Position numbers and translations under genes: made by a program
In this document: one piece after another, positions 1-64,000 of the stretch
Position numbering within the stretch: position 1 is the first letter of the stretch
How the letters are laid out: each line of letters opens with the position of its first letter
IMG/VR virus record: IMGVR_UViG_3300026484_000007
Coordinates: 62,001-126,000 of that record
DNA length: 64,000 nucleotides
Strand: one strand, 5' to 3'
Notes under the pieces: model-generated
Seen by the model: only the letters and a program-made list of their open reading frames with translations
Told to the model about the DNA's origin: nothing
The model's database searches: none

Positions 1-1
1 T

Positions 2-3000
2 ATGAAAGAAGAATTTGCTAAAATCTATGATAAAATATCTAATATAGATCAAACTGAAGAAATCGCTGAGATACAATTATCCATTAATAAAATTAATGAA
101 AGACTTACTGGAGATGAAGCTAAATTTTCTAATTTATCAAACACAGTAAAACTAGTTCAATCCACTGTTAATTCTTTTGAAAATTCTATGAGAGATACAA
201 TTAAAACATTTATTTCTCAAGAGCAAATGGATAGAGATGCTGCTATCTTAAAAACTCAAGAAAATATTATTAGTACTTATAACGCAAAACTTGCAGAGAT
301 TGAAACATTAAAAACCGAAATTAAATCCTTACAAGATTTAATTAATACTACGATAACTTATGATGCAACTGAAGCAGATCAAAGTTTAGTGGCAAGCAAT
401 TTAAATACTATTCTAAATAAATACAACGATCTTGTTACTCAAATTAATGATATCAATACTGAGTTAAACTCGATTGATGCAGAGTACACAAATAAATTAA
501 ATTTAATGGATCAATCAATTGATTTATTAAAAAATGATTTTAATACTTTAATTACAAACGAAGCTAACGCAAGAATTGCTCAAGATAATATTTTAAATGA
601 TAATATTAATGAAGTTAATACTAAAGTTATAGAAATTGTTGGAGGTTTAACGTCTGACAATACATTCCCTGAAATAAACAATAAAATTTTATTAAATCAA
701 AATAAAATTGAAACTCTTGATAATAACATTAAAGATGTTTACGATAATTTAAATAATAAATTCATGAGTCTTATAAATGACTTAAAAGATTCAATTATTG
801 AATTTAATAATTCATTATCAAATGAGATCGAAAATAGATCTAATGCTTTAGGGGAAATTGCTAATAAATTATTAGATGAAAGTACTGATAGAGCAAAAGG
901 AGATCAAGAAATTTTAGATTTACTTGCGCAAGCAAAATCTGAAATCGAGACTGGAATTTCCGATAACTCTACTAAAATTAATCAAGAAATTCAAGATAGA
1001 GCTAATGCGATCACTGCGCTTGATGATAAGTACACTGAGATTACTAATCAGAATCTTGCAAAGATCAATGATACTATCACTGATTTAAATAATGAGATTC
1101 AAACAAGAGTATCTGAAGATAAAGTTATTTCTGATAAATTAGATCAAGAAATTCAAGATAGAGTTCTTGCAATTAACACTGTTGTTCAAAAAATTGCTGA
1201 TGAAGCGAAACTTAGAAACGACGCTGATATCAATCTTACAAATGAAATTTCAAATATTAATGCTAAATTGAGTGCGATCTTTGATGGATCAACTGTAGAT
1301 CTTGATAGTTTCAAAGAAGTAGTTGATTATATTAATAAATTAAAGAATGATGAAGACGAAATCATCACAAACTTAGTTGATCAAGTTAATGCGAAGTACA
1401 CTGAAGTTAATCAATTAATTCTTGATAAAGAAAATGAAATTAAATCTGACCTTAGCGCTTTAGAAGATAAAGTTAATACTGAAGCAGAAATTCGATCTCA
1501 AGCAGATACTGTTTTAACTGAAAATATTAATAAAGAAGTTCAAGCAAGACAAGATGCGATTGCCCTTCTTAATAATACAATAAATAATATTAATTTAACG
1601 ATTACCAATAATCATAATGAAGTTCTTTTAAAAATTGATCAAGAGGTTCAAGATAGATCTACCGCAGATCAAGAAATAAAAGATTTAATAAGTGATACTA
1701 AAGATTCTTTTAATACTAAAGTTTCTGAAATTAATAATGCGTTAGTTCAAGAGGTTCAAGATAGAAAAGTAGCTGATACTGATCTTAAACAGATCACTGA
1801 TAATATCCTTCAAGATATTTCTGATAAATACAATATTTATCTAAACGACAGCAACGCTATTCATAATGAATTTACTAATATTTATGGTGGAGCACCAGAA
1901 GATTTTAGAAACTTCGCAGTAGTAAAAAATACAATCGATAATAACGAAGCGTATTTTAAAAAGGCTGTATCAGATTTAGATAATAAGTATAAAAATATTA
2001 CTGATAGTAATCTTGCAAAGATCACTAAAGAATCAATTGATAGACAAGATGCAGATCAAACTCTTGATAATAAAATAAGCTCTGAGATCGTTACGCGCGA
2101 GACCGCAGTTAATTCTTTAAATTCAAGAATTGATCAAGAAACTTTAGATAGATCTACTGCAAATCAAGATTTACTTAATAAGATTACTGATGAAATTAAT
2201 ACTAGAAAATCTGAAGATTCTAAATTAGATTCTAAGATTACTGATGAGATTACAGCGAGAACTAATGACGTTAGCAATCTTCAATCTCAAATTGATTCAG
2301 TATCAAGTGATGTTACTGATAAGTACACTGAGATTTCAGGTAAATTAAATAATGAAATCAATACAAGAGAATCTCAAGTTAAGACTCTTGATGATAAAAT
2401 TAATACTGAGATTCAGGATAGAGTTACTGCGATTAAGCAAGTTCATAATGAAGTTGCAGTGGAAACTCAAAGAGCTATCGCTAAAGAAGAATATATTCTT
2501 GAAATTGCTCAAGATAATCAATCTAAAATTGCTAGTATTTTAAAAGACGCAGATTCAACCATTGATTCATTTAAAGAATTAGATGATAAAATCAATGCAA
2601 ATAAAACAAGTCTTGATAATGATATTCACGATCTTGACATCAAAACTGAAAATTATTATAATGAATTAAGAACAGATGTAGACAATGAAGTAAGTATTAG
2701 ACAAAGAGATTTTAATACTTTAAATTCAAAAATTGATAATGAAATTGATAGTAGAATTACTGGGGATAAAATTTTAACTACTAAAATTGATTCTGAAGTA
2801 ACTGCTAGAGTTGACGCGGACAATGCTTTATCAAAAAGTATTCAAGATGAAGCAATTTATAGACAAACTGGAGATGAAAATCTTTCTAATAGAATCAATC
2901 AAGAGATCCAAGAAAGATCTGACGCAGATGCTAAATTAGAATCATTATTAAATAATGAAACTTTAGCAAGAAAAGATGCTGACGATGCTCTTCAAGCTCA

Positions 3001-5011
3001 AATCGATAATCTTGTAACTAAAGATACTGAAATTTATACAAGAATTGATGAAATCGATGAAAGAATTACTAACGATGAAGGTGCTTTTGATACACGATTG
3101 AAAGACCTTGAAAGCTCTGTTGGAAATATTTTAGATTTAGCTCCAGAAGATCTTGATTCATTCAAAGAAATCATTGATTGGGTAAAAAATATCGATGCTG
3201 AGAATGATGCAGATTTATCTAATTTCATTGCTACCGCTAATGCTAAAATCGATGACCTTTATGAAAAATTAGATGAAGAAAGAGATCAAAGAGCTAATGT
3301 AGACGAAAAATTATTAACAACTATTGAGCAAGAAATTCAAGATAGAAAAGTTGCAGATGATGATCTTGATAGCAGATTAAATACTGAAATCTCTGATCGA
3401 GAACATGCTGACTCTTTACTTAAAGGTAAAATTAATGCTGAAGTAACTAGAGCTAAATCAGCTGAGCAAGATCTTAATGATAAAATTGTTGATGAAGAAA
3501 CTAGAGCTAAATCAGAAGAATCTAAATTAGATTCAAAAATAAATGATGAAGTTTCTAGAGCTAAAGACGCAGAAGGTACTTTAGTATTCAATAATGATAT
3601 CCTAAATGAAGATGGAAGTACTCCAGATAATTTAACTGATGCAATCAATGATGTTGATAGAAAAATTTCTGGATATTACAATGAAGTAACTCAAGAAATA
3701 ACTGATCTAAATACTAAAATTGATCATTCTGTATCTGATCTTCAAGCAGAGATCACTCAAGAAAAACAAGATAGATCTAATGAAGATGTAAAAATTTATG
3801 ATGCAATCAATAAAGAGATCTTAGATAGATCTAAAGCAGATACTGATTTATACAATAAAATTACAAAAGAAACAACTGACAGAGAAATTGCAGATCAAAA
3901 TCTTTTAAATTTAATCAATGATAATGAAAAAGACAATTCTAACGAACACACTGTATTCGATAATAGAATTTCTGATCTTGAAAGTAAACTTAATAATATT
4001 TTATCTGGATCAGATATTAACTTAGATAGCTTCAGAGAAATCGTAGATTACATTAATTCTATCGATATTCAAAATGATGAAGAATTATCTGAATTTATCT
4101 CAAGTACTACTTTAAAACTTGATGAATTAAATTCTAAAATCGAAACAGAAATCGATAATAGAACTCAAGATTATCTTGAATTAGACGATGAAGTAAAATC
4201 TTTAGTTGCAACTGAAACCGAAAACAGAATTGCAGCTGACGCAGATCTTAAAAAATACGTTGATGATATGGTTTTAAAAGAATCTGCTGAAAGAAAAGAT
4301 GAAGACAATCAATTAAGAAAATTAATTAATGATTACTTAGATTTAGTAGATGAAGCTAAAGCGGATCTTACTAAATACATTGATAATAAAATCGAGGAAG
4401 AAAAGCAAGATAGAATTTCTCAAGACGATTATTTAAATAAAAGAATTGATACTGAAATCAACGATAGATCTTTAGCTGATGATAAACTTCACGATGAAAT
4501 TATCCAAGAAGCTGATACAAGAGCTATCGAAGATAAAAAACTTCAAGACCAAATAAATAACGAAGTTAATCGAGCAATTAATGCTGAAGATAGATTAGCT
4601 CTTAATTTATCAAATGAAATCAATAGAGCTAAAAATGCGGAAGGAGATCTTGATTTCAACGATGACATCAGAAATGAAGATGGTACTAAAGCAGATAATT
4701 TAACTGAAGCAATCAATATTGTGGATGAAAAATACTACTCTACGATTAACGAAGTTATAGAAAAGCTTGATCAAGAGATCCAAGATAGATCTGTTGCAGA
4801 TCAACTTTTACAAGATGCTCTAGATCAAGAAAAACAAGAAAGAATTGATTCTGATGGTACTCTTGATTTCGATGATGACATTAGAAATGAAGATGGTACT
4901 AAAGCAGATAACTTAACTGACGCAATTAATGCGGTTAATAGAAAATATAATTCTATAATCTTAATGATTACATCATTAAAATCTGAAATTGAAGCGCTAC
5001 GAAGACAATAA
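2..5011 (+). CDS. Large coiled-coil repeat protein, probable tail fibre/virion structural protein (5' partial)
   Basis: Open from window edge. Many E-x-x-x-R-x-x-x-D heptad-like repeats, recurrent 'DLDSFKE(I/V)' and 'EGxLxFNxDIxNEDG..DNLTDAIN' modules. Confidence 0.6.
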   Translation: MKEEFAKIYDKISNIDQTEEIAEIQLSINKINERLTGDEAKFSNLSNTVKLVQSTVNSFENSMRDTIKTFISQEQMDRDAAILKTQENIISTYNAKLAEIETLKTEIKSLQDLINTTITYDATEADQSLVASNLNTILNKYNDLVTQINDINTELNSIDAEYTNKLNLMDQSIDLLKNDFNTLITNEANARIAQDNILNDNINEVNTKVIEIVGGLTSDNTFPEINNKILLNQNKIETLDNNIKDVYDNLNNKFMSLINDLKDSIIEFNNSLSNEIENRSNALGEIANKLLDESTDRAKGDQEILDLLAQAKSEIETGISDNSTKINQEIQDRANAITALDDKYTEITNQNLAKINDTITDLNNEIQTRVSEDKVISDKLDQEIQDRVLAINTVVQKIADEAKLRNDADINLTNEISNINAKLSAIFDGSTVDLDSFKEVVDYINKLKNDEDEIITNLVDQVNAKYTEVNQLILDKENEIKSDLSALEDKVNTEAEIRSQADTVLTENINKEVQARQDAIALLNNTINNINLTITNNHNEVLLKIDQEVQDRSTADQEIKDLISDTKDSFNTKVSEINNALVQEVQDRKVADTDLKQITDNILQDISDKYNIYLNDSNAIHNEFTNIYGGAPEDFRNFAVVKNTIDNNEAYFKKAVSDLDNKYKNITDSNLAKITKESIDRQDADQTLDNKISSEIVTRETAVNSLNSRIDQETLDRSTANQDLLNKITDEINTRKSEDSKLDSKITDEITARTNDVSNLQSQIDSVSSDVTDKYTEISGKLNNEINTRESQVKTLDDKINTEIQDRVTAIKQVHNEVAVETQRAIAKEEYILEIAQDNQSKIASILKDADSTIDSFKELDDKINANKTSLDNDIHDLDIKTENYYNELRTDVDNEVSIRQRDFNTLNSKIDNEIDSRITGDKILTTKIDSEVTARVDADNALSKSIQDEAIYRQTGDENLSNRINQEIQERSDADAKLESLLNNETLARKDADDALQAQIDNLVTKDTEIYTRIDEIDERITNDEGAFDTRLKDLESSVGNILDLAPEDLDSFKEIIDWVKNIDAENDADLSNFIATANAKIDDLYEKLDEERDQRANVDEKLLTTIEQEIQDRKVADDDLDSRLNTEISDREHADSLLKGKINAEVTRAKSAEQDLNDKIVDEETRAKSEESKLDSKINDEVSRAKDAEGTLVFNNDILNEDGSTPDNLTDAINDVDRKISGYYNEVTQEITDLNTKIDHSVSDLQAEITQEKQDRSNEDVKIYDAINKEILDRSKADTDLYNKITKETTDREIADQNLLNLINDNEKDNSNEHTVFDNRISDLESKLNNILSGSDINLDSFREIVDYINSIDIQNDEELSEFISSTTLKLDELNSKIETEIDNRTQDYLELDDEVKSLVATETENRIAADADLKKYVDDMVLKESAERKDEDNQLRKLINDYLDLVDEAKADLTKYIDNKIEEEKQDRISQDDYLNKRIDTEINDRSLADDKLHDEIIQEADTRAIEDKKLQDQINNEVNRAINAEDRLALNLSNEINRAKNAEGDLDFNDDIRNEDGTKADNLTEAINIVDEKYYSTINEVIEKLDQEIQDRSVADQLLQDALDQEKQERIDSDGTLDFDDDIRNEDGTKADNLTDAINAVNRKYNSIILMITSLKSEIEALRRQ

Positions 5012-5053
5012 TATAATACAATTATAATAATTTATAATAATTTTAAGATTTAT

Positions 5054-5080
5054 AAAAAGGATCTTTTTTAGATCCTTTTA
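5054..5080 (+). terminator. Hairpin AAAAGGATC-N7-GATCCTTTT after the 1669-aa ORF
   Basis: Inverted repeat with T-tail, intergenic; built on the GATC-N7-GATC motif. Confidence 0.45.
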
Positions 5081-5096
5081 AAATAAGGAGACTAAA

Positions 5097-6821
5097 ATGG
5101 CTGAAATAAATGATACCTCAGTTTTAAATGCGAATGCAGGGATGAGTATTTATGATGTAAATTTTAATTTAATGCAATTCGCTAGCGTTTATAACGATTT
5201 CATTGATACTGTAAATCCTAAAACTATGATTCTTCAGCGAATCGTTAATAAAGAAATTCTATCTGTTGAAATTGAAAATGTCGCAAGTATTAAAAATAAA
5301 TTAAAAAGCGATATTGATAAAGAAAAACAAGATAGAATTGAAGCAGATAATGAAATCAAAAAAACCATTGAAGAAAAAACCGAAGAATTCGATGCTAAAA
5401 TAGCAGCTGAAGCTAAAAAAAGAATCGATCAAGACGTAATTCTTGATAATAAAATCGATACTGAAATTTCTAGAGCTAAAGATGCAGAAAATACTTTAGA
5501 TACAAAAATTATTAATGAATCTAACCGAGCTCTTGAAGCAGAAAAAGATCTTAATGATAAAATTAGTGCTGAAGCTTCACGAGCGAAATCTGTAGAAAAT
5601 CAATTAAGAACTGATTTAGATGCCGAAACTCTTAGAGCTAAAACGACTGAAGATCAATTAAGATCTGATTTAGATGCTGAAGTTCTTAGAGCTAAATCAG
5701 AAGAATCTAAATTAGATTCAAAGATTGAAGACGAAATTACTCGAGCAACTTCTGTTGAAAATGAATTAAGATCTGATTTAGATACAACTATGGATAAATT
5801 AGATCAAGAAATCGATAGAGCTAAAAAAGCTGACGGTTCTTTAGTATTTAACGATACAATCAAAAATGACGATGGAAGTACTCCAGATAACTTAACTGAC
5901 GCAATTAATGACGTTGATGAAAGATACGAGCATATCACATCTTCATTAATTCAAGATCTTTCTTTTGAGTCTAAATTTAGGCAAGAAGAAGATGAAAAAT
6001 TACAAGAAGAAATTTCTAATGAAATTGCTAGAGCTAAAGATGCAGAAGGACCATTAAAATTCAATGATGATATCAGAAATGAAGATGGTACTTTAGCAAC
6101 AGATCTAACAAACGCAATTAATATTGTGGATGATAGATTAAATAATACTACTAAAGCATTAAAAGATAAAGATGAAAAAATTCTTGAATACATTGATGCT
6201 CAAATTGAAAAAATTATAAATGGATCTCCAGAAGCTTTAGATACTTTAAAAGAATTAGCTGATGCGCTTGGAGATGATCCGCAATTTGCTACAACTATTT
6301 TAGATAAAATTTCTAAATTAAATTCTAAAATAGGTAATTTAGATGAATTAAACACTGATGATAAATCTAGTTTAGTAAAAGCATTAATTGAAGTTCAATT
6401 AGAAATCAATAATGAAGCTAAAATTAGAGTCGCTGCAGATAACACTTTAAATACTAAAATTTTAAATGAAGAAGCTAGAGCTAAAGATGCAGAAAAAGAT
6501 TTAGATTATAAAATCGAAAAAGAAATCGATAGAGCAATCAATGAAGATAAAATTCTTGATGATAAAATCGATGAAGAAATTATTCGAGCGAAAGAAGCTG
6601 AAGGTACTCTTGTATTCGAAGAAAACATAAGAAACCACGATGGTACTAAACCAGATAATTTAACTGATGCAATTAATGCAGTTAATAAAACTTGTTTTGA
6701 GAGAATTGATCAAGCATTTGATGCGTTAGATAACTTTGGATCTTTTATAGATACGTTAGATTCTTCTGAACCAAGTATTGACATAGATTTCTTAAAAATA
6801 GAAATCAAAAAATTATTCTAA
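5097..6821 (+). CDS. Tail-fibre-like coiled-coil repeat protein
   Basis: Classic fibre motif GSPEALDTLKELADALGDDPQFATTI; same repeat modules as the upstream ORF; AAGGAG RBS. Confidence 0.7.
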   Translation: MAEINDTSVLNANAGMSIYDVNFNLMQFASVYNDFIDTVNPKTMILQRIVNKEILSVEIENVASIKNKLKSDIDKEKQDRIEADNEIKKTIEEKTEEFDAKIAAEAKKRIDQDVILDNKIDTEISRAKDAENTLDTKIINESNRALEAEKDLNDKISAEASRAKSVENQLRTDLDAETLRAKTTEDQLRSDLDAEVLRAKSEESKLDSKIEDEITRATSVENELRSDLDTTMDKLDQEIDRAKKADGSLVFNDTIKNDDGSTPDNLTDAINDVDERYEHITSSLIQDLSFESKFRQEEDEKLQEEISNEIARAKDAEGPLKFNDDIRNEDGTLATDLTNAINIVDDRLNNTTKALKDKDEKILEYIDAQIEKIINGSPEALDTLKELADALGDDPQFATTILDKISKLNSKIGNLDELNTDDKSSLVKALIEVQLEINNEAKIRVAADNTLNTKILNEEARAKDAEKDLDYKIEKEIDRAINEDKILDDKIDEEIIRAKEAEGTLVFEENIRNHDGTKPDNLTDAINAVNKTCFERIDQAFDALDNFGSFIDTLDSSEPSIDIDFLKIEIKKLF

Positions 6822-6831
6822 GGAGCCTTTT

Positions 6832-7398
6832 ATGTCAAAATTAACTCAAGATATTTTAGAATTATTACAGTATGTAATAGAATTGCAAAAAAATTATGCA
6901 AATGAAAAAGTTGACGAAAAAGTTGACGAAGTTATCGCAGATCTTGGTCAAACCAAAGACGAATTAAAAGCTTTAGTAAACGCATTAGATGCATTAGATT
7001 TCAAAGAAGATGGTGAAATTGATGTTGCTACTTTAACTAAAGCAGTTGCTGATACCAAAGCAGCATTAGAATTAAATGCTAATGATTTAGATGCGTTAAA
7101 AGGTACTATCGCTGATATGACTGCTAACATCAGCAATATTGCAGAAACACTTGGTGGTTTAGATGAAATTGATGCTCTTAAAAATGATATTTCAGGTATC
7201 AAAAACATCATTGATAATTTTACAGGTGATGACGATATCGCTGATCTTAAAGAAAGAGTATCTACAATAGAAACTAAAGTTGAAGATTTATCTTTAGATG
7301 TTGAAGCAATTAAAGCGCAATTAAGTTTAAGCGTTTCCGCTGAAACTTCTGAGTCAACTGAGACTTCTGAGACAGGAACTACTCCTACATCTTTCTAA
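6832..7398 (+). CDS. Acidic coiled-coil protein, possibly structural
   Basis: AAGGAG RBS, heptad pattern, S/T/E-rich tail. Confidence 0.6.
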   Translation: MSKLTQDILELLQYVIELQKNYANEKVDEKVDEVIADLGQTKDELKALVNALDALDFKEDGEIDVATLTKAVADTKAALELNANDLDALKGTIADMTANISNIAETLGGLDEIDALKNDISGIKNIIDNFTGDDDIADLKERVSTIETKVEDLSLDVEAIKAQLSLSVSAETSESTETSETGTTPTSF

Positions 7399-7421
7399 TA
7401 AATTCGTAATAAAAGTTTTTT

Positions 7422-7476
7422 GGGAAAGTGATCTAAAAAAGATCACTTTCCAGCTTTTTTTTGTCGTCAGAAAAAA
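7422..7476 (+). terminator. Hairpin + T-tract + GTCGTCAG-A6 motif
   Basis: ggaaagtgatc-N7-gatcactttcc then T8 gtcgtcag A6. Confidence 0.65.
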
Positions 7477-7601
7477 CTTGAGTTCCAGAACGTTGCGCTT
7501 CTATAGCTATCTAAAGATATATAGCAGTTCTAAAACTAATTTAGAACTCGTATATATCACTTGTATCTAAAAAAGATGCTACATTGAAAATCAAAGTTTT
7601 C
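7471..7601. repeat. Dispersed ~130-bp imperfect palindrome, copy 1
   Basis: Core agcagttctaaa..tttagaactcgtatatatc; arms match copies at 14165, 32705, 39776, 60478. Confidence 0.9.
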
Positions 7602-7677
7602 AACTAAAAATATTTTTAAAACAAAAATTTGGATAAATAAATTTTATCCAAATTTTTATAAAATTTAAGGAGCTAAT

Positions 7678-8532
7678 ATGGCTGATAATACTGTTAATAC
7701 TAATTATGTAACTGAAGATGAATTAAAAGCATTTGCTGAGCAAGTTCATGCATGTGTATTAAATACTATTGCTACAGAAGAAACATCTTATACTGAACTT
7801 GTAAAAGAATTCGTTGAATCTAAAGTTACTGAACTTGAAAATAAATTAGTTAATAACGAAGATTGGCTAAAAGCTAAAGAAACTATTGATTCTTTATTAG
7901 CAGTTTTCGATGAAAACACTGATGGTTCTTTAAGTGCTGAAGAACTTTTAACTAAAATCGGTGAATTCAAAGCTAATGTTGATGCGTTAAGTGCTAAAAT
8001 TGCTGACGTTGAATCTAAAATTGATGCAGGTCTTTCTGATTTAAACGCTAAAATTGCTGTAAATGAATCTACAATTGATGAAGTAACTTCTAAAGTTGAC
8101 GAAGCTTTAAATAACTATAATGATACTGTAGAAAAAGTTGCAACTATCGAAGGTTCTATTACTGACGTTAATGCTAGAATTGACGATGTTGAATCTAAAA
8201 TTGAGGCTGTAGCTCAAGCTGCTGCAGACGGTGTTAGTGAAGAACTTGAAAGCACAGTTGCTACTCTTAAAGAAGACATTGAAACTTTCAAAGCTAACGT
8301 AAATACTGTTGTTGATGAAGCGCAAGAAGAAGTTAAAACTAAAATAATTACTGAAGTTAAAACTGAAGTTTCTGCGATGTTCACTGGAATGCAAGAAGCG
8401 TTCGCTGCGTCTTGTGATGCTGCAAAAACAACTATTGAAGAAAGAATGGCTAATTTAAGATCAGCTTTCGGATTACCAGCTGCGGCTGATACAACTAATA
8501 CTTCTATAGATGGTGATGGTGCAGTAGTTTAA
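7678..8532 (+). CDS. Acidic coiled-coil protein, possibly structural
   Basis: AAGGAG RBS, Ala/Glu/Val-rich heptads. Confidence 0.6.
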   Translation: MADNTVNTNYVTEDELKAFAEQVHACVLNTIATEETSYTELVKEFVESKVTELENKLVNNEDWLKAKETIDSLLAVFDENTDGSLSAEELLTKIGEFKANVDALSAKIADVESKIDAGLSDLNAKIAVNESTIDEVTSKVDEALNNYNDTVEKVATIEGSITDVNARIDDVESKIEAVAQAAADGVSEELESTVATLKEDIETFKANVNTVVDEAQEEVKTKIITEVKTEVSAMFTGMQEAFAASCDAAKTTIEERMANLRSAFGLPAAADTTNTSIDGDGAVV

Positions 8533-8594
8533 TAACTACTCCCTCCCCTTCTTTTTTTGTCGTTAGAAAAAAACGAATCGAAAAAGGATCTTTT

Positions 8595-8930
8595 ATGGGA
8601 TATAAAAAATACGAAGTTCTTGTAAGAAAAATCAGTAAGACTGATATCGACGATGTAATTAAAATTTTTAAAAAAGCAATTAATACTAAACAAGAATCCG
8701 ATCCAGATACTTACTGGGCAGCAGGAATTTTTGATCTTAGAACTTTAAAAGAATTTATTATTTTCAGCGATAAAGCTGCAGAAATATTTAGTATTGATGA
8801 TGAATACGTCACAAAACATTATGAGAAAATTCCTGGCGTCATGTTTTTAGGTCAAAGGATTACTGATAGAATCCCTGATGAAATTATGGATAAAATCATT
8901 GAAGAATTGAAAGCGCGCGGAGTCGTCTGA
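8595..8930 (+). CDS. Hypothetical protein
   Basis: 111-aa ORF with AAGGA RBS. Confidence 0.6.
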   Translation: MGYKKYEVLVRKISKTDIDDVIKIFKKAINTKQESDPDTYWAAGIFDLRTLKEFIIFSDKAAEIFSIDDEYVTKHYEKIPGVMFLGQRITDRIPDEIMDKIIEELKARGVV

Positions 8931-9000
8931 AAAACAGTGATCCGCGGACGTTAATCAATCAAAGATACACAAAGATATAAAAGCAGTTCTAAAATTTCTA
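8929..9000. repeat. Dispersed palindrome family, left-half copy
   Basis: gatacacaaagatataaaagcagttctaaaa matches the left arm of copies at 39776 and 60478. Confidence 0.75.
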
Positions 9001-9004
9001 CGAA

Positions 9005-9050
9005 TTTTTTCTAACGACAAAAAAAGTGGATCCTTTTGGATCCACTTTTT
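9005..9050 (-). terminator. Hairpin + T7-GTCGTTAG-A6 between convergent genes
   Basis: aaaaagtggatccttttggatccacttttt, possibly bidirectional. Confidence 0.65.
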
Positions 9051-9095
9051 CTAACCTCTCTCACCGTCTCCTAAATTATTTAAAATTATTCTAAA

Positions 9096-10676
9096 TTATT
9101 TTACTAATTTATTTTTCATGATAGTCACGAACGAACTTAATTGTCTTTCTAAATCTACTTTATTCTGATCAATAGTATTAAAATCATCATCAACGAATAA
9201 ATTAAAATTTAATTTAATACTTAAATCTTTAGCTATAGCATTCAATATATCATCTACAGCAGCACTATCTCCAATTATTTCATAAAAATAATTAAACATT
9301 TCAAGATTTAAATATTCTTTAATGATATTAAAATTTTTCTTTTTTGAATTATTTTTGAAAAATTTATGATTTAATTTATGATAATAACTTTCTTTAGTAA
9401 AAGAATTTTTAGTAAATTTAGTGATAGTGTTATATAAAAAACTATGATCTAAAAAATTTATTTGATCTTTATTATACGCTCGCATAAAATCAAAATAATT
9501 TGGTTCAAAGAATGATTGAATGAATTCATCGTTATATACTGAAAAATAATCGTCTTTTAAGAATCTCTTATGTTTATTCAAGAATACAACTAACATTGAA
9601 TCAATTATGAAAGTATTCGTATTCAATTCATTACTATCATCAAACACTAAATTAAAATTTTCAGTAAATAAATTTTCTAATTGTTTAAAGAATCCAACTT
9701 TTACTTTACTAAGATTAGTAGCATAAAAACTAAATAAATTTTGATGAATTAAAGTTAAATACGAACTGAATATTGCTCTAAGAGTCATTGGATTTTTATT
9801 TTTAATCGCAGTAAACATTAAATACTTAAGAACTCTTTCAATGATTTGATCAGGAGTAATCATTAAAATATCATAATAAAATTCTCCAATTTTTGTCTTA
9901 CTATTGTATTTTACCAACCATTGTTCGATTAATGATTTAAGTGTTAAAAGAAATCTAGTTAATTCGGCTTGTCTTCCTAAGATCGAATAAAGATCTTTTA
10001 AGAATAATTCTAATGGATTTTTTGCTCTTTTGATGTTAGTAACTTCTTTTTCAGCTAAATACATCTTAGCGAATTCTTCGAGTACTTTTAAATAATAATG
10101 AAATGATACTAATGTCAATTTATTTACACCTTCATCGAACATCGTTAATTCAATATCATCTGTTAAATTTTTATAAATTTCATGATACATTAATTTATCT
10201 TCTTCAGATAAAAATTCATTATTTTCTTCTTTTCTTTTTAACTCTTTATCAATTTTTTCATAAATAAGATTTTTTATATGCTTATCTATTTTAACGAATT
10301 GCTCGATGGTTAATTGTATTTGATATTCATTTTCAGGTTTATTACCAAGAAGAACATCGAGGTTATTAAAAACAACATCTTTATCTAAAACAGAACTTAG
10401 TTCTTCGTAAATATAAGTTTCAATTTCGAAATCAAGATCATGCTCAACTAAGAAATTTTCTACGATTTCTTCAATCTTTTTATAATCGTATTTTAATTTT
10501 TTTTCTTTTTTATCTTTAAGACTAGCGTAAACGAGTTTAAGTTTTTCGTTTACTTTATCATAAGATTTATTTTCAGATTTATTTTCATTTGCCGTTTCCG
10601 GCATCTCTGACGTTTCTATGGATGTTTCATTAGTTGTCTGTACCTGATCCTGATTCTCCATCTTTAACCTCCTCAA
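9096..10676 (-). CDS. Hypothetical protein
   Basis: 526-aa ORF; likely start at MENQ behind GAGG. Confidence 0.7.
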   Translation of the reverse strand: MRRLKMENQDQVQTTNETSIETSEMPETANENKSENKSYDKVNEKLKLVYASLKDKKEKKLKYDYKKIEEIVENFLVEHDLDFEIETYIYEELSSVLDKDVVFNNLDVLLGNKPENEYQIQLTIEQFVKIDKHIKNLIYEKIDKELKRKEENNEFLSEEDKLMYHEIYKNLTDDIELTMFDEGVNKLTLVSFHYYLKVLEEFAKMYLAEKEVTNIKRAKNPLELFLKDLYSILGRQAELTRFLLTLKSLIEQWLVKYNSKTKIGEFYYDILMITPDQIIERVLKYLMFTAIKNKNPMTLRAIFSSYLTLIHQNLFSFYATNLSKVKVGFFKQLENLFTENFNLVFDDSNELNTNTFIIDSMLVVFLNKHKRFLKDDYFSVYNDEFIQSFFEPNYFDFMRAYNKDQINFLDHSFLYNTITKFTKNSFTKESYYHKLNHKFFKNNSKKKNFNIIKEYLNLEMFNYFYEIIGDSAAVDDILNAIAKDLSIKLNFNLFVDDDFNTIDQNKVDLERQLSSFVTIMKNKLVK

Positions 10677-11070
10677 TTTTTTCTTTCATTTTTTTCTTGA
10701 TTTCGACAAATTTTTCTTTTAAACTATGATTAACTTCTTCAATAAGCTCTGCTTCAGATTTCGCAGGATTAGCTTTGAATCCCATCATATTTAATTCAAA
10801 TGTTATACTTTCTGTTAATTCGTATTGATCCAATGGATGAACTTCATCTGGATTTATTGCAGTTACTTGAAAATCTGGATCATCTTCATTTTCAATAAAA
10901 CTGATTTTTACAAAGTATTTATTTTTTAAATCATTTATTTCAACGATATGCGTTTGAATTTTTTCTTGTAAATATTTTTCAAATTCTTCTTTTGATAAGT
11001 CTTTATTATTTTGAAAAATTTCTACAGAAATTAATCTACTCGGTCCAATTTTTTTAGTATTTTCGCTCAT
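10630..11070 (-). CDS. Hypothetical protein
   Basis: AAGGAG RBS; TATAAATA upstream on the minus strand. Confidence 0.65.
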   Translation of the reverse strand: MSENTKKIGPSRLISVEIFQNNKDLSKEEFEKYLQEKIQTHIVEINDLKNKYFVKISFIENEDDPDFQVTAINPDEVHPLDQYELTESITFELNMMGFKANPAKSEAELIEEVNHSLKEKFVEIKKKMKEKIEEVKDGESGSGTDN

Positions 11071-11176
11071 TGTATCTCCTTAAGATCTTTTTATTTATAT
11101 AGGTATATCATTGTTGATCTTTAAAAGATCTCTCTTTAAAAAACAAATTTATATATTTTTAAAGGAGTAAATAAAA

Positions 11177-12115
11177 ATGAAAATTCACGATAATAACCCA
11201 TTTACAAAAATTTTTCTTTTTTTAATACTTTCCGTACTTTTCGTAGCGTTAAATTTTTTTAACGCTTTAAATGCTGCGGAAAATCTAAGTTATCAAGAAA
11301 AGGATCTAAAAAAGATCTCTTCGAATTATGTAAAGAGCCCAAAAAATATAAAAAAACCAAAATTAATTTTTTCTAAAATTCAATTGGATAATTATTATAT
11401 TTATGCTATTTGCGATCAAGTGCTTTTAGATTCATTACAATCAAAATGTTATAGTTATACTTATAAAGCGCCGGTATTTAATTTTTTTAAAATACAATAT
11501 TCACATATCAGAGAAGGGATCAAAAAAAGATACTTTTTTCATTATGATAAAAGAATTCCATCTTTATATAAAAATTATATAAATGATTATACTAAAGGAA
11601 AAGACAAATACGACAAAGGACATCTTGCGCCTGATGCGTCATTTGATTTTGATAAAGAAGTATTAAAAAGTACATATTTATCAAGTAACGTTGTTCCTCA
11701 AGTTCCATATATAAATAGATACATTATTTCAAAAATTGAAAAAGATGAAAGAAATATTGTCAAAAGATCTAAAAAAGATCTTTACGTGTTAACCGGAGCA
11801 GTTTATACGCATTATGATTATAGATATGTAGATGAGAACATTTTTAAAACAAAAGTTCCTTCTGCGATGGTCTTTTTATTTATTCAAGATGAAAAAGTAA
11901 TAAAAGGTTATCTTGTTCCAAATACTTTTAACTTTTCTTTTAAATACAAACAAGCATCTAAAAAAGATCGAAAAAAGATCTTTGAAAATTTAAGAATCAA
12001 AATAAATAAAAAAGATGAAATCAAAAGACTACTATTAAAACTTAATATTAAAAAAATTACTTTTAAAAAAAATAAAAAAAGGATCTTAAATGGATACAAA
12101 GGATACAAATATTGA
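11177..12115 (+). CDS. DNA/RNA non-specific endonuclease (NucA/EndA His-Me family) with N-terminal signal/TM segment
   Basis: DKGHLAP active-site motif, SNVVPQ..IN motif, YVLTGAVY, KVPSAM; hydrophobic N-terminus. Confidence 0.85.
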   Translation: MKIHDNNPFTKIFLFLILSVLFVALNFFNALNAAENLSYQEKDLKKISSNYVKSPKNIKKPKLIFSKIQLDNYYIYAICDQVLLDSLQSKCYSYTYKAPVFNFFKIQYSHIREGIKKRYFFHYDKRIPSLYKNYINDYTKGKDKYDKGHLAPDASFDFDKEVLKSTYLSSNVVPQVPYINRYIISKIEKDERNIVKRSKKDLYVLTGAVYTHYDYRYVDENIFKTKVPSAMVFLFIQDEKVIKGYLVPNTFNFSFKYKQASKKDRKKIFENLRIKINKKDEIKRLLLKLNIKKITFKKNKKRILNGYKGYKY

Positions 12116-12578
12116 TTCAACCACATCTTCTAGCAAAATTGAGCTTTTAATTCATAATGCTAAAGATGAATTCAAAAAAATTATAAATAAAAATATAGAA
12201 TTTTTTACTACTGAGAATGAAAGTATGAAAAATCGATTAAATAAATTTTTAAAACTTATAAATAATAATAAAGAATCTTTATTAAATCGAATTAATTCAG
12301 TTGAGAAAAAAATTCTTAAAAAACATGAAAGTGATCTAAAAAAGATACAAGATGAATTCGAAGAAAAAATTGAGAGCTTAATAAGATCATTTGATAAACT
12401 TCGTAAAGAATTTTATGAACGAGACAAAGTTGTAAAATATAAAAAATTTGAAGATCTTAATGAAAAATTTGAAAAGTTGTATAAAGAATTTTTAGAGACT
12501 GAGAAGAAATTTGTATCTAAAGAAGATTTTAATAAATTGAAAAAAGAATTTGAAGATCTTCATGAGATCTTTAAATAA
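12090..12578 (+). CDS. Coiled-coil hypothetical protein
   Basis: K/E-rich heptads. Confidence 0.6.
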   Translation: MDTKDTNIDSTTSSSKIELLIHNAKDEFKKIINKNIEFFTTENESMKNRLNKFLKLINNNKESLLNRINSVEKKILKKHESDLKKIQDEFEEKIESLIRSFDKLRKEFYERDKVVKYKKFEDLNEKFEKLYKEFLETEKKFVSKEDFNKLKKEFEDLHEIFK

Positions 12579-12595
12579 AATAAAGGATTTTATCA

Positions 12596-13168
12596 ATGAA
12601 AATACAAGAATACGATTTAATTAAAAAACGTTTCGGTAAAAAGGTTCCTGAAAAGATCCTTTTCCATAGTTATAAAATGTATCCTAAAGAATTCAATTAT
12701 GATTATAAAAAACATAGGTATTATATTTATATCTATCTTGATCCATTTACATCATACCTTGAACATAATCAATTGGGATATATTGAAAAACCAGAGATCT
12801 TTTTTGGATTCGAACCATTCTATGTTGGTAAAGGAACATCGGGGCATGGATATCGTTTGAATCAACATATCCAACATTTTATAAAAAATAAAGAAAAAAA
12901 TGAGTTTAAAAGATACAAAATGAATGAAATTCAGCAGAAGATGTTTTCTAATAAATATCCGGACAAGCCAAAGAATTGGAAAGAATTTCAAGATCATTTT
13001 GTGATGGTATATAAGGCGTTCGATAACGAACAAGATCTAATGAATACAGAAAAATTATTAATAAATAAAATTGGAACAATAAAAAATATGGATGGTCCAC
13101 TTGTAAATAAAATTACAAATTACGATCAAAAAGCAATAAAAAGGATAGAAGATGTATATTACAGTTAA
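12596..13168 (+). CDS. GIY-YIG-like nuclease domain protein
   Basis: YYIYIYLDP..PFYVGKG..RLNQH..E..LI..GPLVN pattern. Confidence 0.65.
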   Translation: MKIQEYDLIKKRFGKKVPEKILFHSYKMYPKEFNYDYKKHRYYIYIYLDPFTSYLEHNQLGYIEKPEIFFGFEPFYVGKGTSGHGYRLNQHIQHFIKNKEKNEFKRYKMNEIQQKMFSNKYPDKPKNWKEFQDHFVMVYKAFDNEQDLMNTEKLLINKIGTIKNMDGPLVNKITNYDQKAIKRIEDVYYS

Positions 13169-13631
13169 ACTTGTTAAACCCAACGGAGAAAATCCATTAC
13201 TAGTTAAACCAGAAGATACTTTTAACCCTGGTATCTTAAATTTAAATTTAAAAAACATTGGATGGATTGAAGACACTGGTGAAAAAATTGATTTTTATAA
13301 ATTAAATTCAGACGAAGAAGATGTAATAGATTACTCAAGAGATCTTTTTAAGATCCATTATAGATTTAAAAATGTTCTTAAAGAAAAATATTTTTATTTT
13401 GCTATCGACAACAGCGAAGTGTCAAAGTATCTCGCTAAACATAATTTTTATAAACTAGAAAGATTTTATATAAATATAGATAATATTTTATTCATTGAAG
13501 AAGAATATAAATTATCAGTGACGAAAGATAAAAATAAAGTAAAATTATTTTTTTATTTATCAGATGGAATGGTTCTTCAAATTCTTACAACAAAATCTCG
13601 TTGGGAAAATTGGAAACATATTCGATTATAA
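13152..13631 (+). CDS. Hypothetical protein
   Basis: 159-aa ORF overlapping the previous stop. Confidence 0.6.
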   Translation: MYITVKLVKPNGENPLLVKPEDTFNPGILNLNLKNIGWIEDTGEKIDFYKLNSDEEDVIDYSRDLFKIHYRFKNVLKEKYFYFAIDNSEVSKYLAKHNFYKLERFYINIDNILFIEEEYKLSVTKDKNKVKLFFYLSDGMVLQILTTKSRWENWKHIRL

Positions 13632-13666
13632 ATCGTATTCGATTATAAATCGTATTCGATTATAAA
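13619..13666. repeat. 17-bp tandem repeat (tattcgattataaatcg) x~3
   Basis: Read directly; spans a stop codon just upstream of the endolysin. Confidence 0.85.
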
Positions 13667-13684
13667 AATCATAAAGGAATAACA

Positions 13685-14089
13685 ATGGCTTATCATTTTG
13701 GAAAAACATCATTAAAAAGAATGGAAGGTTTAGATAGTGATCTTATAAAGATCCTTAACCTTGCAATCAAAGAAACTAAGCAAGATTTTAGTGTTATTGA
13801 AGGTCTGCGAACTGCGGAACGACAATACGAATTATATCAAGAAGGTCAAAGTGAGCTTGATGGCTACGAAAGAAAATCAATGCATCAATTTGGAAAAGCA
13901 GTTGATATTGCTCCATACAAAGATGGAAAATTAGTATGGGGAATTGACGAAGATCCAAAAGCTTGGTTAGAAGTTGGAAGAGCGATGCTAAGAGCTGCTC
14001 GAAAATTAAATATATGTTTAGAATGGGGATTAACTTACAACATCGGTAATGGATACGATGCACCTCATTTTCAATTAAATGAAAAGTGA
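13685..14089 (+). CDS. Endolysin, M15 peptidase (L-Ala-D-Glu endopeptidase, T5-lys-like)
   Basis: EGLRT.ERQ..LY..G.S, SMH..GKAVD, DAPHFQL zinc-ligand motifs. Confidence 0.88.
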   Translation: MAYHFGKTSLKRMEGLDSDLIKILNLAIKETKQDFSVIEGLRTAERQYELYQEGQSELDGYERKSMHQFGKAVDIAPYKDGKLVWGIDEDPKAWLEVGRAMLRAARKLNICLEWGLTYNIGNGYDAPHFQLNEK

Positions 14090-14125
14090 TCTTTTAAAGA
14101 TCACTTTTTTTGTCGTTAGAAAAAA
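14083..14125 (+). terminator. Hairpin + T-tract + GTCGTTAG-A6
   Basis: aaagtgatcttttaaagatcacttt followed by the motif. Confidence 0.65.
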
Positions 14126-14164
14126 TCAAAGAAAAAATTAAAGTTGACTCGCGAAAAAACTTTT

Positions 14165-14312
14165 GAAAAACTTGTTTTTTAATGTAGCATCTATTTTCGA
14201 TACAAGCGATATATACGAGTTCTAAAATTTTCAGGATTTCTAAATCATTTTAGAACTCGTATATATCTTTGCGTATCCATAGAAGCGCAACGTTCTAGAA
14301 TCACTGTTTTTT
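14165..14312. repeat. Dispersed palindrome family, inverted copy with longer loop
   Basis: gatatatacgagttctaaaa..ttttagaactcgtatatatc; arms are the reverse complement of copy 1. Confidence 0.9.
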
Positions 14313-14342
14313 CTTAAACGAAATAATAAAAAGGAGAAATTT

Positions 14343-15455
14343 ATGGCAACAGAATCTACGAAGACCACAAAAACCACACCGACAAAAAGTTCTTCTCCAA
14401 TTTTATTACCTAATATATATACAAGTCGTTATACGAGTAGAATTGGTTTAATGGTTTTTGAATTATATAATAATTCTATTTATTTTTATATGGATTTAGA
14501 AGATGGTCAAATAATTGAAACTTTAAAAAGCATTTATTTATTTAAAGATGTAAAAGCTTTAAACGATCTTCTTGATCTCAATATCCCATTCGATAAATAC
14601 GAATTGGAAAATCCTGAATATTTAATGACTCCAATAGAAAAAATAAGATACGAGATTTCTTCGGTTACTCTCGAGGAATACTATCCAAACGAAGAAAATC
14701 CTCAGAATTGTTTTATTATTGAAAATCAAAACGACGTTATAACACGAGATGAATTAGAAGAAGAATTATTTCATAATAATGAAAATTATTATACTAAAGA
14801 TGAGATCGATGAAAAATTAATTGATCTTCAAAATAAAGTAAATGAATTATATCCTACGAAAGAATCTTTTTTAGATCTCAAAAATGAATTATATAATTAT
14901 TTAGATGAAAAACTTAATTTATTAGAAGATGATCTTCAAAAGATCGCTAATAAAGTTTTCGATGATCTCGACGATGAAATCAGTGAAAAGATTAGAGCAT
15001 CTTTTAAAGATCTTTTAACGACAGAATTTGCGAATCTTGCGTTTTCTCAAATTGATCCACAATTGTTTTTAAAAGAATTAGATTATTCTGAATTCAAAAC
15101 TTTCTTAGAACAATTAGCATTATCTTTATTAGGAAAATATTATTACGAATCTGAAGATTATGAATCAAATGATCTTATTTTGATTCGACATGATCTTAAT
15201 AGTACTTATCTTAATATAAATATTTATGAATACCAAGATGGAGAATATTGGAGTTTTTATCCTTCTTTTTCAACGCATGATAAAAATGTATTATTAATCA
15301 AAGGCGTAAAAGGAAAGAAAATTAGAGTTTTAATAGATAGATTAAAATTCGATGAATTAAATTCTGATATTTTATTGAATGCGAGATACTCGCCAGAAGA
15401 ATTAGCGAATATGTCTTATGAAGAACGATGGGCATTATTATTTAGAATTAAATAA
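14343..15455 (+). CDS. Hypothetical acidic protein, possibly virion-associated
   Basis: AAGGAG RBS, 370 aa. Confidence 0.6.
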   Translation: MATESTKTTKTTPTKSSSPILLPNIYTSRYTSRIGLMVFELYNNSIYFYMDLEDGQIIETLKSIYLFKDVKALNDLLDLNIPFDKYELENPEYLMTPIEKIRYEISSVTLEEYYPNEENPQNCFIIENQNDVITRDELEEELFHNNENYYTKDEIDEKLIDLQNKVNELYPTKESFLDLKNELYNYLDEKLNLLEDDLQKIANKVFDDLDDEISEKIRASFKDLLTTEFANLAFSQIDPQLFLKELDYSEFKTFLEQLALSLLGKYYYESEDYESNDLILIRHDLNSTYLNINIYEYQDGEYWSFYPSFSTHDKNVLLIKGVKGKKIRVLIDRLKFDELNSDILLNARYSPEELANMSYEERWALLFRIK

Positions 15456-15456
15456 T

Positions 15457-15566
15457 TTTAGAACTCGTATATATCCTTAGTATCCAAAAAAGATGCTACA
15501 TAGAAAATCAATGTTTTCTAAGAATTTTTTCTAACGACAAAAAAACTCTCGCATATGCGAGAGTTT
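15457..15566. repeat. Right-half palindrome copy plus hairpin-T7-GTCGTTAG terminator (minus strand)
   Basis: tttagaactcgtatatatcc..agatgctaca; aaactctcgcatatgcgagagttt hairpin. Confidence 0.8.
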
Positions 15567-16062
15567 AAATTATAAATAATTTATCATGTAGTCTATGAAG
15601 TTTATTAAAGAACGATCTCGAAAGTTTTTGATATTCTTTATCATGAATGATATCTTCTGATACTAACGAGATGTCTATCATTTTATCTAACATTTCTACC
15701 AATTCCTGCAACTTTTCTTTTTCATCATAATCTCCTTCATGACGAGTACTAGTCCCCCAAATTTTTTCTATCAATGATAATTTATGTCTAATCACTAATA
15801 ATAAAAAAACAGGATCCGATTGACAATCAATTTTTAAAATAGGATCCCACTTTTTAATATTATTTTTATAAATCCATTTATCTCTTAAATAAGTATCCCA
15901 ATGATACTCAACCATCATTTTTAAAGTTAAATAATAATCTTTGATCGTTTTTAATAATACTTTAATCAAAGTCACTACTAAACTTTCATTTTTAAAAAAA
16001 TTCCAAAGATCTAAAATTGATCTTTTTATTTTAGATTTTAATCTAATAAAATATCTTACCAT
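15565..16062 (-). CDS. Hypothetical protein
   Basis: 165-aa ORF coupled to the exonuclease gene. Confidence 0.6.
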   Translation of the reverse strand: MVRYFIRLKSKIKRSILDLWNFFKNESLVVTLIKVLLKTIKDYYLTLKMMVEYHWDTYLRDKWIYKNNIKKWDPILKIDCQSDPVFLLLVIRHKLSLIEKIWGTSTRHEGDYDEKEKLQELVEMLDKMIDISLVSEDIIHDKEYQKLSRSFFNKLHRLHDKLFII

Positions 16063-17156
16063 GCATTTTCCTTTTCTTCATGAACGTAATATATTTCCTT
16101 ATTAAATTTATTGTTTCTTATTAATTGATTTTTATCTACTAAATAATGTTTAGTATTTCTATAATTAAAAATAAAACTTCTTCCAATAAATACTGCTTTA
16201 ACACTAGCATTATTATATTTAGCAATGGCATATAATTGTTCAACGAATTGTAATTTTTCATCTAATTTTACTGTTAAGATAACGTCAAGCATGTTGTAGG
16301 CTGCAAATCTTGCAGGGTTTTCTAAATAAACTTTATTGAAATCTCCTTCGAGATCTAATTTATTAATTTTTAACTCAACTTCAGCGATAGTATCTAATTT
16401 ATAATTAGGTAAAGATTTACCCATACCTGATCCTCCCGAATCAACGGGTTGGTATAATTTTAATATATCTACCGCAGTTCTATCGGCGATCTCGTATGTT
16501 ATTTGACCATATTTTTTAATACTAAAATTTGATATGATTTTAAAAGCATTTTCTTCGCCAATTAATTTAATTAATCTATTGATAGTATAAGGGTCGTCGA
16601 AGCGAGAGCTGTTGAATCCAATCAAAAACAGCGTTCCTATATCTTCGATGGTTTTAAAAAAATTAATAATCATAGTGGCTTCATCGTCAAATACGTTAAT
16701 AACTATTTCTAAATTTTTTATATCATACATTTTATTTTTTTCGCAAGATTCTTTATAAATTTTTTCTATCTCTTTTTTAAATTCTTCTGCATTATCAAGA
16801 AGCTGATGAAACTTAGAACTTTTATTTCTAAGAAAATCTATATAAATAGTATTATTAATATTATTATAATAAGCTATTGATGTTATTTCAAATTCTACTG
16901 AGATTGGATCAGGTGCTTTCTTTGGATCGAATCTTGTTTCGATATCGTAAAAAGTTTTATTCATAACTTTTCTATCCCAGAACTCTTGATCTTTATCTCC
17001 GTATTCATTTAAATATTTAAAGAAAAATAATTCTCCGGGAGAAACTTCAGTGTTATAAAATTGATAAAATTTTAAATTATCCGTTTTTAAGTTATCTATT
17101 ATATTTCTAAATGAGTCTCCATAAACTACATGCCCTGGAATTTCAATTGCTTTCAT
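16056..17156 (-). CDS. Family-B DNA polymerase, 3'-5' exonuclease module (split gene)
   Basis: ExoI YDIET, ExoII GFNSSRFDDPY, NYKLD, ExoIII YNMLDV. Confidence 0.88.
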   Translation of the reverse strand: MKAIEIPGHVVYGDSFRNIIDNLKTDNLKFYQFYNTEVSPGELFFFKYLNEYGDKDQEFWDRKVMNKTFYDIETRFDPKKAPDPISVEFEITSIAYYNNINNTIYIDFLRNKSSKFHQLLDNAEEFKKEIEKIYKESCEKNKMYDIKNLEIVINVFDDEATMIINFFKTIEDIGTLFLIGFNSSRFDDPYTINRLIKLIGEENAFKIISNFSIKKYGQITYEIADRTAVDILKLYQPVDSGGSGMGKSLPNYKLDTIAEVELKINKLDLEGDFNKVYLENPARFAAYNMLDVILTVKLDEKLQFVEQLYAIAKYNNASVKAVFIGRSFIFNYRNTKHYLVDKNQLIRNNKFNKEIYYVHEEKENAW

Positions 17157-17169
17157 TAATTCTCCTTTT

Positions 17170-18165
17170 TTAGATTCCTGATCTTATTTGGATCTCTTCA
17201 TCAAATAAATCTTTAAATTGATCTAATTTCATATCAATATTAAAATTCATAATTGTATCAAAATCTAATTCGATATCTAGTTCTTTAAAGATCTTTAAAA
17301 GATCATTCTTGTCTTTTTCATTTAAACCAACGGGTATGCTTATAACATTTAATTTTTTATTAATTTCATCTTTATTGATCATATATGGAGATAGTTCGTT
17401 GTTTTTATTTTTTAAATTATAAATATCTAAAATTTTTTTAAGATTATTTAATTTAACTTGAACGACGATGAAACTTTCTCCAGGTCTTAGATTATCTTTA
17501 AAAATTAAATTATAAAACATTGCTCCTTTAACTGGCATCGGTAAAGATTTAAATTCTTTCACTCCCCATTTTTTAGGAATTCCAAAGTATTCGATGTCAA
17601 GATTTTTAATAGCTAACTCTAGTTTTTTAGAATAGATCTTTTTTAGATCATTAAAAATTTTATAATATAATTCTTCTTCCGTTGTAATATCAAAGTTCTT
17701 CGTTAAATTAAAATACACTTCATTTAATAAATCAAATGTTATTTTCGTCACGTCCGATTTAACGATTTGACCTCCTGTTTTTTTAATCTTTCCTTGATCG
17801 TAATATGTTCCTTCATTCCATAATACTAAAAGCGAATAATATTTTTTACCACGGAAGAATCCACGCACTGCTACAACTTCGCTTTTAAAATCCATTAAAT
17901 TATACTTTGGATTTAAATTAAATTTATCTTGAAGATTTTCGTTTAAAAATTTTCCATAATACCCATTTGATGTTAAAGCGATATCTTGTGTATAATCCAC
18001 AGTCTTTTCAATATTTTCAAATTTTTCAAATGGTAATTTAATTTTCAGATACGCTGAGTCAGTATCTGAATATAAAGTCTCTTCTGCTCTGTCAACTGTT
18101 TCTATCCACAAAGGAGCGAAATCAAAGACTTCGCTGTGAAAATCATAATTGTTAATTTTTTCCAT
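17170..18165 (-). CDS. Family-B DNA polymerase, C-terminal palm/thumb fragment
   Basis: Motif C YSDTDS, KKYY, KKTGGQIVKSD; motifs A and B absent. Confidence 0.85.
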   Translation of the reverse strand: MEKINNYDFHSEVFDFAPLWIETVDRAEETLYSDTDSAYLKIKLPFEKFENIEKTVDYTQDIALTSNGYYGKFLNENLQDKFNLNPKYNLMDFKSEVVAVRGFFRGKKYYSLLVLWNEGTYYDQGKIKKTGGQIVKSDVTKITFDLLNEVYFNLTKNFDITTEEELYYKIFNDLKKIYSKKLELAIKNLDIEYFGIPKKWGVKEFKSLPMPVKGAMFYNLIFKDNLRPGESFIVVQVKLNNLKKILDIYNLKNKNNELSPYMINKDEINKKLNVISIPVGLNEKDKNDLLKIFKELDIELDFDTIMNFNIDMKLDQFKDLFDEEIQIRSGI

Positions 18166-18175
18166 TAATTTTCCT

Positions 18176-19066
18176 TTAAAAGAAAACGTTAGTTAAATAA
18201 TATTTATTTAACTCTTCTAAAAACTGATCTTTCCAAGATCCTTTATCATCTTTTTCTTTTAATTTATTTTTTACTTCATTGAATATTTTCTCTGCAACTA
18301 TTATATCTTTATGATCGCCCCATTTGAATACATATCCTTTTTTATTTCTTTCTCTGAAAATAAAAAAGGTATTATAAAATATAATTTTTTCATATAAAAG
18401 ATTAAACGGATCTTCAAAAGATCTATAAAAGATCTCTAAAAATTTTATTATAAAAAGATCAATCAATCCCATTGAAATCATTGGCAATAATTCATTTTCT
18501 ATAATTTCGAATAGTTCTTTTTCATTTATTTTATCTTTAAATTTTTTAGATTCTTTAGATAATTCTGTCGTTAATAACATAGAAAATAAAAAATCATCAG
18601 GATGTTTATAAGTTATAGCAATTCTAAAAATATTAATGAAATAAAAAACGATGGAAGAGAGATCTTTTTTAGATCTCTCTTCCAATAAAACAAACGGCGA
18701 ATTTAAATTTAAAAAACTTTTATTCGATGAAAGAATTTTTAAAATCTCTTGAGAGAATATTTTAGACCAATTTTGATCTTTTTTATTTAGCATCCATTTA
18801 GGATCTATAAGAGTATTTAATTCTATTTGCGACTCAATTAATTTTTCATAAAGAATTGGGTCAATACCCTTTTCTTTAATTAAACTTGAAATTTTATCAT
18901 CTTGCTCTTGAATAATTTTACTAATTGATTTTTTTGCTGGGCTTGCAATTCCATTAATATTATCTACACCAGATACATTAATTATATTTTTTACAACTGA
19001 GTTTACTTGATCTACTAAAGATTCATTCTGAGCAATTATATTCTTCTGTATATCGTTTGTCAACAT
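18176..19066 (-). CDS. Hypothetical protein
   Basis: 296-aa ORF in the replication block. Confidence 0.6.
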   Translation of the reverse strand: MLTNDIQKNIIAQNESLVDQVNSVVKNIINVSGVDNINGIASPAKKSISKIIQEQDDKISSLIKEKGIDPILYEKLIESQIELNTLIDPKWMLNKKDQNWSKIFSQEILKILSSNKSFLNLNSPFVLLEERSKKDLSSIVFYFINIFRIAITYKHPDDFLFSMLLTTELSKESKKFKDKINEKELFEIIENELLPMISMGLIDLFIIKFLEIFYRSFEDPFNLLYEKIIFYNTFFIFRERNKKGYVFKWGDHKDIIVAEKIFNEVKNKLKEKDDKGSWKDQFLEELNKYYLTNVFF

Positions 19067-20978
19067 ATTTAACTCCTTTACATAATGGACAGATTACTAT
19101 TCCTTGTTGTTCAAGGATTTCATGAAATTTAATATCTAATTCATTAACTTTATTTTTTAGATAAATTAAATTTTCATTATTTTTCTGAATCTGATCTTTT
19201 AAAGATCTTTTATCTCTTAAATAATTTTCTATAGTTGTTTTGTCTTCCATAATTAAATTAAATTTACTTTTTATATTTAAGATTTTTTCAATTTTATTTA
19301 CTGTATCTTCAAAGGATCTTTTTTGGATCATTAAGTGATCTTCAAAAGATCTTTTTTGTCTTAATAGATTTAAAAAATAATTTAATCTTTGGAACTCTTC
19401 AATGAAAATTATTTTTTTATTTAATTCATCTTTTCTTTTTAATTGATCTTCAAAAGATCTTTTTTGGATCCTTGCTTGATTTTTAAAATTTAAAAATGAT
19501 TTTAAATATTCTAACCATTGATATTCCGCTTTAATTTCCCCAACCCTTTCAATTTTTTTATTAATATTATTCAATTGATCTTCAAAAGATCTTTTTTCGA
19601 TCCTTAATGTTTCTAAAGTTTTTTTATCATTAAATAATTCATTAATATATTCTATAATAAATTTCAATTCTAATATTTTTAAATCTTTTTGATATTGAAG
19701 CAATTCTGTTTTAATTGTATTGATTTCTTTATCGTAAGATTTAATTTCTTGATTGAGTTCAATGATTTCATTTTTAAAATCTGAAATTGCAAGGCTAATG
19801 TTTTCAGTATTAAATAAAAAGTTAAATACTTTTTCAATATCTGAGCTTTTAGATCCAACCATAAATAATTGATCGTATTGAGAACTATAAGCGATTTTTT
19901 CTGTTTGATTTCTCAATTCGCCTTTGATATTTTTATATAATTTTTTTATATCAAGATGTTTAAAACCTAACTTAGATACTGCTTCTTTAATTACAGAATC
20001 TGCAAGATTTTTACCTAAGTATTGCTCTCCTTCGATTTCAAATATAACTTTTTTAGACTTATAAATCATTACTAAAGGATCTTCAAAAGATCCATCTTCG
20101 TTTTCTTTATAAAATTCAATCTTAGAAACTTTAGCTCCGAGTCTTAAAAATCTTTCTTTAAAATCATTAAATAATAAAGCTTTAATTGCTCTAAGACTTG
20201 CACTTTTACCACAATTGTTTGGCCCTGATATAACAACGAAACCTTTATAATAAAATTCAATATCTTTTATACTTTGAAAATTTTGAATTCTTACTTTGTA
20301 TCCATTTAAGATCTTATCATTTGGAAGATTAGTTTTTTTATCTTCAATGAAGACAGTTTTTAAATCATTTTCATAAAAATAATTTAATTGATAATGAATA
20401 TGAGAACCAACGTTTAAATCGTCTGTTTGAGATACTAATACTAATGTAAAATCGTATTCTTCAGCAAACTTTCTTAAGAATAAACTTAATCTTTCTCGGT
20501 ACTGTGGAGAAACTTGAGCAAAGCTTTCATCAAAAATATAAAATTTATTTTTGCTATAAAAGTATCCTATTAAGATCTTAAAAAGAACACTAATGACACT
20601 AAGTACTCCACCACCGTTAGTTTCAAGTAATTCATCGTTTTTGCCTATGTATTTATCGCCTTGATAAAATGTAATATTGTATTTTATATTCTTAGAAGTA
20701 CTTTTTACTTCTTGCTCAATATTGATTCTAATATCATCCTGAAAAATATCTTTTAACGCTGAATTTATAATATTTAATATAAATTCTTTTTTGTATTCTA
20801 ATTTATAATTTTTTAAATATTCTAAAATAGATACGCTAAGATTCCTTAACCTTATTTTTTCAGATAAAGAAAAAAGAAGAGATTCTCGCTGAGCGAGAAT
20901 CTCTTCTTTTTGAATGATTAGATTTTTTAATTGATTAATCTGAACTTGCAGTTCCTGACTCTTCTTCATTTGATACAT
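19023..20978 (-). CDS. SbcC/Rad50 (gp46-like) ATPase with permuted domain order
   Basis: Signature TNGGG, Walker B YIFDESF and LVSQ come before IQNFQS and Walker A SGPNNCGKS; C-terminal CPLC zinc hook. Confidence 0.82.
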   Translation of the reverse strand: MYQMKKSQELQVQINQLKNLIIQKEEILAQRESLLFSLSEKIRLRNLSVSILEYLKNYKLEYKKEFILNIINSALKDIFQDDIRINIEQEVKSTSKNIKYNITFYQGDKYIGKNDELLETNGGGVLSVISVLFKILIGYFYSKNKFYIFDESFAQVSPQYRERLSLFLRKFAEEYDFTLVLVSQTDDLNVGSHIHYQLNYFYENDLKTVFIEDKKTNLPNDKILNGYKVRIQNFQSIKDIEFYYKGFVVISGPNNCGKSASLRAIKALLFNDFKERFLRLGAKVSKIEFYKENEDGSFEDPLVMIYKSKKVIFEIEGEQYLGKNLADSVIKEAVSKLGFKHLDIKKLYKNIKGELRNQTEKIAYSSQYDQLFMVGSKSSDIEKVFNFLFNTENISLAISDFKNEIIELNQEIKSYDKEINTIKTELLQYQKDLKILELKFIIEYINELFNDKKTLETLRIEKRSFEDQLNNINKKIERVGEIKAEYQWLEYLKSFLNFKNQARIQKRSFEDQLKRKDELNKKIIFIEEFQRLNYFLNLLRQKRSFEDHLMIQKRSFEDTVNKIEKILNIKSKFNLIMEDKTTIENYLRDKRSLKDQIQKNNENLIYLKNKVNELDIKFHEILEQQGIVICPLCKGVKYVDKRYTEEYNCSE

Positions 20979-21417
20979 TTTGAAATTCCTCCTTTAATTT
21001 CTTAAATTTTTTTTCTTTTTCTTCATATAAATAATCGGCAAAAACACTTAAAAATAATAAAGCGTTTTCTCTCTCTTTAAAATAAAAGGAAATAATATTT
21101 AAATTTCCAGAATACTTTAAAGCGCTTAATGCTTTAATTGTTAAGAATCCAACTATATAACCAGAATCATCTATATCTAGTCGATAAATACTTGGATCTA
21201 AATTCATTTCAATGTATTCTTTTGATCCTTTGGAGATCACTAACTCAATTACCTCTAAATCTAATGGATCAATTAATTTATTACCGAGAACGAAAAGTTT
21301 TTCATTTTCGGTATTTTTATAAATAATGTAATCTTCAATTTTAGATATAGGGATTAAAACCCCTTGTTCTTTTAACGTCTCAATTTTTTCAACTGTTTCT
21401 TTATCACGAATTATCAT
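20935..21417 (-). CDS. Hypothetical protein
   Basis: 160-aa ORF with AAGGAG RBS. Confidence 0.6.
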   Translation of the reverse strand: MIIRDKETVEKIETLKEQGVLIPISKIEDYIIYKNTENEKLFVLGNKLIDPLDLEVIELVISKGSKEYIEMNLDPSIYRLDIDDSGYIVGFLTIKALSALKYSGNLNIISFYFKERENALLFLSVFADYLYEEKEKKFKKLKEEFQNVSNEEESGTASSD

Positions 21418-21418
21418 A

Positions 21419-22807
21419 TCACTCCTTTCTTTCTAAATTTTCTAAAGCTTTTTTTCTGAGAATACAACTACCACATTCACCACATGGTTCTCCATTTTTA
21501 GGATAATAACATGAGAATGATAAATTAAGAATTTCATAAAATTTATTTTTACCAAATTCTTTTACGAATTCTTTGATCATATTTGTCTTCGTTCTATTGA
21601 TATATGGAGCTTTCATCCCAAACCCCGTGAAGAATTTTCCACCATGATTTAATACATTTTCCATATTATCCATCCAAGCAGAATTATTATCACCGAAAAC
21701 TTGTCCTTCTGATAAATTTAATCCGAAGACAATTAATCCTAAACTTACTCCATCTTTTTCTGCGATAGATTTAATTATTTCTGCAAAAATAGAATTTCTA
21801 AAAGGAATATAACTTAAATTTTCTTCAGTTTCTCTTTCATCACCTTTTGATGATTTATCCGTAAGTTTTAAGTTAGTATCTAAAATAGATGCTAATCCAT
21901 TAATTATATTTTTTACATCAATAATTCTGAAAGAATATTGATAATCTGGAAAGTCTTTTTTTACTAATTCAATAAACTTTTCAGTAGCAGCAATTTCTTC
22001 TTGAGTACTATTATTACCATAATCAAAATAAATAAAATTAATTTTGATTGCATCTTCATTGAAAATCAACGAAATGTGTTTTTCGATTTCATCAATTACT
22101 TTATAAGCACTTAATGAAATATCCATTCCACCACTAAAACTTATATAAATATTTTTATATACGTCTGATGGCCTATCGCAATGAGCTTCTGTTTTTATAA
22201 ATACACCATCCTTAAAATTAAATTGTGGATCCATGCTATAAATTTTTAAATTTTCGTGTTCATGTTTCCAAAGACCCATTCCTTTATTGACGATATTGTA
22301 TTCGTCGAAATCTGGGAAAATCTCAAGATATGTATATAATCCTTTAATGAAATTTTCTGGTAAATCAGAATGAAACATTATTGCTTCAGTATCAACTGTT
22401 AATTCTTTATTTAATTTTTTTTCAACTTCTTTATCATTCGAAATTGTTCCATGAACCCAATACCAATCATGTTCATTGATAAATGGAGGCATTGTTTCTA
22501 ATCCAGATTTTTCCATTTCAGGTTTCTGTCTAGAAAATAATACTAAGTGACATTTTTGAAATAAAAAAAGCGATTGTTTTTTTAATTCTTCAAAAATTTT
22601 ATCAAAAAAATCATTGTACGTATCTTCAAAAGATTCGCCTTTGCTGATTATAGATTTATAACTACTATACGGATTTCCTAACCACAATAATGTGAAAGAA
22701 TAACCATCTCCACCTTTTTTATTCAATTCATATTCTAATAATTTTTTATTAGATAATAAATCCATTATATTCTTAATTTGATCATTGCTGTAAAGTATTT
22801 GACACAT
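21419..22807 (-). CDS. queC: Gat-QueC: Ntn glutamine amidotransferase domain fused to 7-cyano-7-deazaguanine synthase
   Basis: N-terminal M-C, HGTISN and VDTE in the GATase-II part; SFSGGMD PP-loop, YIPFRN, SCY..PCGECGSC..R. Confidence 0.88.
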   Translation of the reverse strand: MCQILYSNDQIKNIMDLLSNKKLLEYELNKKGGDGYSFTLLWLGNPYSSYKSIISKGESFEDTYNDFFDKIFEELKKQSLFLFQKCHLVLFSRQKPEMEKSGLETMPPFINEHDWYWVHGTISNDKEVEKKLNKELTVDTEAIMFHSDLPENFIKGLYTYLEIFPDFDEYNIVNKGMGLWKHEHENLKIYSMDPQFNFKDGVFIKTEAHCDRPSDVYKNIYISFSGGMDISLSAYKVIDEIEKHISLIFNEDAIKINFIYFDYGNNSTQEEIAATEKFIELVKKDFPDYQYSFRIIDVKNIINGLASILDTNLKLTDKSSKGDERETEENLSYIPFRNSIFAEIIKSIAEKDGVSLGLIVFGLNLSEGQVFGDNNSAWMDNMENVLNHGGKFFTGFGMKAPYINRTKTNMIKEFVKEFGKNKFYEILNLSFSCYYPKNGEPCGECGSCILRKKALENLERKE

Positions 22808-22880
22808 TTTTTTCTCCTTTTGATTTTAATTTTTTAAAATACTTAAATACTTAAAACGCTTAAAACAAAAGAGATCTTTT

Positions 22881-24809
22881 TTAGATCTCTTTTTGCTCTT
22901 CTTCAATTTCTTCATTTTCTTCATCAGATAAAATGAATAAACCTCTTGCATGAATACTTAATGAATCATATGCTCCAGTTTTAAAAACTGAATTTTTAAA
23001 ATTTACTGCATAAATTTTTTCACCAGTATTTATTTCTTTTACTTCTTTTACATGAATTCCTCTATGTTTTCTTGCAGTCGCAAGAATTCCATGAGTTTCA
23101 AGATATTTTTTATCTTCTTCCAAAAGCTTTTCTAATCTTTCAGATTGTAATCTTAATTTTAAAGTATTAGGTTCTCTTTTAGATACAACATGATAGTATC
23201 TGAAATCTTCATCAATAACCATAGCTCTTAGACCAGTATCTTTTCCTCCAAAATCAGCATCTCCATTTAAATTAAAAACTCTAGAATTTTCATCCCCGTA
23301 ATTATATGGAAGCCAATCTACGTTTCTATGTCCATGAATTTGAAATTGATTTTCTTTAGTATGTTTTTCCCAAGTTTTTTTGATAACTTGCTCATCTCCA
23401 TATTTACCAATTCCTCTGATAATTTCTTCAGTTTTTAAAAAGATTTTTGGCGGCTGAATAATTCCTCCATGAGTAAATAAAATTTCTTTTCCTTTGAAAT
23501 CTATCCAAGCCATTTGAGCTAATTTAGAATAAAAATCTTTAATTGCTTTTAATTCTTTATCTTTATAATTTTCATAGATAAAATAAAAGGTTTTTCTTGT
23601 TTGTATTGAAATTAACCTTCTTAATTCTTTATCATAGTATTCTTCGATCTTTAAAAGATTAAATTTTATTCTTTCTAGTTTTTTAAGATTTTCATTGTAA
23701 GATCTAACATCTCTATAAATTTGAATAATTGAATCAAATATATCTGGATCAGATTCTTTGATTACATCTAAATTAAAATATTTTTGAAGTTTGTCTTTAG
23801 ACCAATCTTTTTTTAAATTAAAAAGAACGTTTTTAATTACTGACAGATCTTTTGGATCTGCAAAAGAACTTAAATGTTTTTCTTCGAAAAGTTCTTTATT
23901 TACCTCGAATCTTTTTTCGATCTCTTTTAACTTTTCATTAATTGATTTGATTATAGATTTATAATCATCAATTTTAGATTTAGCATCAATGTACTCATTG
24001 AAATATGTAAATCCTAATTCATGATTTCCTTGTAATAGCATTACATTTTCGTATTGAAAAATTTCCATAAAGAAATCAATTGTCTTCTTAAGATTTTCTT
24101 CGTCTGGAGCTCTATCAAAATAGTCTCCTAAAAATATCCAAAAATAATTAGGATCTTTTATAGATTCAATATTTTCTTCTTTTTTAATTTTATTAATTAA
24201 CTCTTCTAATTCATCGTAACAACCATGAACATCTCCGATAGCAATTACTTTTTGATATTGATTAAAATCAAATGATTTTTCTTTAGATTCTTTCCATTTA
24301 GAAAATTCATCCGGTTTAATTACTTCAACCCAACTTGGAATGTTTTGAGTTCTTTGTCTTTCAAAAATATTTTTAATTGCTTCTTCTGGAACATATTTAT
24401 GTGGTTCAAAAGATTCTAATCTTGATTTATTTCTTTTTAAAATTTCTTCTAAAGAAAGATCTCTGAAGTCAACTAAAGTTACTCTGTATCTGTATTTTTT
24501 AGCTAACTGTCTATATCTATTAATTAATTTAGAAGAACTATGAGTAGCATCGATTACCGTAAAATCTCCTCTCTTCATTCTTTCTTCTAAAAACGCAAAA
24601 ACAAGTTCCCAAACCCTTTTATCGTTTTTTGAGGAAATTGTTTTTATTAGAGAGTCTGGTTGAGAAACCGGACTCTCCATTTTAAGTCTAATATCATCTG
24701 GTTCAATAGCAAATGGTCTAAGACCATTTTTATTAATCCAAGTACTTTTGCCTGATCCAGGCGCCCCACATGTTAAAATTAAATTTCTCATTTTTCTCCT
24801 TTTTTCCAA
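22881..24809 (-). CDS. Polynucleotide kinase (AAA_33)-metallophosphoesterase with truncated RNA-ligase-like start
   Basis: GAPGSGKST, VIDATH; GDVHG, GDYFDR, GNHE, THGG, HGH; C-terminal NF..VF..ARGLF. Probable start 24791. Confidence 0.85.
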   Translation of the reverse strand: MEKRRKMRNLILTCGAPGSGKSTWINKNGLRPFAIEPDDIRLKMESPVSQPDSLIKTISSKNDKRVWELVFAFLEERMKRGDFTVIDATHSSSKLINRYRQLAKKYRYRVTLVDFRDLSLEEILKRNKSRLESFEPHKYVPEEAIKNIFERQRTQNIPSWVEVIKPDEFSKWKESKEKSFDFNQYQKVIAIGDVHGCYDELEELINKIKKEENIESIKDPNYFWIFLGDYFDRAPDEENLKKTIDFFMEIFQYENVMLLQGNHELGFTYFNEYIDAKSKIDDYKSIIKSINEKLKEIEKRFEVNKELFEEKHLSSFADPKDLSVIKNVLFNLKKDWSKDKLQKYFNLDVIKESDPDIFDSIIQIYRDVRSYNENLKKLERIKFNLLKIEEYYDKELRRLISIQTRKTFYFIYENYKDKELKAIKDFYSKLAQMAWIDFKGKEILFTHGGIIQPPKIFLKTEEIIRGIGKYGDEQVIKKTWEKHTKENQFQIHGHRNVDWLPYNYGDENSRVFNLNGDADFGGKDTGLRAMVIDEDFRYYHVVSKREPNTLKLRLQSERLEKLLEEDKKYLETHGILATARKHRGIHVKEVKEINTGEKIYAVNFKNSVFKTGAYDSLSIHARGLFILSDEENEEIEEEQKEI

Positions 24810-25261
24810 AATGATACTTCTTCAAAATAAAGACAATCATCGAAATCTTTTACGAATCTGTATTTCTCATCTAATTCGTATCTATTTTCGATAATGATAT
24901 CTTTATGAGCATATCTTTGAAGGATCATATCAATCCCAGTATTATAAATTCTCATGATCTTTTCATGATCAATGTCGATGATATTGTAATCATTAACAGA
25001 TTGAGAATTTTCTCCCGAAGCGTTTAAATCAATATTTAAATTAATATTTAAATCGCATTCTTCAATAAGTTCTTCATCAGTTGGTAAAACAATTTCATCA
25101 CTACCTTCTTTTTCAAAATCATAATCTCTAATGTGATTATACAATAATTCTTGCGCCGTCAAAAGACAAAGCGCATCTTCAGTTTCATCAGTAACGAAAG
25201 CTACTGTAATAATATCTTGATTTTCTTCCATTAAAGCTATAGCTCTTTGATTTTTAAACAT
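24788..25261 (-). CDS. Hypothetical acidic protein
   Basis: AAGGAG RBS. Confidence 0.6.
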   Translation of the reverse strand: MFKNQRAIALMEENQDIITVAFVTDETEDALCLLTAQELLYNHIRDYDFEKEGSDEIVLPTDEELIEECDLNINLNIDLNASGENSQSVNDYNIIDIDHEKIMRIYNTGIDMILQRYAHKDIIIENRYELDEKYRFVKDFDDCLYFEEVSFWKKGEK

Positions 25262-25288
25262 TCGTGCTCCTTTTAATTTTAATTTTAA

Positions 25289-27022
25289 TTAATTTTTAAT
25301 TTTTAATTTTTTAATTTTTTTAATTAATCCATCTTTAATTTTTTTTAAAGATAATGTTAGATTCTTGAGTAATTTTCTGTACTCGATATATACAAAGGAT
25401 TCATTTGCTATTGTTTTCATATATGATGTAGACTGTCTATCTGCATCATAACTACGACAAACGTATCTTAACGGAACCCTTTCTTCAAGCCTTATTTGTA
25501 CAATATCCTCTAAATTTTCTGAACTTCCACCAAACGATCTAATTTCGATCGGTTCCCCAACTCTTTCTCTTAAAAATCTTAAGATAGCTCTATTTTTTAA
25601 ATACGGTGAACATAACGAAAGAATTTTTTCATCGTAAGCCATATCATACTCTGGAGTTAATACCACTTTAGTATTTTTTAAAAACATTTTAATTAAAGGA
25701 ATATTAATAGCTTTATCATTCTGAACATTAAAATAATTCAGACGATTAAAAAAGTTTAAATTTGAATATATAGCGTTGTAAAATCTATTAACATTCGAAT
25801 CTGCAAGCACTTGTAAAACATTAAATGAAAATGGTTCTCCAGTTTCTTTATCTTTTAAATTTTCGGTCGTCTCATAATACGAAATCGAAATAAAATCAAG
25901 ATAGAATCCTTCAAAGAATCTATTTGGATTTAATAATGTTTTATGAGGAGAGTTTGATGTTTTATTATTAGAATGTTTTAAGATATATTCTAAAAATTCT
26001 TCTTTAATTCTAAGAAAAAATTTAAAATTTGATCCCTTATAACCATAACTTATTAAATCATAAAAATGATTTATTTTATTAGCGAAACTCTTTTTTCTGA
26101 AACTTATTTGATATGAGTTTGAGTTATTCGGGTCATTAGAATCGTTAGCTTTTTTTAAACGCAAATACCACGATTGTTTTATATCAAAAAATTTATATAA
26201 ATATTCTTTTTTAAAAAAGACTTCAAATATTTTTCCAGAATCAAGAACTTCTCTAATTTCTTTATCGTTAAATTTATATGGATACGTTTCGATCGTATAA
26301 TTTTCTGTTATAGCATCAGCATTTTTATATGGAACACGTTTAAAAAAATTTATATCATTTTCATCAACTCCATTAACTAAATTGCTAAAATCTATAATTT
26401 TTGAAATCTTTTTAAATTTATCTTCATAATATTTAAGAATAAAATCATAATCATCTTGAGGAACTATTGGAGCATTCATTGCATCTTCCATTTTTTTCTT
26501 AAAATCATTTTCTAAGAAATCATAAATTACTTTAAATAAATTCACTAATTTAGGGATTGAACGAATCGAATGTTTGTGTTTTGTATATCCATCTTCGTCT
26601 AAAATCTCAAATAAAACATTTGAATCTTTATTATCTATCTGCGTTACATATTCTGAAATAGATAAAGTAGTATTATTTACCGTTAATAATAAATGATATT
26701 TTATGCAAAAAATATCAGGAATATCTCCATTAATAATTTCATCTTTGAAATTATTGATATATCTTTTCATTTTTTCCCAAAACTCAACATATTCTTGTGG
26801 AAATGCATTTGCTGTTTTAAAAACTTGAAGTCGAGTATCGACTTTGTAATTTAATAATTCAAAATGATATTCGCTATATTTTTTTATATAAACCCCAATA
26901 TAATCTTCAGACCAAGAACTAGCTTTTCTTATTATAAAATAATCTTCTGGTATTCCTAATGAAGTAATTTCCTCATTTAATTTATCAATAAGTGTTTCTA
27001 TAGTGTAGTTTTTGTATAACAT
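25289..27022 (-). CDS. Hypothetical protein
   Basis: 577 aa, AAGGAG RBS. Confidence 0.7.
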   Translation of the reverse strand: MLYKNYTIETLIDKLNEEITSLGIPEDYFIIRKASSWSEDYIGVYIKKYSEYHFELLNYKVDTRLQVFKTANAFPQEYVEFWEKMKRYINNFKDEIINGDIPDIFCIKYHLLLTVNNTTLSISEYVTQIDNKDSNVLFEILDEDGYTKHKHSIRSIPKLVNLFKVIYDFLENDFKKKMEDAMNAPIVPQDDYDFILKYYEDKFKKISKIIDFSNLVNGVDENDINFFKRVPYKNADAITENYTIETYPYKFNDKEIREVLDSGKIFEVFFKKEYLYKFFDIKQSWYLRLKKANDSNDPNNSNSYQISFRKKSFANKINHFYDLISYGYKGSNFKFFLRIKEEFLEYILKHSNNKTSNSPHKTLLNPNRFFEGFYLDFISISYYETTENLKDKETGEPFSFNVLQVLADSNVNRFYNAIYSNLNFFNRLNYFNVQNDKAINIPLIKMFLKNTKVVLTPEYDMAYDEKILSLCSPYLKNRAILRFLRERVGEPIEIRSFGGSSENLEDIVQIRLEERVPLRYVCRSYDADRQSTSYMKTIANESFVYIEYRKLLKNLTLSLKKIKDGLIKKIKKLKIKN

Positions 27023-27059
27023 TCTTTCTCCTTTTAATTTTTAATTTTTTTTGAAAAAT

Positions 27060-27170
27060 AAAAAGGATCTAAAAAAGATCCTTTAATAAAAAGGATCTAA
27101 AAAAGATCCTTTAATAAAAAGGATCTAAAAAAGATCCTTTAATAAAAAGGATCTAAAAAAGATCCTTTTT
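27060..27170. repeat. 28-bp tandem repeat x4 (aaaaaggatctaaaaaagatcctttaat)
   Basis: ggatct at 27065, 27093, 27121, 27149; each unit is a GATC-N7-GATC hairpin. Confidence 0.95.
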
Positions 27171-27177
27171 GACTAAG

Positions 27178-28932
27178 TTAAATAACTGGATTCCATTCAA
27201 TTTCAAAGTTATCTTTTTCAGATAGAATTCCTATGTCATCAATAAGTATACCTAAAACATCCGAAGGATCTTCATGAATTTTAAAAGCAATTTCATCGAA
27301 TCCTTGAATAAGTTCTTGATACACTTTTCTTAATACCGAATCTTTTCCATCTTTCATAAAATTACGAATCTCATTATAAAAATCTTTATCAATAATTAAT
27401 AGATTTCCTGATTCATCGTAAGTCAAAGTGTCTCTAGTTTCATCAGCAATTTCGACTCTAACTTCTAGATCTTCTTGATCTTCATATGCAGCTTCTGTTT
27501 CAATTACATTTGCCCATTGAATACTATGATATTGATGGTTTCCACTGATAAATAATGCAGCCCCAACAGGATGCATTTTTAAAGATATATTTTTGATCGT
27601 AATTTTAATTTTCCCAGATTTTTTTGGCTTATATTTATTATAAAGTCTTTTTAAATCTCCAGGAAATTTTTCAATTAAATCAAATAATTCCATTTGATTA
27701 ATATCATAAATACTTCTTAATTGAAGAACTTCTTTAATCTCTTCAAGAAAATCTTTTTCAGTTTGTCCTTGAAGGTTTGTAGCGATAGAAATAGATTCTT
27801 TTCTGTTTGCGTCTTTTCCTCCGAAAGCTCCGAATCCGTAACTAAGTAAATCCTTTGAATTTTTTGATCCATATGATTCATAGTCATATCCTGAATACAT
27901 TCCATATCCATAAAATGAATTTTCAATATTTTCAGGAATTACCATATCTTGTGGTTCGTATGATTCAAGGATTGCCTGCATAATTATTTCTAATTCTGGG
28001 ACACTATCTTGAATTCTAAATTTTTTTACTAACAGTTTAGATATTCTTTGAGTTTCTTGTCCAAAGAAAGCTTTAAATCTATTCGATGGTACAACAAATT
28101 CTTTATCTTGAAGAAGTCCTACCATAGTAGGAATTTCTTCAACTGTTCCAACGGCTCCTTTATCCTCATTAGTCGGATCCACCTGTTGGATATTAAAATA
28201 TCTACATTCTGTTGTAAATAGTTCAGCATCTTTATCACAATAAAGAACACTATCTACTTGATGTAAATCCTGTGCTTCTTTAACTCTAAAGATAACACCA
28301 GGATTAAGAGGATTGTTTCTAAGATCAGTTCCAGAGAACCCAAATCTTCCTGGGTGTCTATGAATTGACCCAACCTCTCCTTCGACGAATTTTACTTCGT
28401 ATCCTTTGTCAGTAAATAATTTTTTTGGAAATGCTTTAATAATTTTTTTAGCAATTTCCATCGATAAAGGTTTAATCTGTTCAGAAACTTGATTAACCTC
28501 TACAAGATTGAAATCTACGCTTCCAGTCGTAACTTTTTGTGGAAAATTAAAATATACCGTTGGAAACGTTAAAACTACAACTTCATTTTTATCATTTTTG
28601 ATTTTTATTTGCAGCGCTCTAAAGTGAAACTGAAATTCACTTCCGTGAGCAATTGGTAAACATTTTTCTTGAATTTTATTTAAAACTGCTTGTTTATGTC
28701 CTACGAATAAAAGATGATCATCTCTCGAACTCTCAGTTGGTGTACTATAAGATTTTGCTTGATAACCATAACTATTATCATAACTATTATCATAACTATT
28801 ATATGAACCTTTTGTATTTACTACATTCCCTGTATTCATTGTATTGATATTTCTCATGTTATTTCCTCCATCTTTTTTATTTTTTTTCTCTGCGTTTAAT
28901 AATGTTTTTTGTGTTAATTTATTTCTTGCCAT
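27178..28932 (-). CDS. JAB/MPN (JAMM) metallo-isopeptidase domain protein
   Basis: GSIHRHPGRFGFSGTD (HxH..SxxD), upstream Glu in HGSEFQF, PQKVTTGSV element typical of prokaryotic JABs. Confidence 0.75.
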   Translation of the reverse strand: MARNKLTQKTLLNAEKKNKKDGGNNMRNINTMNTGNVVNTKGSYNSYDNSYDNSYGYQAKSYSTPTESSRDDHLLFVGHKQAVLNKIQEKCLPIAHGSEFQFHFRALQIKIKNDKNEVVVLTFPTVYFNFPQKVTTGSVDFNLVEVNQVSEQIKPLSMEIAKKIIKAFPKKLFTDKGYEVKFVEGEVGSIHRHPGRFGFSGTDLRNNPLNPGVIFRVKEAQDLHQVDSVLYCDKDAELFTTECRYFNIQQVDPTNEDKGAVGTVEEIPTMVGLLQDKEFVVPSNRFKAFFGQETQRISKLLVKKFRIQDSVPELEIIMQAILESYEPQDMVIPENIENSFYGYGMYSGYDYESYGSKNSKDLLSYGFGAFGGKDANRKESISIATNLQGQTEKDFLEEIKEVLQLRSIYDINQMELFDLIEKFPGDLKRLYNKYKPKKSGKIKITIKNISLKMHPVGAALFISGNHQYHSIQWANVIETEAAYEDQEDLEVRVEIADETRDTLTYDESGNLLIIDKDFYNEIRNFMKDGKDSVLRKVYQELIQGFDEIAFKIHEDPSDVLGILIDDIGILSEKDNFEIEWNPVI

Positions 28933-29027
28933 AAGTTTCTCCTTGTTTTTTTAATTTTTTTTATTTTTTAAATTTCTTCGGTATTTATAATGCGCCCCAA
29001 AGATAAAGCTAAAGCTTGGCGCATGCA
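28933..29027 (-). promoter_or_regulatory. Shared leader A (GCGCC hairpin, TATAAATA, A-tracts, AAGGAG)
   Basis: Near-identical to 30719-30801 and 31974-32060. Confidence 0.8.
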
Positions 29028-29129
29028 AAAAGAATAATAATTATTCATGAAATTAATGGAGAGTTTCGTCCGTAAGTTTTTAATTCTTTTAATTAACTTT
29101 TTAATTAAAGAGATCTAAAAAAGATCTCT

Positions 29130-29210
29130 TTAAAAGTCATTTTGATATCCTAGCATATTTAACCAGCTAAGAAAAATCAAAATCATTAGTATTTCTCCCA
29201 TTAATTCCAT
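29130..29210 (-). CDS. Putative 26-aa hydrophobic peptide MELMGEILMILIFLSWLNMLGYQNDF
   Basis: Hand-translated; AAAGGA RBS; followed by a GATC hairpin. Confidence 0.4.
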   Translation of the reverse strand: MELMGEILMILIFLSWLNMLGYQNDF

Positions 29211-29255
29211 GTCAAATCCTTTACTTTTAATTTATTTTTTTATTTATTTTTTTAT

Positions 29256-29702
29256 TTATTTTTTTATTTCATTTTGAAACCATTGAACTCTTTTACCTAT
29301 CGGTAAAGGTTCTTCTGGCACTAATTTATATTTAGGAAGAAGTTTTACTAATTCTTCGTAGTAATCTCTTCCTGCTAAAATTAAAAAAGTGATCTCTGAA
29401 AGATCACTTTTGAATTTTTCTTTTAACTGAGTATAAACTCTTTGAGCCCATTCTTTTTTTTCTTTTGGACTCATATTCTTGAGTGTAACGTCGTACTTCT
29501 CAATCTTTTTGAATGGATGTAATAATCCATGTTTTGCTGAAATGATGAAAATTTCATCATTTCTCGGATCTAATTTTGCTTTTTGCAAAGCCCAATTCCA
29601 ATGAGCTTTAAAAAGCATACTTGGAGAGTATAATTTATACGCCTCCATTTTATTATTTAATTTCTTGCTAACGCAAGAAATTAAGGCTACCTGTTTCTCC
29701 AT
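29256..29702 (-). CDS. DUF6884-like protein
   Basis: LISCxxKK, A.xLY.xS..F, IISAKHGLL, YDVTL, LAGRDY, L.IG.R motifs. Confidence 0.7.
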   Translation of the reverse strand: MEKQVALISCVSKKLNNKMEAYKLYSPSMLFKAHWNWALQKAKLDPRNDEIFIISAKHGLLHPFKKIEKYDVTLKNMSPKEKKEWAQRVYTQLKEKFKSDLSEITFLILAGRDYYEELVKLLPKYKLVPEEPLPIGKRVQWFQNEIKK

Positions 29703-29704
29703 TT

Positions 29705-30718
29705 TTATTCTCCTTCAGATTTAAACACAACACCTGGCAATGTTTTTTGCCAAAGCATTTTTGTAACTTCCATAGCTCCGTATGAAAGTTCCTTATATCT
29801 TCTGTGGATTATTTCACTAAACCACATTGAGTTCATATTAATTTTTGATAGGGTTTGCCATCCTCTATATGTGTTATTATCATGCGAACCCGTACAAACA
29901 TTATTTTCACGTGAATCGTGGTTTGCTTTTAAGTTTCCACTAAGATTTCCTGGTAATGAAATTCCTTGAATTCCTCCACCAGATGTTTTTATCGTTCCCC
30001 ATCCAAAATACGGAAGAACCATTCCTTTTGAAATAATTTGGAATGGAACTATAATTGATGGAATCACCGCCTTTCTTTCGATTTTAATTTTTCCCGAAAT
30101 TAACGCTAACGAAAAAACATCGTCGAAATTTTTTTCTTCTTCAACGACGCGACTTGATAGTTTTGCTGTTTCAGTAAAACTATTCCAAGTATACGCAGCG
30201 ATAATTGCATTCAATTCGATTGCTTTATTGTATTCTTCAAGATTTTTTTCGACTTCATTTAAGAATTCAAAAATCATTACAGTCCCTTTTGTGTTTAATA
30301 ATTTTTCTTTTTTTGGACTTTTTAAAATTGATAATAATGTTCCAGGATGCATTGGATTGATTAATAATTCATCTCCATCTACATCTGCAATAAAAAGCAT
30401 TCCTGCGAATTTATTCGTAGTATCCAATATTTGAATTCCGATTTCTAGTGCTTTTTCTAAAGTCACTTTTAATTTAAGAACTTTATCTGATACATTATCA
30501 TAAAATGTGCCTGCTGTAAAATACTCAATTGAAGAATACGAATCAAATACATCATTGTAATTTTTTACAACTTCTATGATCTTATTCCAATCGTTTTTAA
30601 TTGGGATAACGATGTCTCCCTTATCGTTAATTATTTCTAATCTTTCTGTGCTTTCTTCACTTCCGTTTCTAAAATCATTAAATTCTTCGTTTAACACTGC
30701 ATTAAAAAATTCAACCAT
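29705..30718 (-). CDS. Putative prokaryotic E2-like (UBC-fold) protein
   Basis: Only Cys lies in SGNL..NNVCTGS..GW, resembling the Prok-E2 N..VC.G site; flanked by E1 and JAB genes. Confidence 0.45.
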   Translation of the reverse strand: MVEFFNAVLNEEFNDFRNGSEESTERLEIINDKGDIVIPIKNDWNKIIEVVKNYNDVFDSYSSIEYFTAGTFYDNVSDKVLKLKVTLEKALEIGIQILDTTNKFAGMLFIADVDGDELLINPMHPGTLLSILKSPKKEKLLNTKGTVMIFEFLNEVEKNLEEYNKAIELNAIIAAYTWNSFTETAKLSSRVVEEEKNFDDVFSLALISGKIKIERKAVIPSIIVPFQIISKGMVLPYFGWGTIKTSGGGIQGISLPGNLSGNLKANHDSRENNVCTGSHDNNTYRGWQTLSKINMNSMWFSEIIHRRYKELSYGAMEVTKMLWQKTLPGVVFKSEGE

Positions 30719-30801
30719 AATTTCTCCTTGTTTTTTTAATTTTTTTATTTTTTTCCTTGGTATTTATAATGCGCCCCAAAGATAAGCTAAAGCTTGGCGC
30801 A
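30719..30801 (-). promoter_or_regulatory. Shared leader B
   Basis: Identical to leader C over ~85 nt. Confidence 0.8.
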
Positions 30802-30836
30802 AAAACGCATAAGCGTAAAGTTTTCTAATTGCTTAA

Positions 30837-31973
30837 TTACATGCTACAAAAAAAACGTTCTTCTGAAGAATCGTTTTTAGCTTCAGTAATTTCTTTACTA
30901 CCTTCTTCATCTTCTACGATTTCTTCTTTCCACTCGAAACCTTTTTTGATTTCATTTTTTTTCTTTTTCGATAATTGATTGTAATCAAATTCGAAAAGCT
31001 CTTCTCCATTTTCAGCATTATAAATTTTTTCTGGGTTAGAGAAAAGTTCGATCAGCTTGTAAGTTGCTACCCATAAGTTTAGTAGCAATACTGGTGTGTC
31101 GATAGAGCCGTATGTCTCAACAACTCCTTCTGAAATGTTTGGACATTTTGTGATTCTTATAGAATTTCCACTATGTCCAACCATAATAAAATTTGCTCCT
31201 TTTTCTGCTAGATATTTTCTAGTAGAAAAATCTGGTGCTCCAATGAAAATAGTATCAGGATTATTTTCGATGATTTTATCGATTTCATCTTTGCTCAGAT
31301 AATCCCTCACTAATGTCGTGGAATCTGAAAGATCAAATTCTTTATCAATTGTATCTAATTTAGATACAACATTCCCACGTGTTTGGAATCTACTGAATGC
31401 TTTATGCATTACTTGTTTCCCAACACGAAAAATATTTGTCAAAGCCCAATTATCTTTCTCATAAATAGAAAGATTTTTAAATAGTGGTCTTGCGTCGAAT
31501 ACGTCTTGTAGAATAGTTAAATTCCATAAAATGTTACTCATTGCCCCACCGAATCCGATCATTACAATTTCCAGATCTTTTGCGGGAATACTTTTTGAAC
31601 CACTTGCTTTAAAATAATTTTTCAATACCGAACTCGCAAATGGCAAGTCTTTAAAATAAGTTTTTGAAATTCCTGCTCCAGTCATGTAGTTAGTAAATCC
31701 ATCTGTTAAAAGATAAGATGGATAAAGTTCATCTGAACTTAAATCTTGATTGCAAACATCAGCTATTCCTGGATTTAGGAATGCTAAATTAGGATTAAAA
31801 ACAATTCCGTTTTTTTGAAGAACTTTTTTAACCTCATCTGGATCATTACTATCTAAATCAAATATTCTATGAATAAAAACATTATCTGATCCTAATTCAC
31901 TCTTTTCTGAAAATCTGTGTCTAATTTCTTCTTGTAGATATTCCACGAAACTTCTGTTAATTGTCTCTGCCAT
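30837..31973 (-). CDS. ThiF/MoeB/E1-like adenylyltransferase
   Basis: VMIGFGGAMS (GxGG), IYEKDNWALTNIFR (D..SNLxR equivalent), SKL, IFIGAPDFSTR (D..R). Confidence 0.8.
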   Translation of the reverse strand: MAETINRSFVEYLQEEIRHRFSEKSELGSDNVFIHRIFDLDSNDPDEVKKVLQKNGIVFNPNLAFLNPGIADVCNQDLSSDELYPSYLLTDGFTNYMTGAGISKTYFKDLPFASSVLKNYFKASGSKSIPAKDLEIVMIGFGGAMSNILWNLTILQDVFDARPLFKNLSIYEKDNWALTNIFRVGKQVMHKAFSRFQTRGNVVSKLDTIDKEFDLSDSTTLVRDYLSKDEIDKIIENNPDTIFIGAPDFSTRKYLAEKGANFIMVGHSGNSIRITKCPNISEGVVETYGSIDTPVLLLNLWVATYKLIELFSNPEKIYNAENGEELFEFDYNQLSKKKKNEIKKGFEWKEEIVEDEEGSKEITEAKNDSSEERFFCSM

Positions 31974-32060
31974 AATTTCTCCTTGTTTTTTTAATTTTTT
32001 TATTTTTTTCCTTGGTATTTATAATGCGCCCCAAAGATAAGCTAAAGCTTGGCGCATGCA
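31974..32060 (-). promoter_or_regulatory. Shared leader C
   Basis: Identical to leader B. Confidence 0.8.
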
Positions 32061-32094
32061 ATATATGCAAAATAAAAAGAATAAAAACCCAAAT

Positions 32095-32667
32095 TTAAAT
32101 TCTTAATTTTTTGGGTTTTTTCTTGTTTTCTTCTAATTTTTTATTAATATTCATTTCCGATAAATCGAAATGGACTCTTGTTTTGTCCAAATCGATTATT
32201 TCCGATCGAAATTCTGCGAGAATTTCGATCGGATCATATTCATTATTATTAAAATATAGCGAGTTAATTTGTCTACTCAGTTCCCCGCTATATTTTATAC
32301 CGTACAACACCCATAAACAGGCGCACGCGATTACCTCAATATCGCGTCCGTTACGGTCGACTAAATCGATACGGTATTCCGTATCGATCGCTCTTCTATG
32401 TCTTTTCCCGTTTTTATCGATTACGTAATTATATAACGTAATCTTTTTTAAAACATTTTTTTCAGAAGGATGCCACCAATAATTGATATATCCTTCTCTT
32501 TTTCCTAATTCCATAATAGCTAGAAAATCAATTTTGAAAAAAAGCGGATCATGAAATTTATTTGCAAGATCTACTATCAGATCTTTATATAATTCTTTCC
32601 ACTTTTTCCATAATTCAAAATTACTTTTTAATTGTGATTTAAATGATTTTCTATTTCTTCTTGTCAT
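32095..32667 (-). CDS. Hypothetical basic protein
   Basis: AAGGAGG RBS; locally CG-richer sequence. Confidence 0.65.
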   Translation of the reverse strand: MTRRNRKSFKSQLKSNFELWKKWKELYKDLIVDLANKFHDPLFFKIDFLAIMELGKREGYINYWWHPSEKNVLKKITLYNYVIDKNGKRHRRAIDTEYRIDLVDRNGRDIEVIACACLWVLYGIKYSGELSRQINSLYFNNNEYDPIEILAEFRSEIIDLDKTRVHFDLSEMNINKKLEENKKKPKKLRI

Positions 32668-32704
32668 TTTTTCTCCTCCTTAAATTTTTACAATTTCGGG
32701 GAAT

Positions 32705-32880
32705 AAAAAAACACGAGATCTTCCATTCCCTCTGCTATTAAAATATCAATCTTTAATATACGAGTTCTAAACTTTAGAACTCGTATATATCGCTTGTATC
32801 GAAAATAGATGCTACTTAAAAAATCAAGTTTTTTACAGTTTTTTCTAACGACAAAAAAACCCTCGCTATAAAAGCGAGGT
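32705..32880. repeat. Dispersed palindrome copy plus hairpin-T7-GTCGTTAG terminator of the topoisomerase operon
   Basis: atatacgagttctaaactttagaactcgtatat core; cctcgctataaaagcgagg hairpin. Confidence 0.85.
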
Positions 32881-32892
32881 ATTATTTTGGTA

Positions 32893-34296
32893 TTATTTTT
32901 TAGGTAATTTTAAAAAAACTTGTCTTAAATGTCTTAATTCATCTAACCAGATTTCGCGAGGATCTTGTTTTTCAACCTCTTGATATTTCTGTTTAAGTTC
33001 TTTAATTTTTTCATTAAATTCTTGAATTTTTTCGGTAGTTAATGACCATAAAGGCATACTTAATAAATAATCGTATTTATCATTAATTTTATAAAAATCG
33101 AACTTTTTCAATTGATTTTCAATGTTAGATTTTTTACGTTTTTCTATGATAATTTCTTTTTTAAAGATTTTTTCTAAGAATTTAATTTTATTTTCTGTAA
33201 TTATAATATCATATTTTATTTGATCAAGAATAAATAGTTTTCTTTTATGATAAAGAGTTAATCTTTCAATAATCCAATCTTTTAGATACTCTGCTAATGT
33301 ATCATATTCTAAAATAGTCTTATTTTCATAAGAATATTTAAGAAAAGTCAGAGTTTCAGAATCTTTTGTAATTAATTTAAATAATTTTAATAATTCTTCT
33401 TCTGATTTTTCATAGATCTCTATTGGAACCTTAATTTCAAAATAAAATGAATTCTTTACGCAATTGTCCGACCAATCAACTACAATATTTTTATCTTCTA
33501 ACTCAGATATAATATTAACCATTTTTTCTCTATCGTATCCAGGTGGAACTTCATTAATAATTATAGTTCCATAACGTTTAGTGGATTTGCTTTTTTCAAG
33601 ATTTCCATAGAAAATAAATTGTTTATCATTTTCTCCACGTTCGATTTTTCCATTATAATATGGAAATTTTACTGGAATATATTTTGGAATTTTCTTAATT
33701 TTTCTTTCAAGAATTCCAATTAAAAGATCAATAATAAAATTTGGGTCTCTTGGTAAAATACTTGCACTATAACCTACCGCAATTCCATTAAAACCATTAA
33801 TTATACTTAATGGAATTATAGGCATTAAATACAATGGTTCAATTTTCTTTCCTTCAAGATATTGCTCTTCGTAAATATTTTCATCAATTTTCGGAAAAAT
33901 TAATTTAGCGATATCACTAAATTTTCCACTTGTATATCTTGGACTACTCGCCGCTTGATTGGTTCTATATCCAAATGAACCTTTTGGCTCAATTAAGTTA
34001 ATATTGTTTTTATAATCAGCTGCTAATGTTTCAAAAACGTTATATGTAGATTTATCTCCATGCAAATAATTAGTCTGATTATACACCAATGAATAAATCT
34101 CCGCTGTCTTAATTTTTTTATTCGGGATCTTGGAAAGAACGTATAATTCTTTCCTTGCCGTTTGACTTAAAGTATCATGAAAACTAGGCATCTGTTGAAT
34201 TAATTTATAAACAGAATAACTTAAATATTCTTTATCTGCAAATTCTTTTACATTGTATTCTTTAGCCATAAAATTCTCCTTATTTTTATACCGCAT
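32893..34296 (-). CDS. Type II DNA topoisomerase, GyrA/ParC-like subunit (T4 gp52-like)
   Basis: YLHGD, PKGSFG, SPRYT catalytic Tyr, NGFNGIAVGYS, YLLSMPLWSLT. Confidence 0.92.
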   Translation of the reverse strand: MRYKNKENFMAKEYNVKEFADKEYLSYSVYKLIQQMPSFHDTLSQTARKELYVLSKIPNKKIKTAEIYSLVYNQTNYLHGDKSTYNVFETLAADYKNNINLIEPKGSFGYRTNQAASSPRYTSGKFSDIAKLIFPKIDENIYEEQYLEGKKIEPLYLMPIIPLSIINGFNGIAVGYSASILPRDPNFIIDLLIGILERKIKKIPKYIPVKFPYYNGKIERGENDKQFIFYGNLEKSKSTKRYGTIIINEVPPGYDREKMVNIISELEDKNIVVDWSDNCVKNSFYFEIKVPIEIYEKSEEELLKLFKLITKDSETLTFLKYSYENKTILEYDTLAEYLKDWIIERLTLYHKRKLFILDQIKYDIIITENKIKFLEKIFKKEIIIEKRKKSNIENQLKKFDFYKINDKYDYLLSMPLWSLTTEKIQEFNEKIKELKQKYQEVEKQDPREIWLDELRHLRQVFLKLPKK

Positions 34297-36190
34297 TTAT
34301 ATCGAATAATTCGATGTTTTTCTTAATTATATTTTTACGGTATTCTCTATCTTCTTGCATCCAAGCTAATAAAGTTTTTTCATCTTCTTCCGTAAATTTA
34401 AATGTTAATAAAAGATCTTCGAAAGAATATCTTTTGAACATCTCTTCCCATTCTTCTTCAGTTAAAGAACCTAAACCTTTTTTATAATCAAATACACAGC
34501 CTTTTGCTTCTTCAGATTTTTCAAATTCTTTTAATTCTTGAAAATCAAAAATCATTTTATCAATTTTATCATTTTTATATATAACTACAATCGGTGTTCT
34601 AAAACTATGAATTTTGCCAGTTTTAAGATACGTTTGAGCAGTCATATAAAAATAAGAAACAAGTAAAATATTAATATGGAATCCATCGAAGTCAGCGTCC
34701 GCACCGATAACGATATTTTCATATTCTAATTTTTCTTGATTACCACTAAAATCAATTCCAAGAATTTTAGCAATTTCCATTAATTCTTTATCGGTTTTTA
34801 ATTTTTTAGGATCTTTTAATACATTACTTGTCTTTCCTTTAATAGGATAGAATCCATAAAAATCTCTACCTACACCATTTATAATACTTCCTATCGCAGA
34901 ATCTCCTTCTGAAATGATAAAGTATTTTTTCTGTTTTCCAGCTTTCCAATATTTTACTGGAGTTTTAATTTTCTTTAAAGTTTTATCAATTTCTTTTTTA
35001 TCCTGAACCATTTCTTTAGCTTTATAAAAGTCAATAATCGGTCCAGTAATTGATTTGTCTTTATAGATTTTATCAATAAATCTACTTTTAGCAATTTCTA
35101 AAACTTCATTAGCAATTTCTGGAAATTTAGATGGAGTATTTGTTGTCGCTGTTTTCATTTGAGAAGTAAATCTCGGATTTGGAATATTTCTATAAACGAC
35201 AATTAAAAATATTTTATTTCTGACATCAGCAAATTTAATATTTTTATAACGTTTTTGTAATTTTTCGGTTACTGGTATTAATATACGTCTTTCAACGTAT
35301 TCTAATGTGCTTCCACCTTCATAAGCATTTACTCCATTTACAAAATGGATAAAGTTATAAGTATCTGAACCACCAACTGCAATACTAACATTATCTGATT
35401 CAATTATATTTAATTTTCCATCAAAGAATAATTTATTCACTGAATTAAGATTATTTATTTTAATAACTTTTCCATTAAATTTAAATTGAATTTCTGGATA
35501 AGTAACACTTAAAAAAATTAAATCAAAATAGATTAAATCTTTATAAATTTCATCAATTTTATCTAATTTGAATCTTTCGAGATCTGGATAAAATGTTACT
35601 TTTGTCCCCATTTTTTTCTTTGAATCAGTAACTTTGTAATCAACATCTTGCATATTATTTTTACAAGTTACCTTAAAGAATTTATTTCCATCATCGGTTT
35701 CTCCAATAAATTTTTTACTAAAAATAGTAGCTAATGAAGATCCAACTCCATTCTGACCAATACTTGTATTCGAAGTATTACTATCGTCAAAATTACTTCC
35801 AGCTTTTAAATTGGTCCAAGCCATTAAAGGCATTAAACTATCAGGAATTTCATTTCCTTGACTATCATAAGCTGGTTTAATAGGTATTCCTCTACCATTA
35901 TCTTCAACGACAAATTTTTCATCATCAATGATTATACTAATTTTATTAGCATAATTCCCTTGAGTTCTTAAGTATTCATCAATACTATTATCTAGCAATT
36001 CTCTCATTAATTTTAAAAGACCAGGAATGTATTCGATTTCATCAATAACTATTTTTTGATGATCTTCAGAAGATACGATAATAGGTCTTTTAATTTTTTG
36101 AGGAGTTATAGCTCCGATATACATTGGAGCTCTTAAGAGAGCATGTTCAATATCATTTAATTTAATGATTTTATTTTCTTGCATTTTCAT
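34286..36190 (-). CDS. Type II DNA topoisomerase, GyrB/ParE-like subunit (gp39+60-like)
   Basis: ELLDNSIDE, EDNGRGIP, GQNGVG, SEGDSA, PIKGK, DADFDGFHI, KGLGS. Confidence 0.93.
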   Translation of the reverse strand: MKMQENKIIKLNDIEHALLRAPMYIGAITPQKIKRPIIVSSEDHQKIVIDEIEYIPGLLKLMRELLDNSIDEYLRTQGNYANKISIIIDDEKFVVEDNGRGIPIKPAYDSQGNEIPDSLMPLMAWTNLKAGSNFDDSNTSNTSIGQNGVGSSLATIFSKKFIGETDDGNKFFKVTCKNNMQDVDYKVTDSKKKMGTKVTFYPDLERFKLDKIDEIYKDLIYFDLIFLSVTYPEIQFKFNGKVIKINNLNSVNKLFFDGKLNIIESDNVSIAVGGSDTYNFIHFVNGVNAYEGGSTLEYVERRILIPVTEKLQKRYKNIKFADVRNKIFLIVVYRNIPNPRFTSQMKTATTNTPSKFPEIANEVLEIAKSRFIDKIYKDKSITGPIIDFYKAKEMVQDKKEIDKTLKKIKTPVKYWKAGKQKKYFIISEGDSAIGSIINGVGRDFYGFYPIKGKTSNVLKDPKKLKTDKELMEIAKILGIDFSGNQEKLEYENIVIGADADFDGFHINILLVSYFYMTAQTYLKTGKIHSFRTPIVVIYKNDKIDKMIFDFQELKEFEKSEEAKGCVFDYKKGLGSLTEEEWEEMFKRYSFEDLLLTFKFTEEDEKTLLAWMQEDREYRKNIIKKNIELFDINAV

Positions 36191-36471
36191 TCTTTATCCT
36201 TTAAAAATGATTGTAATCTTTTTAATCTATTTTTCTTTTTAATTAATTTTTCATAAATATTATTAATTAAAGGAATATTTTGAGCTTCTTTTTCAAATAC
36301 CTCCTTATAAAAATTTTTTTGTAAAAGATCAATGTCAATTTTTATATTCTCAATGAGATCTTTTAAAGATACATTATGAAGTTTTAAGTATTCATCTATT
36401 GTAATTCCATATATATCATCTGTGTTTTGGATTGATATGTCCGGCGTTTTAATTAAATCATCTTTTATCAT
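36187..36471 (-). CDS. Hypothetical protein
   Basis: Translationally coupled 94-aa ORF. Confidence 0.55.
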   Translation of the reverse strand: MIKDDLIKTPDISIQNTDDIYGITIDEYLKLHNVSLKDLIENIKIDIDLLQKNFYKEVFEKEAQNIPLINNIYEKLIKKKNRLKRLQSFLKDKE

Positions 36472-36989
36472 TTTATCTCCTTTTTTAAAAACTCACTTGA
36501 ACCTAAAATTAATTTTTTTAATAAATTAACTGGATCAATATCTTTAGCTTCTATATATTTTAACTTATCAAATTCTTTTTCTAAAAAAGATAAATTAAAA
36601 TCATCCACAATTAATCCATATTCAATTTTATTATTTTTCATAAAATTTCTTATGGCTTTTTCTCTATTATTGATTTCGTCAATGTAATTAATATTCAATT
36701 TTTTTACTATTTCAAATAATTCTTTAATTTCATCTTCGATCGAATCTTTTATAGATTCTTTTAAGTACAACTTGTTGTTTTTTAATTCAAGAATACAAGA
36801 CCAAGAACTTGTAAGATAAATCTCAAAGCCTAAAAGATCACAGAATCTATTAAGAATTTCTACGTTTTGAGAAGTTTCTTTTTTTATAGATTCTAAATCA
36901 TATCCATACGATTTTCTATAATTTCCCCAAGGAATAATACAATCATCTAGATCCAAAAAAAGGATCTTTTTTAGATCTTTTTTAATCAT
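36468..36989 (-). CDS. HAD-superfamily (HAD_SAK-like) phosphatase
   Basis: LFLDLDDCI, LTSSW, LIVDD motifs. Confidence 0.72.
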   Translation of the reverse strand: MIKKDLKKILFLDLDDCIIPWGNYRKSYGYDLESIKKETSQNVEILNRFCDLLGFEIYLTSSWSCILELKNNKLYLKESIKDSIEDEIKELFEIVKKLNINYIDEINNREKAIRNFMKNNKIEYGLIVDDFNLSFLEKEFDKLKYIEAKDIDPVNLLKKLILGSSEFLKKEIK

Positions 36990-39742
36990 TAGAATCCTTC
37001 CCAGAAAGACATTAGGCTTTTCGTATGTTTTTCTTTCACTAAATCAAAATTATTTAGTACTCTAAAAAAGATTTTTTCTTTTAAGTCTTTTAAAATTTCT
37101 TGAATTATTTTTTCGTGCTTCGGTTTTACTAAGGAATTTTGAATTCCTCTTATTTGAATCATATGAATAAATCTTTCAATATTATTAGGATCGTTTTCAA
37201 TAGTATTATTTTCTTTTAACTCCTTGAATTTTTCAAAATTATTTAAAGCGAATTCCACAGTATATTTTAAATCTCTATCATTTGGATCTTCAATCTGGAA
37301 AATAAATGATGATAGATTTCGAACTTGTGTTGAGTATCCTCCAACGCAATGTTTCATAATTAATCCAATTCTTGATAATTCATTAGAAGTGTGTAGTTCA
37401 TAAACATCAATATTTTTATATTTATAATCTATCTTTTCATAAGGAATTAATGGTTCGCTGTTCTTTTTATATTCTTTAACCAGTTTTTCGATTATTGGAT
37501 CAATTAATTTTTCCATAAGATCCTCCATAGTATCAACTCTTGCTGTTACCAATGTCGAATGACCTGCTTTTCCAACTACAATTATATCATTAAATTTAAT
37601 CAATAAATCATTAATAAATTTAGGAATTTTTAATAATTGAGTTTTGATGCCTTCTTTACTTTCTCTTCTTGAAAATTTAAGTTTTTCATTTTTATGGAGT
37701 TCAGTAAATTCTTTTTTTATTCTATTTTCAAGAATACTATTAAAAAGAATAATTAAATCTATGTACTTTTCTTTTTTATATGCAGAATTATATGCATGAT
37801 ATAATTCACTATGATAATAAATTAAATTTAGAAAAGTATAGGTATCTTTCGAGTTTAATTTTAATAAATAAGGCTCAGAAATTAACATATCTAATACAAA
37901 ATATTTATTAAAATCTGGATTCATTTTCATAATTGTATTGAAATAATTAAGAATTTTCTTCTGCCCTTTTCTTAGAAATTCTTCTTCTAATTTAGATAAT
38001 CTAAAAGCAGAAGATGGGATTCCAAAATTTCCTTCAAAAAGAAATTCTTTTAGAGTTTCATTTTCTTTAAGCGACTCAATATTATTAAATAAATCATCTA
38101 ACTCTGAGTCAATATTTTTGCCTTGAAATTCTGCTTTAATTTTTTCAGTTAATTCAATACCAGAATTAAAAACAGTATCAACTGTTTGTAATAATGTATT
38201 TAAAAGATAGAATTTTTCTGGATTTTTCTTATAATCGATAAAATCAATATTATTTTTTTTCATATAATCCTGAATAGTTTTTCTTTTCGGGACTAATGAA
38301 TTTTTTTGAAGTTTAAAAAATGTTTCATCTTTCACATCTTGAAGATAATCCATTTTTTTCAAAAGCTCAGAGCTTCTCAATGAAACTCCTAAATCTTCTT
38401 TTAATAAATTCAAATCACGTAATAATTTTTCAAAGTATGAATTGACTTTGGTTTTTAATTTATCAGGAACTTTTGAATCAACGTATTTTTGAATTTTTTG
38501 AATTCTATTAAAAATTTCTTCATAGTAAATCGACATGATATAAAGCAATCTTAAATTTTTATACTTATCAGTATAAAATCTTTCATCTTTTCTTGATAAA
38601 TTCTTTTTAAATTCACTTATACCATCATTAATGAAATTACCAAATGGAGGCAGTGAAACTGCGGGTTTTGGAAAATCAATATATCTAGTTTTTACTTCTG
38701 GTAAAGTAATATGGAATTTTTCCATTCTTCTTTCATGTCTAAAGACAGTTCCGTAATTAAAATTTCTCATTTTAGATTCTAATTGATTAGATCTTAGCCA
38801 TTCAAGATAATCTTCATGAATTACAATTCTATAATATTTTAGTCCGTTTTCTGGTGTAAATAGAATTCCTATTTTTCCATTATTAAAATCGAAAGCATCT
38901 AAAACTTCTTGAGCATACATTTCGAATCTTGAAAGATTGTCTTTAAAAGATATATTGCTATAGTATCTATCAACAACGTTAATTATATTAACAACTTGAT
39001 TTGAAAAAACTATATCTGTTTTTTCGCTATTGCGAACCTTAACTGATTTTTCTTTGAAATCTGTTCGATATTGTGTATAAACGACATTTTCGAACATATT
39101 GTCATTCTCATCATCTCTGATAAATTCATGTTCTAAATTTAATAAAAATACATCGATATCTTCTGGACTTGAATTATATCTATTTAAAAAACTTTGGATT
39201 ATTGCATCAGGAAAAGATCCTGCTAATAAAGCAATTGGTTGAGTAATAAAATTTCTAAGAATTTTTGGACTAAAATTTTTTTTCAAATTCTTTTTTATAA
39301 GGTCAATGAAAAAAGTATCATAAAATTCTGATAAAGTATAAATTTTATCTTTATCAAAACTTTCATAATTTTCTTTTAATGTTTTCATAAAAAACACTTG
39401 AGGGTTAATATTATGAGGAAATGCATATAAATCATTGATTTCATAAATAATTTGATGTATAGTTGGATCAAAATATATCTCAAAAGCGTTATGAATTAAC
39501 GCTAATAAATTACTGTATTCGTCTAAATATTTTTTCTTAGATTCTGATATTTCACAAAATATTTTATCATGATTGACTTTAAATGTATTACCAATTTCAT
39601 TTTTTACTATCAATTTTGATACTTCATCTGGGCGAATTAATTTTGCATCTAATTCATTTAATTTTCCTTGAAATTTTGCAGGTACTAATAACTCATCTCT
39701 ATCTTGATTAATTATTTCGCTAAGTGATTTAATTCTTTTCAT
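36989..39742 (-). CDS. Large protein with C-terminal PcfJ-like domain
   Basis: EL..IG..MKHCVGGY, YTVE, QIRG..N. Confidence 0.7.
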   Translation of the reverse strand: MKRIKSLSEIINQDRDELLVPAKFQGKLNELDAKLIRPDEVSKLIVKNEIGNTFKVNHDKIFCEISESKKKYLDEYSNLLALIHNAFEIYFDPTIHQIIYEINDLYAFPHNINPQVFFMKTLKENYESFDKDKIYTLSEFYDTFFIDLIKKNLKKNFSPKILRNFITQPIALLAGSFPDAIIQSFLNRYNSSPEDIDVFLLNLEHEFIRDDENDNMFENVVYTQYRTDFKEKSVKVRNSEKTDIVFSNQVVNIINVVDRYYSNISFKDNLSRFEMYAQEVLDAFDFNNGKIGILFTPENGLKYYRIVIHEDYLEWLRSNQLESKMRNFNYGTVFRHERRMEKFHITLPEVKTRYIDFPKPAVSLPPFGNFINDGISEFKKNLSRKDERFYTDKYKNLRLLYIMSIYYEEIFNRIQKIQKYVDSKVPDKLKTKVNSYFEKLLRDLNLLKEDLGVSLRSSELLKKMDYLQDVKDETFFKLQKNSLVPKRKTIQDYMKKNNIDFIDYKKNPEKFYLLNTLLQTVDTVFNSGIELTEKIKAEFQGKNIDSELDDLFNNIESLKENETLKEFLFEGNFGIPSSAFRLSKLEEEFLRKGQKKILNYFNTIMKMNPDFNKYFVLDMLISEPYLLKLNSKDTYTFLNLIYYHSELYHAYNSAYKKEKYIDLIILFNSILENRIKKEFTELHKNEKLKFSRRESKEGIKTQLLKIPKFINDLLIKFNDIIVVGKAGHSTLVTARVDTMEDLMEKLIDPIIEKLVKEYKKNSEPLIPYEKIDYKYKNIDVYELHTSNELSRIGLIMKHCVGGYSTQVRNLSSFIFQIEDPNDRDLKYTVEFALNNFEKFKELKENNTIENDPNNIERFIHMIQIRGIQNSLVKPKHEKIIQEILKDLKEKIFFRVLNNFDLVKEKHTKSLMSFWEGF

Positions 39743-39775
39743 TCTCTCTCCTTAAATTTTTAAATTTTTTTCTTT

Positions 39776-39942
39776 GAAAAACTCGTGATCCTAAAACGTT
39801 GCGCTTCATTAGATACACAAAGATATATAGCAGTTCTAAAAATTTTAGAACTGCTTTTATATCGCTTGTATCTAAAAAAGATGCTACGTAGAAAATCAAG
39901 TTTTTTCTAGTGACAAAAAAACTCTCGCGCTCGCGAGAGTTT
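39776..39942. repeat. Dispersed palindrome copy plus hairpin-T7-GTCACTAG terminator
   Basis: Full arms gaaaaact..agcagttctaaaa/ttttagaactgct..agttttttc; actctcgcgctcgcgagagt hairpin. Confidence 0.9.
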
Positions 39943-39952
39943 AAATTTCATT

Positions 39953-40213
39953 TTAAATTTCATTTAGTAAAGTATTTAATTCTTCTTCTTTTTCTTTAAT
40001 GATCTTTTGAAGATCATCTTCGTTTATCGTTCCGTATTTATCTAAAATATAAGATTCCATTTGTTGAATGTTTTGCTCAAGAACTCCAATGTTAATTTCG
40101 GTTTCTTGAATTTGCTTTTGAAGATTTTCTTTTTCTGCGTTGTATCTATTTAAGATCTCATCTAACTGAGCACTATCTATAGTGTTAGCATTGTTAGTAT
40201 TATCTGGTATCAT
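39953..40213 (-). CDS. Small coiled-coil protein
   Basis: AAGGAGG RBS. Confidence 0.6.
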   Translation of the reverse strand: MIPDNTNNANTIDSAQLDEILNRYNAEKENLQKQIQETEINIGVLEQNIQQMESYILDKYGTINEDDLQKIIKEKEEELNTLLNEI

Positions 40214-40629
40214 GATAGAACCTCCTTAACTAGTTTTGAAGCCATTTTCATATCAACTTCATCGCCAAAATTCTTTTTAAGATATCCCATGATTTGCCCC
40301 ATTTTGGCATCGGGATTATCATTTTTGAATTCAACGATGATATGCATTAATTGAGATTCATTTAAAGTTTTAGGCAAAATATCTTCTCCTAATTCTTTTA
40401 AATAATTTAACTCATTTTCAACATCCATACCATTTTTCTTTGCATCTTCAACTTGCTTAATATATCTTTTTAAACCATCTACTATAAAAAGATCTGGTTC
40501 TGGTTTCTTAGGATTTTTTTCTTTAGCCATTTTTTCAACAGTGTCAATAAGCATCATTAAAACGTTTGCTTTATTTTTATCAGTTCTTTTTAACTTCATC
40601 ATTTCTTTTTTAAGATCAATTAATTTCAT
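40210..40629 (-). CDS. GatB/YqeY domain protein
   Basis: LP..L.E, MGQIMG..K..G..VDMK..S..VK..L. Confidence 0.8.
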   Translation of the reverse strand: MKLIDLKKEMMKLKRTDKNKANVLMMLIDTVEKMAKEKNPKKPEPDLFIVDGLKRYIKQVEDAKKNGMDVENELNYLKELGEDILPKTLNESQLMHIIVEFKNDNPDAKMGQIMGYLKKNFGDEVDMKMASKLVKEVLS

Positions 40630-40643
40630 TTTTTGCTCCTTTG

Positions 40644-40690
40644 TAATTATTTAAAATTATTTAAAATTATTTAAAATTATTTAAAATTAT
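40644..40690. repeat. 10-bp tandem repeat (ttaaaattat) x4-5
   Basis: Read directly; begins at the upstream stop codon. Confidence 0.85.
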
Positions 40691-41100
40691 CCATCGAATC
40701 CAACCCACCAATAAGCGTCACCACCATATTTTTTAATTAAATTATATAATTCCACATCATGTTTATCAAAATCATATAAATCGAAATTATCATAATCGTA
40801 ATCTTTATCATTACAATATAATTCTTCGAGATTGTCTATTCCATTTTTTAAAATAAGAATCTCATCTCCAATTAATGCTTTAGTACTAAGCGAATAGATA
40901 TCATTATCAAATATTACTTTCTTTGCATTTTCATTGTATTTCAAATACCAAGGAAGATTTTTTGGATTTAAGTTTTCTCCCTTATAATATTTTAAATCTC
41001 CTATTTCGCGTTTTTGTCTTTTTAATTCCGATAAATTTATAATTCCTATGATAAAACTCGAACTCGAACTATTGCTCACAAATCCTAATCTAATTTTCAT
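40687..41100 (-). CDS. Hypothetical protein with MKIRLGFVSNSSSSSF N-terminus
   Basis: First 17 aa shared with the neighbouring ORF. Confidence 0.7.
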   Translation of the reverse strand: MKIRLGFVSNSSSSSFIIGIINLSELKRQKREIGDLKYYKGENLNPKNLPWYLKYNENAKKVIFDNDIYSLSTKALIGDEILILKNGIDNLEELYCNDKDYDYDNFDLYDFDKHDVELYNLIKKYGGDAYWWVGFDG

Positions 41101-41132
41101 TTTTTGATCCTTTTTAATTCTTAATAATTAAT

Positions 41133-42029
41133 TTAATGATTATTTATTTTAAATATAATACCTTCCTTAAATCCTACTCCACATTCTAAGAATGGATTAC
41201 AAATATCTCCAGAATCTCCTCCGTCAGTAATTGTAAAATATTTAGCTTTTAAATCTTTTTTTTCTATATCTTCTAAATATTTATACGTAAATTTATTTAT
41301 TATTTTATTAGCGATCCTTGAAAGATCTTTCATGATCTGACTTTCTTCTTCCGTAAAGTCTTTTCTACTATAATAGAATCCATCTAATGGAAAGTAATTA
41401 TAAGGAAAAGTATCAAAGAAATCTATTTTTTTGATCTTTTTTAGATACTTATAAGGACTAGCATGTAAAAAATTAATTACATTTGTAAATACAAATTGTT
41501 TGAAAAAATTATTTAAATTGCTTTTTATTATTTTTTCAATTTCCTTATGTTTTTCGTAATGGTATTCAGTTAATTTTGAATACAATGATATCACCGTTTG
41601 AATCTTTTTTGGATCCTTTTTTGCTTCATCAAAATATTTACAAAATTCTTTAAATAAAGCTCTTGTTAAATCTTTATATACAGGAAAGAAAACTTCTAAT
41701 TCTTCAAGATCTCCAACCCAACCAGATTCAGTAATTTTATCTTCTTTATGCCAATCTTCCATAAATTGAATATTCTCTTTAATGTATTTTATAAGTTTTT
41801 CACTTTCTTTCGTCTTAATTAAATCTCTTATAGTTTCTAAATCTTTTATTGTTTTAGAATACCAATGATTTGCATCTTCTTCTTTAGAATGATGTTCAGC
41901 AAATTCTTTCTTTAACTCTTCTAAATTTTCATTTGATTTTAAAAAATCATCAATGATTTTATCAGTATCTTCTTTAACTATAAAACTCGAACTCGAACTA
42001 TTGCTCACAAATCCTAATCTTATTTTCAT
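41133..42029 (-). CDS. Hypothetical protein with MKIRLGFVSNSSSSSF N-terminus
   Basis: AAGGAG RBS; same N-terminal motif. Confidence 0.7.
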   Translation of the reverse strand: MKIRLGFVSNSSSSSFIVKEDTDKIIDDFLKSNENLEELKKEFAEHHSKEEDANHWYSKTIKDLETIRDLIKTKESEKLIKYIKENIQFMEDWHKEDKITESGWVGDLEELEVFFPVYKDLTRALFKEFCKYFDEAKKDPKKIQTVISLYSKLTEYHYEKHKEIEKIIKSNLNNFFKQFVFTNVINFLHASPYKYLKKIKKIDFFDTFPYNYFPLDGFYYSRKDFTEEESQIMKDLSRIANKIINKFTYKYLEDIEKKDLKAKYFTITDGGDSGDICNPFLECGVGFKEGIIFKINNH

Positions 42030-42283
42030 TTTTTCTCCTTTAATTTTTTTTCAAAATTGTGTTCAAAACCTTTATAATCACAATAAATACATTCAAAATG
42101 TGGGGGCTTAATTTCCCCGTTTTGATAGATTTCTCCAGCTACTGGATAAACATCCTTACCACATTGAGGACATTTTAATTCTTTTGCAATTTTTATACCA
42201 TCTTCCATTGTATCAATAAAGCTTAATAATGTTTTTTCTTGCTTCATTTTATCCTCCTTTAATTTTAATTTCTTACTGTGCAT
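42026..42283 (-). CDS. Small zinc-ribbon protein
   Basis: CPQC..CIYC; probable start at MKQEK. Confidence 0.6.
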   Translation of the reverse strand: MHSKKLKLKEDKMKQEKTLLSFIDTMEDGIKIAKELKCPQCGKDVYPVAGEIYQNGEIKPPHFECIYCDYKGFEHNFEKKLKEKK

Positions 42284-42534
42284 GTTCTAACGCGCCCTTT
42301 TTGATCATATAAAGGAGAAATTGCTATTCCTTTACCTCTAACCATAACCATATATCTAACTCCATCTATACAATAAACCATTATATACTTTTTAAATAAT
42401 TCATTTTCATTTAAAGTAAAATAGCCAATATAATGTACTTTAATATCATCTATTTTACGATCAAACGCGAATAATGAAGTATTCATAAATGAAATTATTA
42501 ATGCTAGTAATATAAATTTTATTTTTGCACTCAT
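42265..42534 (-). CDS. Small exported protein
   Basis: Signal-peptide-like N-terminus; CIDGVRY..C motif. Confidence 0.55.
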   Translation of the reverse strand: MSAKIKFILLALIISFMNTSLFAFDRKIDDIKVHYIGYFTLNENELFKKYIMVYCIDGVRYMVMVRGKGIAISPLYDQKGRVRTCTVRN

Positions 42535-42535
42535 T

Positions 42536-42868
42536 TTATTCTCCTTCTGTTTTATTATTTAATTTATTCTTTTTCAATTCCAGATAATCATGAACTATTA
42601 TTTTCTTAATATCTCCGGATACATTCAATTCTTGAATCTGTCTTTCATTTTTATCTTTAATTAAAAATTGAATAGCTTCGTCTCGAACCGAGTAGTTATA
42701 AAAAACAGCAAGAAGAGAAAATGTTAATGGTATTGATAATGCTATGATTGATCCAAATGCACTAGAACCATTAGTTCCAGTATCAAATCCTATACCTATA
42801 CCTATAAATAAAGTAGTCAATAAAGCAACAACAACCATAAATCCTTCATGTAATAATGACGCATCCAT
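42536..42868 (-). CDS. Two-TM membrane protein
   Basis: Two hydrophobic segments. Confidence 0.6.
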   Translation of the reverse strand: MDASLLHEGFMVVVALLTTLFIGIGIGFDTGTNGSSAFGSIIALSIPLTFSLLAVFYNYSVRDEAIQFLIKDKNERQIQELNVSGDIKKIIVHDYLELKKNKLNNKTEGE

Positions 42869-43287
42869 TATTTTTTCCTCCCATGTAAAATGCAGTTTTG
42901 ATTTATAATAAATCCTATTGTTCCAAGTCTTTCATAGTTATCCAAAATAGGACAAGAACAAGCTGGTTGTTTAAACCACCAAGAATGATAATTTTCGTCT
43001 TGATCGAAATGCCATAATTTTTGCAGTTCGAACTCGATTTCTTTTATTCTTTTATCCATCTCTTTTAATTGATCTTTTTTAGATTCAATCTTGCCTAACT
43101 CAATTATTTCTTTTTCTTTATCAAAAATATTTTGAATCTCTTCGTGGTGTTTTATGATATTTTTAATTTCCTCTACGCTTAAATTTTTTTCCATCATTAA
43201 GCTGGTATTTAAACCAGCTGATTTAGCTTTTTCAAATAATAAAGCTAATTCATTTGGCTGTCTGCAACTCATTCTTTCTCCTTTCAT
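42868..43287 (-). CDS. Conserved phage Cys/His protein
   Basis: LQKLW.F..D.NYH..W...CSCP..DN..C.LHG. Confidence 0.6.
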   Translation of the reverse strand: MKGERMSCRQPNELALLFEKAKSAGLNTSLMMEKNLSVEEIKNIIKHHEEIQNIFDKEKEIIELGKIESKKDQLKEMDKRIKEIEFELQKLWHFDQDENYHSWWFKQPACSCPILDNYERLGTIGFIINQNCILHGRKK

Positions 43288-43289
43288 TT

Positions 43290-44438
43290 TTAATTAAGAT
43301 AAATTATTTTTAATTTATCTTTTATTTTTTTAATCTCATCAATTATATATTGATGATACGTAAATACGACTACCATTACATTTTCATCTCCAAAATTAAT
43401 AATATTACTTAATTCATAAGATACATCTTCTGAAGTCTTATGACTTACAGTATTGATAATTTTTGGTGGATTTCTAAATAAAGATTCTAAAGTATTTTTT
43501 AATTCAAGTATCATTTGATACTTAGGAGAATTCTTTAATGCTACTTTTCCACTTACATTATTTTTATATTCTCCTCCTATAAATACCACTTTGCCTTTAT
43601 TGTCAGTTTTATCTAAGAATTCGAAGATTGTTTTTTTCAAATCATTTAAAATAATTTGATAATAATCTTCATTGATATTATCTGCAGCTTTCCACAGACT
43701 CTCTACTGGACCTGATAAATACTTATTATCTACTCCTATGCATTCTCCACCGATCAATCCTGGATGGATCCCTTTGACAAAATTGTCTTTTAATTCACAA
43801 ATTCTAATAGTCTCTTCAAATACTTTTTGATTAAATATTTGCATTTTAAATGAATTCATTAGCGAAATTAAAATATACCTTTGAGTGTTTTCAAAGATTT
43901 TGGCTAAAATTACTGCTTCTGGAAAATCAGAATATTCAGCTCCAAATATCTTTTCAATATAATTTTTTAAATCGGCAGTACTCCAGTAAGTTAATTTAAA
44001 ATTAACATTGTCTCCAGGCGAGTATCTTTCTGGGACTACTGCTTTACTTTTAGATTTTATACCATAAAAAAATGATACATCGAATGTTGATCTTACTACG
44101 ATCGGATTATTTGAAAAATATTTATTAATTAATCCTGCAAAAAGAAGATCTTCTTCTTTATTTCCTTTGGTGTTTATGCAAATATAAATTTTTGCTTTTT
44201 CATCAATTCTTTTAGAAACTTCTTTCATGAATTCTTTTTCACCCCAATGGATAATAAATGCATCACCTATTTTATTCAATTCTTTTAAATTCTCAGGCGT
44301 TTTGATATCCAGAAAAAGAATTTTATTTTCTGGAAAAGTTTTTTTGATATCTTGAGCTGTTTTTAATCCTATTAAACCAGCTCCAATTATAATTTCATTA
44401 TAATTTTCATTCAATTTACAAATTTCTTGAATTAGCAT
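43290..44438 (-). CDS. Divergent UDP-glucose/GDP-mannose-family nucleotide-sugar dehydrogenase
   Basis: IGAGLIG, VVRST, PERYSPG, AKIFENT.R, PGLIGGECI (catalytic Cys). Confidence 0.72.
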   Translation of the reverse strand: MLIQEICKLNENYNEIIIGAGLIGLKTAQDIKKTFPENKILFLDIKTPENLKELNKIGDAFIIHWGEKEFMKEVSKRIDEKAKIYICINTKGNKEEDLLFAGLINKYFSNNPIVVRSTFDVSFFYGIKSKSKAVVPERYSPGDNVNFKLTYWSTADLKNYIEKIFGAEYSDFPEAVILAKIFENTQRYILISLMNSFKMQIFNQKVFEETIRICELKDNFVKGIHPGLIGGECIGVDNKYLSGPVESLWKAADNINEDYYQIILNDLKKTIFEFLDKTDNKGKVVFIGGEYKNNVSGKVALKNSPKYQMILELKNTLESLFRNPPKIINTVSHKTSEDVSYELSNIINFGDENVMVVVFTYHQYIIDEIKKIKDKLKIIYLN

Positions 44439-44456
44439 TCTTTCTCCTTTTAATTT

Positions 44457-45512
44457 TTAATAATTTGCAGTTTTGCAATAATGAAATGGAATATGTTCAA
44501 ATGTTATATTCTTAGCCATTCTGAAAAAATATGCATCAATGTTTATAGCTGGGACTTTATACTTATTTTTTATTTTTAATAAAATATGCAAAGTCGCAAA
44601 TCTTAATAAGAATTCTTCATTTGAATTTTCAATTAAGAGTTCTTTATTTTTAATTTTTTTAAGAATTTTTTTGAATCTCTTAGTTTCTGGAAATAAGTTA
44701 TAGAAATTCATTGCTTGTGGAAGTCTGTAATCGATAGGAATTTTATTATAATTTTTAACAATTTCCGCGAGACGCTCCACATCTATCTTATTAATAATTC
44801 TATATTTTTTTATATAATAATTGAAAAAATATGCTCCAAGAATCTTCTTTTTTTCAAAGAAATCTTGAGTAAAGATAGGGTTATCAAAATTAACTCCGTA
44901 CTTTAATAAAGATTCCAAAATATTAATTCTTTCTTGCAACATTGGATATTGCTTTTCAGTCATTAATAATATTAAAGAATTTATAACTTTCTTATAAAAG
45001 TTTATATAATTTTTTAAACGAAATTCGTATTTGTCTTTATCAGATAATTCTAAATAATAAAAAATATAATTTCTAATTTCTTTTTTAAAGATCTTATCTA
45101 GATCTTTAGAATAAACCCAAGAATCAATATTACCTTTATAATTTGGCGTCCACCAGAACCCAAATTGCAAAGCACTATTAATAACAGAATATCCATAAAT
45201 TAATTCGCTAAAATCAAAACACATATTGTTTCTTTTTTTTACTTCGATGCTCGTTGAAGTTGGAATACAGTATTCTCTTTTATTGATCCAAGAAAGATCA
45301 GGAAATAAAGGTTTTGCTTTTTTTAATCTATCTTTTAAATCAGGCATTCCTTTATAGAATTTTTTTAATTTTTTATCGATTTGATTTTTTTCTTTATCCG
45401 TTAAAATATTTTTTAATTCTTTATACATTTTTTCTCCTTGCGTATATTTTATATATTTAAAAAGAGATCCTAAAAAGATCTCTTTTCTCTTTCTTTTTTC
45501 TGCTCTCTCCAT
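44457..45512 (-). CDS. Qng1/DUF2419-like queuosine-nucleotide N-glycosylase (salvage) homologue
   Basis: ALQFGFW, P.LQER, FEKK, IDYRLPQ, EE..LR.AT, AINID..F, PFH...T.NY C-terminus; probable start 45428. Confidence 0.65.
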   Translation of the reverse strand: MERAEKRKRKEIFLGSLFKYIKYTQGEKMYKELKNILTDKEKNQIDKKLKKFYKGMPDLKDRLKKAKPLFPDLSWINKREYCIPTSTSIEVKKRNNMCFDFSELIYGYSVINSALQFGFWWTPNYKGNIDSWVYSKDLDKIFKKEIRNYIFYYLELSDKDKYEFRLKNYINFYKKVINSLILLMTEKQYPMLQERINILESLLKYGVNFDNPIFTQDFFEKKKILGAYFFNYYIKKYRIINKIDVERLAEIVKNYNKIPIDYRLPQAMNFYNLFPETKRFKKILKKIKNKELLIENSNEEFLLRFATLHILLKIKNKYKVPAINIDAYFFRMAKNITFEHIPFHYCKTANY

Positions 45513-45943
45513 TTTTCGTCAATTACATCTAATACTTCTGGAACATTATCATGATATTTTTTATGACAATATTCGCAAAGTACGATATAATTTACTTTTT
45601 TATCAAAATGCATATCCATAATTTCTTGACAAACATCAAAATCAGTTTTATCGTCTAAAGTATTCATATTGACATGCATTTGAAGATAATCATCTACGAC
45701 ATCAAATAAAGTTTTTGGATAATGATGAGATTCCATTTTAACGACATCTCTACTTATCCCACAAATTGGGCATTCATCAATTCCAATTTTGCTTCGTTTC
45801 TGCCAAATATCATATGACATTGATCCTCTAATTAATTTTTGAAGATGTTTAATACAACGAATATATTGTCTATCATTGCTTAAGTCATAATTATACCATA
45901 TCGAGGTATTTTCATTTTCTTCTTTGAATCGACTATCAGCCAT
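45470..45943 (-). CDS. HNH-like zinc-binding protein
   Basis: CPICG..ESHH..LCEYCHKKYH. Confidence 0.6.
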   Translation of the reverse strand: MADSRFKEENENTSIWYNYDLSNDRQYIRCIKHLQKLIRGSMSYDIWQKRSKIGIDECPICGISRDVVKMESHHYPKTLFDVVDDYLQMHVNMNTLDDKTDFDVCQEIMDMHFDKKVNYIVLCEYCHKKYHDNVPEVLDVIDEKWREQKKEREKRSF

Positions 45944-45996
45944 TTTATATCCTTTGATTAATTTTCTTTATTTTTCCTTTTTATTCTTATTCTTTT

Positions 45997-47211
45997 TTAT
46001 TCGTCTTTGACTAACAATTCAGTTTTTGTCTTAGAGAATTTTGAGTTCTCAATTATTTTATCAAAATACTTTTCGCTAAATCCACTCAATTCTTTAATTT
46101 CTGATCCAAAATTCATTGCTAGTTTTTTTATCGTATCCGACGAATTTTCCCAAGCATGAATATGGATACTTTTTCTTTTCTTAAATTTTTCCATTGAAGG
46201 TTTTAGATCTTCAATGTTTTTATCAAATCTTCTTTTAGATCCAGCTAAAGTAATTCTTACTAATTTTGGAGTCTTTTCTTTTGAATGATTTTGATTATTT
46301 GAATCATTTTCATTAGTATTTTTCTTCGGATCTTTTTTAGATCTTTTTTTGTCTTTTTCTAAAAATATAAAAAATTTTTCTTTTAAATTTTTTATTCTCT
46401 CTGGCTTTAAACATATTTTTAAAAGCGCATCATTAGAATTTGAAATTTTTAATAATTGCTTTCTCGTTAATTTTGGTAATCTAATTTTAAAATGATATTC
46501 TTCTTCTAAATCTTCAAAAGATAGATTCCAAACATTATCTTCACCAATTTCATTGATAATTGTATCTAAATTATTATAAAATTTTTCAGGAACCGTTTTA
46601 TGTTTTTTTAAACGATCGATAGTTGATTTTGAAAGATTAAATAATAAACTCGCATCTTTTATAGATACATTAGGATACTTTTTTAAAAATAAAAAAGCTT
46701 TTAATCTTAAACTGAAAGATTTTGCTGAAAGTTTTGATTTATAAATTTTTTCATGAATATCTAATACCCAAATTAGATCTTCTTTATTAACGATCTTTTT
46801 AAGATCATTAAGTACTTCATCTGTAATAATTTTATCTTCTTCAAATTTTTTAAAATTTTTATCGATTAATTCTTTTTCAATTTCTTTAGCTAAATCATTT
46901 AAAAAATTTTCATATTTTTTAAGATCAATCCCATTATGATCAAGAATGAATTTATAAATTTTTGGATATTCATTTTTGATTTTATCGTATAATAAATAAC
47001 CTATTTTATATTTTCCATCCATCTTATTTTGAATTCTTGGGAATGTCATTCTTGAAATATTATAATCGTATTCTTCTTTAAAACTTTTAGATAATTTATA
47101 TCCTGATGACTCAGGATTTTTTTCAATAAATTCAATTGCCTTTAAAAGCCAAACCCAAGGTATTCCTGAATGTCTAATTCTAACGTCTGATGCATTTACT
47201 TCTTTTCCCAT
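45997..47211 (-). CDS. Basic protein with HTH-like segment(s)
   Basis: SIKDASLLFNLSKSTIDRLK. Confidence 0.5.
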   Translation of the reverse strand: MGKEVNASDVRIRHSGIPWVWLLKAIEFIEKNPESSGYKLSKSFKEEYDYNISRMTFPRIQNKMDGKYKIGYLLYDKIKNEYPKIYKFILDHNGIDLKKYENFLNDLAKEIEKELIDKNFKKFEEDKIITDEVLNDLKKIVNKEDLIWVLDIHEKIYKSKLSAKSFSLRLKAFLFLKKYPNVSIKDASLLFNLSKSTIDRLKKHKTVPEKFYNNLDTIINEIGEDNVWNLSFEDLEEEYHFKIRLPKLTRKQLLKISNSNDALLKICLKPERIKNLKEKFFIFLEKDKKRSKKDPKKNTNENDSNNQNHSKEKTPKLVRITLAGSKRRFDKNIEDLKPSMEKFKKRKSIHIHAWENSSDTIKKLAMNFGSEIKELSGFSEKYFDKIIENSKFSKTKTELLVKDE

Positions 47212-47238
47212 TTCCGTCTCCTTTTTATTGATTTATTT

Positions 47239-48108
47239 TTATTGATTTATAAGTCTTTTAAAATTTTTATTAATCTCCGATCTTAAACGTTGATAGTCCC
47301 AAAAGTTTAGAACGGTATATTTAATAAATTTATTTTCATCGTAATCTTCAAGATAATCGTTTTGAATGATACTGAATTCTTTTGATATAAAAAAATCGAA
47401 TTTAAAATCTTGAACATAGTATCTTTTAACCGAATTTTTATCAATGAATAAATGAACCATTTGATTCTTTTTTTCATCTATAAAAGAATCGATTATAGTT
47501 AATTCTAATTCATTAATAATTTCTTCATTTAACTCAGTTAAAAATGGATTAATCTTGTTTGTATCTTTTTTAGATCCTTTTGCTAAAGAATTAATTTTTT
47601 TATTTAAATCATCTTGTATGATTTTATTGATTTTTTCATTTAAGTTTTTCTGTTCCTTTTTATCAATTTTCGAAGCCTTAAATTTTTTAATTTCTTGACC
47701 GACTCTATTTGCAACTAACTCTCTCGTTCTAATATCGATGAATTGCTCTTGTTCTTTTTTAGCAACTTCTTCTAATTCTTTAATTTTATTTAATTCTTGA
47801 TAAAAATTAAAAAAGTCGCTTCTTATATCGTATTTTTTTATATCATTTTCGATAATTATCATTTTTAAATAATTTAAAAATAATAAAGGATTTTTTTCAA
47901 TTTCCTGATTGAATAATAAATTATATTTTGATAAAAATTGAACAATTTTCGGTCTTCTCCATAATGCTTCAAATAAATAAATAATATTCCTTTTGACCTC
48001 TTTTTCTGACGACAAAAAAACGTCAGGAATAGATTCCTGACGTGATGTAATATAATCAATTAAATCTCTTACCGTAACTTTAGCTTTCGAAGATTTATTT
48101 TTGGCCAT
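47239..48108 (-). CDS. Hypothetical protein
   Basis: GGAG RBS; contains an internal terminator-like motif. Confidence 0.65.
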   Translation of the reverse strand: MAKNKSSKAKVTVRDLIDYITSRQESIPDVFLSSEKEVKRNIIYLFEALWRRPKIVQFLSKYNLLFNQEIEKNPLLFLNYLKMIIIENDIKKYDIRSDFFNFYQELNKIKELEEVAKKEQEQFIDIRTRELVANRVGQEIKKFKASKIDKKEQKNLNEKINKIIQDDLNKKINSLAKGSKKDTNKINPFLTELNEEIINELELTIIDSFIDEKKNQMVHLFIDKNSVKRYYVQDFKFDFFISKEFSIIQNDYLEDYDENKFIKYTVLNFWDYQRLRSEINKNFKRLINQ

Positions 48109-48814
48109 TTTCTACTCCTGAATTTCCAAATAATTTTTCAAGAGTTTTTTGGTTTAAAGTATAAACATGAATTCCTGTTACAAAAACTTTTACTGCATCA
48201 AATAAATAATCATGTGTTTTAACTTTATTGATTTCAGCAATTGTTTCAGTAATTAATTCTCTGTATTTTTCTGGTTTGATAAAATTATCAATTAGAATTT
48301 TTATTAATATTGGAGAGAAAGTTTCTGATAAAGCATTCGCAATCATATTTACGAATTGATCAAAATCAATTTCTTTCCATTCATTGTGTTTATCGTTTGT
48401 ATCTTTTTTAGATTCGTGTTCTTTATTGAAGTCAATATACACTCTTCTAATAGTTGAATAAGATAATCCTTTTGGTTCAAATTCTTCTCTTAATTCTTTT
48501 AATGTTTTTTCTGGATTTTTTTCTAAATATTTTAATAAGTCTCTTTTTAAAAGTTGACTCATTTTTCTATTAGCTTTTTTTCTTACCTCTTTTTTCTCTT
48601 GAATTTCTTTTTCATGAGAGCGTTTTTCATCCAAAATCTCATTTACAATATCTTGATATTTTTTATATTTTAAATCTCTAATTCTAGTAACAGTCGAAAC
48701 GCTTGTTTCGTAATAATTAGCTAAATCTTTTAAAGTCATAGGTATTTCTTTATTCTTAATTTTATTAGCCGCAACCCAAATATCATAAATATGTTGATCA
48801 GATAATCTTGTCAT
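48095..48814 (-). CDS. Tandem HTH DNA-binding protein
   Basis: TLKDLANYYETSVSTVTRI and TLKELREEF..LSYSTIRRV. Confidence 0.6.
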   Translation of the reverse strand: MTRLSDQHIYDIWVAANKIKNKEIPMTLKDLANYYETSVSTVTRIRDLKYKKYQDIVNEILDEKRSHEKEIQEKKEVRKKANRKMSQLLKRDLLKYLEKNPEKTLKELREEFEPKGLSYSTIRRVYIDFNKEHESKKDTNDKHNEWKEIDFDQFVNMIANALSETFSPILIKILIDNFIKPEKYRELITETIAEINKVKTHDYLFDAVKVFVTGIHVYTLNQKTLEKLFGNSGVENGQK

Positions 48815-48836
48815 TGTATTCTCCTTTTAATATATT

Positions 48837-50075
48837 TTAATATGTTTTTAGAATGTTTTTACATTTAGATTCAAGAATTTCTGTCGAATCTTTTTCGTTT
48901 AAATAAATATCTAAAAATTCTTGAATAATCTGTAGATTATTATAAATCTCAACTGCAAATCTTCCTTGTTCAAATAAAGGATGGATCTTTTTAAGATCAT
49001 CAATTGAATAATCAAAATATTTTCTTAGATCTTCTAATGATAAATTATCTAACAATTCGTGACTAAATTGAATTACATTATTAATATTTTGACACATAAA
49101 ATCTACAAAATCTTCATTTTCTAATTTTCCATGATTGCATAATAAATCTTTTTTTTCTTTAATTGTATCTAAAAAAGATTCTTTATTAGAATGATTATCT
49201 AACATCTTATCAAGATCGTTTATATCTTTAATGAATAAATAATCATCTTGATGTTTGCATACTAATGGTAGTTTATGTTCAATTTTGGCAAATCTTATCA
49301 ATTCACTTGAATCCATAGTAAATTCGATATTAATATCGTATTTACTTAAAAGATTTTCTAAGAAAATCGTTGTGAATATCATAAGTTTACTACTTTGACC
49401 TAATAAATGAAGATGAGTAATTTTTCCATTATTATCTCTAATTTTGCTTAATAGCCAAAATAAAAATGGAACAGCATGACTAAATTTCGCATTAGTCTCT
49501 TTTTTTAATCCTACTAGACCTCCAAAAGAATATCTAGTATAGTATTGATATATATTATGCTTATCCATAAGCTCTTTCCATAAATCAAAGACTGGTTCAA
49601 TTCTCGTTTGGACAATAAAAAGTTGCTTATCAGCAATTTCTGGAATTTCTTTAATCAATTGAATACTTTGACTAATACTGTAATCATTGAATTCAATTTG
49701 CTCTTGTTTATTCCAACCACGATTCATAACGTCCAATGAGAATATGTAATCTATATCATCTTTGTATTTTTTTAGTAAATAATGATATGTTCTGATGTAT
49801 TCTTTAACTCTACGTTTAGAAACATATCCCATAATAACCTGGAACCCTCCCGAATCCACGAATAATTTTATTTTATCTGCGACTTCAGGATAAATCTCTT
49901 TATATTTATTTTTCTGCTTAACGATTTTCTTCATTTGCTTATCGATTTGAAATAAAGTCCAAGATTTATTAGTAGTTGGCTCTGCCATTGATACTAAGAA
50001 ATTTGGAAAATATTTAAACGTAACCTTCGTTATTCTTTCTGGAGCTGCTGCTCCAAGTACTGCTACATATTTCAT
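48837..50075 (-). CDS. DpdA/TGT-like guanine transglycosylase
   Basis: FVDSGGFQ, SLDV, FGGLVG, HLHLLG, TMDSS motifs of the TGT/DpdA TIM barrel. Confidence 0.8.
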   Translation of the reverse strand: MKYVAVLGAAAPERITKVTFKYFPNFLVSMAEPTTNKSWTLFQIDKQMKKIVKQKNKYKEIYPEVADKIKLFVDSGGFQVIMGYVSKRRVKEYIRTYHYLLKKYKDDIDYIFSLDVMNRGWNKQEQIEFNDYSISQSIQLIKEIPEIADKQLFIVQTRIEPVFDLWKELMDKHNIYQYYTRYSFGGLVGLKKETNAKFSHAVPFLFWLLSKIRDNNGKITHLHLLGQSSKLMIFTTIFLENLLSKYDINIEFTMDSSELIRFAKIEHKLPLVCKHQDDYLFIKDINDLDKMLDNHSNKESFLDTIKEKKDLLCNHGKLENEDFVDFMCQNINNVIQFSHELLDNLSLEDLRKYFDYSIDDLKKIHPLFEQGRFAVEIYNNLQIIQEFLDIYLNEKDSTEILESKCKNILKTY

Positions 50076-50079
50076 AAAT

Positions 50080-51645
50080 TTACCTCCATTCGTAAACTAA
50101 ATTTCCACTATCATATATCCTTCGATAACCAGCTTCGATCATAATTAATTCTGCTGTTTTGGAAGAATCATAATTGGGGAATTTTTTCAATTTATGTTTT
50201 TGAAACTTAACTCTATGATAGAGTTTTAATTCTGGATCACTCATTTTAAAATAATAAAAATTAGGTTGAGTAGTTCTTAGATATCTAAATCCAATACTTT
50301 TATAAAGATTATTTAAGCTACTAGCCCATCTACGATTAGCATATGAAATTACTGATTTAGGTTGGAATTTTTTCAGAAAATATTTAAACAATCTCTGAGC
50401 GCATCCAACGCATGCAGTAAATTTTTTTGAAGCGAATCTAATGAGCTCGTACTCATAATTTTTATTAAACCTTGGCTTAGCAAAAGCCATACAAGAGATT
50501 AACTCTTGATCATGATATAAGCCTAAATTTATTTTCGACGAACATGATCCTTGCAAATGATTTTCATTAAAAAAATCATTTGTTTTTTTGGACGTTATTT
50601 CTTTAATTTCTAACTTTCTTGCAAAGTATTTTTCTTTAATAACTCCAAGCTTATAAGAGATTACTGATTTCCAAATCTCTTTAATTCTTGGGTTAATCCA
50701 TTCATTTTCAAATATATGCAAAAGATTAATGTTTTTACTTTCGCAAGCTTCAGTCTTCTTTAGATGACGATCTTTATCAGCTTCCAAAGAATGCCAAAAG
50801 AGACCATTGTATTCTATTGCTAGATTTTTCTTTGGAATTAAAATATCTAATTCTTTTGGTTTTATGGTTTTTCTATCGTTTTCTATTATTTTTCCATCGT
50901 AAATTTCTTTAATATAATTTACGATTTCCTTTTCCGTTTGCGAATAATTTGCATTTTTTACGTAATTGATATTTAATCTTTTTAAAGTATTGTGGGCAGC
51001 AACTTGCCCACAATTGAAATAATCCATAAATTCTTTCAATTTAAAATGTTTATTTTCATCTAAAAAATTTTCTATTATAAAATTTGAATCATTATATTTA
51101 TCTAGATTATTTATTTTGCCTGTACTTGAGGATATATAATTGTATTTTTTTAAGCAAGTTTTTTTTGCTTTTTCTTTTATTTCTGGTAATTGCGCAGTGC
51201 TTCGAACTCCGTATTTTTTAATATTCGTCTCAATCAATTTTGATTTTGATTGTTCTGACATTGATGGAACTGGAACTCCATATTTTTCCATTGAAGTTTT
51301 TATAATTTTATTTTTCTTTTCAATGTTTTTATTTGAACAATTCGTGGAGCAAAATTGCCCATAAGAACCACCACTTCGCCATCTTAATTCTTTAGAACAT
51401 TCTTTACATACTGGTATATAATTTATTTTATTTTTTATATGCCAGATAATCTGCTTACCAGTAAAGCCAGAAACTTCAATTTTAAAATGATTATTTTTTA
51501 AAAATTTATTTAAATTAATTATAGTTAATTTTTTAGCATTATCTATATAATTTTTAAAAATATCTGAAGTTTCATATAATTTAATTAAATCATCCAAAAT
51601 AGGAAGCGTTGTAAGCGTACCATTCATTTGATTTTCCTTCTTCAA
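50080..51645 (-). CDS. Hef-like homing endonuclease (KYGV repeats, PD-(D/E)xK/Vsr-like nuclease, C-terminal accessory domain)
   Basis: CKEC..FCS..C, KYGV repeats, ELDI.IP..NLAIEYNG.FWH, ELIRFA..ISYA.RRW, IYDSG. Confidence 0.75.
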   Translation of the reverse strand: MKKENQMNGTLTTLPILDDLIKLYETSDIFKNYIDNAKKLTIINLNKFLKNNHFKIEVSGFTGKQIIWHIKNKINYIPVCKECSKELRWRSGGSYGQFCSTNCSNKNIEKKNKIIKTSMEKYGVPVPSMSEQSKSKLIETNIKKYGVRSTAQLPEIKEKAKKTCLKKYNYISSSTGKINNLDKYNDSNFIIENFLDENKHFKLKEFMDYFNCGQVAAHNTLKRLNINYVKNANYSQTEKEIVNYIKEIYDGKIIENDRKTIKPKELDILIPKKNLAIEYNGLFWHSLEADKDRHLKKTEACESKNINLLHIFENEWINPRIKEIWKSVISYKLGVIKEKYFARKLEIKEITSKKTNDFFNENHLQGSCSSKINLGLYHDQELISCMAFAKPRFNKNYEYELIRFASKKFTACVGCAQRLFKYFLKKFQPKSVISYANRRWASSLNNLYKSIGFRYLRTTQPNFYYFKMSDPELKLYHRVKFQKHKLKKFPNYDSSKTAELIMIEAGYRRIYDSGNLVYEWR

Positions 51646-52010
51646 TATATATCTAAGACATTCTTTGCTTGATAATATTGGGAAATTTTAATATGCTGAT
51701 CTTGAAAGATCTTGATTTTTTCAATTATCTTAAATAATCTTTTTTTGAGTTTTTGATCGCTATATAATAATCTCTGATAATAAAAATCAACCAGATTATT
51801 TAAAAACTGATTATCAGTTTGATTATCTGGGATTAAAAATATCTTTTCATTTTTTAAAAATTCATCTAACGATTCATTTTTTATTTCATTATCTTTAATA
51901 AAAAGCACTTCGTTATTTTCATTATCTAAAAATAATAATGAATTATCATAGATCACTGGATAGATTTGATCCAGCAACATTTCTAAATTATTAATTTTTA
52001 TTTCTTTCAA
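51642..52010 (-). CDS. Hypothetical protein (TTG start)
   Basis: AAGGAG RBS. Confidence 0.55.
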   Translation of the reverse strand: MKEIKINNLEMLLDQIYPVIYDNSLLFLDNENNEVLFIKDNEIKNESLDEFLKNEKIFLIPDNQTDNQFLNNLVDFYYQRLLYSDQKLKKRLFKIIEKIKIFQDQHIKISQYYQAKNVLDIY

Positions 52011-52058
52011 TTTTTCTCCTTTGCTTTTAAATTGATTCGATTAAGACTCAATTAAGTC

Positions 52059-52589
52059 TTAATCAAGTCTTAACGGTAAATCATTTTCTTTAAAGAAAAT
52101 AGAAATCGCTGAAAAACCATCAAGGTTTTTATTATGAGGTTTATGATAATCGACTGCAATAATTTCAATATCATAATTCATTAATTTAGCAAATTTAAGA
52201 ATCTGTCTTTTTAATTTTGCAATTTCATGCGTTCCTGAATCCATAAGTTTTTCTCCATTCATTGATTGTTTATAAAAAACATGATTTAAACCATCAATTA
52301 AAAATTTTACTTTAAAAATTTTTGGATCTGTTGGAGATTCATTATGTTCATGTAATAAATGTTTGTAATAACCTTTTATCTTATTAGGAACTGTTTCATC
52401 TTCAAGTCTTTTTAAAATATTTTCAACGAATACGATAACATCGTATTTAGCATATAAAAATAATTCATGATAAATTCTAACCCAAAGATTAAATCTTTGA
52501 AATTGAAAATCTTCTTTTTCTAACTCCTCTGTATATATTTTTAATAAATACGATAACTCTTTTTTTTGATTTGATGTAATTTGATTCAT
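52059..52589 (-). CDS. Hypothetical protein
   Basis: AAGGAG RBS. Confidence 0.6.
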   Translation of the reverse strand: MNQITSNQKKELSYLLKIYTEELEKEDFQFQRFNLWVRIYHELFLYAKYDVIVFVENILKRLEDETVPNKIKGYYKHLLHEHNESPTDPKIFKVKFLIDGLNHVFYKQSMNGEKLMDSGTHEIAKLKRQILKFAKLMNYDIEIIAVDYHKPHNKNLDGFSAISIFFKENDLPLRLD

Positions 52590-52617
52590 TTTCTTCTCCT
52601 TCGGTTTTTAATTTTTT

Positions 52618-52833
52618 TTACGCGAATAATATAATTATACAAATAGTGAAAGCTATAAATGATAGCAACAATACTGTATTTTTAGTGATATTTGGAATTT
52701 TTTCTAATTGACCAAATTCGTTTTTATATAGATTATTTAATTCGGCTCCGATTGATCCAGCTAATAAAGTAAATATTGCAAATACACTAAAAATAATAAA
52801 AAATTTTTCCGGAAAACTTAAACTTAAATCCAT
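52618..52833 (-). CDS. Small two-TM membrane protein
   Basis: Two hydrophobic helices. Confidence 0.55.
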   Translation of the reverse strand: MDLSLSFPEKFFIIFSVFAIFTLLAGSIGAELNNLYKNEFGQLEKIPNITKNTVLLLSFIAFTICIIILFA

Positions 52834-52842
52834 TTTTTATCC

Positions 52843-52888
52843 TTTTTTTCTGACGACAAAAAAAAGTGATCTTTAAAAGATCACTTTC
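52843..52888 (-). terminator. Hairpin + T7-GTCGTCAG-A7
   Basis: aaagtgatctttaaaagatcacttt hairpin next to the motif. Confidence 0.65.
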
Positions 52889-53555
52889 TCATCGTTCTCA
52901 TTATTTCTTTTTCTTTTTGATATTTTTCATTTTCTGTTGCAATAGCTAAAGCTTTTAATTGCTCTCCTAAACCTATTGCCATCCAAGGATCCATTGCAAT
53001 ATTAATTTTTCCTTGCCCATTGTAGTTTAAGAAAACTTTATGTTTATTTGGATCTCTTGTGCTTGGAGCTGCAGAAACTGCAACTTTTTTAGTCACTCCT
53101 TGTCCTTGATTTCCTGCAAACTTACTGCTATCAGTAAATATCATGAAATCACATTGTTTATACATTGCTGCATATTTAAGAGCTTCTGCCAATGCAAATA
53201 AATCTCTATTAGAGATTTTCATTGTCTCTTTTCTGCTTTGGTCATAACTTCTACCAGTTGCTTTTGTACTATCTTGAATTCCAGGTACGAACATTAAAAA
53301 TGCGTTGCTCGTTGGAAATTGTTTTCCAAGATCTACAAAACCAGTTGCTTCAAATAATTGCGTTGTAGGAAGATTAACTTTTCCTACTATATCTAACTCA
53401 TATTTAAAATTTCCAGTATTTCCAGTGTTTCCAACATTTCCTCCAGCTGATTGAGACCCTTGTGGTGCTTGAGGTGCTTGTTGTGTTTGTGGAGCTGCCG
53501 GTGGAACCGGAGCTTGAGGTACTTGAGGGGCTGGCATTTGATGTGCTTGTGTCAT
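52881..53555 (-). CDS. P/Q-rich N-terminus protein, possible Whirly/PC4-like ssDNA-binding protein
   Basis: F.PG..RSYDQSRKETMKIS..DL weakly resembles the Whirly YDW.RK..F.LS..E motif. Confidence 0.35.
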   Translation of the reverse strand: MTQAHQMPAPQVPQAPVPPAAPQTQQAPQAPQGSQSAGGNVGNTGNTGNFKYELDIVGKVNLPTTQLFEATGFVDLGKQFPTSNAFLMFVPGIQDSTKATGRSYDQSRKETMKISNRDLFALAEALKYAAMYKQCDFMIFTDSSKFAGNQGQGVTKKVAVSAAPSTRDPNKHKVFLNYNGQGKINIAMDPWMAIGLGEQLKALAIATENEKYQKEKEIMRTMRK

Positions 53556-53602
53556 TTTATCTCCTTTTTATAAGTTTATTTTTTTTAATTTTTTTAATTT
53601 TT

Positions 53603-54313
53603 TTAGAAATTAATTGTAATTCCGTCGTCATCATCTTCTTCAGTCTCTTCAATTACTTCTTGAGTTTTTTCTTGAGAGTTTGAAGATGGATGGATACCTA
53701 TATTTTCCGTCGTTACTCCATTTACGATAATATCGTCAGATGGTATATCTTCTTTGATTAATAATGATTCAAGTACATTATTAAAATCTTCGATATCACT
53801 AACATCTTGTGATAAAGAATGTTCAATAATATCTTTAACAGCTTGAACATCATTTTCATCAAAAACTGCTTTTCTTCTACCTTTCTCTTCGAAAACTGGT
53901 TCTATAAATTCGTGTATACTTTGAAGAGTTTCTTGATATTGAAGATTTATTAATTTTATAACATCTTCTGGAATATCATCTTTGCTAACGTATAATGGAA
54001 TTTTTATATAACCGATTTTATCAAGAAAGGCGTTAAGTCCTTTTTCTTTTAAATGCTCTTCTTTTCCATTGATAAAATTTTTAAGATTAAGATAAGTTTG
54101 ATTTAATCCTAATTTTTTATACAGAGCATTTTTATTTGGAATATCTTTAAGAATTAATCTTAATTCCTCCTCAAAATTGATTATTTCATTTTTTGAGATT
54201 TCTTGATTAATATCTTGATTAACATCTTGGCTAATATTTTGACTTTGACTTTCAGGTCCCTCGTTTTTATGAATTTCTTGATTCATTTCTTCTCCTTTTA
54301 AAAGCTCTAACAT
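53603..54313 (-). CDS. Hypothetical acidic protein
   Basis: Probable start at MNQEI; acidic tail. Confidence 0.6.
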   Translation of the reverse strand: MLELLKGEEMNQEIHKNEGPESQSQNISQDVNQDINQEISKNEIINFEEELRLILKDIPNKNALYKKLGLNQTYLNLKNFINGKEEHLKEKGLNAFLDKIGYIKIPLYVSKDDIPEDVIKLINLQYQETLQSIHEFIEPVFEEKGRRKAVFDENDVQAVKDIIEHSLSQDVSDIEDFNNVLESLLIKEDIPSDDIIVNGVTTENIGIHPSSNSQEKTQEVIEETEEDDDDGITINF

Positions 54314-54374
54314 ATATCTTTAATTGATCTTTGAAAGATCATTTGCGTTCTAATTCTACTCAATATCTCGCGAC

Positions 54375-54866
54375 TTATAGATCCCACGGAAATAACAACC
54401 AACCTTTTGGTTTTTTTTCTGCGTAATAATCTACTAAGTCTCCTTTATTTCTTCCTTTATACATAACTGCTGTATAAATTTCAACATCTGCGAATTCATT
54501 ATTTGCGTCTAAAATTGCTTTAATTGTTTCGCCAGTATCAGTCAAATCATCGACTAATAAAATTTTTTTGCCATCAAATTTTTTTAATTGATGCCTGATA
54601 TGATTTATAATATCATCGGTTACTTCTTTAGGCTCAGCATCATCTTCATAAAGAGTTACATCTATTAAATCAGTTTCTCTAATATTAAGATAATAACTTA
54701 AATATCCTCCTGGAACAATTCCTCCTCTATTTATCATCACTATTTTATCAAATTTTTTATCTTCATGACATACATCAGATTGTATTTCTTCTGCCAATTT
54801 TTTACATGCGTTTTGAACATCTTCTGGCGTAATTAATACTTTTCCATCATCCAATTTTAGCATCAT
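54375..54866 (-). CDS. Type I purine phosphoribosyltransferase (Gpt-like)
   Basis: INRGG, LLVDDLTDTGET PRPP loop, WLLFPW C-terminus. Confidence 0.88.
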   Translation of the reverse strand: MMLKLDDGKVLITPEDVQNACKKLAEEIQSDVCHEDKKFDKIVMINRGGIVPGGYLSYYLNIRETDLIDVTLYEDDAEPKEVTDDIINHIRHQLKKFDGKKILLVDDLTDTGETIKAILDANNEFADVEIYTAVMYKGRNKGDLVDYYAEKKPKGWLLFPWDL

Positions 54867-55119
54867 TTTCTCCTTTTTTGATTAAAAATAAATCTTTATG
54901 ATTCATCCAAAAACTTTTATGTGTTAAAGGATGATATAATTTTACTGTATGATTTGAATGAAAATTTTTATCATAATCGATCACAATAAAAATTTCATTC
55001 ATTAGGTTTTCCAAACCATTGAAATCTTCGATAGTTTTCCCCTGGACTTTGCTATAATCAATACTTTTTATTTTTACGTATTGATTAATAATGTCAGGGT
55101 TTAGCTGAATTATTCTCAT
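54847..55119 (-). CDS. Hypothetical protein
   Basis: AAGGAGG RBS. Confidence 0.55.
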   Translation of the reverse strand: MRIIQLNPDIINQYVKIKSIDYSKVQGKTIEDFNGLENLMNEIFIVIDYDKNFHSNHTVKLYHPLTHKSFWMNHKDLFLIKKGENDAKIG

Positions 55120-55171
55120 GCACTGTTACCTCCTTTCATAATTTTTTTGTAAAAAATAGACGGAATGATGG

Positions 55172-55243
55172 TTACATAACCATCATCCCGTCTTCCATAA
55201 AGTCTTCTGAGGGGTCGAACCCCTCATTTAAAATAATCTTCAT
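55172..55243 (-). CDS. Putative 23-aa peptide MKIILNEGFDPSEDFMEDGMMVM
   Basis: Hand-translated; AAAGGAGG RBS; stop codon inside a strong hairpin (55158-55193) followed by a T-tract. Confidence 0.45.
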   Translation of the reverse strand: MKIILNEGFDPSEDFMEDGMMVM

Positions 55244-55332
55244 TTTTCCTCCTTTGGATTTTAATTTAGGTGAGAAGCGATTTAAAGTCACTCTCACCTA
55301 CTATTATAATATCAATGTTTATTTAAGATATT

Positions 55333-57495
55333 CTAAAGCTCTTCATTTTCATCTTCGAATTTCATTCCGAAAACATGAAGGGCATTATTTAGAGTTTTCT
55401 TAGTCACTGAATTATATTTATCTTTAAGATAATATTCACCATCTCTAATATATTTAATAATAAAGTTTTGCTTTTCATCTAAAGCATCAGATTTAATTGT
55501 ATAAATTTCTTTTAGAACAGCATTATCTTCTTTATGCGCTAATAACGCTGCAAGTGATTGCCAACTTACGTGAGCTCCACCACCTTTTTTTCTACCTCTT
55601 ACTGGCTGACCAGTGATTTTTGAATACGCACTTGTAAAACTAACACTATTAAATTTTCCAAAACTTGTATGATGTAATTTTAGCATATAATTCCAAGAGC
55701 TAAATAACATCAACTCTGTTTCATTATAATCATTAAATGGATCTTTAAATCCATAATTTTTTCTAAGCCATTCTAATAATTCAGATGAATATTTGATTTT
55801 TTGCTTACCTATATTTAGGTCGAATCTTTTCGCGTATGGTTTAATAAAAGTATTCATAAGCTCTTTATATGAAATATTCGGGAAGTTTGGGACATATAAA
55901 TAAAAATTGTTTTTATTTATATCATTTATAAATAATTTCGCAAATTCTTCATTATCTAAATTATTAATGATATTTTCAACATCTTGATAATAATCAAGAT
56001 CATATTTTTTTATAAAATTTTCATTTATAAAATTAATTTTTTCTTTTAGAGTTTCTATCGTTTCCGATCCTTCTAAGATCTTTTTAACAGTATTCTCTAC
56101 ATCGATAATGATTTTTGAAACCGCTAATTCAAATACAACTCCCCAGTTATTTCTTCCAGGAATTCCTAATGAATTAAATATCATATCAAAAGGTTTTCCA
56201 GTGCTTGGATCTTTTGGCATTAACTCATCTGGAATAATCATTGCAATAGTTGCTTTTCCAGCAAATAAGTTAGTGAATTTATCACCTCTTGTTGTGTTTA
56301 AATAAATCTTTGAATCTAATTCAATTAGAAAATCCATATCATTAAATTCTTTGATTAAGTATTCTTCCATCAACATTTGCTTATAATGCTTATATTGTTT
56401 TTCCATTGATAAATACTGTGAATAAATTTGCTCAGTTAATTCTTTAGCTTTTTCTTTATTCATTCCAATATTTAAAAATGAATCATAAACATTTTTCTTC
56501 TTTTTAACATTAGCTATAATTAAATCTTCTAATTCATTAATTATACCTCTTGTGTAAATATATTTTTCATCAAGTTTTCTTATTTCTTTAATAAGATCTT
56601 TTAAAGATTCGTCCGTAAGTTCTTGATCCATATCTATCGATCTTAATTCTCTAAGAATATCTTCATTAAATATATGAAGTTTCATAGTAACAACATCGGA
56701 ATTTAATAATCCATCAATTTTTTTAGTAAAAAATTTAGATGGAGTTTTATCAGCATTGATAATTTCTGATGAAAAGTGTTTACTAGTATCAATTTCAAGA
56801 TACTTGATATAATCATCTTTCACATGCATTCCAACATAAGGTAGATATGTTTCAATTTCTTTTTCTTCATCTCTTACTATTTTAAAATATTTCCAATGTT
56901 TTAGAATTGGAATATAAGTTTTTTTAATTACAGTCTTTTGAGCTTTTTTTGAAAAACTTTCAGAAATAACAATTGCATCATCTGCGTTGTATCCAAAGAA
57001 TGAAGTGAATAAAATGTTTGCTCTGTATCCTATTTTAGGTAATTTATTTTCAATATTCATTCCGGTATAATCATAAAGAACTTCTCCTTTTTTGAAGAAT
57101 TTTTTATCTATTTTATATTTTAAATCTAATGAATACTCGATTAACTTTCTACCTTCTGGCAAATGTTTAGTAATCATTTTTTTCTGATTTTTATAATAAA
57201 TTACTAAAATATTATCATCGTTATGTAACACAATTCCATCATCTTCCGCGAATTCCACGAAAGGAGATTGGATTGTACTAATCTTTTGAAATTCTTTATC
57301 AATCATAAAAGGAGTATCAACATTCTTTGATAACATTGGTTGAACTCCTTGTTTGTAAGACATATTTAATCTATTATTGTCTACTGTTTGTGCGAAAGGT
57401 ACGAAAATTTCGATTTGAGGACTGAAAATTGTTTTTACTAACTTTTGTGTTTTTTCCGTTTCTTTTTTCATCTCTTTTGCTATTTCTTTTGCCAT
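55333..57495 (-). CDS. Multisubunit RNA polymerase beta-like subunit, C-terminal part
   Basis: FGYNADDAIVISE, GDKF..FAGKAT, NSLGIPGRNN.G, YMLKLHH, YSKITGQPVRGRKKGGG. Confidence 0.92.
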   Translation of the reverse strand: MAKEIAKEMKKETEKTQKLVKTIFSPQIEIFVPFAQTVDNNRLNMSYKQGVQPMLSKNVDTPFMIDKEFQKISTIQSPFVEFAEDDGIVLHNDDNILVIYYKNQKKMITKHLPEGRKLIEYSLDLKYKIDKKFFKKGEVLYDYTGMNIENKLPKIGYRANILFTSFFGYNADDAIVISESFSKKAQKTVIKKTYIPILKHWKYFKIVRDEEKEIETYLPYVGMHVKDDYIKYLEIDTSKHFSSEIINADKTPSKFFTKKIDGLLNSDVVTMKLHIFNEDILRELRSIDMDQELTDESLKDLIKEIRKLDEKYIYTRGIINELEDLIIANVKKKKNVYDSFLNIGMNKEKAKELTEQIYSQYLSMEKQYKHYKQMLMEEYLIKEFNDMDFLIELDSKIYLNTTRGDKFTNLFAGKATIAMIIPDELMPKDPSTGKPFDMIFNSLGIPGRNNWGVVFELAVSKIIIDVENTVKKILEGSETIETLKEKINFINENFIKKYDLDYYQDVENIINNLDNEEFAKLFINDINKNNFYLYVPNFPNISYKELMNTFIKPYAKRFDLNIGKQKIKYSSELLEWLRKNYGFKDPFNDYNETELMLFSSWNYMLKLHHTSFGKFNSVSFTSAYSKITGQPVRGRKKGGGAHVSWQSLAALLAHKEDNAVLKEIYTIKSDALDEKQNFIIKYIRDGEYYLKDKYNSVTKKTLNNALHVFGMKFEDENEEL

Positions 57496-57513
57496 TTTAA
57501 TTCCTTTCTTTTT

Positions 57514-58734
57514 TTATAAATTTTTTAATTTAAGTCTACCATATTCATTTACTAACGTTTGAGTTGTAAACACTACATTAGCTCCAACGTTTGCCGCCGA
57601 TACACTAATTGGACAAAGAATTCCTTGTGCACTAGAATCATTTCTCTGCCAAGATTTAGGCAATCTTCCATCATTAATAACACTAATATCTTGAGATACT
57701 TTATTTATTAATGGTAATGCGTAAGGAATACTGATATCATATAAATTTCCTCTATGAAGATTATTTGTAAAACCAGATGTCATAATTACTTTTTGATTCA
57801 TTGTAATTAAAAAGTTTTGACCGTTTTTATCTATTACTCCATAAAGTAATCTTAAATAAGATTCAAAAATCGGTTTAATTAAATACTCAGAATGAATAAT
57901 TCTTCTATTATGAATATCAGACATATCTATTTTTTCTCCAGTTAAAAATAACTCGATGATTTTCCAAACGATATTTTTTATTCCTCTAAATCCATAGAAA
58001 TCTTCAAATAGTTCGTGATAAAAATCTAAAATTAAAAATGTATCAATCCATTTAACAAGATCGATATCATCGAAAAAAGATTCTTTATGGAAACCCAAAA
58101 ATTTTACAAATTTTCTTTTATCTCCAAGAGTGGTTTCTTTAGTATGAATTAAACCATTTTGATAAAGTTCTTCAAGTTTATCTTCATCATCTTTAAAGAT
58201 CACTCTTAAGAATAAATCTAATTCTATTTTTTTATAATTAAAAAATACAATTCTTTCAATTTTCTTTTTGCTTTTATTAGCAACATGAAAATCAAATGTA
58301 AAATTATACATTGGATTTAAATTTGCATAAATTTTATTTTTAATTACTTTTGCATCTGGTTCCGACATAACCCTATCAATAGGAGCTTTTTCAAGCATTA
58401 AAATTGGAACGTAAAGAGCGTTGTTTAAAGTATAATAATTTTTTTGAATCAATTTAGGCACAAAGAAACTAAACTCTCTTGAAAAGTTTTTGTATTCTTG
58501 ATAAATATAATATTCATCTTGATAGGTAATAAAATCTCCGAGGTATGGAGATATATTACTTTTCTTTTCAATTAACACTTTATATTCTGGATCAATCAAT
58601 TTAATTTTATTAAAAATTTCGTGAACCGTCTTTTCGATCTTTTGATGATCAACTTCTCTCCACTCGTGTAAATGCATAAAATTTTTATCGCTTTCTGCCG
58701 TTTTATAAACATTTTCGTATACAATTGTATTCAT
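57514..58734 (-). CDS. RNA polymerase beta-like subunit, N-terminal part
   Basis: DIHNRRI..EY, GILCPISVS..NVG (cf. GRICPIETPEGPNIG); adjacent to the C-terminal part. Confidence 0.72.
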   Translation of the reverse strand: MNTIVYENVYKTAESDKNFMHLHEWREVDHQKIEKTVHEIFNKIKLIDPEYKVLIEKKSNISPYLGDFITYQDEYYIYQEYKNFSREFSFFVPKLIQKNYYTLNNALYVPILMLEKAPIDRVMSEPDAKVIKNKIYANLNPMYNFTFDFHVANKSKKKIERIVFFNYKKIELDLFLRVIFKDDEDKLEELYQNGLIHTKETTLGDKRKFVKFLGFHKESFFDDIDLVKWIDTFLILDFYHELFEDFYGFRGIKNIVWKIIELFLTGEKIDMSDIHNRRIIHSEYLIKPIFESYLRLLYGVIDKNGQNFLITMNQKVIMTSGFTNNLHRGNLYDISIPYALPLINKVSQDISVINDGRLPKSWQRNDSSAQGILCPISVSAANVGANVVFTTQTLVNEYGRLKLKNL

Positions 58735-58809
58735 TGTCCTTCCTTTCTTTATTTTAATTATTTCAACTTGATTAGTATTATTTCTTTAAAATCTTTTTTT
58801 TAGATTTTT

Positions 58810-60444
58810 TTATATTTTAATCTTATTAGTTCTTCTTTTAATAAGCTGTGCCGGCTGAGAATTCTTTTTTAATAATGGAAAATAAATAGTGAACTTCATT
58901 GGTTTTTCTGGATCAGAAACCAATTTAACCTGATTGTACTCAAGCAAAACTTCATTCTCTTTTATTTCATTGATATATTGCTCAATTTTTCCACCCTCAT
59001 GTAATTCTGCTATGTACTTATCCAGAATTTCTTTTAAGATTAAAAAATCATTAATCTTTTCAACCCAGAATTGTTCTTCGTTTTCGTAGTTTCTATTTAT
59101 GAAATCTTTAAAAGATTCTCTAAAATATTTTCTGGGAAGAAAATCTAAAACCAATCTTTCTGTTTTTTTATCTAAATGATAGACTCCGTATTTGTCTTTT
59201 TTATTCAGGTATTCGAAAAAATTATATAAAAAATGTTTTCCGTGAGTTCTTTGATATTCCATAACTTCATAATTATAATAACTTGATGGAATTTCTTTCT
59301 TGAACATTTTAAAAAAGTCGTCCGAATGATAAATATTAGACACGTTCATCAAAGAAATATCTCCTCTCATATTATAATTCTTTTTCAAATACGACGTAAA
59401 TGTAGTTACCATAAATCGTTTTTCAAATTTATTTTTGATTATATTTCTAAGTGTCTCCGAAAAGAATTTCAAAATTTTCGCTGGATTATGTAATCTAATT
59501 TTTATTTTTTTAGATTTTATGTATTTATAATTTTCATGATTCTTAAACTCTGGATAATTCAATAAAGTACTCGTAAATTTTTTCATCGGTGTAGGATAAT
59601 TCATTGTATAAATTGATTTTTTTAAAGTAATTTTATTTATACTAAAGTTTATTCTACTCGGAATGATATTAGTAAAAAGATAAATTTTTCCGAATAATAA
59701 TTCAAATATATTAACCGCCTTTTTGATTCTTCTAATCATAAAAGGATTAGCATGAAGCTGATAATTTATTTGATCGGGCGCTATATGAATAGCTTTAAGT
59801 AAAAGATCAATATTCTTTCTGCTGTTTTCATCAAAGAGATTTTCGTTTTTTAAATACTCTTGGATCTTATTAGGATCTGATATAAAAAAGTATATAAAAT
59901 AATTAAACGAAAAAGATCGAATATTCATAAAGAAATGAAATTTTTCATCTATGTACTTTCTGAACTCTTTTTTATCTTTTAAATTTTCAGGTAAAGTATC
60001 TTCAAATAAATAATACACAAATGTTTCAAATATATTCAATCCTTCTCTATTTTGCAAAAAATTTCCTGTGCGGTCAGCAAACTCATTCAGATCTAAAAAA
60101 GATCTTAATTCTAAATTAATAAAAGAAATTTTCTTTCCATTTTTATCTTTAATTTCCATCTCGTTGAATAAAATTTCGAAAAGTCTCATATATCCAAAGA
60201 ACAAATAAAACACTTCATTGTGTGTAATTGATTCCATTTGAATTTTTAAGAAATTCTTAAATTCAAAACTGAAATAATTAAATAATGTTTTTAAAAAGGG
60301 ATCTTTAATAGATCCTTTATTCTCTTCAAAACTCTTTTTTAAAGTTTTAATTAAAACCGGCAATGATTCTTTAAAATTCTTTTTTGCCTTCGCAACTTCT
60401 CCATACGGCATCTGAATTATTTTTATTCTTTTTCTTTTAGCCAT
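58810..60444 (-). CDS. Hypothetical basic protein between RNAP genes
   Basis: 544 aa, AAGGAG RBS. Confidence 0.7.
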   Translation of the reverse strand: MAKRKRIKIIQMPYGEVAKAKKNFKESLPVLIKTLKKSFEENKGSIKDPFLKTLFNYFSFEFKNFLKIQMESITHNEVFYLFFGYMRLFEILFNEMEIKDKNGKKISFINLELRSFLDLNEFADRTGNFLQNREGLNIFETFVYYLFEDTLPENLKDKKEFRKYIDEKFHFFMNIRSFSFNYFIYFFISDPNKIQEYLKNENLFDENSRKNIDLLLKAIHIAPDQINYQLHANPFMIRRIKKAVNIFELLFGKIYLFTNIIPSRINFSINKITLKKSIYTMNYPTPMKKFTSTLLNYPEFKNHENYKYIKSKKIKIRLHNPAKILKFFSETLRNIIKNKFEKRFMVTTFTSYLKKNYNMRGDISLMNVSNIYHSDDFFKMFKKEIPSSYYNYEVMEYQRTHGKHFLYNFFEYLNKKDKYGVYHLDKKTERLVLDFLPRKYFRESFKDFINRNYENEEQFWVEKINDFLILKEILDKYIAELHEGGKIEQYINEIKENEVLLEYNQVKLVSDPEKPMKFTIYFPLLKKNSQPAQLIKRRTNKIKI

Positions 60445-60477
60445 TTTCTCTCCTTATTTTTTTTAATTTTTTTCTTC

Positions 60478-60632
60478 GAAAACTTGTGTTTCCAGAACGT
60501 TAAGCATCATTGGATACACAAAGATATATAGCAGTTCTAAAAATTTTAGAACTGCTTTTATATCGCTTGTATCTAAAATAGATGCTACGTGGAAAATCAA
60601 AGTTTTTACAGTTTTTTCTAGCGACAAAAAAA
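60478..60632. repeat. Dispersed palindrome copy plus T7-GTCGCTAG-A6 motif
   Basis: Close match to the 39776 copy. Confidence 0.9.
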
Positions 60633-60637
60633 GAAGA

Positions 60638-60668
60638 GTATTTATATAGCGCCCTCTTCAACGGCGCT
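60638..60668 (-). promoter_or_regulatory. GCGCC hairpin + GGGCGC-NN-TATAAATAC putative phage promoter
   Basis: Same core and spacing as the three leaders at 28.9-32.1 kb. Confidence 0.5.
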
Positions 60669-60684
60669 CGATTTAATTTATATT

Positions 60685-62697
60685 TTATTTATATATATTA
60701 ATTAAATCTCTATACATATGATCAACTGATTCATTTTTTCTAGATGTAAATATTTTTTGAATAGTTTTATTTCCAAAATTATAAAATATCGTTAATTTTG
60801 GATCAATATTATTAATTACATCTTTCAATGCAAATTGTTTCACGATAGGTTTATCACTGTATCTATATAATACATCATCTTCATCATAGAAAATTAATGA
60901 TAATACCAGTTCGAAATAAACATTGAAAATATCAGTTTCATCTGAAACATTTATTAATTTATCATAAATTTCTTCAATTGGAACAAGATTTTTCTTATCT
61001 CTATTTTTATCAATTAAACCAGTAATACTATTTAAGATTTTTACTGCATCTTCAGAGAATGGTAAATCAATTACATGAATTCTTAACATTCCTTGTTCTT
61101 CATTAAGATGAAGATCGATTGCTTCTGGTTGATATTTATCTTCTAAATAATTTACGATCAATTTTAGATCTTCTAAAGATCCTTTTAAGATCGTTACTTC
61201 AGAATCACTATAATCTACATCGATTCTTCTTAAAACTTCTTGCACTTGCTTATCTTCATTTGCTAAGAAAACCCCACCAAAATGATGCGCACGAAGTACG
61301 CTTTGGATTGTTGCTTCGCTTAAATATTGTCCTATCGGTGCTCCAAGGTTTGCTGTCGTTGGTCTTTTTTCACCTAAACATTTTGGACAAACTTGATAGT
61401 TTGGCATTTGGCAAGTGATTGGTGATCTTAATAAGATCTTTTTACCAATTAAATGATTTTCATCTCCTTGAATCATTAATTCTTTATCACCATCTAATTC
61501 TTTATACCATCTGTATTTTAAAGTTTTTAAATATTTCTCATTTTTAATTAAAATTTCAAAATATCTTTCTTTTCCAGTGTGTTCAAAACAATCTTGAACT
61601 TCTTTATTTTGCTTTAAAATCCCAGCAGTAAAAAAGAATTTTCTTTGAAGTTCTCCACCTTTTGGAATTGCGTCCTGTCTTTGTCCAAGAGCTAATCTTG
61701 CACTATCTCCAGTATTAAAATATTCATCTTGAGTTAAACCATCAAGTAAAGAATTTTTAATATTCATTGGCATCGCTCTACCATAAATATCAGTAGGAAT
61801 TCCAGTATTACTTGCTGCTTTTAATAACTGAACTGATTTTAATCTTGCTCCAGATTGAAAAAGAGAATTAAAGAAACTCGTATCTTTTTTAGATACTTCT
61901 GTTGTAATATAATCTTCATAAAGTACCATATTTTGCTGGAATGCTAAAAATGGTTCTCCTTGAATTAACTTAGTCTTGAATTTATTAATTTCATCACTTT
62001 CAACAATGAAATCATCTAATTCAAATGTTGGACAAGCGTAATCTAATCTCGAACCGGCTTCTAATAAAAATTTATTAAATTTATGAATTCTATCCCAGAA
62101 TTGTCCACCGATATTATTCTTTTTTAAGAATTCATTGTAATCGTATGTTAATTTATTTAATCCTTTTTTATTCAATAAACCATATTTTTCGAAAGTATAT
62201 AAATGATAGATTTCTGAATCATTTGATTGAATCTTATAAACATCAAGAATTTGATTTATTATAACTTCAAAATATGATAAAATTTTACCTTGAATCATTA
62301 CTGGTCTTCCACCATATTTCATAAGTTTATTCATCGTAATTAAAAATATAGGATCTAATTCCTTATAAATCCTTTCAACTGTTTGGATATTTTCTTGATT
62401 TTTTTCTTCTTCATCCATTTGAGAAAAATCATCAATAAGTTCTTGAGGATTAAAATTTTCATACGCTTTCTTTGATAACATGAAAGCACCATAGATACTT
62501 TCATGTTCATAATCAATTAAAAGTTTATCAGTATGTTCAAATTCAATATTGTTTTTAATGAACATTGCAGCGAAATCGCGTTTTGCTTGTTTTGAATGAA
62601 GAGATAAAGATAACATACTATCCCCATCAAAATCCGCATTAAAGAACGCTGACACTAAATCGTTTAATTCAATAACTCTATTTTTTTTATATTCCAT
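60685..62697 (-). CDS. RNA polymerase beta'-like subunit, catalytic/C-terminal part
   Basis: FNADFDGD near the N-terminus; SGAR; bridge helix ARLAL..GGELQR; LRSPITC..CPKC; trigger loop QSVLRAHHFGG. Confidence 0.93.
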   Translation of the reverse strand: MEYKKNRVIELNDLVSAFFNADFDGDSMLSLSLHSKQAKRDFAAMFIKNNIEFEHTDKLLIDYEHESIYGAFMLSKKAYENFNPQELIDDFSQMDEEEKNQENIQTVERIYKELDPIFLITMNKLMKYGGRPVMIQGKILSYFEVIINQILDVYKIQSNDSEIYHLYTFEKYGLLNKKGLNKLTYDYNEFLKKNNIGGQFWDRIHKFNKFLLEAGSRLDYACPTFELDDFIVESDEINKFKTKLIQGEPFLAFQQNMVLYEDYITTEVSKKDTSFFNSLFQSGARLKSVQLLKAASNTGIPTDIYGRAMPMNIKNSLLDGLTQDEYFNTGDSARLALGQRQDAIPKGGELQRKFFFTAGILKQNKEVQDCFEHTGKERYFEILIKNEKYLKTLKYRWYKELDGDKELMIQGDENHLIGKKILLRSPITCQMPNYQVCPKCLGEKRPTTANLGAPIGQYLSEATIQSVLRAHHFGGVFLANEDKQVQEVLRRIDVDYSDSEVTILKGSLEDLKLIVNYLEDKYQPEAIDLHLNEEQGMLRIHVIDLPFSEDAVKILNSITGLIDKNRDKKNLVPIEEIYDKLINVSDETDIFNVYFELVLSLIFYDEDDVLYRYSDKPIVKQFALKDVINNIDPKLTIFYNFGNKTIQKIFTSRKNESVDHMYRDLINIYK

Positions 62698-62724
62698 ATT
62701 AATTCTCCTTTATTTTTTTAATCT

Positions 62725-63153
62725 TTATTTTAACGCTTTATGTAAATCAGTCTTGAACTCTTCATCTTCAATCCAGCACGAAGGAATTACTTTATTGATA
62801 TGCATTTTCTTTTTAATTTCTTCGATAATTAAAGATAAAATTATATCATAATCTTTCTTAGATTTTAATTTAATTAACTTAAGATATTTAAGAATTATGT
62901 CAGCTCCGACGCAAGATACTTTTTCAATGTCTTTTAAAGAGAGATCTTTTTTAGATCTTTCTATAGAAACTCCATATAATTTTTTATATAATTTAGGATC
63001 GCCATAAATATCAGGAATTAAAATTCCTTTCTTTTTTTCCTTTTGGAATTCTTGAATATAATCAATGATCTTTCCAGGATCTTTTAAATCATTAATACTA
63101 AGAAATCTTACTATTTTATCTTTCAAATCATATTTCATTTTTGCTCTTGCCAT
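62725..63153 (-). CDS. Hypothetical basic protein
   Basis: AAGGAG RBS. Confidence 0.6.
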   Translation of the reverse strand: MARAKMKYDLKDKIVRFLSINDLKDPGKIIDYIQEFQKEKKKGILIPDIYGDPKLYKKLYGVSIERSKKDLSLKDIEKVSCVGADIILKYLKLIKLKSKKDYDIILSLIIEEIKKKMHINKVIPSCWIEDEEFKTDLHKALK

Positions 63154-63165
63154 TTTTTTTCTCCT

Positions 63166-63438
63166 TTATAAAGCTTGAAATTCTAACCAACTTACCCAAG
63201 TTCCTTCGTCTTCGACTGATCTTTCTAAGATCTTTTCTATAAAATCTTCAGTTACCTGAATGTCATTATAAATACTTTGATTTTTATTTGGCTGAAATGT
63301 TCCTGTTTGAAGATAGGCGATTTTATATTTATCGCCTTTATAATAGCAAAACATTTCATTTTTAAAAATTTTAATACTATCTACAAACACTGTTAATTTT
63401 TTATTCGATTTTTTCATTAAAGCTTGAATTCTAATCAT
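63166..63438 (-). CDS. Hypothetical protein
   Basis: AAGGA RBS. Confidence 0.55.
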   Translation of the reverse strand: MIRIQALMKKSNKKLTVFVDSIKIFKNEMFCYYKGDKYKIAYLQTGTFQPNKNQSIYNDIQVTEDFIEKILERSVEDEGTWVSWLEFQAL

Positions 63439-63470
63439 TCTTTATCCTTTTTTTCATTGATATTCTCCGT

Positions 63471-64000
63471 TCATTTCTCTACCGTTTCTTCTTTATCCTT
63501 TTTATTATAAAATAAATCATTGTCTCCAAAAACTCTACCAAGAGTTACTCCGCTGGTATTGAATTTATAAAGAACGGGCTGTCTTTCAAATAATATTCTA
63601 AATTCTTTAGACTTTGATTTTAAAAATTCTATAAATAACGGATCGCTAATTTCGATTCCATCATCATTTAATGTATTGTAAATATATTGTAAATACTCCA
63701 TAACTGTAAAATCAGTATCTTCAATATGATCGTTTTCAAATTTTTCATATAAGAATCTTAAGAATTCAGGAAGAAATAATTTTTCTACTGCTTCTCTATG
63801 CATACCAATTTGGTAAGGTTTTAAAGCAGGGTTTGGCACAATTACAGCTCTTTGACTAAACTCTACTGTTTTCCCAGTTAAAGATTCTCTAATATAACTT
63901 TCTTTTTTCTTAAAATTACTTTGAGAAATACTTTCAAAAATTTCAGATACCTTTTCTTGGTATTTATAAACTGTAAATCCAAACATCTGAGAATTTTCTT
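63471..64000 (-). CDS. RNA polymerase beta'-like subunit, middle fragment (probably 5' partial)
   Basis: GKTVEFSQRAVIVPNP.L..YQIGM (cf. GKRVDYSGRSVI) and ERQPVLY (cf. NRAPTLH); frame open to the window edge. Confidence 0.85.
   Translation of the reverse strand, partial: ENSQMFGFTVYKYQEKVSEIFESISQSNFKKKESYIRESLTGKTVEFSQRAVIVPNPALKPYQIGMHREAVEKLFLPEFLRFLYEKFENDHIEDTDFTVMEYLQYIYNTLNDDGIEISDPLFIEFLKSKSKEFRILFERQPVLYKFNTSGVTLGRVFGDNDLFYNKKDKEETVEK

Follow-up and report, generated by a model that had tools for sequence, protein, structure and literature searches.

An 11-bp-phased GATC palindrome is iterated about 250 times, mostly inside genes, in the genome of an uncultured giant phage from hydrothermal vents

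The window analysed was a stretch of 64,000 nucleotides corresponding to positions 62001-126000 of a 272.6-kb jumbo-phage contig from a hydrothermal vent (IMG/VR record IMGVR_UViG_3300026484_000007). It starts with a large fibre-like ORF (2-5011) and further fibre-like ORFs (5097-8532), and includes, among others, an M15 peptidase ORF (13685-14089), a DNA polymerase gene, an SMC/Rad50-like ATPase ORF (19023-20978), a DUF6884 ORF (29256-29702), type II topoisomerase subunits, a homing-endonuclease-like ORF (50080-51645) and the RNA polymerase beta and beta' genes. Between positions 826 and 63232, 72 copies of the motif GATC-N7-GATC were found, 60 of them in ORFs and 12 intergenic.

In the fibre-like ORF 2-5011, which carries 9 pairs (826-4802) with less A/T-rich spacers, three phased GATCs were observed at 1276-1301 (plus strand; spacers containing G/C, recurring peptide EI..RS) and again at 4777-4802 (plus strand). 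On the minus strand, ORF 18176-19066 contains an array of three GATCs in 11-bp phase (18409-18434) and a copy with a 14-bp perfect stem (18652-18684; peptide ERSKKDLS; −22.9 kcal/mol, z −6.4). The neighbouring ATPase ORF 19023-20978 has 9 pairs in all, the densest in the window, including an array of four (19315-19351, minus strand) and two arrays of three (19445-19470 and 19577-19602, both minus strand, each with the peptide KRSFEDQL). Stems of 11 and 10 bp accompany the copies at 29385-29411 (minus strand), inside the DUF6884 ORF, and at 45460-45486 (minus strand), at the overlap of ORFs 44457-45512 and 45470-45943. In beta', an array of four phased GATCs lies at 61156-61192 (minus strand; amino acids 500-516) and a further copy at 61424-61438 (minus strand). 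By contrast, the stretch 29412-36962, covering two unknown ORFs and the type II topoisomerase subunits, has no perfect pair in 7.5 kb, and only 2 core sites were found in 30-36 kb, against about 16 expected.

Most intergenic copies cap long hairpins that resemble terminators. Thus, on the plus strand, a 10-bp stem with a 5-nt loop and a T run lies just after the stop of ORF 2-5011 (5055-5079; −11.8 kcal/mol, z −2.8), a 12-bp stem followed by T8 lies after ORF 6832-7398 (7423-7451; −18.1 kcal/mol, z −5.2), and a hairpin overlapping the stop of the M15 peptidase ORF is followed by a T run (14082-14108; −13.4 kcal/mol, z −3.8). Similarly, on the minus strand, hairpins were found after the stop of ORF 22881-24809 (22867-22893; −15.9 kcal/mol, z −4.0), at 29105-29133 (12-bp stem; −14.1 kcal/mol, z −4.3) and, followed by a T run, after the stop of ORF 52881-53555 (52863-52887; −16.3 kcal/mol, z −4.8). 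A variant hairpin between convergent ORFs (9021-9050) has GGATCC-tttt-GGATCC, with a GATC spacing of 10 rather than 11. Downstream of ORF 27178-28932, four perfect tandem 28-bp units (27057-27168, minus strand) each hold one 23-bp palindromic copy; this is the only such array found in 93% of the genome. The copy at 11116-11130, in the divergent intergenic region between ORFs 10630-11070 (minus strand) and 11177-12115 (plus strand), has no long stem, and one further intergenic copy lies at 54326-54340, between ORFs 53603-54313 and 54375-54866.

To establish whether the pairing exceeds chance, the spacings between GATCs were counted and compared with several controls. The window has 378 GATCs (146 expected from base composition). 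Pairs exactly 11 bp apart numbered 72, against 2.2 expected from 378 independent sites (32-fold), whereas spacings of 10 and 12 bp gave 4 and 1, respectively. A synonymous-codon shuffle gave 19.4 ± 2.3 pairs, a codon-order shuffle 9.7 ± 0.9, and a dicodon-preserving shuffle, which keeps all 378 GATCs, 17.7 ± 2.4; about 10 pairs in each control are intergenic copies that were not shuffled. No other tetranucleotide paired with its reverse complement at this spacing was comparably enriched. Pairs in ORFs fell in frames 0, 1 and 2 in 24, 18 and 18 cases. Absence of a peak after shuffling and confinement to a single frame had been set beforehand as refuting outcomes, and neither was observed.

The observation made in the initial annotation is therefore confirmed, and is stronger than first described. 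Its estimate of 55-60 pairs between 5060 and 63232 compares with 63 counted here, every example coordinate it gave is correct, and the recurring peptides it listed (DLKKI, RSKKDL and SFEDP/Q, with SFEDH also seen) were found. However, three points needed correction. It saw no pairs in the first fibre gene, whereas ORF 2-5011 carries the 9 pairs mentioned above, upstream of its start coordinate; ORFs 5097-8532 and the homing-endonuclease-like ORF indeed have none. It described the spacers as usually A/T, but only 30 of 72 are purely A/T, with a mean A+T content of 0.87 genome-wide. It also missed that the intergenic copies are long terminator-like hairpins.

The enrichment extends beyond the window. 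Across 93% of the contig (254 kb), 228 pairs were counted at 11 bp (0.9 per kb), against 16 at 10 bp and 6 at 12 bp; frames 0, 1 and 2 held 79, 57 and 36 copies, with 56 intergenic or boundary copies. Thus, 75-83% of the copies lie in ORFs, although per base pair non-coding DNA carries about three times more copies than coding DNA. The unequal use of frames fits coding constraint but does not prove function. The distribution is uneven (variance/mean 2.2, with empty 7-kb stretches), and copies are not concentrated near gene ends. In about 473 kb from some 45 relatives (beta' 38-63% identical), including two from the same sample, only 3 pairs were found. The sequence was reproduced at 99.3% identity in an independent 2025 sample, a strain with too few differences to reveal purifying selection on the sites.

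Analysis of the 228 sites defined a 21-bp dyad, A-R-N-GATC-TTT-N-AAA-GATC-N-Y-T. In the symmetrised logo, A(-3) reached 0.70, T(+4) 0.81, T(+5) 0.66 and T(+6) 0.54, with conserved inner T/A, outer A(-3)/T(+17) and an A/T-rich centre. Spacers showed no orientation bias relative to transcription (TAAAAAA 9, TTTTTTA 7). The strongest core, ATCT-N5-AGAT, occurs 95 times against about 6 at other spacings (16-fold), and 49 of the 95 sites lack the outer G, the outer C or both. When degenerate copies are included, the window has 168 ATC-N7-GAT sites against about 36 at other spacings. One-mismatch sites numbered 74, against about 25 at control spacings, mostly at the outermost base (GATT, GATA or GATG), a graded degeneracy typical of a binding site. 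Lone GATCs have a flat context. An intact Dam site is therefore not required.

The word is conserved as sequence rather than as a base-paired structure. Where the outer pair is not G..C, it is complementary in only 11 of 49 cases, about the chance level. Of the 60 copies inside genes, 36 have no pairing beyond GATC, and a typical one folds weakly (−4.2 kcal/mol, z −1.2).

To study how the copies arose, 8 sites in the DNA polymerase, beta and beta' genes were aligned at the codon level with up to 13 orthologues (a ninth site, at 17180 in the DNA polymerase C-terminus, had no aligned orthologue). Synonymous and non-synonymous substitutions were observed, and no motif-length indels. The four-GATC array in beta' was made by several substitutions, including amino-acid changes, relative to 13 orthologues. 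For its part, the copy at 61424-61438 lies in a conserved segment (G-K-K-I-L-L-R-S-P); its right half uses the conserved Arg-Ser codons, whereas its left half was created by a Thr-to-Lys change and a synonymous Ile change relative to the closest relative.

Taken together, the analyses establish that the word is real and specific to this one lineage, that it sits in all reading frames and in non-coding DNA, that it was built by point substitutions that sometimes changed amino acids in conserved proteins, and that it is conserved as sequence. From this we infer, with moderate confidence, that it is a recognition site, used genome-wide and read on duplex DNA by a two-fold symmetric protein, either a dimer or a dimer of dimers; the binding itself is inferred from sequence alone. 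Each half would contact one ATC/GAT major groove, the two grooves lying one helical turn (11 bp) apart on the same face of the helix, across an A/T-rich and presumably narrow minor groove, and arrays of three or four phased sites would allow side-by-side cooperative binding. No cognate protein was found. The initial annotation had pointed to HTH proteins at 45997-48814 (minus strand), but these three adjacent lineage-specific ORFs gave only sub-threshold HTH hits and remain mere candidates; two of them, searched with a word index, had no hit apart from themselves, and ORF 48095-48814 had 13 weak relatives in an exhaustive search. Moreover, no known DNA-binding regulator needs about 250 sites placed mostly inside genes, which leaves the selective benefit unexplained.

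The interpretation offered in the initial annotation, a binding lattice for a dimeric DNA-organising protein or the target of a DNA-modifying enzyme, with SeqA as an analogy, was thus partly supported. Selection or a drive acts on the DNA and not on the peptides, and the site has the expected shape of a target for a two-fold symmetric protein, whether a binder or a modifier, which the data cannot separate. The SeqA/Dam analogy, however, fails on detail. SeqA binds pairs of hemimethylated GATCs on one helical face, tolerates one to three turns and needs intact, Dam-methylated GATC. Here two GATCs also lie one turn apart on the same face, and phased arrays occur, but only 11 bp is enriched: 9 of 10 pairs at 22 bp, and 3 of 10 at 33 bp, have a GATC in 11-bp phase between them (the third being pair 14931, whose intervening GATC is itself in phase), and the remaining 33-bp pairs are a weak excess. 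In addition, the outer G/C is dispensable, and the inner flanks and A(-3)/T(+17) are also specified. No (D/N/S/T)PP(Y/F/W/H) or PCQ methyltransferase motif occurs in any ORF of 60 aa or more in the 254 kb examined, apart from one spurious 62-aa ORF, and no methyltransferase appeared among the Pfam hits for the window ORFs or for the called genes of the rest of the contig, a search that left out about 7% of the genome and the host.

Among the alternatives, the one that survives best, although only tentatively, is that the word is the target of a two-fold symmetric DNA-modifying enzyme, an epigenetic self mark, such as the phage's own 7-deazaguanine transglycosylase or a host methyltransferase of the bipartite Type I kind; sites would be enriched because marked DNA is spared by a host or phage nuclease. 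In agreement with this, the phage encodes a full 7-deazaguanine pathway: a QueC with an extra N-terminal region, a TGT/DpdA-like protein, DUF6884, a queuosine-salvage-like protein, and GTP cyclohydrolase I, PTPS and radical-SAM genes. Known phage DpdA enzymes act on short motifs such as GA, which GATC contains (PMC10484667, PMC7544227), and a 4 + N7 + 4 palindrome has the shape of a bipartite restriction-modification target. However, known DpdA motifs are 2-3 bases long and not bipartite, and the outer G of GATC is the least constrained core position, which is odd if that G is the modified base. No cognate specificity or methylase genes of the Type I or IIB kind were seen in the phage sequence examined, which does not cover host enzymes, and restriction targets are normally avoided by phages, whereas this site is enriched.

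Action at the RNA level, as a hairpin for termination, attenuation or processing of transcripts made by the phage's own multisubunit RNA polymerase, with copies inside genes as weak pause or processing sites, is unlikely as a general explanation. About a dozen intergenic copies do form stable hairpins (−12 to −18 kcal/mol, z −3 to −5) right after stop codons and followed by U runs, and probably double as intrinsic terminators, and relatives have heterogeneous hairpins with no shared word. Nevertheless, most copies inside genes have no such stem and fold no better than shuffles, the outer pair shows no covariation, copies do not cluster near gene ends, and the spacers show no orientation preference although an A-rich and a U-rich loop are different RNAs.

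Equally unlikely is a non-adaptive molecular drive, in which the word would have no function of its own. Candidates would be a biased short-patch repair or gene-conversion activity that turns near-matches into matches, as very-short-patch repair does for CCWGG in E. coli, or incorporation of an abundant short oligonucleotide by the phage recombination machinery. In its favour, sites arise by clustered substitutions at pre-existing half-matches, for example next to the conserved Arg-Ser codons in beta', one-mismatch sites are three-fold enriched, the word appears in only one lineage, and such drives are debated for HIP1 and uptake sequences. However, no repair endonuclease or methyltransferase that could supply the bias was seen, and a drive would still need a protein that recognises the same dyad, so that this reading differs from the preferred one only in whether the sites are useful. 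The co-option into terminator tips suggests tolerance rather than cost.

Still more doubtful is imposition by the host, the word being the host's own iterated sequence or the site of a host nucleoid protein that the phage has adapted to or titrates. Relatives, presumably on other hosts, lack the iterated word and no phage-encoded binder was found, but a partial scan of 185,579 species genomes, a collection that may not include the host, with a 21-bp degenerate version returned at least 120 loci, only single scattered hits, none of the returned loci being enriched. Finally, despite the recurring peptides and a 15-bp motif length equal to five codons, an artefact of protein repeats, codon bias or chance, or in-frame insertion of a mobile palindromic element (REP, MITE or Rickettsia palindromic elements), is refuted by the shuffles, by the use of three frames and non-coding DNA, by the absence of five-codon insertions relative to orthologues and by the reproduction of the sequence in the 2025 sample.

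Among described systems, the closest precedent is the 17-bp dyad repeat of Cluster O mycobacteriophages (TGTTCGG-N3-CCGAACA), with 34 copies per roughly 70 kb, an A/T centre, no orientation bias and no tie to promoters, about a third of the copies lying in genes, which its authors interpret as a site for a dimeric DNA-binding protein (PMC4351075). That repeat differs in sequence and geometry (7-bp arms, 3-bp centre), and here the copies are more numerous and mostly in genes, and amino-acid-changing origin and co-option into terminator-like hairpins are demonstrated. HIP1 (GCGATCGC) of cyanobacteria is likewise a hyper-abundant, lineage-specific palindrome containing GATC, found in coding and non-coding DNA, selected at the DNA level and of debated function (PMC5861425, PMC4390886), but it is a contiguous octamer of cellular genomes linked to two methyltransferases, whereas the phage word is bipartite, the intact GATC is dispensable and no methyltransferase was found. 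DNA uptake sequences (USS of Pasteurellaceae, DUS of Neisseria) also occur near 1 per kb, arise by point mutation, are tolerated in all frames with recurring peptides and are used as inverted pairs in terminators; they are, however, asymmetric 9-12-mers driven by the competence machinery of cells, whereas a phage has no uptake step and the word here is itself a dyad. The stoperators of Cluster A mycobacteriophages and the dispersed operators of phage P1 are many repressor sites spread over a phage genome, including transcribed regions (PMC4351075), but they are asymmetric, oriented with transcription, mostly intergenic and number 20-35 per genome. Operators of ribbon-helix-helix proteins and ParR/parC iterons have short subsites repeated with a period of one helical turn (11-bp iterons in plasmid R1 parC; Arc operator half-sites about 11 bp apart) bound cooperatively by dimers, and the phage does encode an actin-like ALP protein. 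Those sites are clustered at one locus, whereas here they are dispersed; the single tandem array is about 76 kb from the actin-like gene, and density near that gene is low.

Because sites are spread through the whole genome rather than at promoters, the inferred protein is more likely an architectural or own-genome recognising factor than a gene-specific regulator. In this view, selection or a drive linked to that protein has enriched the word wherever coding constraints tolerate it. In intergenic DNA, where the palindrome would cost nothing, it has been built into the tips of longer hairpins followed by T runs, which probably act as intrinsic terminators, much as uptake sequences are built into terminators in Neisseria and Haemophilus. 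The DNA word itself is thus probably being favoured in this phage, most likely as a docking site for a two-part protein.

The window (26.1% G+C) contained 378 GATC sequences, against 146 expected from base composition, and 72 pairs whose starts were exactly 11 bp apart, whereas a spacing of 10 gave 4 pairs and a spacing of 12 gave 1. The chance expectation from 378 sites was 2.2. The initial annotation, which had reported GATC pairs in 11-bp phase throughout the region, was thus correct in its observation, and all the positions that it listed were confirmed. Within the interval that it had covered (5060-63232) there were 63 pairs, while nine more were located in the large fibre-like ORF 2-5011, which had been thought to contain none.

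To study whether codon usage or protein sequence could account for the excess, three codon-aware controls were performed. Shuffling of synonymous codons within each gene gave 19.4 +/- 2.3 pairs, shuffling of codon order gave 9.7 +/- 0.9, and a dicodon-preserving segment-swap shuffle, which keeps all 378 GATC, gave 17.7 +/- 2.4, about ten of the pairs in each control being intergenic copies that were left untouched. Protein repeats and codon bias were therefore rejected as explanations. Among all 256 tetranucleotides paired with their reverse complement at this spacing, only GATC stood out, at 32-fold, which also ruled out a general quasi-palindrome correction. Sixty pairs were in ORFs, in frames 24/18/18, and twelve were intergenic. 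Hence, neither of the two outcomes that had been set beforehand as refuting the observation (loss of the peak upon shuffling, or confinement to a single reading frame) was obtained.

The window corresponds to positions 62001-126000 of IMG/VR contig UViG_3300026484_000007 (272,602 bp), from a hydrothermal-vent metagenome. A search of GenBank returned no near-identical phage, and a literature search found no report of this phage or of this word. However, a strain 99.3% identical (for example, 23 differences in 3373 bp; window 16900-22800) was present in an independent 2025 study, so the feature is not an assembly artefact. That study was carried out seven years after the 2018 vent sample, so the lineage and its motif persist. 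About 37 single-nucleotide differences were observed in 5.9 kb, none of those listed falling in a core, which are too few to test constraint on the sites.

By walking along the contig, we assembled 254,485 bp (93%) with no conflicting base, leaving out about 18 kb (contig positions 1-16442 and 162324-163998). This sequence held 1483 GATC (619 expected) and 228 pairs at 11 bp, against 16 at 10 bp and 6 at 12 bp, which corresponds to 0.90 per kb. Nearly every 4-kb bin contained copies, and three bins had none. The phage is a jumbo phage, with split multisubunit RNA polymerase genes (beta' with the NADFDGD motif at 60685-62697 and beta at 55333-57495, the pieces of both being 55333-57495, 57514-58734, 60685-62697 and 63471-63986), a split family-B DNA polymerase, a type II topoisomerase and many ORFs without known relatives. 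The DNA polymerase appears to be divided into separate adjacent ORFs, an exonuclease part with a Pfam hit at 16056-17156 and a following part at 17170-18165 that is conserved in relative L002 (one of the loci compared).

The word was not shared with relatives. We collected 13 viral loci and 35 metagenome or ENA loci encoding beta' proteins 38-63% identical to that of this phage, which together gave about 473 kb of nonredundant sequence and included two phages from the same sample. They held 3 pairs in all, and GATC was at its expected frequency. Other spacing peaks seen in two of the relatives' loci, L006 and L012, corresponded to ordinary tandem repeats and not to equivalent words, and the intergenic hairpins of the relatives were heterogeneous. 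In a scan of IMG/VR for the commonest 15-mer, this contig was the only one with multiple copies among those returned, the rest being single chance hits. Similarly, a scan of 185,579 species genomes for a degenerate 21-mer gave at least 120 scattered single hits, with no enriched genome among those returned.

Either oriented on the sense strand or symmetrized over all 228 copies, the site is a dyad. Position -3 is A (0.70) and -2 is A or G, followed by GATC, then T (0.81), T (0.66), T (0.54) and a free center, and then the mirror image. Spacers are 87% A+T, and the two commonest, TAAAAAA (9) and TTTTTTA (7), are mirror images and equally frequent relative to the direction of transcription. The 243 GATCs that are not in a pair showed a flat sequence context, and, since total GATC in the codon-order shuffle was 234, they are no more frequent than codon content predicts. 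The unit is therefore the pair and not GATC. The outermost G and C are the weakest part of the site. Thus, there were 74 one-mismatch sites at spacing 11, against about 25 at control spacings, and 53 of them were GATT, GATA or GATG. ATC-N7-GAT occurred 168 times against about 36, and ATCT-N5-AGAT 95 times against about 6. Only 46 of those 95 had G..C outside, and the other outer pairs were complementary in 11 of 49 cases, about what chance gives. So the sequence is conserved, whereas a base-paired structure is not, and an intact Dam-type GATC is not required.

To determine how the copies arose, the DNA polymerase and the RNA polymerase beta and beta' genes were aligned, codon by codon, with up to 13 orthologues. 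The alignments showed substitutions and no motif-length indels, and the in-frame insertion of a 15-bp element was therefore rejected. In the conserved beta' segment G-K-x-I-L-L-R-S-P, the right half-site uses the conserved Arg-Ser codons, while the left half-site was created by a Thr-to-Lys change plus a synonymous Ile change relative to the closest relative. For their part, the four GATCs in 11-bp phase at beta' residues 500-516 were produced by several changes, including Val-to-Ile, Glu-to-Lys, Asp-to-Ser, Lys-to-Leu, Ile-to-Leu and Tyr-to-Leu. The word has thus been written into genes by point mutation, at some cost in amino acids, which rules out insertion of a mobile mini-palindrome.

Two populations of copies were distinguished. 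About a dozen intergenic copies sit at the tip of perfect 9-14-bp stems, flanked by an A run upstream and a T run downstream, directly after stop codons (5055, 7423, 14082, 22867, 29105, 52863, and four tandem 28-bp units at 27057-27168). A near-variant with 10-bp spacing lies at 9021. As RNA they are predicted to fold at -12 to -18 kcal/mol (z -2.8 to -5.2), and they look like intrinsic, partly bidirectional terminators. Most copies inside genes are different: 36 of 60 have no complementarity beyond GATC, and a typical one folds no better than shuffled sequence (-4.2 kcal/mol, z -1.2). Genome-wide, about 25% of copies lie in the roughly 10% of sequence outside our approximate ORF calls, where the density is about three times higher, yet three quarters of all copies are inside genes, in frames 79/57/36.

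Copies were not concentrated near gene starts or stops, and their distribution was uneven (variance/mean 2.2, chi-square p = 6e-5). The stretch at 29.4-37.0 kb, covering two unknown ORFs and the topoisomerase, is empty, whereas the peak is in ORFs 18176-20978. In that otherwise motif-free stretch, a perfect palindrome with a 15-bp stem and CGATCG on each arm is located at 32201-32233, inside ORF 32095-32667. The homing-endonuclease-like ORF 50080-51645 (DUF7487) has no core sites at all, against 4.1 expected (p 0.016), and ORF 12596-13168, possibly an endonuclease but with no Pfam hit, has no perfect pair, which is consistent with a recent arrival of these genes. The ORF at 11177-12115, a DNA/RNA nonspecific endonuclease by Pfam (E 1e-24) with an N-terminal hydrophobic, signal-like segment, carries three motif copies. 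Spacings of 22 bp were almost all accounted for by seven arrays of three or four phased GATCs, as were three of the ten 33-bp pairs, and the remaining 33-bp pairs are a weak excess.

Other palindromes were also observed. A second, longer dyad word with core GCAGTTCTAAA-(1-5 nt)-TTTAGAACTGC occurs 15 times across the genome, roughly every 10-30 kb, at 7521-7553, 32756-32788, 39829-39855 and 60530-60556 in the window and at 11 more positions on the contig. In the window it is always between co-directional genes, and it is also absent from the relatives' loci. It looks like a classical operator, promoter or terminator element, in contrast with the GATC word that lies inside genes. A third hairpin type, probably a terminator, is represented by two copies of a G+C-rich palindrome (AAACTCTCGC, a 4-nt loop, GCGAGAGTTT) in intergenic DNA at 15543-15566 and 39919-39942. 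In addition, a perfect palindrome with a 19-bp stem, a 3-nt loop and A/T-run flanks lies at 20871-20911, inside the annotated 5' part of ORF 19023-20978. Since the ATPase domain of this ORF starts only at residue 228, the ORF may be two genes separated by a terminator.

In the search for a protein that could read the word, no DNA methyltransferase signature was found, by either the amino-methyltransferase motif IV or the C5 PCQ motif, in any ORF of 60 aa or more over 254 kb. None appeared among the Pfam hits for the window ORFs, or among the precomputed Pfam hits for called genes over most of the rest of the contig. The phage does encode a complete 7-deazaguanine pathway: a QueC with an extra N-terminal region (21419-22807), a TGT/DpdA-like protein (48837-50075; atlas feature scores of 0.94 to TGT and 0.90 to DpdA clusters, and TM 0.62 to archaeal TGT), DUF6884 (29256-29702), a queuosine-salvage-like protein (44457-45512) and a phosphoribosyltransferase (54375-54866), plus, outside the window, GTP cyclohydrolase I, PTPS/QueD and several radical-SAM enzymes (contig about 166-183 kb and 258-270 kb). 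Its guanines are therefore probably modified, as in other phages with this pathway (PMC10516641). The phage DpdA motifs described are only 2-3 bases long.

The three ORFs at 45997-48814, which the initial annotation had called HTH proteins, showed only subthreshold HTH hits, and their protein-atlas scores were below 0.8. The two that were searched (45997-47211 and 48095-48814) found no protein apart from themselves in a word-indexed search, while the last one found 13 weak relatives, mostly matching its C-terminal region, in an exhaustive search. PDB sequence searches with the DpdA-like ORF and two of the HTH ORFs yielded no useful hit. The three ORFs are lineage specific, like the word, but many ORFs of this phage are too, and they are candidates and nothing more.

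Among the remaining genes, a kinase-phosphatase fusion (AAA_33 plus Metallophos, like polynucleotide kinase-phosphatase; 22881-24809), a T4-type RNA ligase elsewhere on the contig (about 142-143 kb) and a HAD domain of RNA-repair proteins (36468-36989) together suggest an RNA-repair module. Outside the window, the phage also encodes an actin-like (ALP/MreB-like) protein, a Csx3-like protein and a Tad2-like protein at contig positions about 164.8-165.7 kb, 173.3-173.6 kb and 177.5-178.1 kb, respectively (18432-19343, 10517-10813 and 6005-6604 in L309, a locus of this contig). The last two may be antidefense factors against cyclic-nucleotide signaling. No cluster of sites was observed near the actin-like gene, in discordance with a centromere.

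The anatomy of the site fits recognition of duplex DNA by a two-fold symmetric protein, given the strict 11-bp center-to-center distance, a dyad symmetry that extends three bases beyond each GATC, the A/T-rich center, the graded degeneracy, the phased arrays, the lack of covariation and the lack of orientation relative to transcription. In this view, each half of the protein would sit in one major groove on the same face of the helix. The genome-wide spread inside genes argues for an architectural or own-genome-recognizing role rather than promoter control, and the palindrome would have been adopted into terminator tips, where it costs nothing. While the excess, its restriction to this lineage, its occurrence in all frames and its origin by point substitution are direct results of the analysis, the recognition geometry and the existence of a cognate protein are inferred from sequence, as are termination at the hairpins and modification of guanines, any benefit to the phage is hypothetical, and we consider this reading about as likely as not. 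The interpretation of the initial annotation, a binding lattice for a phage dimeric DNA-organizing protein or the target of a DNA-modifying enzyme, with SeqA as one analogy, was accordingly supported only in part.

The alternatives are weaker. The best surviving one, although unlikely, is that the word is the target of a symmetric modifying enzyme, that is, a self-mark. An RNA-level signal and a nonadaptive repair or conversion drive are both doubtful, and a word imposed by the host is slightly less likely still. An artefact or a mobile element is effectively refuted.

The closest published case is the 17-bp dyad repeat of Cluster O mycobacteriophages, with 34 copies, an A/T center, no orientation bias and one third of copies in genes, whose function has not been established (PMC4351075). 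In density, point-mutation origin, presence in all frames and use in terminators, the word behaves like HIP1 of cyanobacteria and like bacterial uptake sequences, but it differs in being bipartite and viral. It is not a member of the Dam/SeqA system, since an intact GATC is not required, no methyltransferase was found in the sequence examined, and spacing is not tolerant. It is also not a stoperator, a REP-like element or a centromere. Iterated dyad words of unknown function are thus already known, and this one is unusual for its copy number, its location inside genes and the clear before-and-after picture that the relatives provide.

A more speculative reading, which we regard as possible but less likely than not, is that the phage has evolved a virus-encoded equivalent of an uptake or self sequence. 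About 250 phased-dyad sites would then form a genome-wide lattice that lets a phage protein tell its own chromosome from host DNA, for selective compaction or packaging, for shielding from a nuclease, or for directing 7-deazaguanine insertion. The word would have spread through the genome by drive or selection strong enough to change amino acids in core enzymes.

Hyper-abundant short words inside genes, such as HIP1 and uptake sequences, are known from cells, and their causes are still argued, while in phages the nearest case, that of the Cluster O mycobacteriophages, has tens of copies, mostly between genes, and remains unexplained. This phage offers a cleaner natural experiment: one lineage has gained about 250 copies that about 45 relatives lack, the ancestral state is visible in orthologues, the cost is visible as amino acid changes in RNA polymerase, and the genome is small enough that the cognate protein could be found among a few hundred ORFs. 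If the word proves to be a by-product of biased repair, it would be a rare documented molecular drive in a virus. The identity of a cognate protein, for its part, would give a very specific 21-bp protein-DNA pair and could reveal a new way in which a large virus organizes, marks or protects its chromosome.

What the first reader, a model, noticed from the sequence alone, without database searches (positions are those of the whole stretch)
7422..60640. Conserved sequence downstream of terminator hairpins: hairpin-T7-GTCGTYAG-A6
Seen: ten copies, each oriented with transcription of the gene it follows or lies in: about 7455 (+), 8552 (+), 9005 (-), 14105 (+), 15525 (-), 32838 (-), 39900 (-, GTCACTAG), 48001 (-), 52843 (-), 60612 (-, GTCGCTAG). 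The hairpins differ but the 8-mer after the U-tract is conserved, which ordinary intrinsic terminators do not require. Inference: a sequence-specific pause/termination signal for the phage-encoded RNAP, or a factor-binding site.
Basis: partly seen in the sequence, partly recalled or inferred. Interest (0 to 1): 0.6.

Follow-up and report, generated by a model that had tools for sequence, protein, structure and literature searches.

The report
Jumbo-phage terminators with invariant downstream box
An uncultivated 273-kb hydrothermal-vent phage that carries its own RNA polymerases ends most transcription units with a variable hairpin followed by an invariant 21-base block (T7-GTCGTYAG-A6); this is a lineage-specific extension of the ordinary terminator, and its extra part probably stalls the phage polymerase, but no RNA data exist to prove it.

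Summary
All ten window copies exist. The whole 272,602-bp phage genome holds 44 copies. The conserved block is exactly 21 nt (T7, GTCGTYAG, A6) with sharp edges. Every copy sits behind a stable but sequence-variable hairpin. Forty of 44 lie a median 40 nt after the stop codon of a co-oriented gene.

The phage encodes two sets of split multisubunit RNA polymerase genes. About 90% of its strong hairpin/T-run terminators carry the box.

Selection is visible. At the orthologous site after the capsid gene, relatives with 80-83% identical protein keep the 21-mer exactly, while the hairpin and the downstream flank are rewritten. More distant relatives keep only hairpin, pyrimidine tract and GTC. One copy lies inside a conserved coding sequence, and its 61%-identical orthologue has a different, compensating hairpin there.

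Best reading: an intrinsic terminator whose +1 to +14 DNA is a pause or arrest element for the phage polymerase, or for a factor bound there. This is inferred. No RNA run holds the phage, so no 3' ends could be mapped.

The closest precedent is the conserved terminator motif of phiKZ. I rate it a new variant of a known kind, of moderate interest.

The parts
7411..7476 (+). Terminator module: hairpin (GTGATC-type stem), T8, GTCGTCAG, A6. It lies 65 nt after the stop of ORF 6832-7398(+).
   Evidence: dG -20.1; flagged terminator-like
8508..8572 (+). Module: two-tier hairpin with a pyrimidine-rich 3' arm, T7, GTCGTTAG, A6. It lies 27 nt after the stop of ORF 7678-8532(+).
   Evidence: dG -14.6
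9005..9052 (-). Module at a convergent gene junction: GTGGATCC hairpin flanked by A5 and T7 (looks bidirectional), GTCGTTAG, A6. It follows ORF 9096-10676(-). No co-directional gene lies downstream.
   Evidence: dG -20.0
14083..14125 (+). Module: GTGATC-type hairpin, T7, GTCGTTAG, A6. It lies 23 nt after the stop of ORF 13685-14089(+).
   Evidence: dG -14.8
15525..15565 (-). Module: CTCTCGC/GCGAGAG hairpin, T7, GTCGTTAG, A6. It lies 27 nt after the stop of ORF 15565-16062(-), at a convergent junction.
   Evidence: dG -15.2
32839..32887 (-). Module: CCTCGC/GCGAGG hairpin, T7, GTCGTTAG, A6. It follows the topoisomerase II subunit gene 32893-34296(-).
39901..39942 (-). Module with variant 8-mer GTCACTAG: CTCTCGCG hairpin, T7, A6. 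It follows ORF 39953-40213(-). A composite A/B repeat element starts directly after the A6.
   Evidence: dG -15.1
48000..48043 (-). Intragenic module: 10-bp hairpin, T7, GTCGTCAG, A5. It is encoded in frame (…SRQESIPDVFLSSEKE…) within the conserved CDS 47239-48108(-), 52 nt after the stop of the overlapping upstream gene 48095-48814(-).
   Evidence: protein alignment A2 shows the region is conserved; orthologue L086 has a different compensating hairpin + T6-GTCACAAG-A5 at the same codons
52844..52890 (-). Module: GTGATC-type hairpin, T8, GTCGTCAG, A7. It lies 24 nt after the stop of ORF 52881-53555(-). The next gene's RBS and ATG follow within about 17 nt.
   Evidence: dG -14.4
60612..60668 (-). 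Module with variant 8-mer GTCGCTAG: AGCGCC/GGCGCT hairpin, 15-nt spacer ending CTCTTC, T7, A6. It follows the RNAP beta'-like gene 60685-62697(-). The hairpin is shared with relative L078, whose box reads TTTT-GTCAATTA-A7.

Best explanation
Each copy is an intrinsic-type transcription terminator (or attenuator) used by the phage's own multisubunit RNA polymerases.

Proposed mechanism:
- The variable RNA hairpin plus the U7 tract provide the release mechanism.
- The invariant block that begins exactly at the first base after the U-tract (G+1 T C G T Y A G, then A6; +1 to +14) is a DNA-level downstream element.
- This element stops the polymerase with its 3' end on the last U. It resembles a Y(-1)/G(+1) elemental pause, extended over the stretch of downstream duplex that an elongation complex holds.
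- The stall gives the hairpin time to form and makes termination efficient and precisely placed.

Whether the polymerase itself or a small accessory protein reads the block is open.

Shown: anatomy, position, orientation, selection, and the existence of phage RNAPs. Inferred: that RNA ends there, and that the block acts by pausing.
For: - **Anatomy.** All 44 copies have a stable hairpin abutting the T-run. Mean dG is -16 kcal/mol against -4.5 for the 579 other T7-9 runs (p = 1e-25).
- **Spacing.** The T-run is exactly 7 in 36 of 44 copies, so the box sits at a fixed distance from the stem.
- **Position and orientation.** 40 of 44 lie a median 40 nt after a co-oriented stop codon.
- **No dependence on a downstream gene.** Three fully intact copies sit at convergent junctions with no co-directional gene downstream. 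The box therefore does not depend on a gene to be started.
- **Coverage.** About 90% of strong intergenic hairpin/T-run sites carry the box.
- **Phage RNAPs.** Two RNAP gene sets are present and sigma-70-like promoters are not enriched.
- **Sharp conservation edges.** Conservation runs from -7 to +14. By textbook footprints, this matches the downstream DNA held by an elongation complex paused at the last U.
- **Selection at the capsid-gene site.** At the site after the major-capsid-like gene, the 21-mer is 100% conserved in relatives with 80-83% identical protein. The hairpin has changed and the downstream flank cannot be aligned (alignment A1).
- **Wider clade.** Relatives keep hairpin + pyrimidine tract + GTC: T7-GTCTTTTT-A5, T9-GTCCCCAG, and TYCMTGTC in six of six terminators of a 281-kb relative.
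- **Intragenic copy.** It is written into a conserved protein segment, and its orthologue keeps the structure through changes on both arms.
- **Precedent.** 61 phiKZ terminators share a hairpin followed by YTTATKYYGT. That places a conserved GT 8-9 nt after the stem, in a phage that also uses non-canonical RNAPs (PMC10914365; also five terminator motifs in 201phi2-1, PMC11512511).
Against: - No transcript 3' end has been mapped. No RNA run holds this phage, and read laying saw DNA contigs only.
- At least ten modules are followed within 14-50 nt by the next gene's RBS with no recognisable promoter between them. One lies inside a gene that must be transcribed through it. Termination therefore cannot be complete. 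This is compatible with attenuation or conditional termination, but equally with a role other than termination.
- Canonical intrinsic termination needs nothing downstream of the U-tract, so the proposed role of +1 to +14 has no direct experimental model in multisubunit RNAPs beyond pause-sequence work.
- The specific 8-mer changes quickly between relatives. This fits a co-evolving reader (a factor) at least as well as the conserved core polymerase.
Confidence: 0.55

Rival explanations
1. Roadblock or termination-factor site. The asymmetric 8-mer, framed by the T7 and A6 tracts, is the binding site of a phage-encoded DNA-binding protein. The protein stops the polymerase over the U-tract. Known parallels are Reb1/TTF-I behind the T-rich release element of Pol I, mTERF, and mycobacteriophage stoperators. 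Such a factor could make termination conditional in time.
For: - Orientation dependence and fixed spacing.
- The 8-mer turns over quickly between related phages while the GTC and the tracts persist, as expected for a co-evolving protein-DNA pair.
- Incomplete termination is required at RBS-adjacent and intragenic copies, which suits a regulated factor.
Against: - No candidate protein was identified.
- 8 bp is short for a specific site.
- The block starts exactly at +1 after the U-tract, which is closer than the roughly 10-12 bp stand-off expected for a roadblock ahead of a polymerase (my own knowledge of Pol I/Reb1).
- This overlaps with the best explanation and cannot be separated from it in silico.
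Confidence: 0.2
2. RNA-level element in read-through or antisense transcripts. One version: U7-GUCGUUAG-A6 is a weak stem presenting the 8-mer as a loop, serving as a processing site for an endoribonuclease. Another version: it is a pairing partner of short antisense RNAs that would carry CUAACGAC. These could arise where a repeat arm points into a reversed module.
For: - T-run and A-run are both conserved and complementary.
- Read-through must occur at many copies.
- Three single repeat arms point straight into reversed modules at 20-40 nt.
Against: - The U7/A6 stem is marginal: -2.2 kcal/mol, and -0.2 for the strict form.
- Relatives lose the A-run (GTCCCCAG) or the U-run (TYCMTGTC) but keep GTC.
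- No Rfam family matches.
- The direction of the repeat arms is unresolved.
Confidence: 0.1
3. Initiator or promoter. The 21-mer, possibly together with the hairpin, is a start signal for one of the phage RNAPs, so that terminator and restart form one compact cassette.
For: - Late promoters of jumbo phages are very short (TATG in phiKZ, AACA-N6-TW in AR9; PMC7598289).
- Ten or more modules are followed directly by an RBS without any other conserved element.
Against: - No copy exists without a hairpin.
- No copy stands at the divergent junction near 188 kb, where promoters are needed.
- Intact copies stand at convergent junctions, where they would only make antisense RNA.
- One copy lies 95 nt inside a CDS whose N-terminus is conserved.
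Confidence: 0.07
4. Hitch-hiking repeat. The block is conserved only because terminator cassettes were recently copied around the genome by recombination, like the PeSL cassettes of T4-type phages, or as a miniature mobile element. On this view the 8-mer has no function.
For: - Hairpins fall into families: 17 GTGATC-type and 7 CTCGC-type.
- Module presence differs between this phage and a sibling at orthologous gene junctions.
- Modules often neighbour another repeat family.
Against: - The hairpins differ while the 21-mer does not.
- The 21-mer is unchanged at an orthologous site across about 20% protein divergence, with unalignable flanks.
- The intragenic copy is in frame and shared with a 61% orthologue.
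- The edges of conservation are sharp.
Confidence: 0.06

Closest known systems
Conserved terminator motif of jumbo phage phiKZ (61 sites; hairpin followed by YTTATKYYGT) and the terminator motifs of 201phi2-1 (PMC10914365, PMC11512511)
   Same: - A phage with two non-canonical multisubunit RNAPs.
- Dozens of intrinsic-type terminators share nucleotides beyond what termination by host RNAP requires.
- A conserved GT lies about 8-9 nt after the stem.
- Some terminators lie inside the next gene.
   Different: - In phiKZ the hairpin itself (CCCC/GGGG) is conserved and the T-tract is short. Here the hairpins vary freely and the conserved part is T7 plus 14 nt downstream.
- The two motifs share no sequence similarity.
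- The phages are only distantly related: the best tblastn hits in the phage collection are 27-33% identical.
Canonical bacterial intrinsic (Rho-independent) terminator
   Same: A stable hairpin directly followed by a U-tract, placed after stop codons and co-oriented with the gene. Many copies have an A-tract on the 5' side and look bidirectional.
   Different: Ordinary terminators have no conserved sequence after the U-tract, and their U-tracts vary in length. Here T7 is nearly invariant and +1 to +14 is fixed.
Elemental pause consensus G(-10) Y(-1) G(+1) of multisubunit RNAPs (established knowledge; not re-read here)
   Same: A pyrimidine at the RNA 3' end and G as the next template-encoded base. 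This is exactly the T7|G junction that is invariant in all 44 copies and in all relatives.
   Different: The pause consensus does not explain conservation of +2 to +14. It has not been tested for phage RNAPs of this type.
PeSL composite terminator-promoter cassettes of T4-type phages (PMC2839356, PMC4122927)
   Same: Repeated intergenic stem-loops placed just upstream of repeated promoter-like sequences in a large phage, and associated with gene-content differences between close relatives.
   Different: - In PeSLs the conserved part is a sigma-70-like promoter read by host RNAP.
- Here the conserved block is tied to the terminator at fixed spacing. The neighbouring repeat arms lie at variable distance (0-45 nt) and are absent from about half of the modules.
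Sequence-specific termination signals: T7 RNAP class II site, vaccinia early U5NU, Pol I T-rich element plus Reb1/TTF-I site, mycobacteriophage stoperators (from my own knowledge)
   Same: Oriented short sequences that stop a viral or specialised polymerase. Some act through a bound protein placed just downstream of a T/U-rich release element.
   Different: Class II, U5NU and stoperators work without a hairpin. None has this sequence. The polymerases or factors involved are unrelated or untested here.

Membership tests
Intrinsic (factor-independent) terminator | Stable RNA hairpin immediately followed by a U-tract | tested here: met
   All 44 copies. Mean dG is -16 kcal/mol and the median unpaired tail is 4 nt. 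The 579 other T7-9 runs average -4.5. An independent scan agrees.
Intrinsic (factor-independent) terminator | Located downstream of genes and co-oriented with them | tested here: met
   40 of 44 lie within 200 nt after a co-oriented gene end, median 40 nt. One of the other four follows a co-oriented tRNA cluster.
Intrinsic (factor-independent) terminator | RNA 3' ends map to the U-tract; termination occurs with pure RNAP | not testable with these tools
   No RNA run holds the phage. Read laying gave DNA contigs only.
phiKZ-type conserved jumbo-phage terminator motif | Phage encodes its own virion and non-virion multisubunit RNAPs | tested here: met
   Two sets of split beta/beta' genes: genome 117-127 kb (-) and 218-231 kb (+). 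Which set is the virion enzyme was not determined.
phiKZ-type conserved jumbo-phage terminator motif | Sequence match to the phiKZ consensus (CCCC/GGGG hairpin, TTAT, KYYGT) | tested here: not met
   Hairpins are AT-rich and variable. The only shared trait is a GT about 8 nt after the stem (PMC10914365).
PeSL terminator-promoter cassette | Stem-loop directly upstream of a conserved sigma-70-like early promoter, RBS and start codon | tested here: not met
   Sigma-70-like sites are not enriched: 54 found against 64 expected. The repeat arms that follow about half of the modules lie at variable distance, and their direction is unresolved.
PeSL terminator-promoter cassette | Association with indels between close relatives | tested here: inconclusive
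   Only one orthologous stretch was compared. There the module is present in this phage and absent in the sibling at one junction, and the reverse at the neighbouring junction.
Protein roadblock / stoperator-like site | A specific DNA-binding protein occupies the site and blocks elongation | not testable with these tools
   No candidate protein was identified. Only orientation and intergenic position are met.
T7-type class II (hairpin-independent) termination signal | Conserved sequence acts without a hairpin on a single-subunit RNAP | tested here: not met
   No copy lacks a hairpin. The phage RNAPs are multisubunit.

The most novel reading that the evidence does not exclude
A clade of vent jumbo phages has evolved a sequence-specific termination code for its non-canonical multisubunit RNAPs. 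A hairpin and a pyrimidine tract must be followed by GTC plus a lineage-specific downstream box, read in DNA by the polymerase or by a dedicated co-evolving factor. This would let the phage set terminator strength or timing independently of hairpin stability. It would also let the phage plant such signals inside coding sequences.
Probability: 0.3. Interest if true: 0.7.

Novelty: new variant of a known kind. Interest (0 to 1): 0.5.

Why it matters
How the sigma-less, split multisubunit RNAPs of jumbo phages terminate is essentially unstudied. This genome offers 44 natural variants of one design: free hairpin, fixed U7, fixed +1 to +14. It also offers a graded series of relatives in which the box mutates. 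Together these form a ready-made mutational series for in vitro work on downstream-DNA control of pausing and termination. If the box works, it would also be a compact, orthogonal terminator part for phage-RNAP-based expression systems.

Tried and rejected
- **Motif scans of public collections.**
  - Viral contigs gave two single chance hits.
  - Genome contigs gave six single hits in unrelated MAGs, so there is no host signal.
  - Metagenome contigs gave only the phage's own contig, three sibling contigs from the paired sample, and chance hits without hairpins.
- **megablast and tblastn against isolated phages.** No close relative was found.
- **The search for related loci with single proteins in viral contigs.** Nothing was found.
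- **The genome search on the sibling loci.** The records are not held.
- **Sequencing runs.** Five DNA holders and no RNA run. Laying four runs on window 7300-13299 (6,000 letters) showed one length change (T8 to T7) and no other change in the three 21-mers, in a strain about 1% divergent. Several changes fell in their flanks. This is too few to be a test. The 'joints' there are cross-mapping of repeats.
- **Rfam.** No family matched in the window.
- **Transitions-only variation in the 8-mer.** This was an artefact of my first search pattern. An unbiased search finds transversions in degenerate copies.
- **A U7/A6 second hairpin.** Too weak to matter.
- **The A/B repeat arms as promoters.** I could not settle their reading direction. 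Single arms support both directions.
- No complex or structure prediction was needed.
Full report
**What the window is.** The window is bases 62,001-126,000 of a single 272,602-bp IMG/VR virus record (27% G+C, CheckV 97% complete). The DNA is held by hydrothermal-vent metagenome runs from three studies, and none is an RNA run.

The record encodes two sets of split multisubunit RNA polymerase genes. One set lies in the window: the beta-like gene 55333-57495(-), the beta'-like gene 60685-62697(-), and a further beta' piece just beyond the window. The second set lies at genome 218-231 kb on the + strand.

Other genes found:
- a major-capsid-like gene and a portal gene;
- tail-fibre-like genes;
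- DNA polymerase, topoisomerase II and ligase;
- helicases, RecJ and ribonucleotide reductase;
- an RNA ligase/kinase.

It is therefore a jumbo phage of the kind that transcribes itself. It is only remotely related to any isolated phage. Sigma-70-type promoter matches are not enriched.

- Genome-wide there are 37 strict copies, while the reversed control pattern gives 0 and 1. Seven slightly degenerate copies bring the total to 44.
- 27 of the 28 exact GTCGTTAG in the genome are in this context.
- Anchored on the G, information content is near maximal from -7 to +14 and drops to background on both sides. The unit is therefore T7-GTCGTYAG-A6, 21 nt.
- GTC and AG are close to invariant: G and T in all 44 copies, and C, A and the final G in 43 each. 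Positions 4-6 vary most.
- The T-run is exactly seven in 36 of 44 copies.

**It is tied to terminator hairpins.**
- Every copy has a stable hairpin abutting the T-run. Mean dG is -16 kcal/mol in a 27% G+C genome and the median unpaired tail is 4 nt. The 579 other T7-9 runs of the genome average -4.5 (Mann-Whitney p = 1e-25), and only five of them are followed by GTC.
- The stems fall into several unrelated families: 17 GTGATC-type, 7 CTCGC-type, and many singletons.
- 40 of 44 lie a median 40 nt after the stop of a co-oriented gene. One of the other four follows a co-oriented cluster of five tRNA genes.
- Only about five other strong intergenic hairpin/T-run sites lack the box.
- Three intact copies sit at convergent junctions, where nothing co-directional lies downstream.
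- No copy lacks a hairpin, and none stands at the divergent junction near 188 kb.

Together these place the box with the terminator, not with a promoter or a leader.

**Selection, seen in relatives.** The exact 20-mer is absent, beyond chance singletons, from viral contigs and from 185,579 species genomes. The motif is therefore neither a host feature nor widespread.

The gene upstream of module 14115 (genome coordinates) is major-capsid-like. It has a graded series of homologues, and I read the DNA behind several of them:

| Protein identity to this phage | What follows the gene |
|---|---|
| 83% and 80% | The 21-mer is identical; the hairpin is a different sequence with indels; the downstream flank cannot be aligned (alignment A1) |
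| 81% | hairpin-T9-GTCCCCAG |
| 76% | hairpin-T7-GTCTTTTT-A5, with three more terminators of the same style on that contig |
| 62% (a 281-kb phage from the paired sample) | Six of six terminators read hairpin-TYCMTGTC |

Behind the beta' gene, a 63% relative keeps the same AGCGCC hairpin, followed by TTTT-GTCAATTA-A7. Relatives at 56-60% beta' identity show no such modules and have very short intergenic gaps.

So a hairpin, a pyrimidine tract and GTC form the clade-wide core, and the rest of the box is lineage-specific. The published phiKZ terminator consensus (hairpin, then YTTATKYYGT) likewise has a conserved GT 8-9 nt after the stem (PMC10914365).

**The intragenic copy.** The module at 48000-48043(-) lies within codons 22-37 of ORF 47239-48108(-). 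The start of that ORF overlaps the end of the preceding gene. No plausible in-frame start exists downstream of the module. The encoded segment (…DLIxYIT…IPDxFLSxEKE…) is conserved in seven homologues (alignment A2).

In the 61%-identical orthologue the same codons carry a different 8-bp stem (GATCGGGA/TCCCGATC, against CGTCAGGAA/TTCCTGACG here), then T6-GTCACAAG-A5. The 3' arm is constrained by the conserved Ile-Pro-Asp, and the 5' arm's amino acids have changed to keep pairing. This is covariation inside a coding sequence. It excludes insertion of a mobile cassette for this copy.

It also shows that the signal cannot be a complete stop, because the gene must be transcribed through it. The same follows from ten or more modules whose A6 is followed within 14-50 nt by the next RBS and start codon, with no other conserved element between. 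In phiKZ, 28% of mapped termination sites lie inside the next gene (PMC10914365).

**Mechanism (inferred).** The most economical reading is an intrinsic terminator or attenuator for the phage RNAPs, in which +1 to +14 is a downstream DNA element.
- The invariant T|G junction equals the Y(-1)/G(+1) core of the elemental pause consensus of multisubunit RNAPs.
- The 14-bp extent equals the downstream duplex held by an elongation complex. Both points rest on established knowledge and were not tested here.
- A stall on the last U would give the hairpin time to act.

A protein bound to the box (roadblock) is the main rival and cannot be separated in silico. The quick turnover of the 8-mer among relatives would suit a co-evolving factor.

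I rate the other rivals lower, for the reasons given under each:
- an RNA-level role: the U7/A6 stem is only -2.2 kcal/mol;
- a promoter role;
- pure hitch-hiking of a repeated cassette.

**Limits.** No RNA data exist, so no 3' or 5' end is known. Gene calls are my own greedy ORF calls. The comparison with a strain about 1% divergent is too shallow to be a test. The look-ups of relatives' contigs are now exhausted, so the phylogenetic range rests on about ten loci.

**Verdict.** The feature is real, strongly non-random and under selection. Its kind, a phage-specific conserved terminator motif in a jumbo phage with its own RNAPs, is already known from phiKZ and 201phi2-1. This version is a distinct variant: a variable hairpin, an invariant 21-mer reaching 14 nt past the U-tract, a clade-wide GTC core, and an in-frame copy kept by compensatory change.

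Noticed in passing
window 39770-39900, 60470-60610, 7477-7620; single arms at 15460-15524, 32775-32838, 8940-9000; genome-wide about 53 arms: A second repeat family has 'A arms' (core GTAGCATC) and 'B arms' (core ACGTTGCGC). Both end in GATATA-N3-AGTTCTAAAA. They usually face each other around the palindrome AGCAGTTCTAAAA/TTTTAGAACTGCT, forming a composite of about 150 bp 0-45 nt downstream of many modules. The composite mostly keeps one absolute orientation (B+ A-) whichever way the flanking genes run (about 12 against 5). They are probably promoters for the two phage RNAPs, arranged face to face or back to back. The reading direction could not be settled.
   Followed up: partly
window 27057-27168: There are four perfect tandem copies of a 28-bp unit. 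Each forms a hairpin (AAAGGATCT…AGATCCTTT) followed by T5 on the - strand. They lie between genes 27178-28932(-) and 25289-27022(-). This is a stack of terminator-like hairpins without the 8-mer.
   Followed up: no
genome 117-127 kb (window 55333-64000) and genome 218-231 kb (L074/L075): The genome holds two separate sets of split beta/beta' RNAP genes, as in phiKZ and AR9. The - block (71-188 kb) holds mostly DNA and nucleotide metabolism genes plus one RNAP set. The + blocks hold the capsid, portal and tail-fibre genes and the other RNAP set, but also a helicase, a primase-like gene and RNR.
   Followed up: partly
L048:1150-1960 versus genome 175.5-176.4 kb: In a sibling phage (68-88% nt identity over the aligned segments) the module sits one gene junction away from where this phage has it. 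Each genome has a plain short gap where the other has a module. Modules therefore turn over between close relatives.
   Followed up: partly
genome 17865-18313 (L066): A cluster of five tRNA genes (Arg-TCG, Ser-GGA, Asn, Thr, Gln) on the + strand is followed about 490 nt later by module 18810(+).
   Followed up: no
window 50080-51645(-) and 22881-24809(-): There is a large HNH/homing-endonuclease-like gene (PHROG 3339, E = 5e-127) and an RNA ligase/polynucleotide kinase-phosphatase gene (PHROG 8238, E = 2e-111). Relatives also carry intein and DUF723 endonuclease-like genes next to the RNAP genes.
   Followed up: no
L011:6880-7050, 18780-18900, 19450-19600; L086:12100-12217: More distant relatives (56-61% identity) have different intergenic repeats: GATC-centred palindromes such as TTCTAGAAGATCT…AGATCTTCTAGAA, and a recurring TAGAAATTATA motif. 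They lack the T7-GTC box. Their regulatory vocabulary has diverged.
   Followed up: no

What the first reader, a model, noticed from the sequence alone, without database searches (positions are those of the whole stretch)
7471..60607. Dispersed ~130-bp imperfect palindrome family (7 copies including two half-copies)
Seen: intergenic copies at 7471, 8929 (left half), 14165 (inverted), 15457 (right half), 32705, 39776 and 60478. Each full copy folds end to end: GAAAAAC..GATAC..GATATA(TAGC/TACG)AGTTCTAAA-loop-TTTAGAACT(GCT/CGTA)..TATC..GTATC..GTTTTT. Arm variants (gcag/cgag) are mixed between copies and loop length varies, and every copy sits next to the terminator motif. No transposase is seen in the window. 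Inference: iterated replication origins or enhancers analogous to baculovirus hrs, a REP/MITE-like element, recombination or packaging sites, or a structured ncRNA.
Basis: partly seen in the sequence, partly recalled or inferred. Interest (0 to 1): 0.75.

Follow-up and report, generated by a model that had tools for sequence, protein, structure and literature searches.

The report
Repeated back-to-back promoter cassette, jumbo phage
An uncultured 273-kb hydrothermal-vent phage carries about 31 copies of a repeated intergenic cassette that most likely holds two promoter-like boxes placed back to back just after a terminator; it resembles the promoter/terminator cassettes of T4-like phages rather than a structured RNA or a transposon.

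Summary
The repeat family is real: all seven window copies are confirmed. The whole 272,602-bp phage genome holds 24 double and about 9 single copies, all intergenic, and the family was found in no other record searched.

The "folds end to end" reading is only partly right. One copy folds well, but across 22 copies only 14 invariant inner pairs are kept. The left and right arms vary independently: 68.5% of positions pair, against 68.4% in shuffles. A selected RNA or cruciform hairpin is therefore not supported.

Each double copy is an A arm and a B arm meeting at AGTTCTAAA / TTTAGAACT. About 14 further single sites carry the same box plus an AT-rich TAGATATTTAAT-like box. All 14 point at a downstream gene or at a hairpin-rich RNA, and in six the ATG lies 60-62 nt away. 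The phage encodes its own multisubunit RNA polymerase genes and no sigma-70-like factor was found.

Best explanation (confidence about 0.5): a stop-to-start regulatory cassette made of a terminator hairpin, the motif T7-GTCGTTAG-A6, two diverging promoters and a ribosome-binding site, spread and reshuffled by recombination.

No match to five transposase or recombinase Pfam families was found. No transcription data exist.

The parts
7470..7601 (+). Double copy in the order arm A, core (7526-7548), arm B. Arm B faces the gene at 7678-8532.
7423..7475 (+). Terminator hairpin (7423-7451) followed by the motif T8-GTCGTCAG-A6, directly upstream of the copy at 7470.
8929..8993 (+). Single A arm (half copy) that ends at the core. 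It lies between convergent genes and overlaps the stop codon of the gene at 8595-8930.
9005..9045 (-). Motif and terminator hairpin of the minus-strand gene 9096-10676, beside the half copy.
14105..14125 (+). Motif T7-GTCGTTAG-A6 after the hairpin of gene 13685-14089.
14165..14313 (-). Double copy, inverted: on the + strand it reads arm B, a 22-nt spacer, then arm A. Arm A faces the gene at 14343-15455.
15456..15518 (+). Single B arm (half copy) that starts 2 nt after the stop codon of gene 14343-15455. Read outward it runs into the reverse-complement motif (15525-15545) and the hairpin at 15545-15565.
32705..32835 (+). Hybrid double copy: a short 's'-class arm facing the gene at 32095-32667 (minus strand), the core at 32760-32785, then arm B.
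32839..32879 (-). Motif and terminator hairpin of the gene at 32893-34296.
39776..39907 (+). Double copy A-core-B (inner palindrome 39829-39855). Arm A faces the gene at 36989-39742 (minus strand).
39901..39942 (-). Motif variant GTCACTAG and the terminator hairpin at 39919-39942, belonging to the gene at 39953-40213.
60478..60607 (+). Double copy A-core-B. Arm A faces the 544-aa ORF at 58810-60444 (minus strand). Two relatives have neither the ORF nor the copy at this junction.
60612..60632 (-). Motif variant GTCGCTAG, downstream of the RNA polymerase beta'-like gene at 60685-62697.

Best explanation
The element is the central part of a repeated 'stop-to-start' intergenic regulatory cassette of an uncultured jumbo phage that carries its own multisubunit RNA polymerase genes.

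Read in the direction of transcription, a cassette has these parts:
1. A terminator hairpin with a T-run.
2. The invariant motif GTCGTTAG-A6.
3. One arm read inward.
4. The core AGTTCTAAA-(spacer)-TTTAGAACT.
5. The other arm read outward.
6. An A-rich spacer, then the ribosome-binding site and ATG.

Each arm read outward from the core carries TTTTAGAAC, about 16 nt, then a TATCTAA(T/A)-type AT-rich box. This is the same layout as the phage's single-arm promoter-like sites, so the palindrome would be two promoters back to back. One promoter would drive the next gene through a conserved leader of about 60 nt. The other would fire back toward the upstream terminator. Copies have spread between intergenic regions, in either orientation, and are continually reshuffled by short-patch recombination.

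Shown here: the anatomy, copy number, positions and orientations, the lack of covariation, the mosaicism, and the absence of the family elsewhere.

Inferred, not shown: promoter activity, which polymerase reads the boxes, and the mechanism of spread.
For: 1. The half-site occurs alone in about 14 's' sites with the consensus TTTTAGAACTGC-N9-TTAGATAT(A/T)TAA(A/T)TAGCA. All 14 point along the local gene strand. Six have the ATG 60-62 nt from TTTAGAAC. Others are followed by hairpin-rich RNAs (z = -8.1 and -10.2), the first ending in a hairpin followed by a T-run.
2. Single B arms sit in the same position. At genome 4701 the order is terminator, motif, TTTTAGAAC, B leader, RBS, with the ATG at 62 nt. 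At genome 186317 the ATG is at 90 nt.
3. A profile built only from 's' sites matches nine of the 22 A arms (the TTTAGATATC variant) through the AT-rich box, at E = 0.003-0.015.
4. In double copies one arm faces an RBS and ATG (24 arms) and the other faces the upstream terminator (18 arms). A and B take the gene side about equally, 11 against 13. At the divergent junction near 188.3 kb the two arms face the two diverging genes.
5. The genome has split beta/beta' RNA polymerase genes at two loci and no sigma-70 region 2 match. RNAP-encoding jumbo phages are reported to have a phage-specific, roughly 10-nt AT-rich early-promoter motif near -10 that can be found bioinformatically (PMC7598289).
6. 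Apart from the ribosome-binding site, only two motifs are strongly enriched upstream of genes: the TTTAGAAC family and GTCGTTAG.
7. Similarity between copies runs from the terminator to the RBS. The arms are mosaic: Mantel r = -0.04, and all four variant combinations occur between blocks 10-40 bp apart. Two relatives have 55-86 nt where this genome has the element plus an extra 544-aa ORF. This is the pattern described for PeSL cassettes (PMC2839356, PMC4122927).
Against: 1. There are no transcript data. No RNA run holding the phage was found.
2. B arms match the 's' profile only over TTTTAGAACTGC, so their -10-like box is an eye alignment.
3. Eighteen arms would fire into an upstream terminator, and two half copies (window 8929 and 15457) face no gene. 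This looks wasteful unless the short antisense RNAs matter or those arms are relics.
4. The downstream genes are a functional mix: a DNA polymerase part, terminase large subunit, thymidylate kinase, radical SAM. That does not look like one temporal class.
5. The promoter-like box is only weakly recognisable in two relatives.
6. A sigma-70-like TTGAAA-N16-TAGCAT reading inward in arm B is an alternative start site.
Confidence: 0.5

Rival explanations
1. A selfish, MITE-like palindromic repeat that has spread through the phage genome and has no role of its own, or only an accidental one.
For: The ends are inverted-repeat-like (GAAAAACT ... AGTTTTTC). Both orientations occur relative to transcription. 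There are about 31 copies at 75-95% identity, confined to this one genome. Two relatives have an empty junction.
Against: No match to five transposase or recombinase Pfam families (Y1, TnpB zinc ribbon, rve, DDE_Tnp_1, resolvase) was found in the genome. The element is absent from 185,579 representative prokaryote genomes, so no host source is evident. No target-site duplication can be defined. Homology extends beyond the palindrome into the terminator motif and the RBS spacer. The same half-site occurs alone, correctly oriented, 60-62 nt before start codons. Contigs of a ~99%-identical strain break at the same three loci and none bridges an empty site.
Confidence: 0.17
2. A binding platform for a dimeric phage protein, acting as an operator, enhancer, replication or recombination site as baculovirus hrs do. 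The 21-bp perfect palindrome AGTTCTAAAA-N-TTTTAGAACT would be the site.
For: The inner palindrome is the only invariant paired part. Function would be independent of orientation, as observed. Twenty of 24 spacers are 3 or 14 nt, which differ by about one helical turn.
Against: Spacers of 1, 5, 10 and 22 nt also exist. The 14-nt class looks like an 11-bp duplication of the core unit, so its constant length may reflect common descent. About 14 sites work with a single half-site. No candidate binding protein was identified. There is no evidence for an origin, such as a skew change at the copies.
Confidence: 0.15
3. A transcribed long hairpin in the 5' UTR. Transcripts would start upstream, at the GTCGTTAG motif or at a sigma-70-like TTGAAA-N16-TAGCAT in arm B. 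The hairpin would act as an attenuator, an RNase III site or a stability element.
For: Single copies fold strongly on both strands (-44.5 and -47 kcal/mol, z about -9). The inner stem scores as terminator-like. A sigma-70-like hit reads inward in arm B.
Against: There is no compensatory change. Pairing equals the shuffled expectation, and RNAalifold reports zero covariation. Nine of 24 copies mix GCAG and CGAG, which mismatch in the stem. Loop length is free. Rfam gives no hit.
Confidence: 0.1

Closest known systems
PeSL (promoter-early stem-loop) cassettes of T4-like phages (Arbiol et al. 2010, PMC2839356; Comeau et al. 2014, PMC4122927)
   Same: Both are roughly 100-bp repeated composite units that fill the gap from an upstream stop codon to the next Shine-Dalgarno sequence. 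Both combine a terminator stem-loop with a promoter. Both occur many times per large phage genome, are linked to insertion of extra ORFs relative to relatives, and are proposed substrates for homologous recombination.
   Different: The phage here is not T4-like. The promoter box is not the sigma-70 consensus. The promoter part is doubled into a 130-bp imperfect palindrome that occurs in either orientation. An extra invariant motif, GTCGTTAG-A6, follows the terminator. Mini-circles and promoter activity have not been tested here.
Early-promoter motifs of RNA-polymerase-encoding jumbo phages such as phiKZ and AR9 (review PMC7598289)
   Same: Both are phage-specific, bioinformatically detectable conserved AT-rich boxes of about 10 nt upstream of genes, in phages that encode split beta/beta' polymerases.
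   Different: This phage is very distant from known ones: the best tblastn hit of a beta-like subunit is 27% identity over 42% of the query. The box comes with an upstream TTTTAGAAC element. In most copies it is arranged as an inverted pair with conserved leaders of about 60 nt.
Baculovirus homologous regions (hrs)
   Same: Both are dispersed imperfect palindromes in an AT-rich large viral genome, and an orientation-independent role is possible.
   Different: From established knowledge, hrs are tandem arrays of about 30-bp palindromes bound by IE-1 that serve as enhancers and origins. Here copies are mostly single, the two arms are distinct conserved types, and single half-sites sit at promoter distance from start codons. 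No binding or origin data exist.
REP/BIME/REPIN elements and MITEs
   Same: Both are short palindromic intergenic repeats, often next to terminators, present in many copies.
   Different: No RAYT or Y1 transposase, or other transposase family tested, was found. There is no target-site duplication. The unit is longer than a REP. Homology extends into flanking regulatory signals.

Membership tests
PeSL-type promoter/terminator cassette | [quoted passage not shown] | tested here: met
   All 31 loci are intergenic. Similarity runs from the terminator to the RBS.
PeSL-type promoter/terminator cassette | Contains a stem-loop that can terminate upstream transcription | tested here: met
   A hairpin plus T7 lies next to 7 of 7 window copies and about 22 of 31 genome copies. 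Termination itself was not assayed.
PeSL-type promoter/terminator cassette | Contains a sigma-70-like early promoter (-35/-10 consensus) | tested here: not met
   The consensus scan found no sigma-70-type site in the copy at 39776. It found only an inward TTGAAA-N16-TAGCAT in arm B of the copy at 7471. The conserved boxes are TTTTAGAAC and TATCTAA(T/A).
PeSL-type promoter/terminator cassette | Marks insertion, deletion or replacement points between related phages | tested here: inconclusive
   One informative junction shows the element plus a 544-aa ORF here against 55-86 nt in two relatives. A ~99%-identical strain shows no difference at three loci.
MITE / non-autonomous transposon | Terminal inverted repeats with a flanking target-site duplication | tested here: inconclusive
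   The ends are inverted-repeat-like, but they grade into A/T runs shared with the flanks. No duplication can be defined.
MITE / non-autonomous transposon | A cognate transposase in the same genome or in the host | tested here: not met
   PF01797, PF07282, PF00665, PF01609 and PF00239 gave no match in the genome. The element is absent from representative prokaryote genomes. The host is unknown.
REP/BIME (RAYT-associated) | A RAYT (Y1 transposase) and REP units of about 20-40 bp | tested here: not met
   No Y1_Tnp match was found. The arms are about 65-80 nt.
Structured non-coding RNA | Base pairs maintained by compensatory changes across copies | tested here: not met
   There are 0 covarying pairs among 14 predicted. 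The end-to-end structure pairs in 68.5% of cells against 68.4% in shuffles. Rfam gave no hit.
Baculovirus-hr-like enhancer/origin | Tandem arrays of imperfect palindromes bound by a viral dimeric activator and active as enhancer or origin | not testable with these tools
   Only 4 loci hold 1.5-2 tandem units and the rest are single. Binding, enhancer and origin activity all need experiments.
Jumbo-phage virion-RNAP early promoter | A conserved AT-rich box of about 10 nt centred near -10 of mapped early transcription start sites | tested here: inconclusive
   The conserved box is present at a fixed distance from start codons. No start sites or timing data exist.

The most novel reading that the evidence does not exclude
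The cassette could be a self-propagating, orientation-free bidirectional promoter module whose 'backward' arm is functional. In 18 loci that arm would make a short RNA of about 70-100 nt ending at the upstream hairpin. That RNA would contain the exact complement of the 21-nt motif T7-GTCGTTAG-A6, which marks about 40 gene junctions. It would then be a genome-wide antisense or insulator system that couples termination and re-initiation in a phage with its own RNA polymerases.
Probability: 0.1. Interest if true: 0.8.

Novelty: new variant of a known kind. Interest (0 to 1): 0.45.

Why it matters
Transcription signals of the RNA-polymerase-encoding jumbo phages are known for only a few cultured phages. 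This uncultured vent lineage offers a clear candidate promoter box and a candidate stop/restart motif, both readable from sequence alone. If the reading is right, it extends the 'mobile regulatory cassette' idea (PeSL) beyond T4-like phages. It would also show a new form, an inverted promoter pair that works in either orientation and recombines freely between loci. In practice, it gives coordinates for designing transcript-end mapping, in vitro transcription and recombination (mini-circle) tests.

Tried and rejected
- Rfam search of the window at gathering thresholds: no hit. Rfam E-value search of three 's'-rich loci: only hits far below threshold.
- tRNA scans: none found.
- Megablast of 16 kb against GenBank phages: no match.
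- tblastn of a beta-like RNAP subunit: only 27% identity over 42% of the query.
- Element signature in IMG/VR: 0 other contigs.
- Element signature in JGI metagenomes: only this genome's own contig plus single chance hits. One of these, L096, was read and is coding sequence.
- Element signature in representative prokaryote genomes: 2 single chance hits with no support from the element profile.
- The search for related loci with the beta' subunit in IMG/VR: nothing.
- Element profile against relatives L031-L034: no hit. These relatives carry their own, different repeated hairpin cassettes.
- The 's' promoter profile is only weakly recognisable in the relatives, so clade-wide conservation of the box is not claimed.
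- Sequencing runs: only DNA runs hold the phage, so no transcription evidence is available.
- Laying contigs of four DNA runs on a 5.9-kb stretch with three copies: contigs break at the repeats, and the apparent joints are cross-mapping of other copies. Nothing could be learned beyond copy number (about 21x depth) and the absence of a bridged empty site.
- The constant 14-nt spacer was considered as evidence for helical phasing. This was set aside because it can be explained by an 11-bp duplication of the core unit.
- Annotation of element-adjacent genes: most are ORFans and the named ones are a functional mix, so no gene class could be tied to the element.


Full report
**Source and setting.** The window is bases 62,001-126,000 of a 272,602-bp virus record that CheckV rates 97% complete. 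GC content is about 26%. The DNA runs that hold it are labelled hydrothermal vent metagenomes. Genes are densely packed. They include split beta and beta'-like RNA polymerase subunits (window 55333-57495, 60685-62697 and 63471-63986), topoisomerase II, an RNA ligase/kinase and an HNH endonuclease. A second beta/beta'-like set lies at 218-231 kb. No sigma-70 region 2 match was found. The phage is far from any deposited phage: megablast found nothing, and tblastn gave at best 27% identity over 42% of the query. Metagenomic relatives reach only 55-63% identity in the beta' subunit.

**Checking the observation.** Every stated copy is present. The signature GATATA-N4-AGTTCTAAA occurs 8 times in the window against 0.06 expected. 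Genome-wide, an nhmmer profile finds 31 loci, all between genes. There are 24 double elements and about 9 single arms. In the source run, assembler depth over a copy is about 664 against about 31 for the flanks, which fits some 20 copies. The family occurs nowhere else that I could search:
- IMG/VR: no other contig.
- JGI metagenomes: only this genome's own contig, Ga0256837_1000001, plus chance single hits.
- One genome for each of 185,579 prokaryote species: two single chance hits with no profile support.

**Anatomy.** A double element is not a simple palindrome. It joins two distinct, separately conserved arm types at the core AGTTCTAAA-(spacer)-TTTAGAACT:
- Arm A carries an invariant AACGTT.
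- Arm B carries an invariant AGATGCTAC.
- The spacer is 3 nt in 13 copies and 14 nt in 7. Spacers of 1, 5, 10 and 22 nt also occur.
- The copy at window 32705 has a short 's'-type arm in place of A.

Across the 22 A/B copies the picture is different:
- RNAalifold keeps only 14 inner pairs. All are invariant and none covaries.
- For a 63-pair end-to-end structure, 68.5% of cells pair. When the 3' letters are dealt out again among copies, the figure is 68.4 +/- 0.4% (216 of 500 shuffles as high).
- Nine of 24 copies combine GCAG on one side with CGAG on the other.

Pairing therefore comes from the common ancestry of the two arms, not from selection on each copy. With no Rfam hit either, I reject the structured-RNA reading and any obligatory cruciform.

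**What the half-site looks like.** The box TTTTAGAACTGC also occurs alone at about 14 's' sites. There it is followed by TTAGATAT(A/T)TAA(A/T)TAGCA.
- All 14 point along the local gene strand.
- Six have the start codon 60-62 nt from TTTAGAAC, after a short A-rich leader and a ribosome-binding site.
- Others are followed by GC-rich multi-hairpin RNAs (z = -8.1 and -10.2), the first of which ends in a hairpin followed by a T-run.

This is the layout of a promoter. Reviews of RNAP-encoding jumbo phages state that each has its own conserved AT-rich box of about 10 nt near -10 of early genes, and that it can be found by sequence analysis (PMC7598289).

The A and B arms, read outward from the core, have the same layout: TTTTAGAAC, about 16 nt, then TATCTAA(T/A).
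- A profile built only from 's' sites reaches nine of the 22 A arms (the TTTAGATATC variant) through that box, at E = 0.003-0.015. It reaches the other A arms and the B arms only over the first box.
- Single B arms sit exactly where a promoter should. At genome 4701 the order is terminator, motif, TTTTAGAAC, B leader and RBS, with the ATG at 62 nt. At genome 186317 the ATG is at 90 nt.

**Context.** About 40 intergenic sites carry a hairpin followed by T7-GTCGTTAG-A6. The motif is always co-oriented with the genes. It is followed by one of three things: a double or single element (about 22 loci), an 's' site, or directly the RBS and ATG 22-43 nt away. Apart from the ribosome-binding site, GTCGTTAG and the TTTAGAAC family are the only strongly enriched upstream words.

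In double elements one arm faces an RBS and ATG (24 arms, mostly at 85-140 nt). The other faces the reverse-complement motif and the upstream hairpin (18 arms at 60-107 nt). Nine arms face another copy in tandem arrays. A and B take the gene side about equally, 11 against 13, so orientation relative to transcription is free. At the divergent junction near 188.3 kb the two arms face the two diverging genes.

Similarity between copies extends from the terminator motif through the A-rich spacer to the ribosome-binding site. The repeated unit is therefore the whole stop-to-start gap.

**Evolutionary behaviour.**
- Distances between copies computed on the A arms do not correlate with distances on the B arms (Mantel r = -0.04, p = 0.64).
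- All four combinations of variants occur between blocks only 10-40 bp apart. The copies are mosaics, as expected from frequent short-patch recombination.
- At the one junction that can be compared, two relatives have 55-86 nt between the beta' gene and the next gene. This phage has the element plus an extra 544-aa ORF with no recognisable family.
- In a ~99%-identical strain from another study, contigs break at the same three copies and none bridges an empty site.
- No Y1/RAYT, TnpB, rve, DDE or resolvase gene exists in the genome.

**Interpretation.** The best-supported reading is a repeated regulatory cassette: a terminator, a conserved stop/restart motif, and two promoter-like boxes back to back, spread and homogenised by recombination. 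I put this at about 0.5, because promoter activity, the polymerase involved and the role of the backward arm are all inferred.

The rivals are:
- A selfish MITE-like repeat (0.17).
- A protein-binding operator or hr-like site (0.15).
- A transcribed 5'-UTR hairpin (0.10).

The closest known system is the PeSL cassette of T4-like phages (PMC2839356, PMC4122927). It works like one, but it fails the sigma-70 promoter criterion, and its promoter part is an inverted pair. I therefore call it a new variant of a known kind, not a member.

**Limits.** No RNA data exist for this phage. The B-arm -10-like box rests on an alignment by eye. The promoter box is only weakly visible in two relatives. The downstream genes are a functional mix.

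Noticed in passing
genome 53450-53545 (-), 215620-215712 (-) with a near-duplicate at about 216470-216560 (-), and 128600-128700 (-), 174850-174935 (-); all outside the window (loci L027, L053, L054): GC-rich multi-hairpin RNAs of about 85-105 nt lie directly downstream of single 's' promoter-like sites. The first ends in a hairpin followed by a T-run. Fold z-scores are -8.1 and -10.2, and there is no Rfam or tRNA match. They are candidate phage small RNAs.
   Followed up: partly
about 40 intergenic sites genome-wide; in the window 7454-7475, 8552-8574, 9005-9025, 14105-14125, 15525-15545, 32839-32859, 39901-39921, 48005-48020, 52845-52864, 60612-60632: The invariant motif T7-GTCGTTAG-A6 always follows a variable hairpin and is always co-oriented with the genes. 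In several places it lies only 22-43 nt before the next ATG with no other signal between them. It may be a combined terminator and restart (promoter) signal for one of the phage polymerases.
   Followed up: partly
window 58810-60444 (-): A 544-aa ORF with no Pfam or PHROG match is inserted, together with an element copy, between the beta'-like gene and the next conserved gene. Two relatives (L031, L034) have 55-86 nt there.
   Followed up: partly
window 27057-27196: Four to five tandem copies of a 28-nt unit, each a GGATCT-A6-AGATCC hairpin, follow the gene at 27178-28932. This is a stack of terminator-like hairpins. GATC-centred hairpins are also the common terminator form in relative L034.
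   Followed up: no
window 28936-29022, 30715-30801, 31970-32056: An 87-nt upstream region, including the RBS and a GC-rich hairpin (GCGCCCCAAAG...CTTGGCGC), is repeated before three consecutive minus-strand genes. Two of the copies are 100% identical. This looks like a recent local duplication of gene starts.
   Followed up: no
window 2-7398: There are very long repetitive ORFs (more than 1669 aa, then 574 aa) built from degenerate 54-nt periodic repeats. They are probably a coiled-coil fibre-like protein.
   Followed up: no
genome 18560-18615 (outside the window): Five iterations of AATCCTATA (a 9-10-nt period) lie in a 570-bp non-coding stretch at a strand switch. The arrangement is iteron-like and could mark an origin.
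   Followed up: no
genome-wide orientation of the 22 A/B copies: Sixteen of 22 copies read A to B on the + strand whatever the local gene direction (two-sided binomial p about 0.05). This is a weak hint that orientation follows the genome strand rather than transcription.
   Followed up: no
genome 22100, 30950, 221960 and the element-free sites 20740, 70580, 193380: A further conserved leader, AAACGAAGCC-A5-GGAT(C/T)TTTTATG, immediately precedes several start codons. It is unexplained.
   Followed up: no
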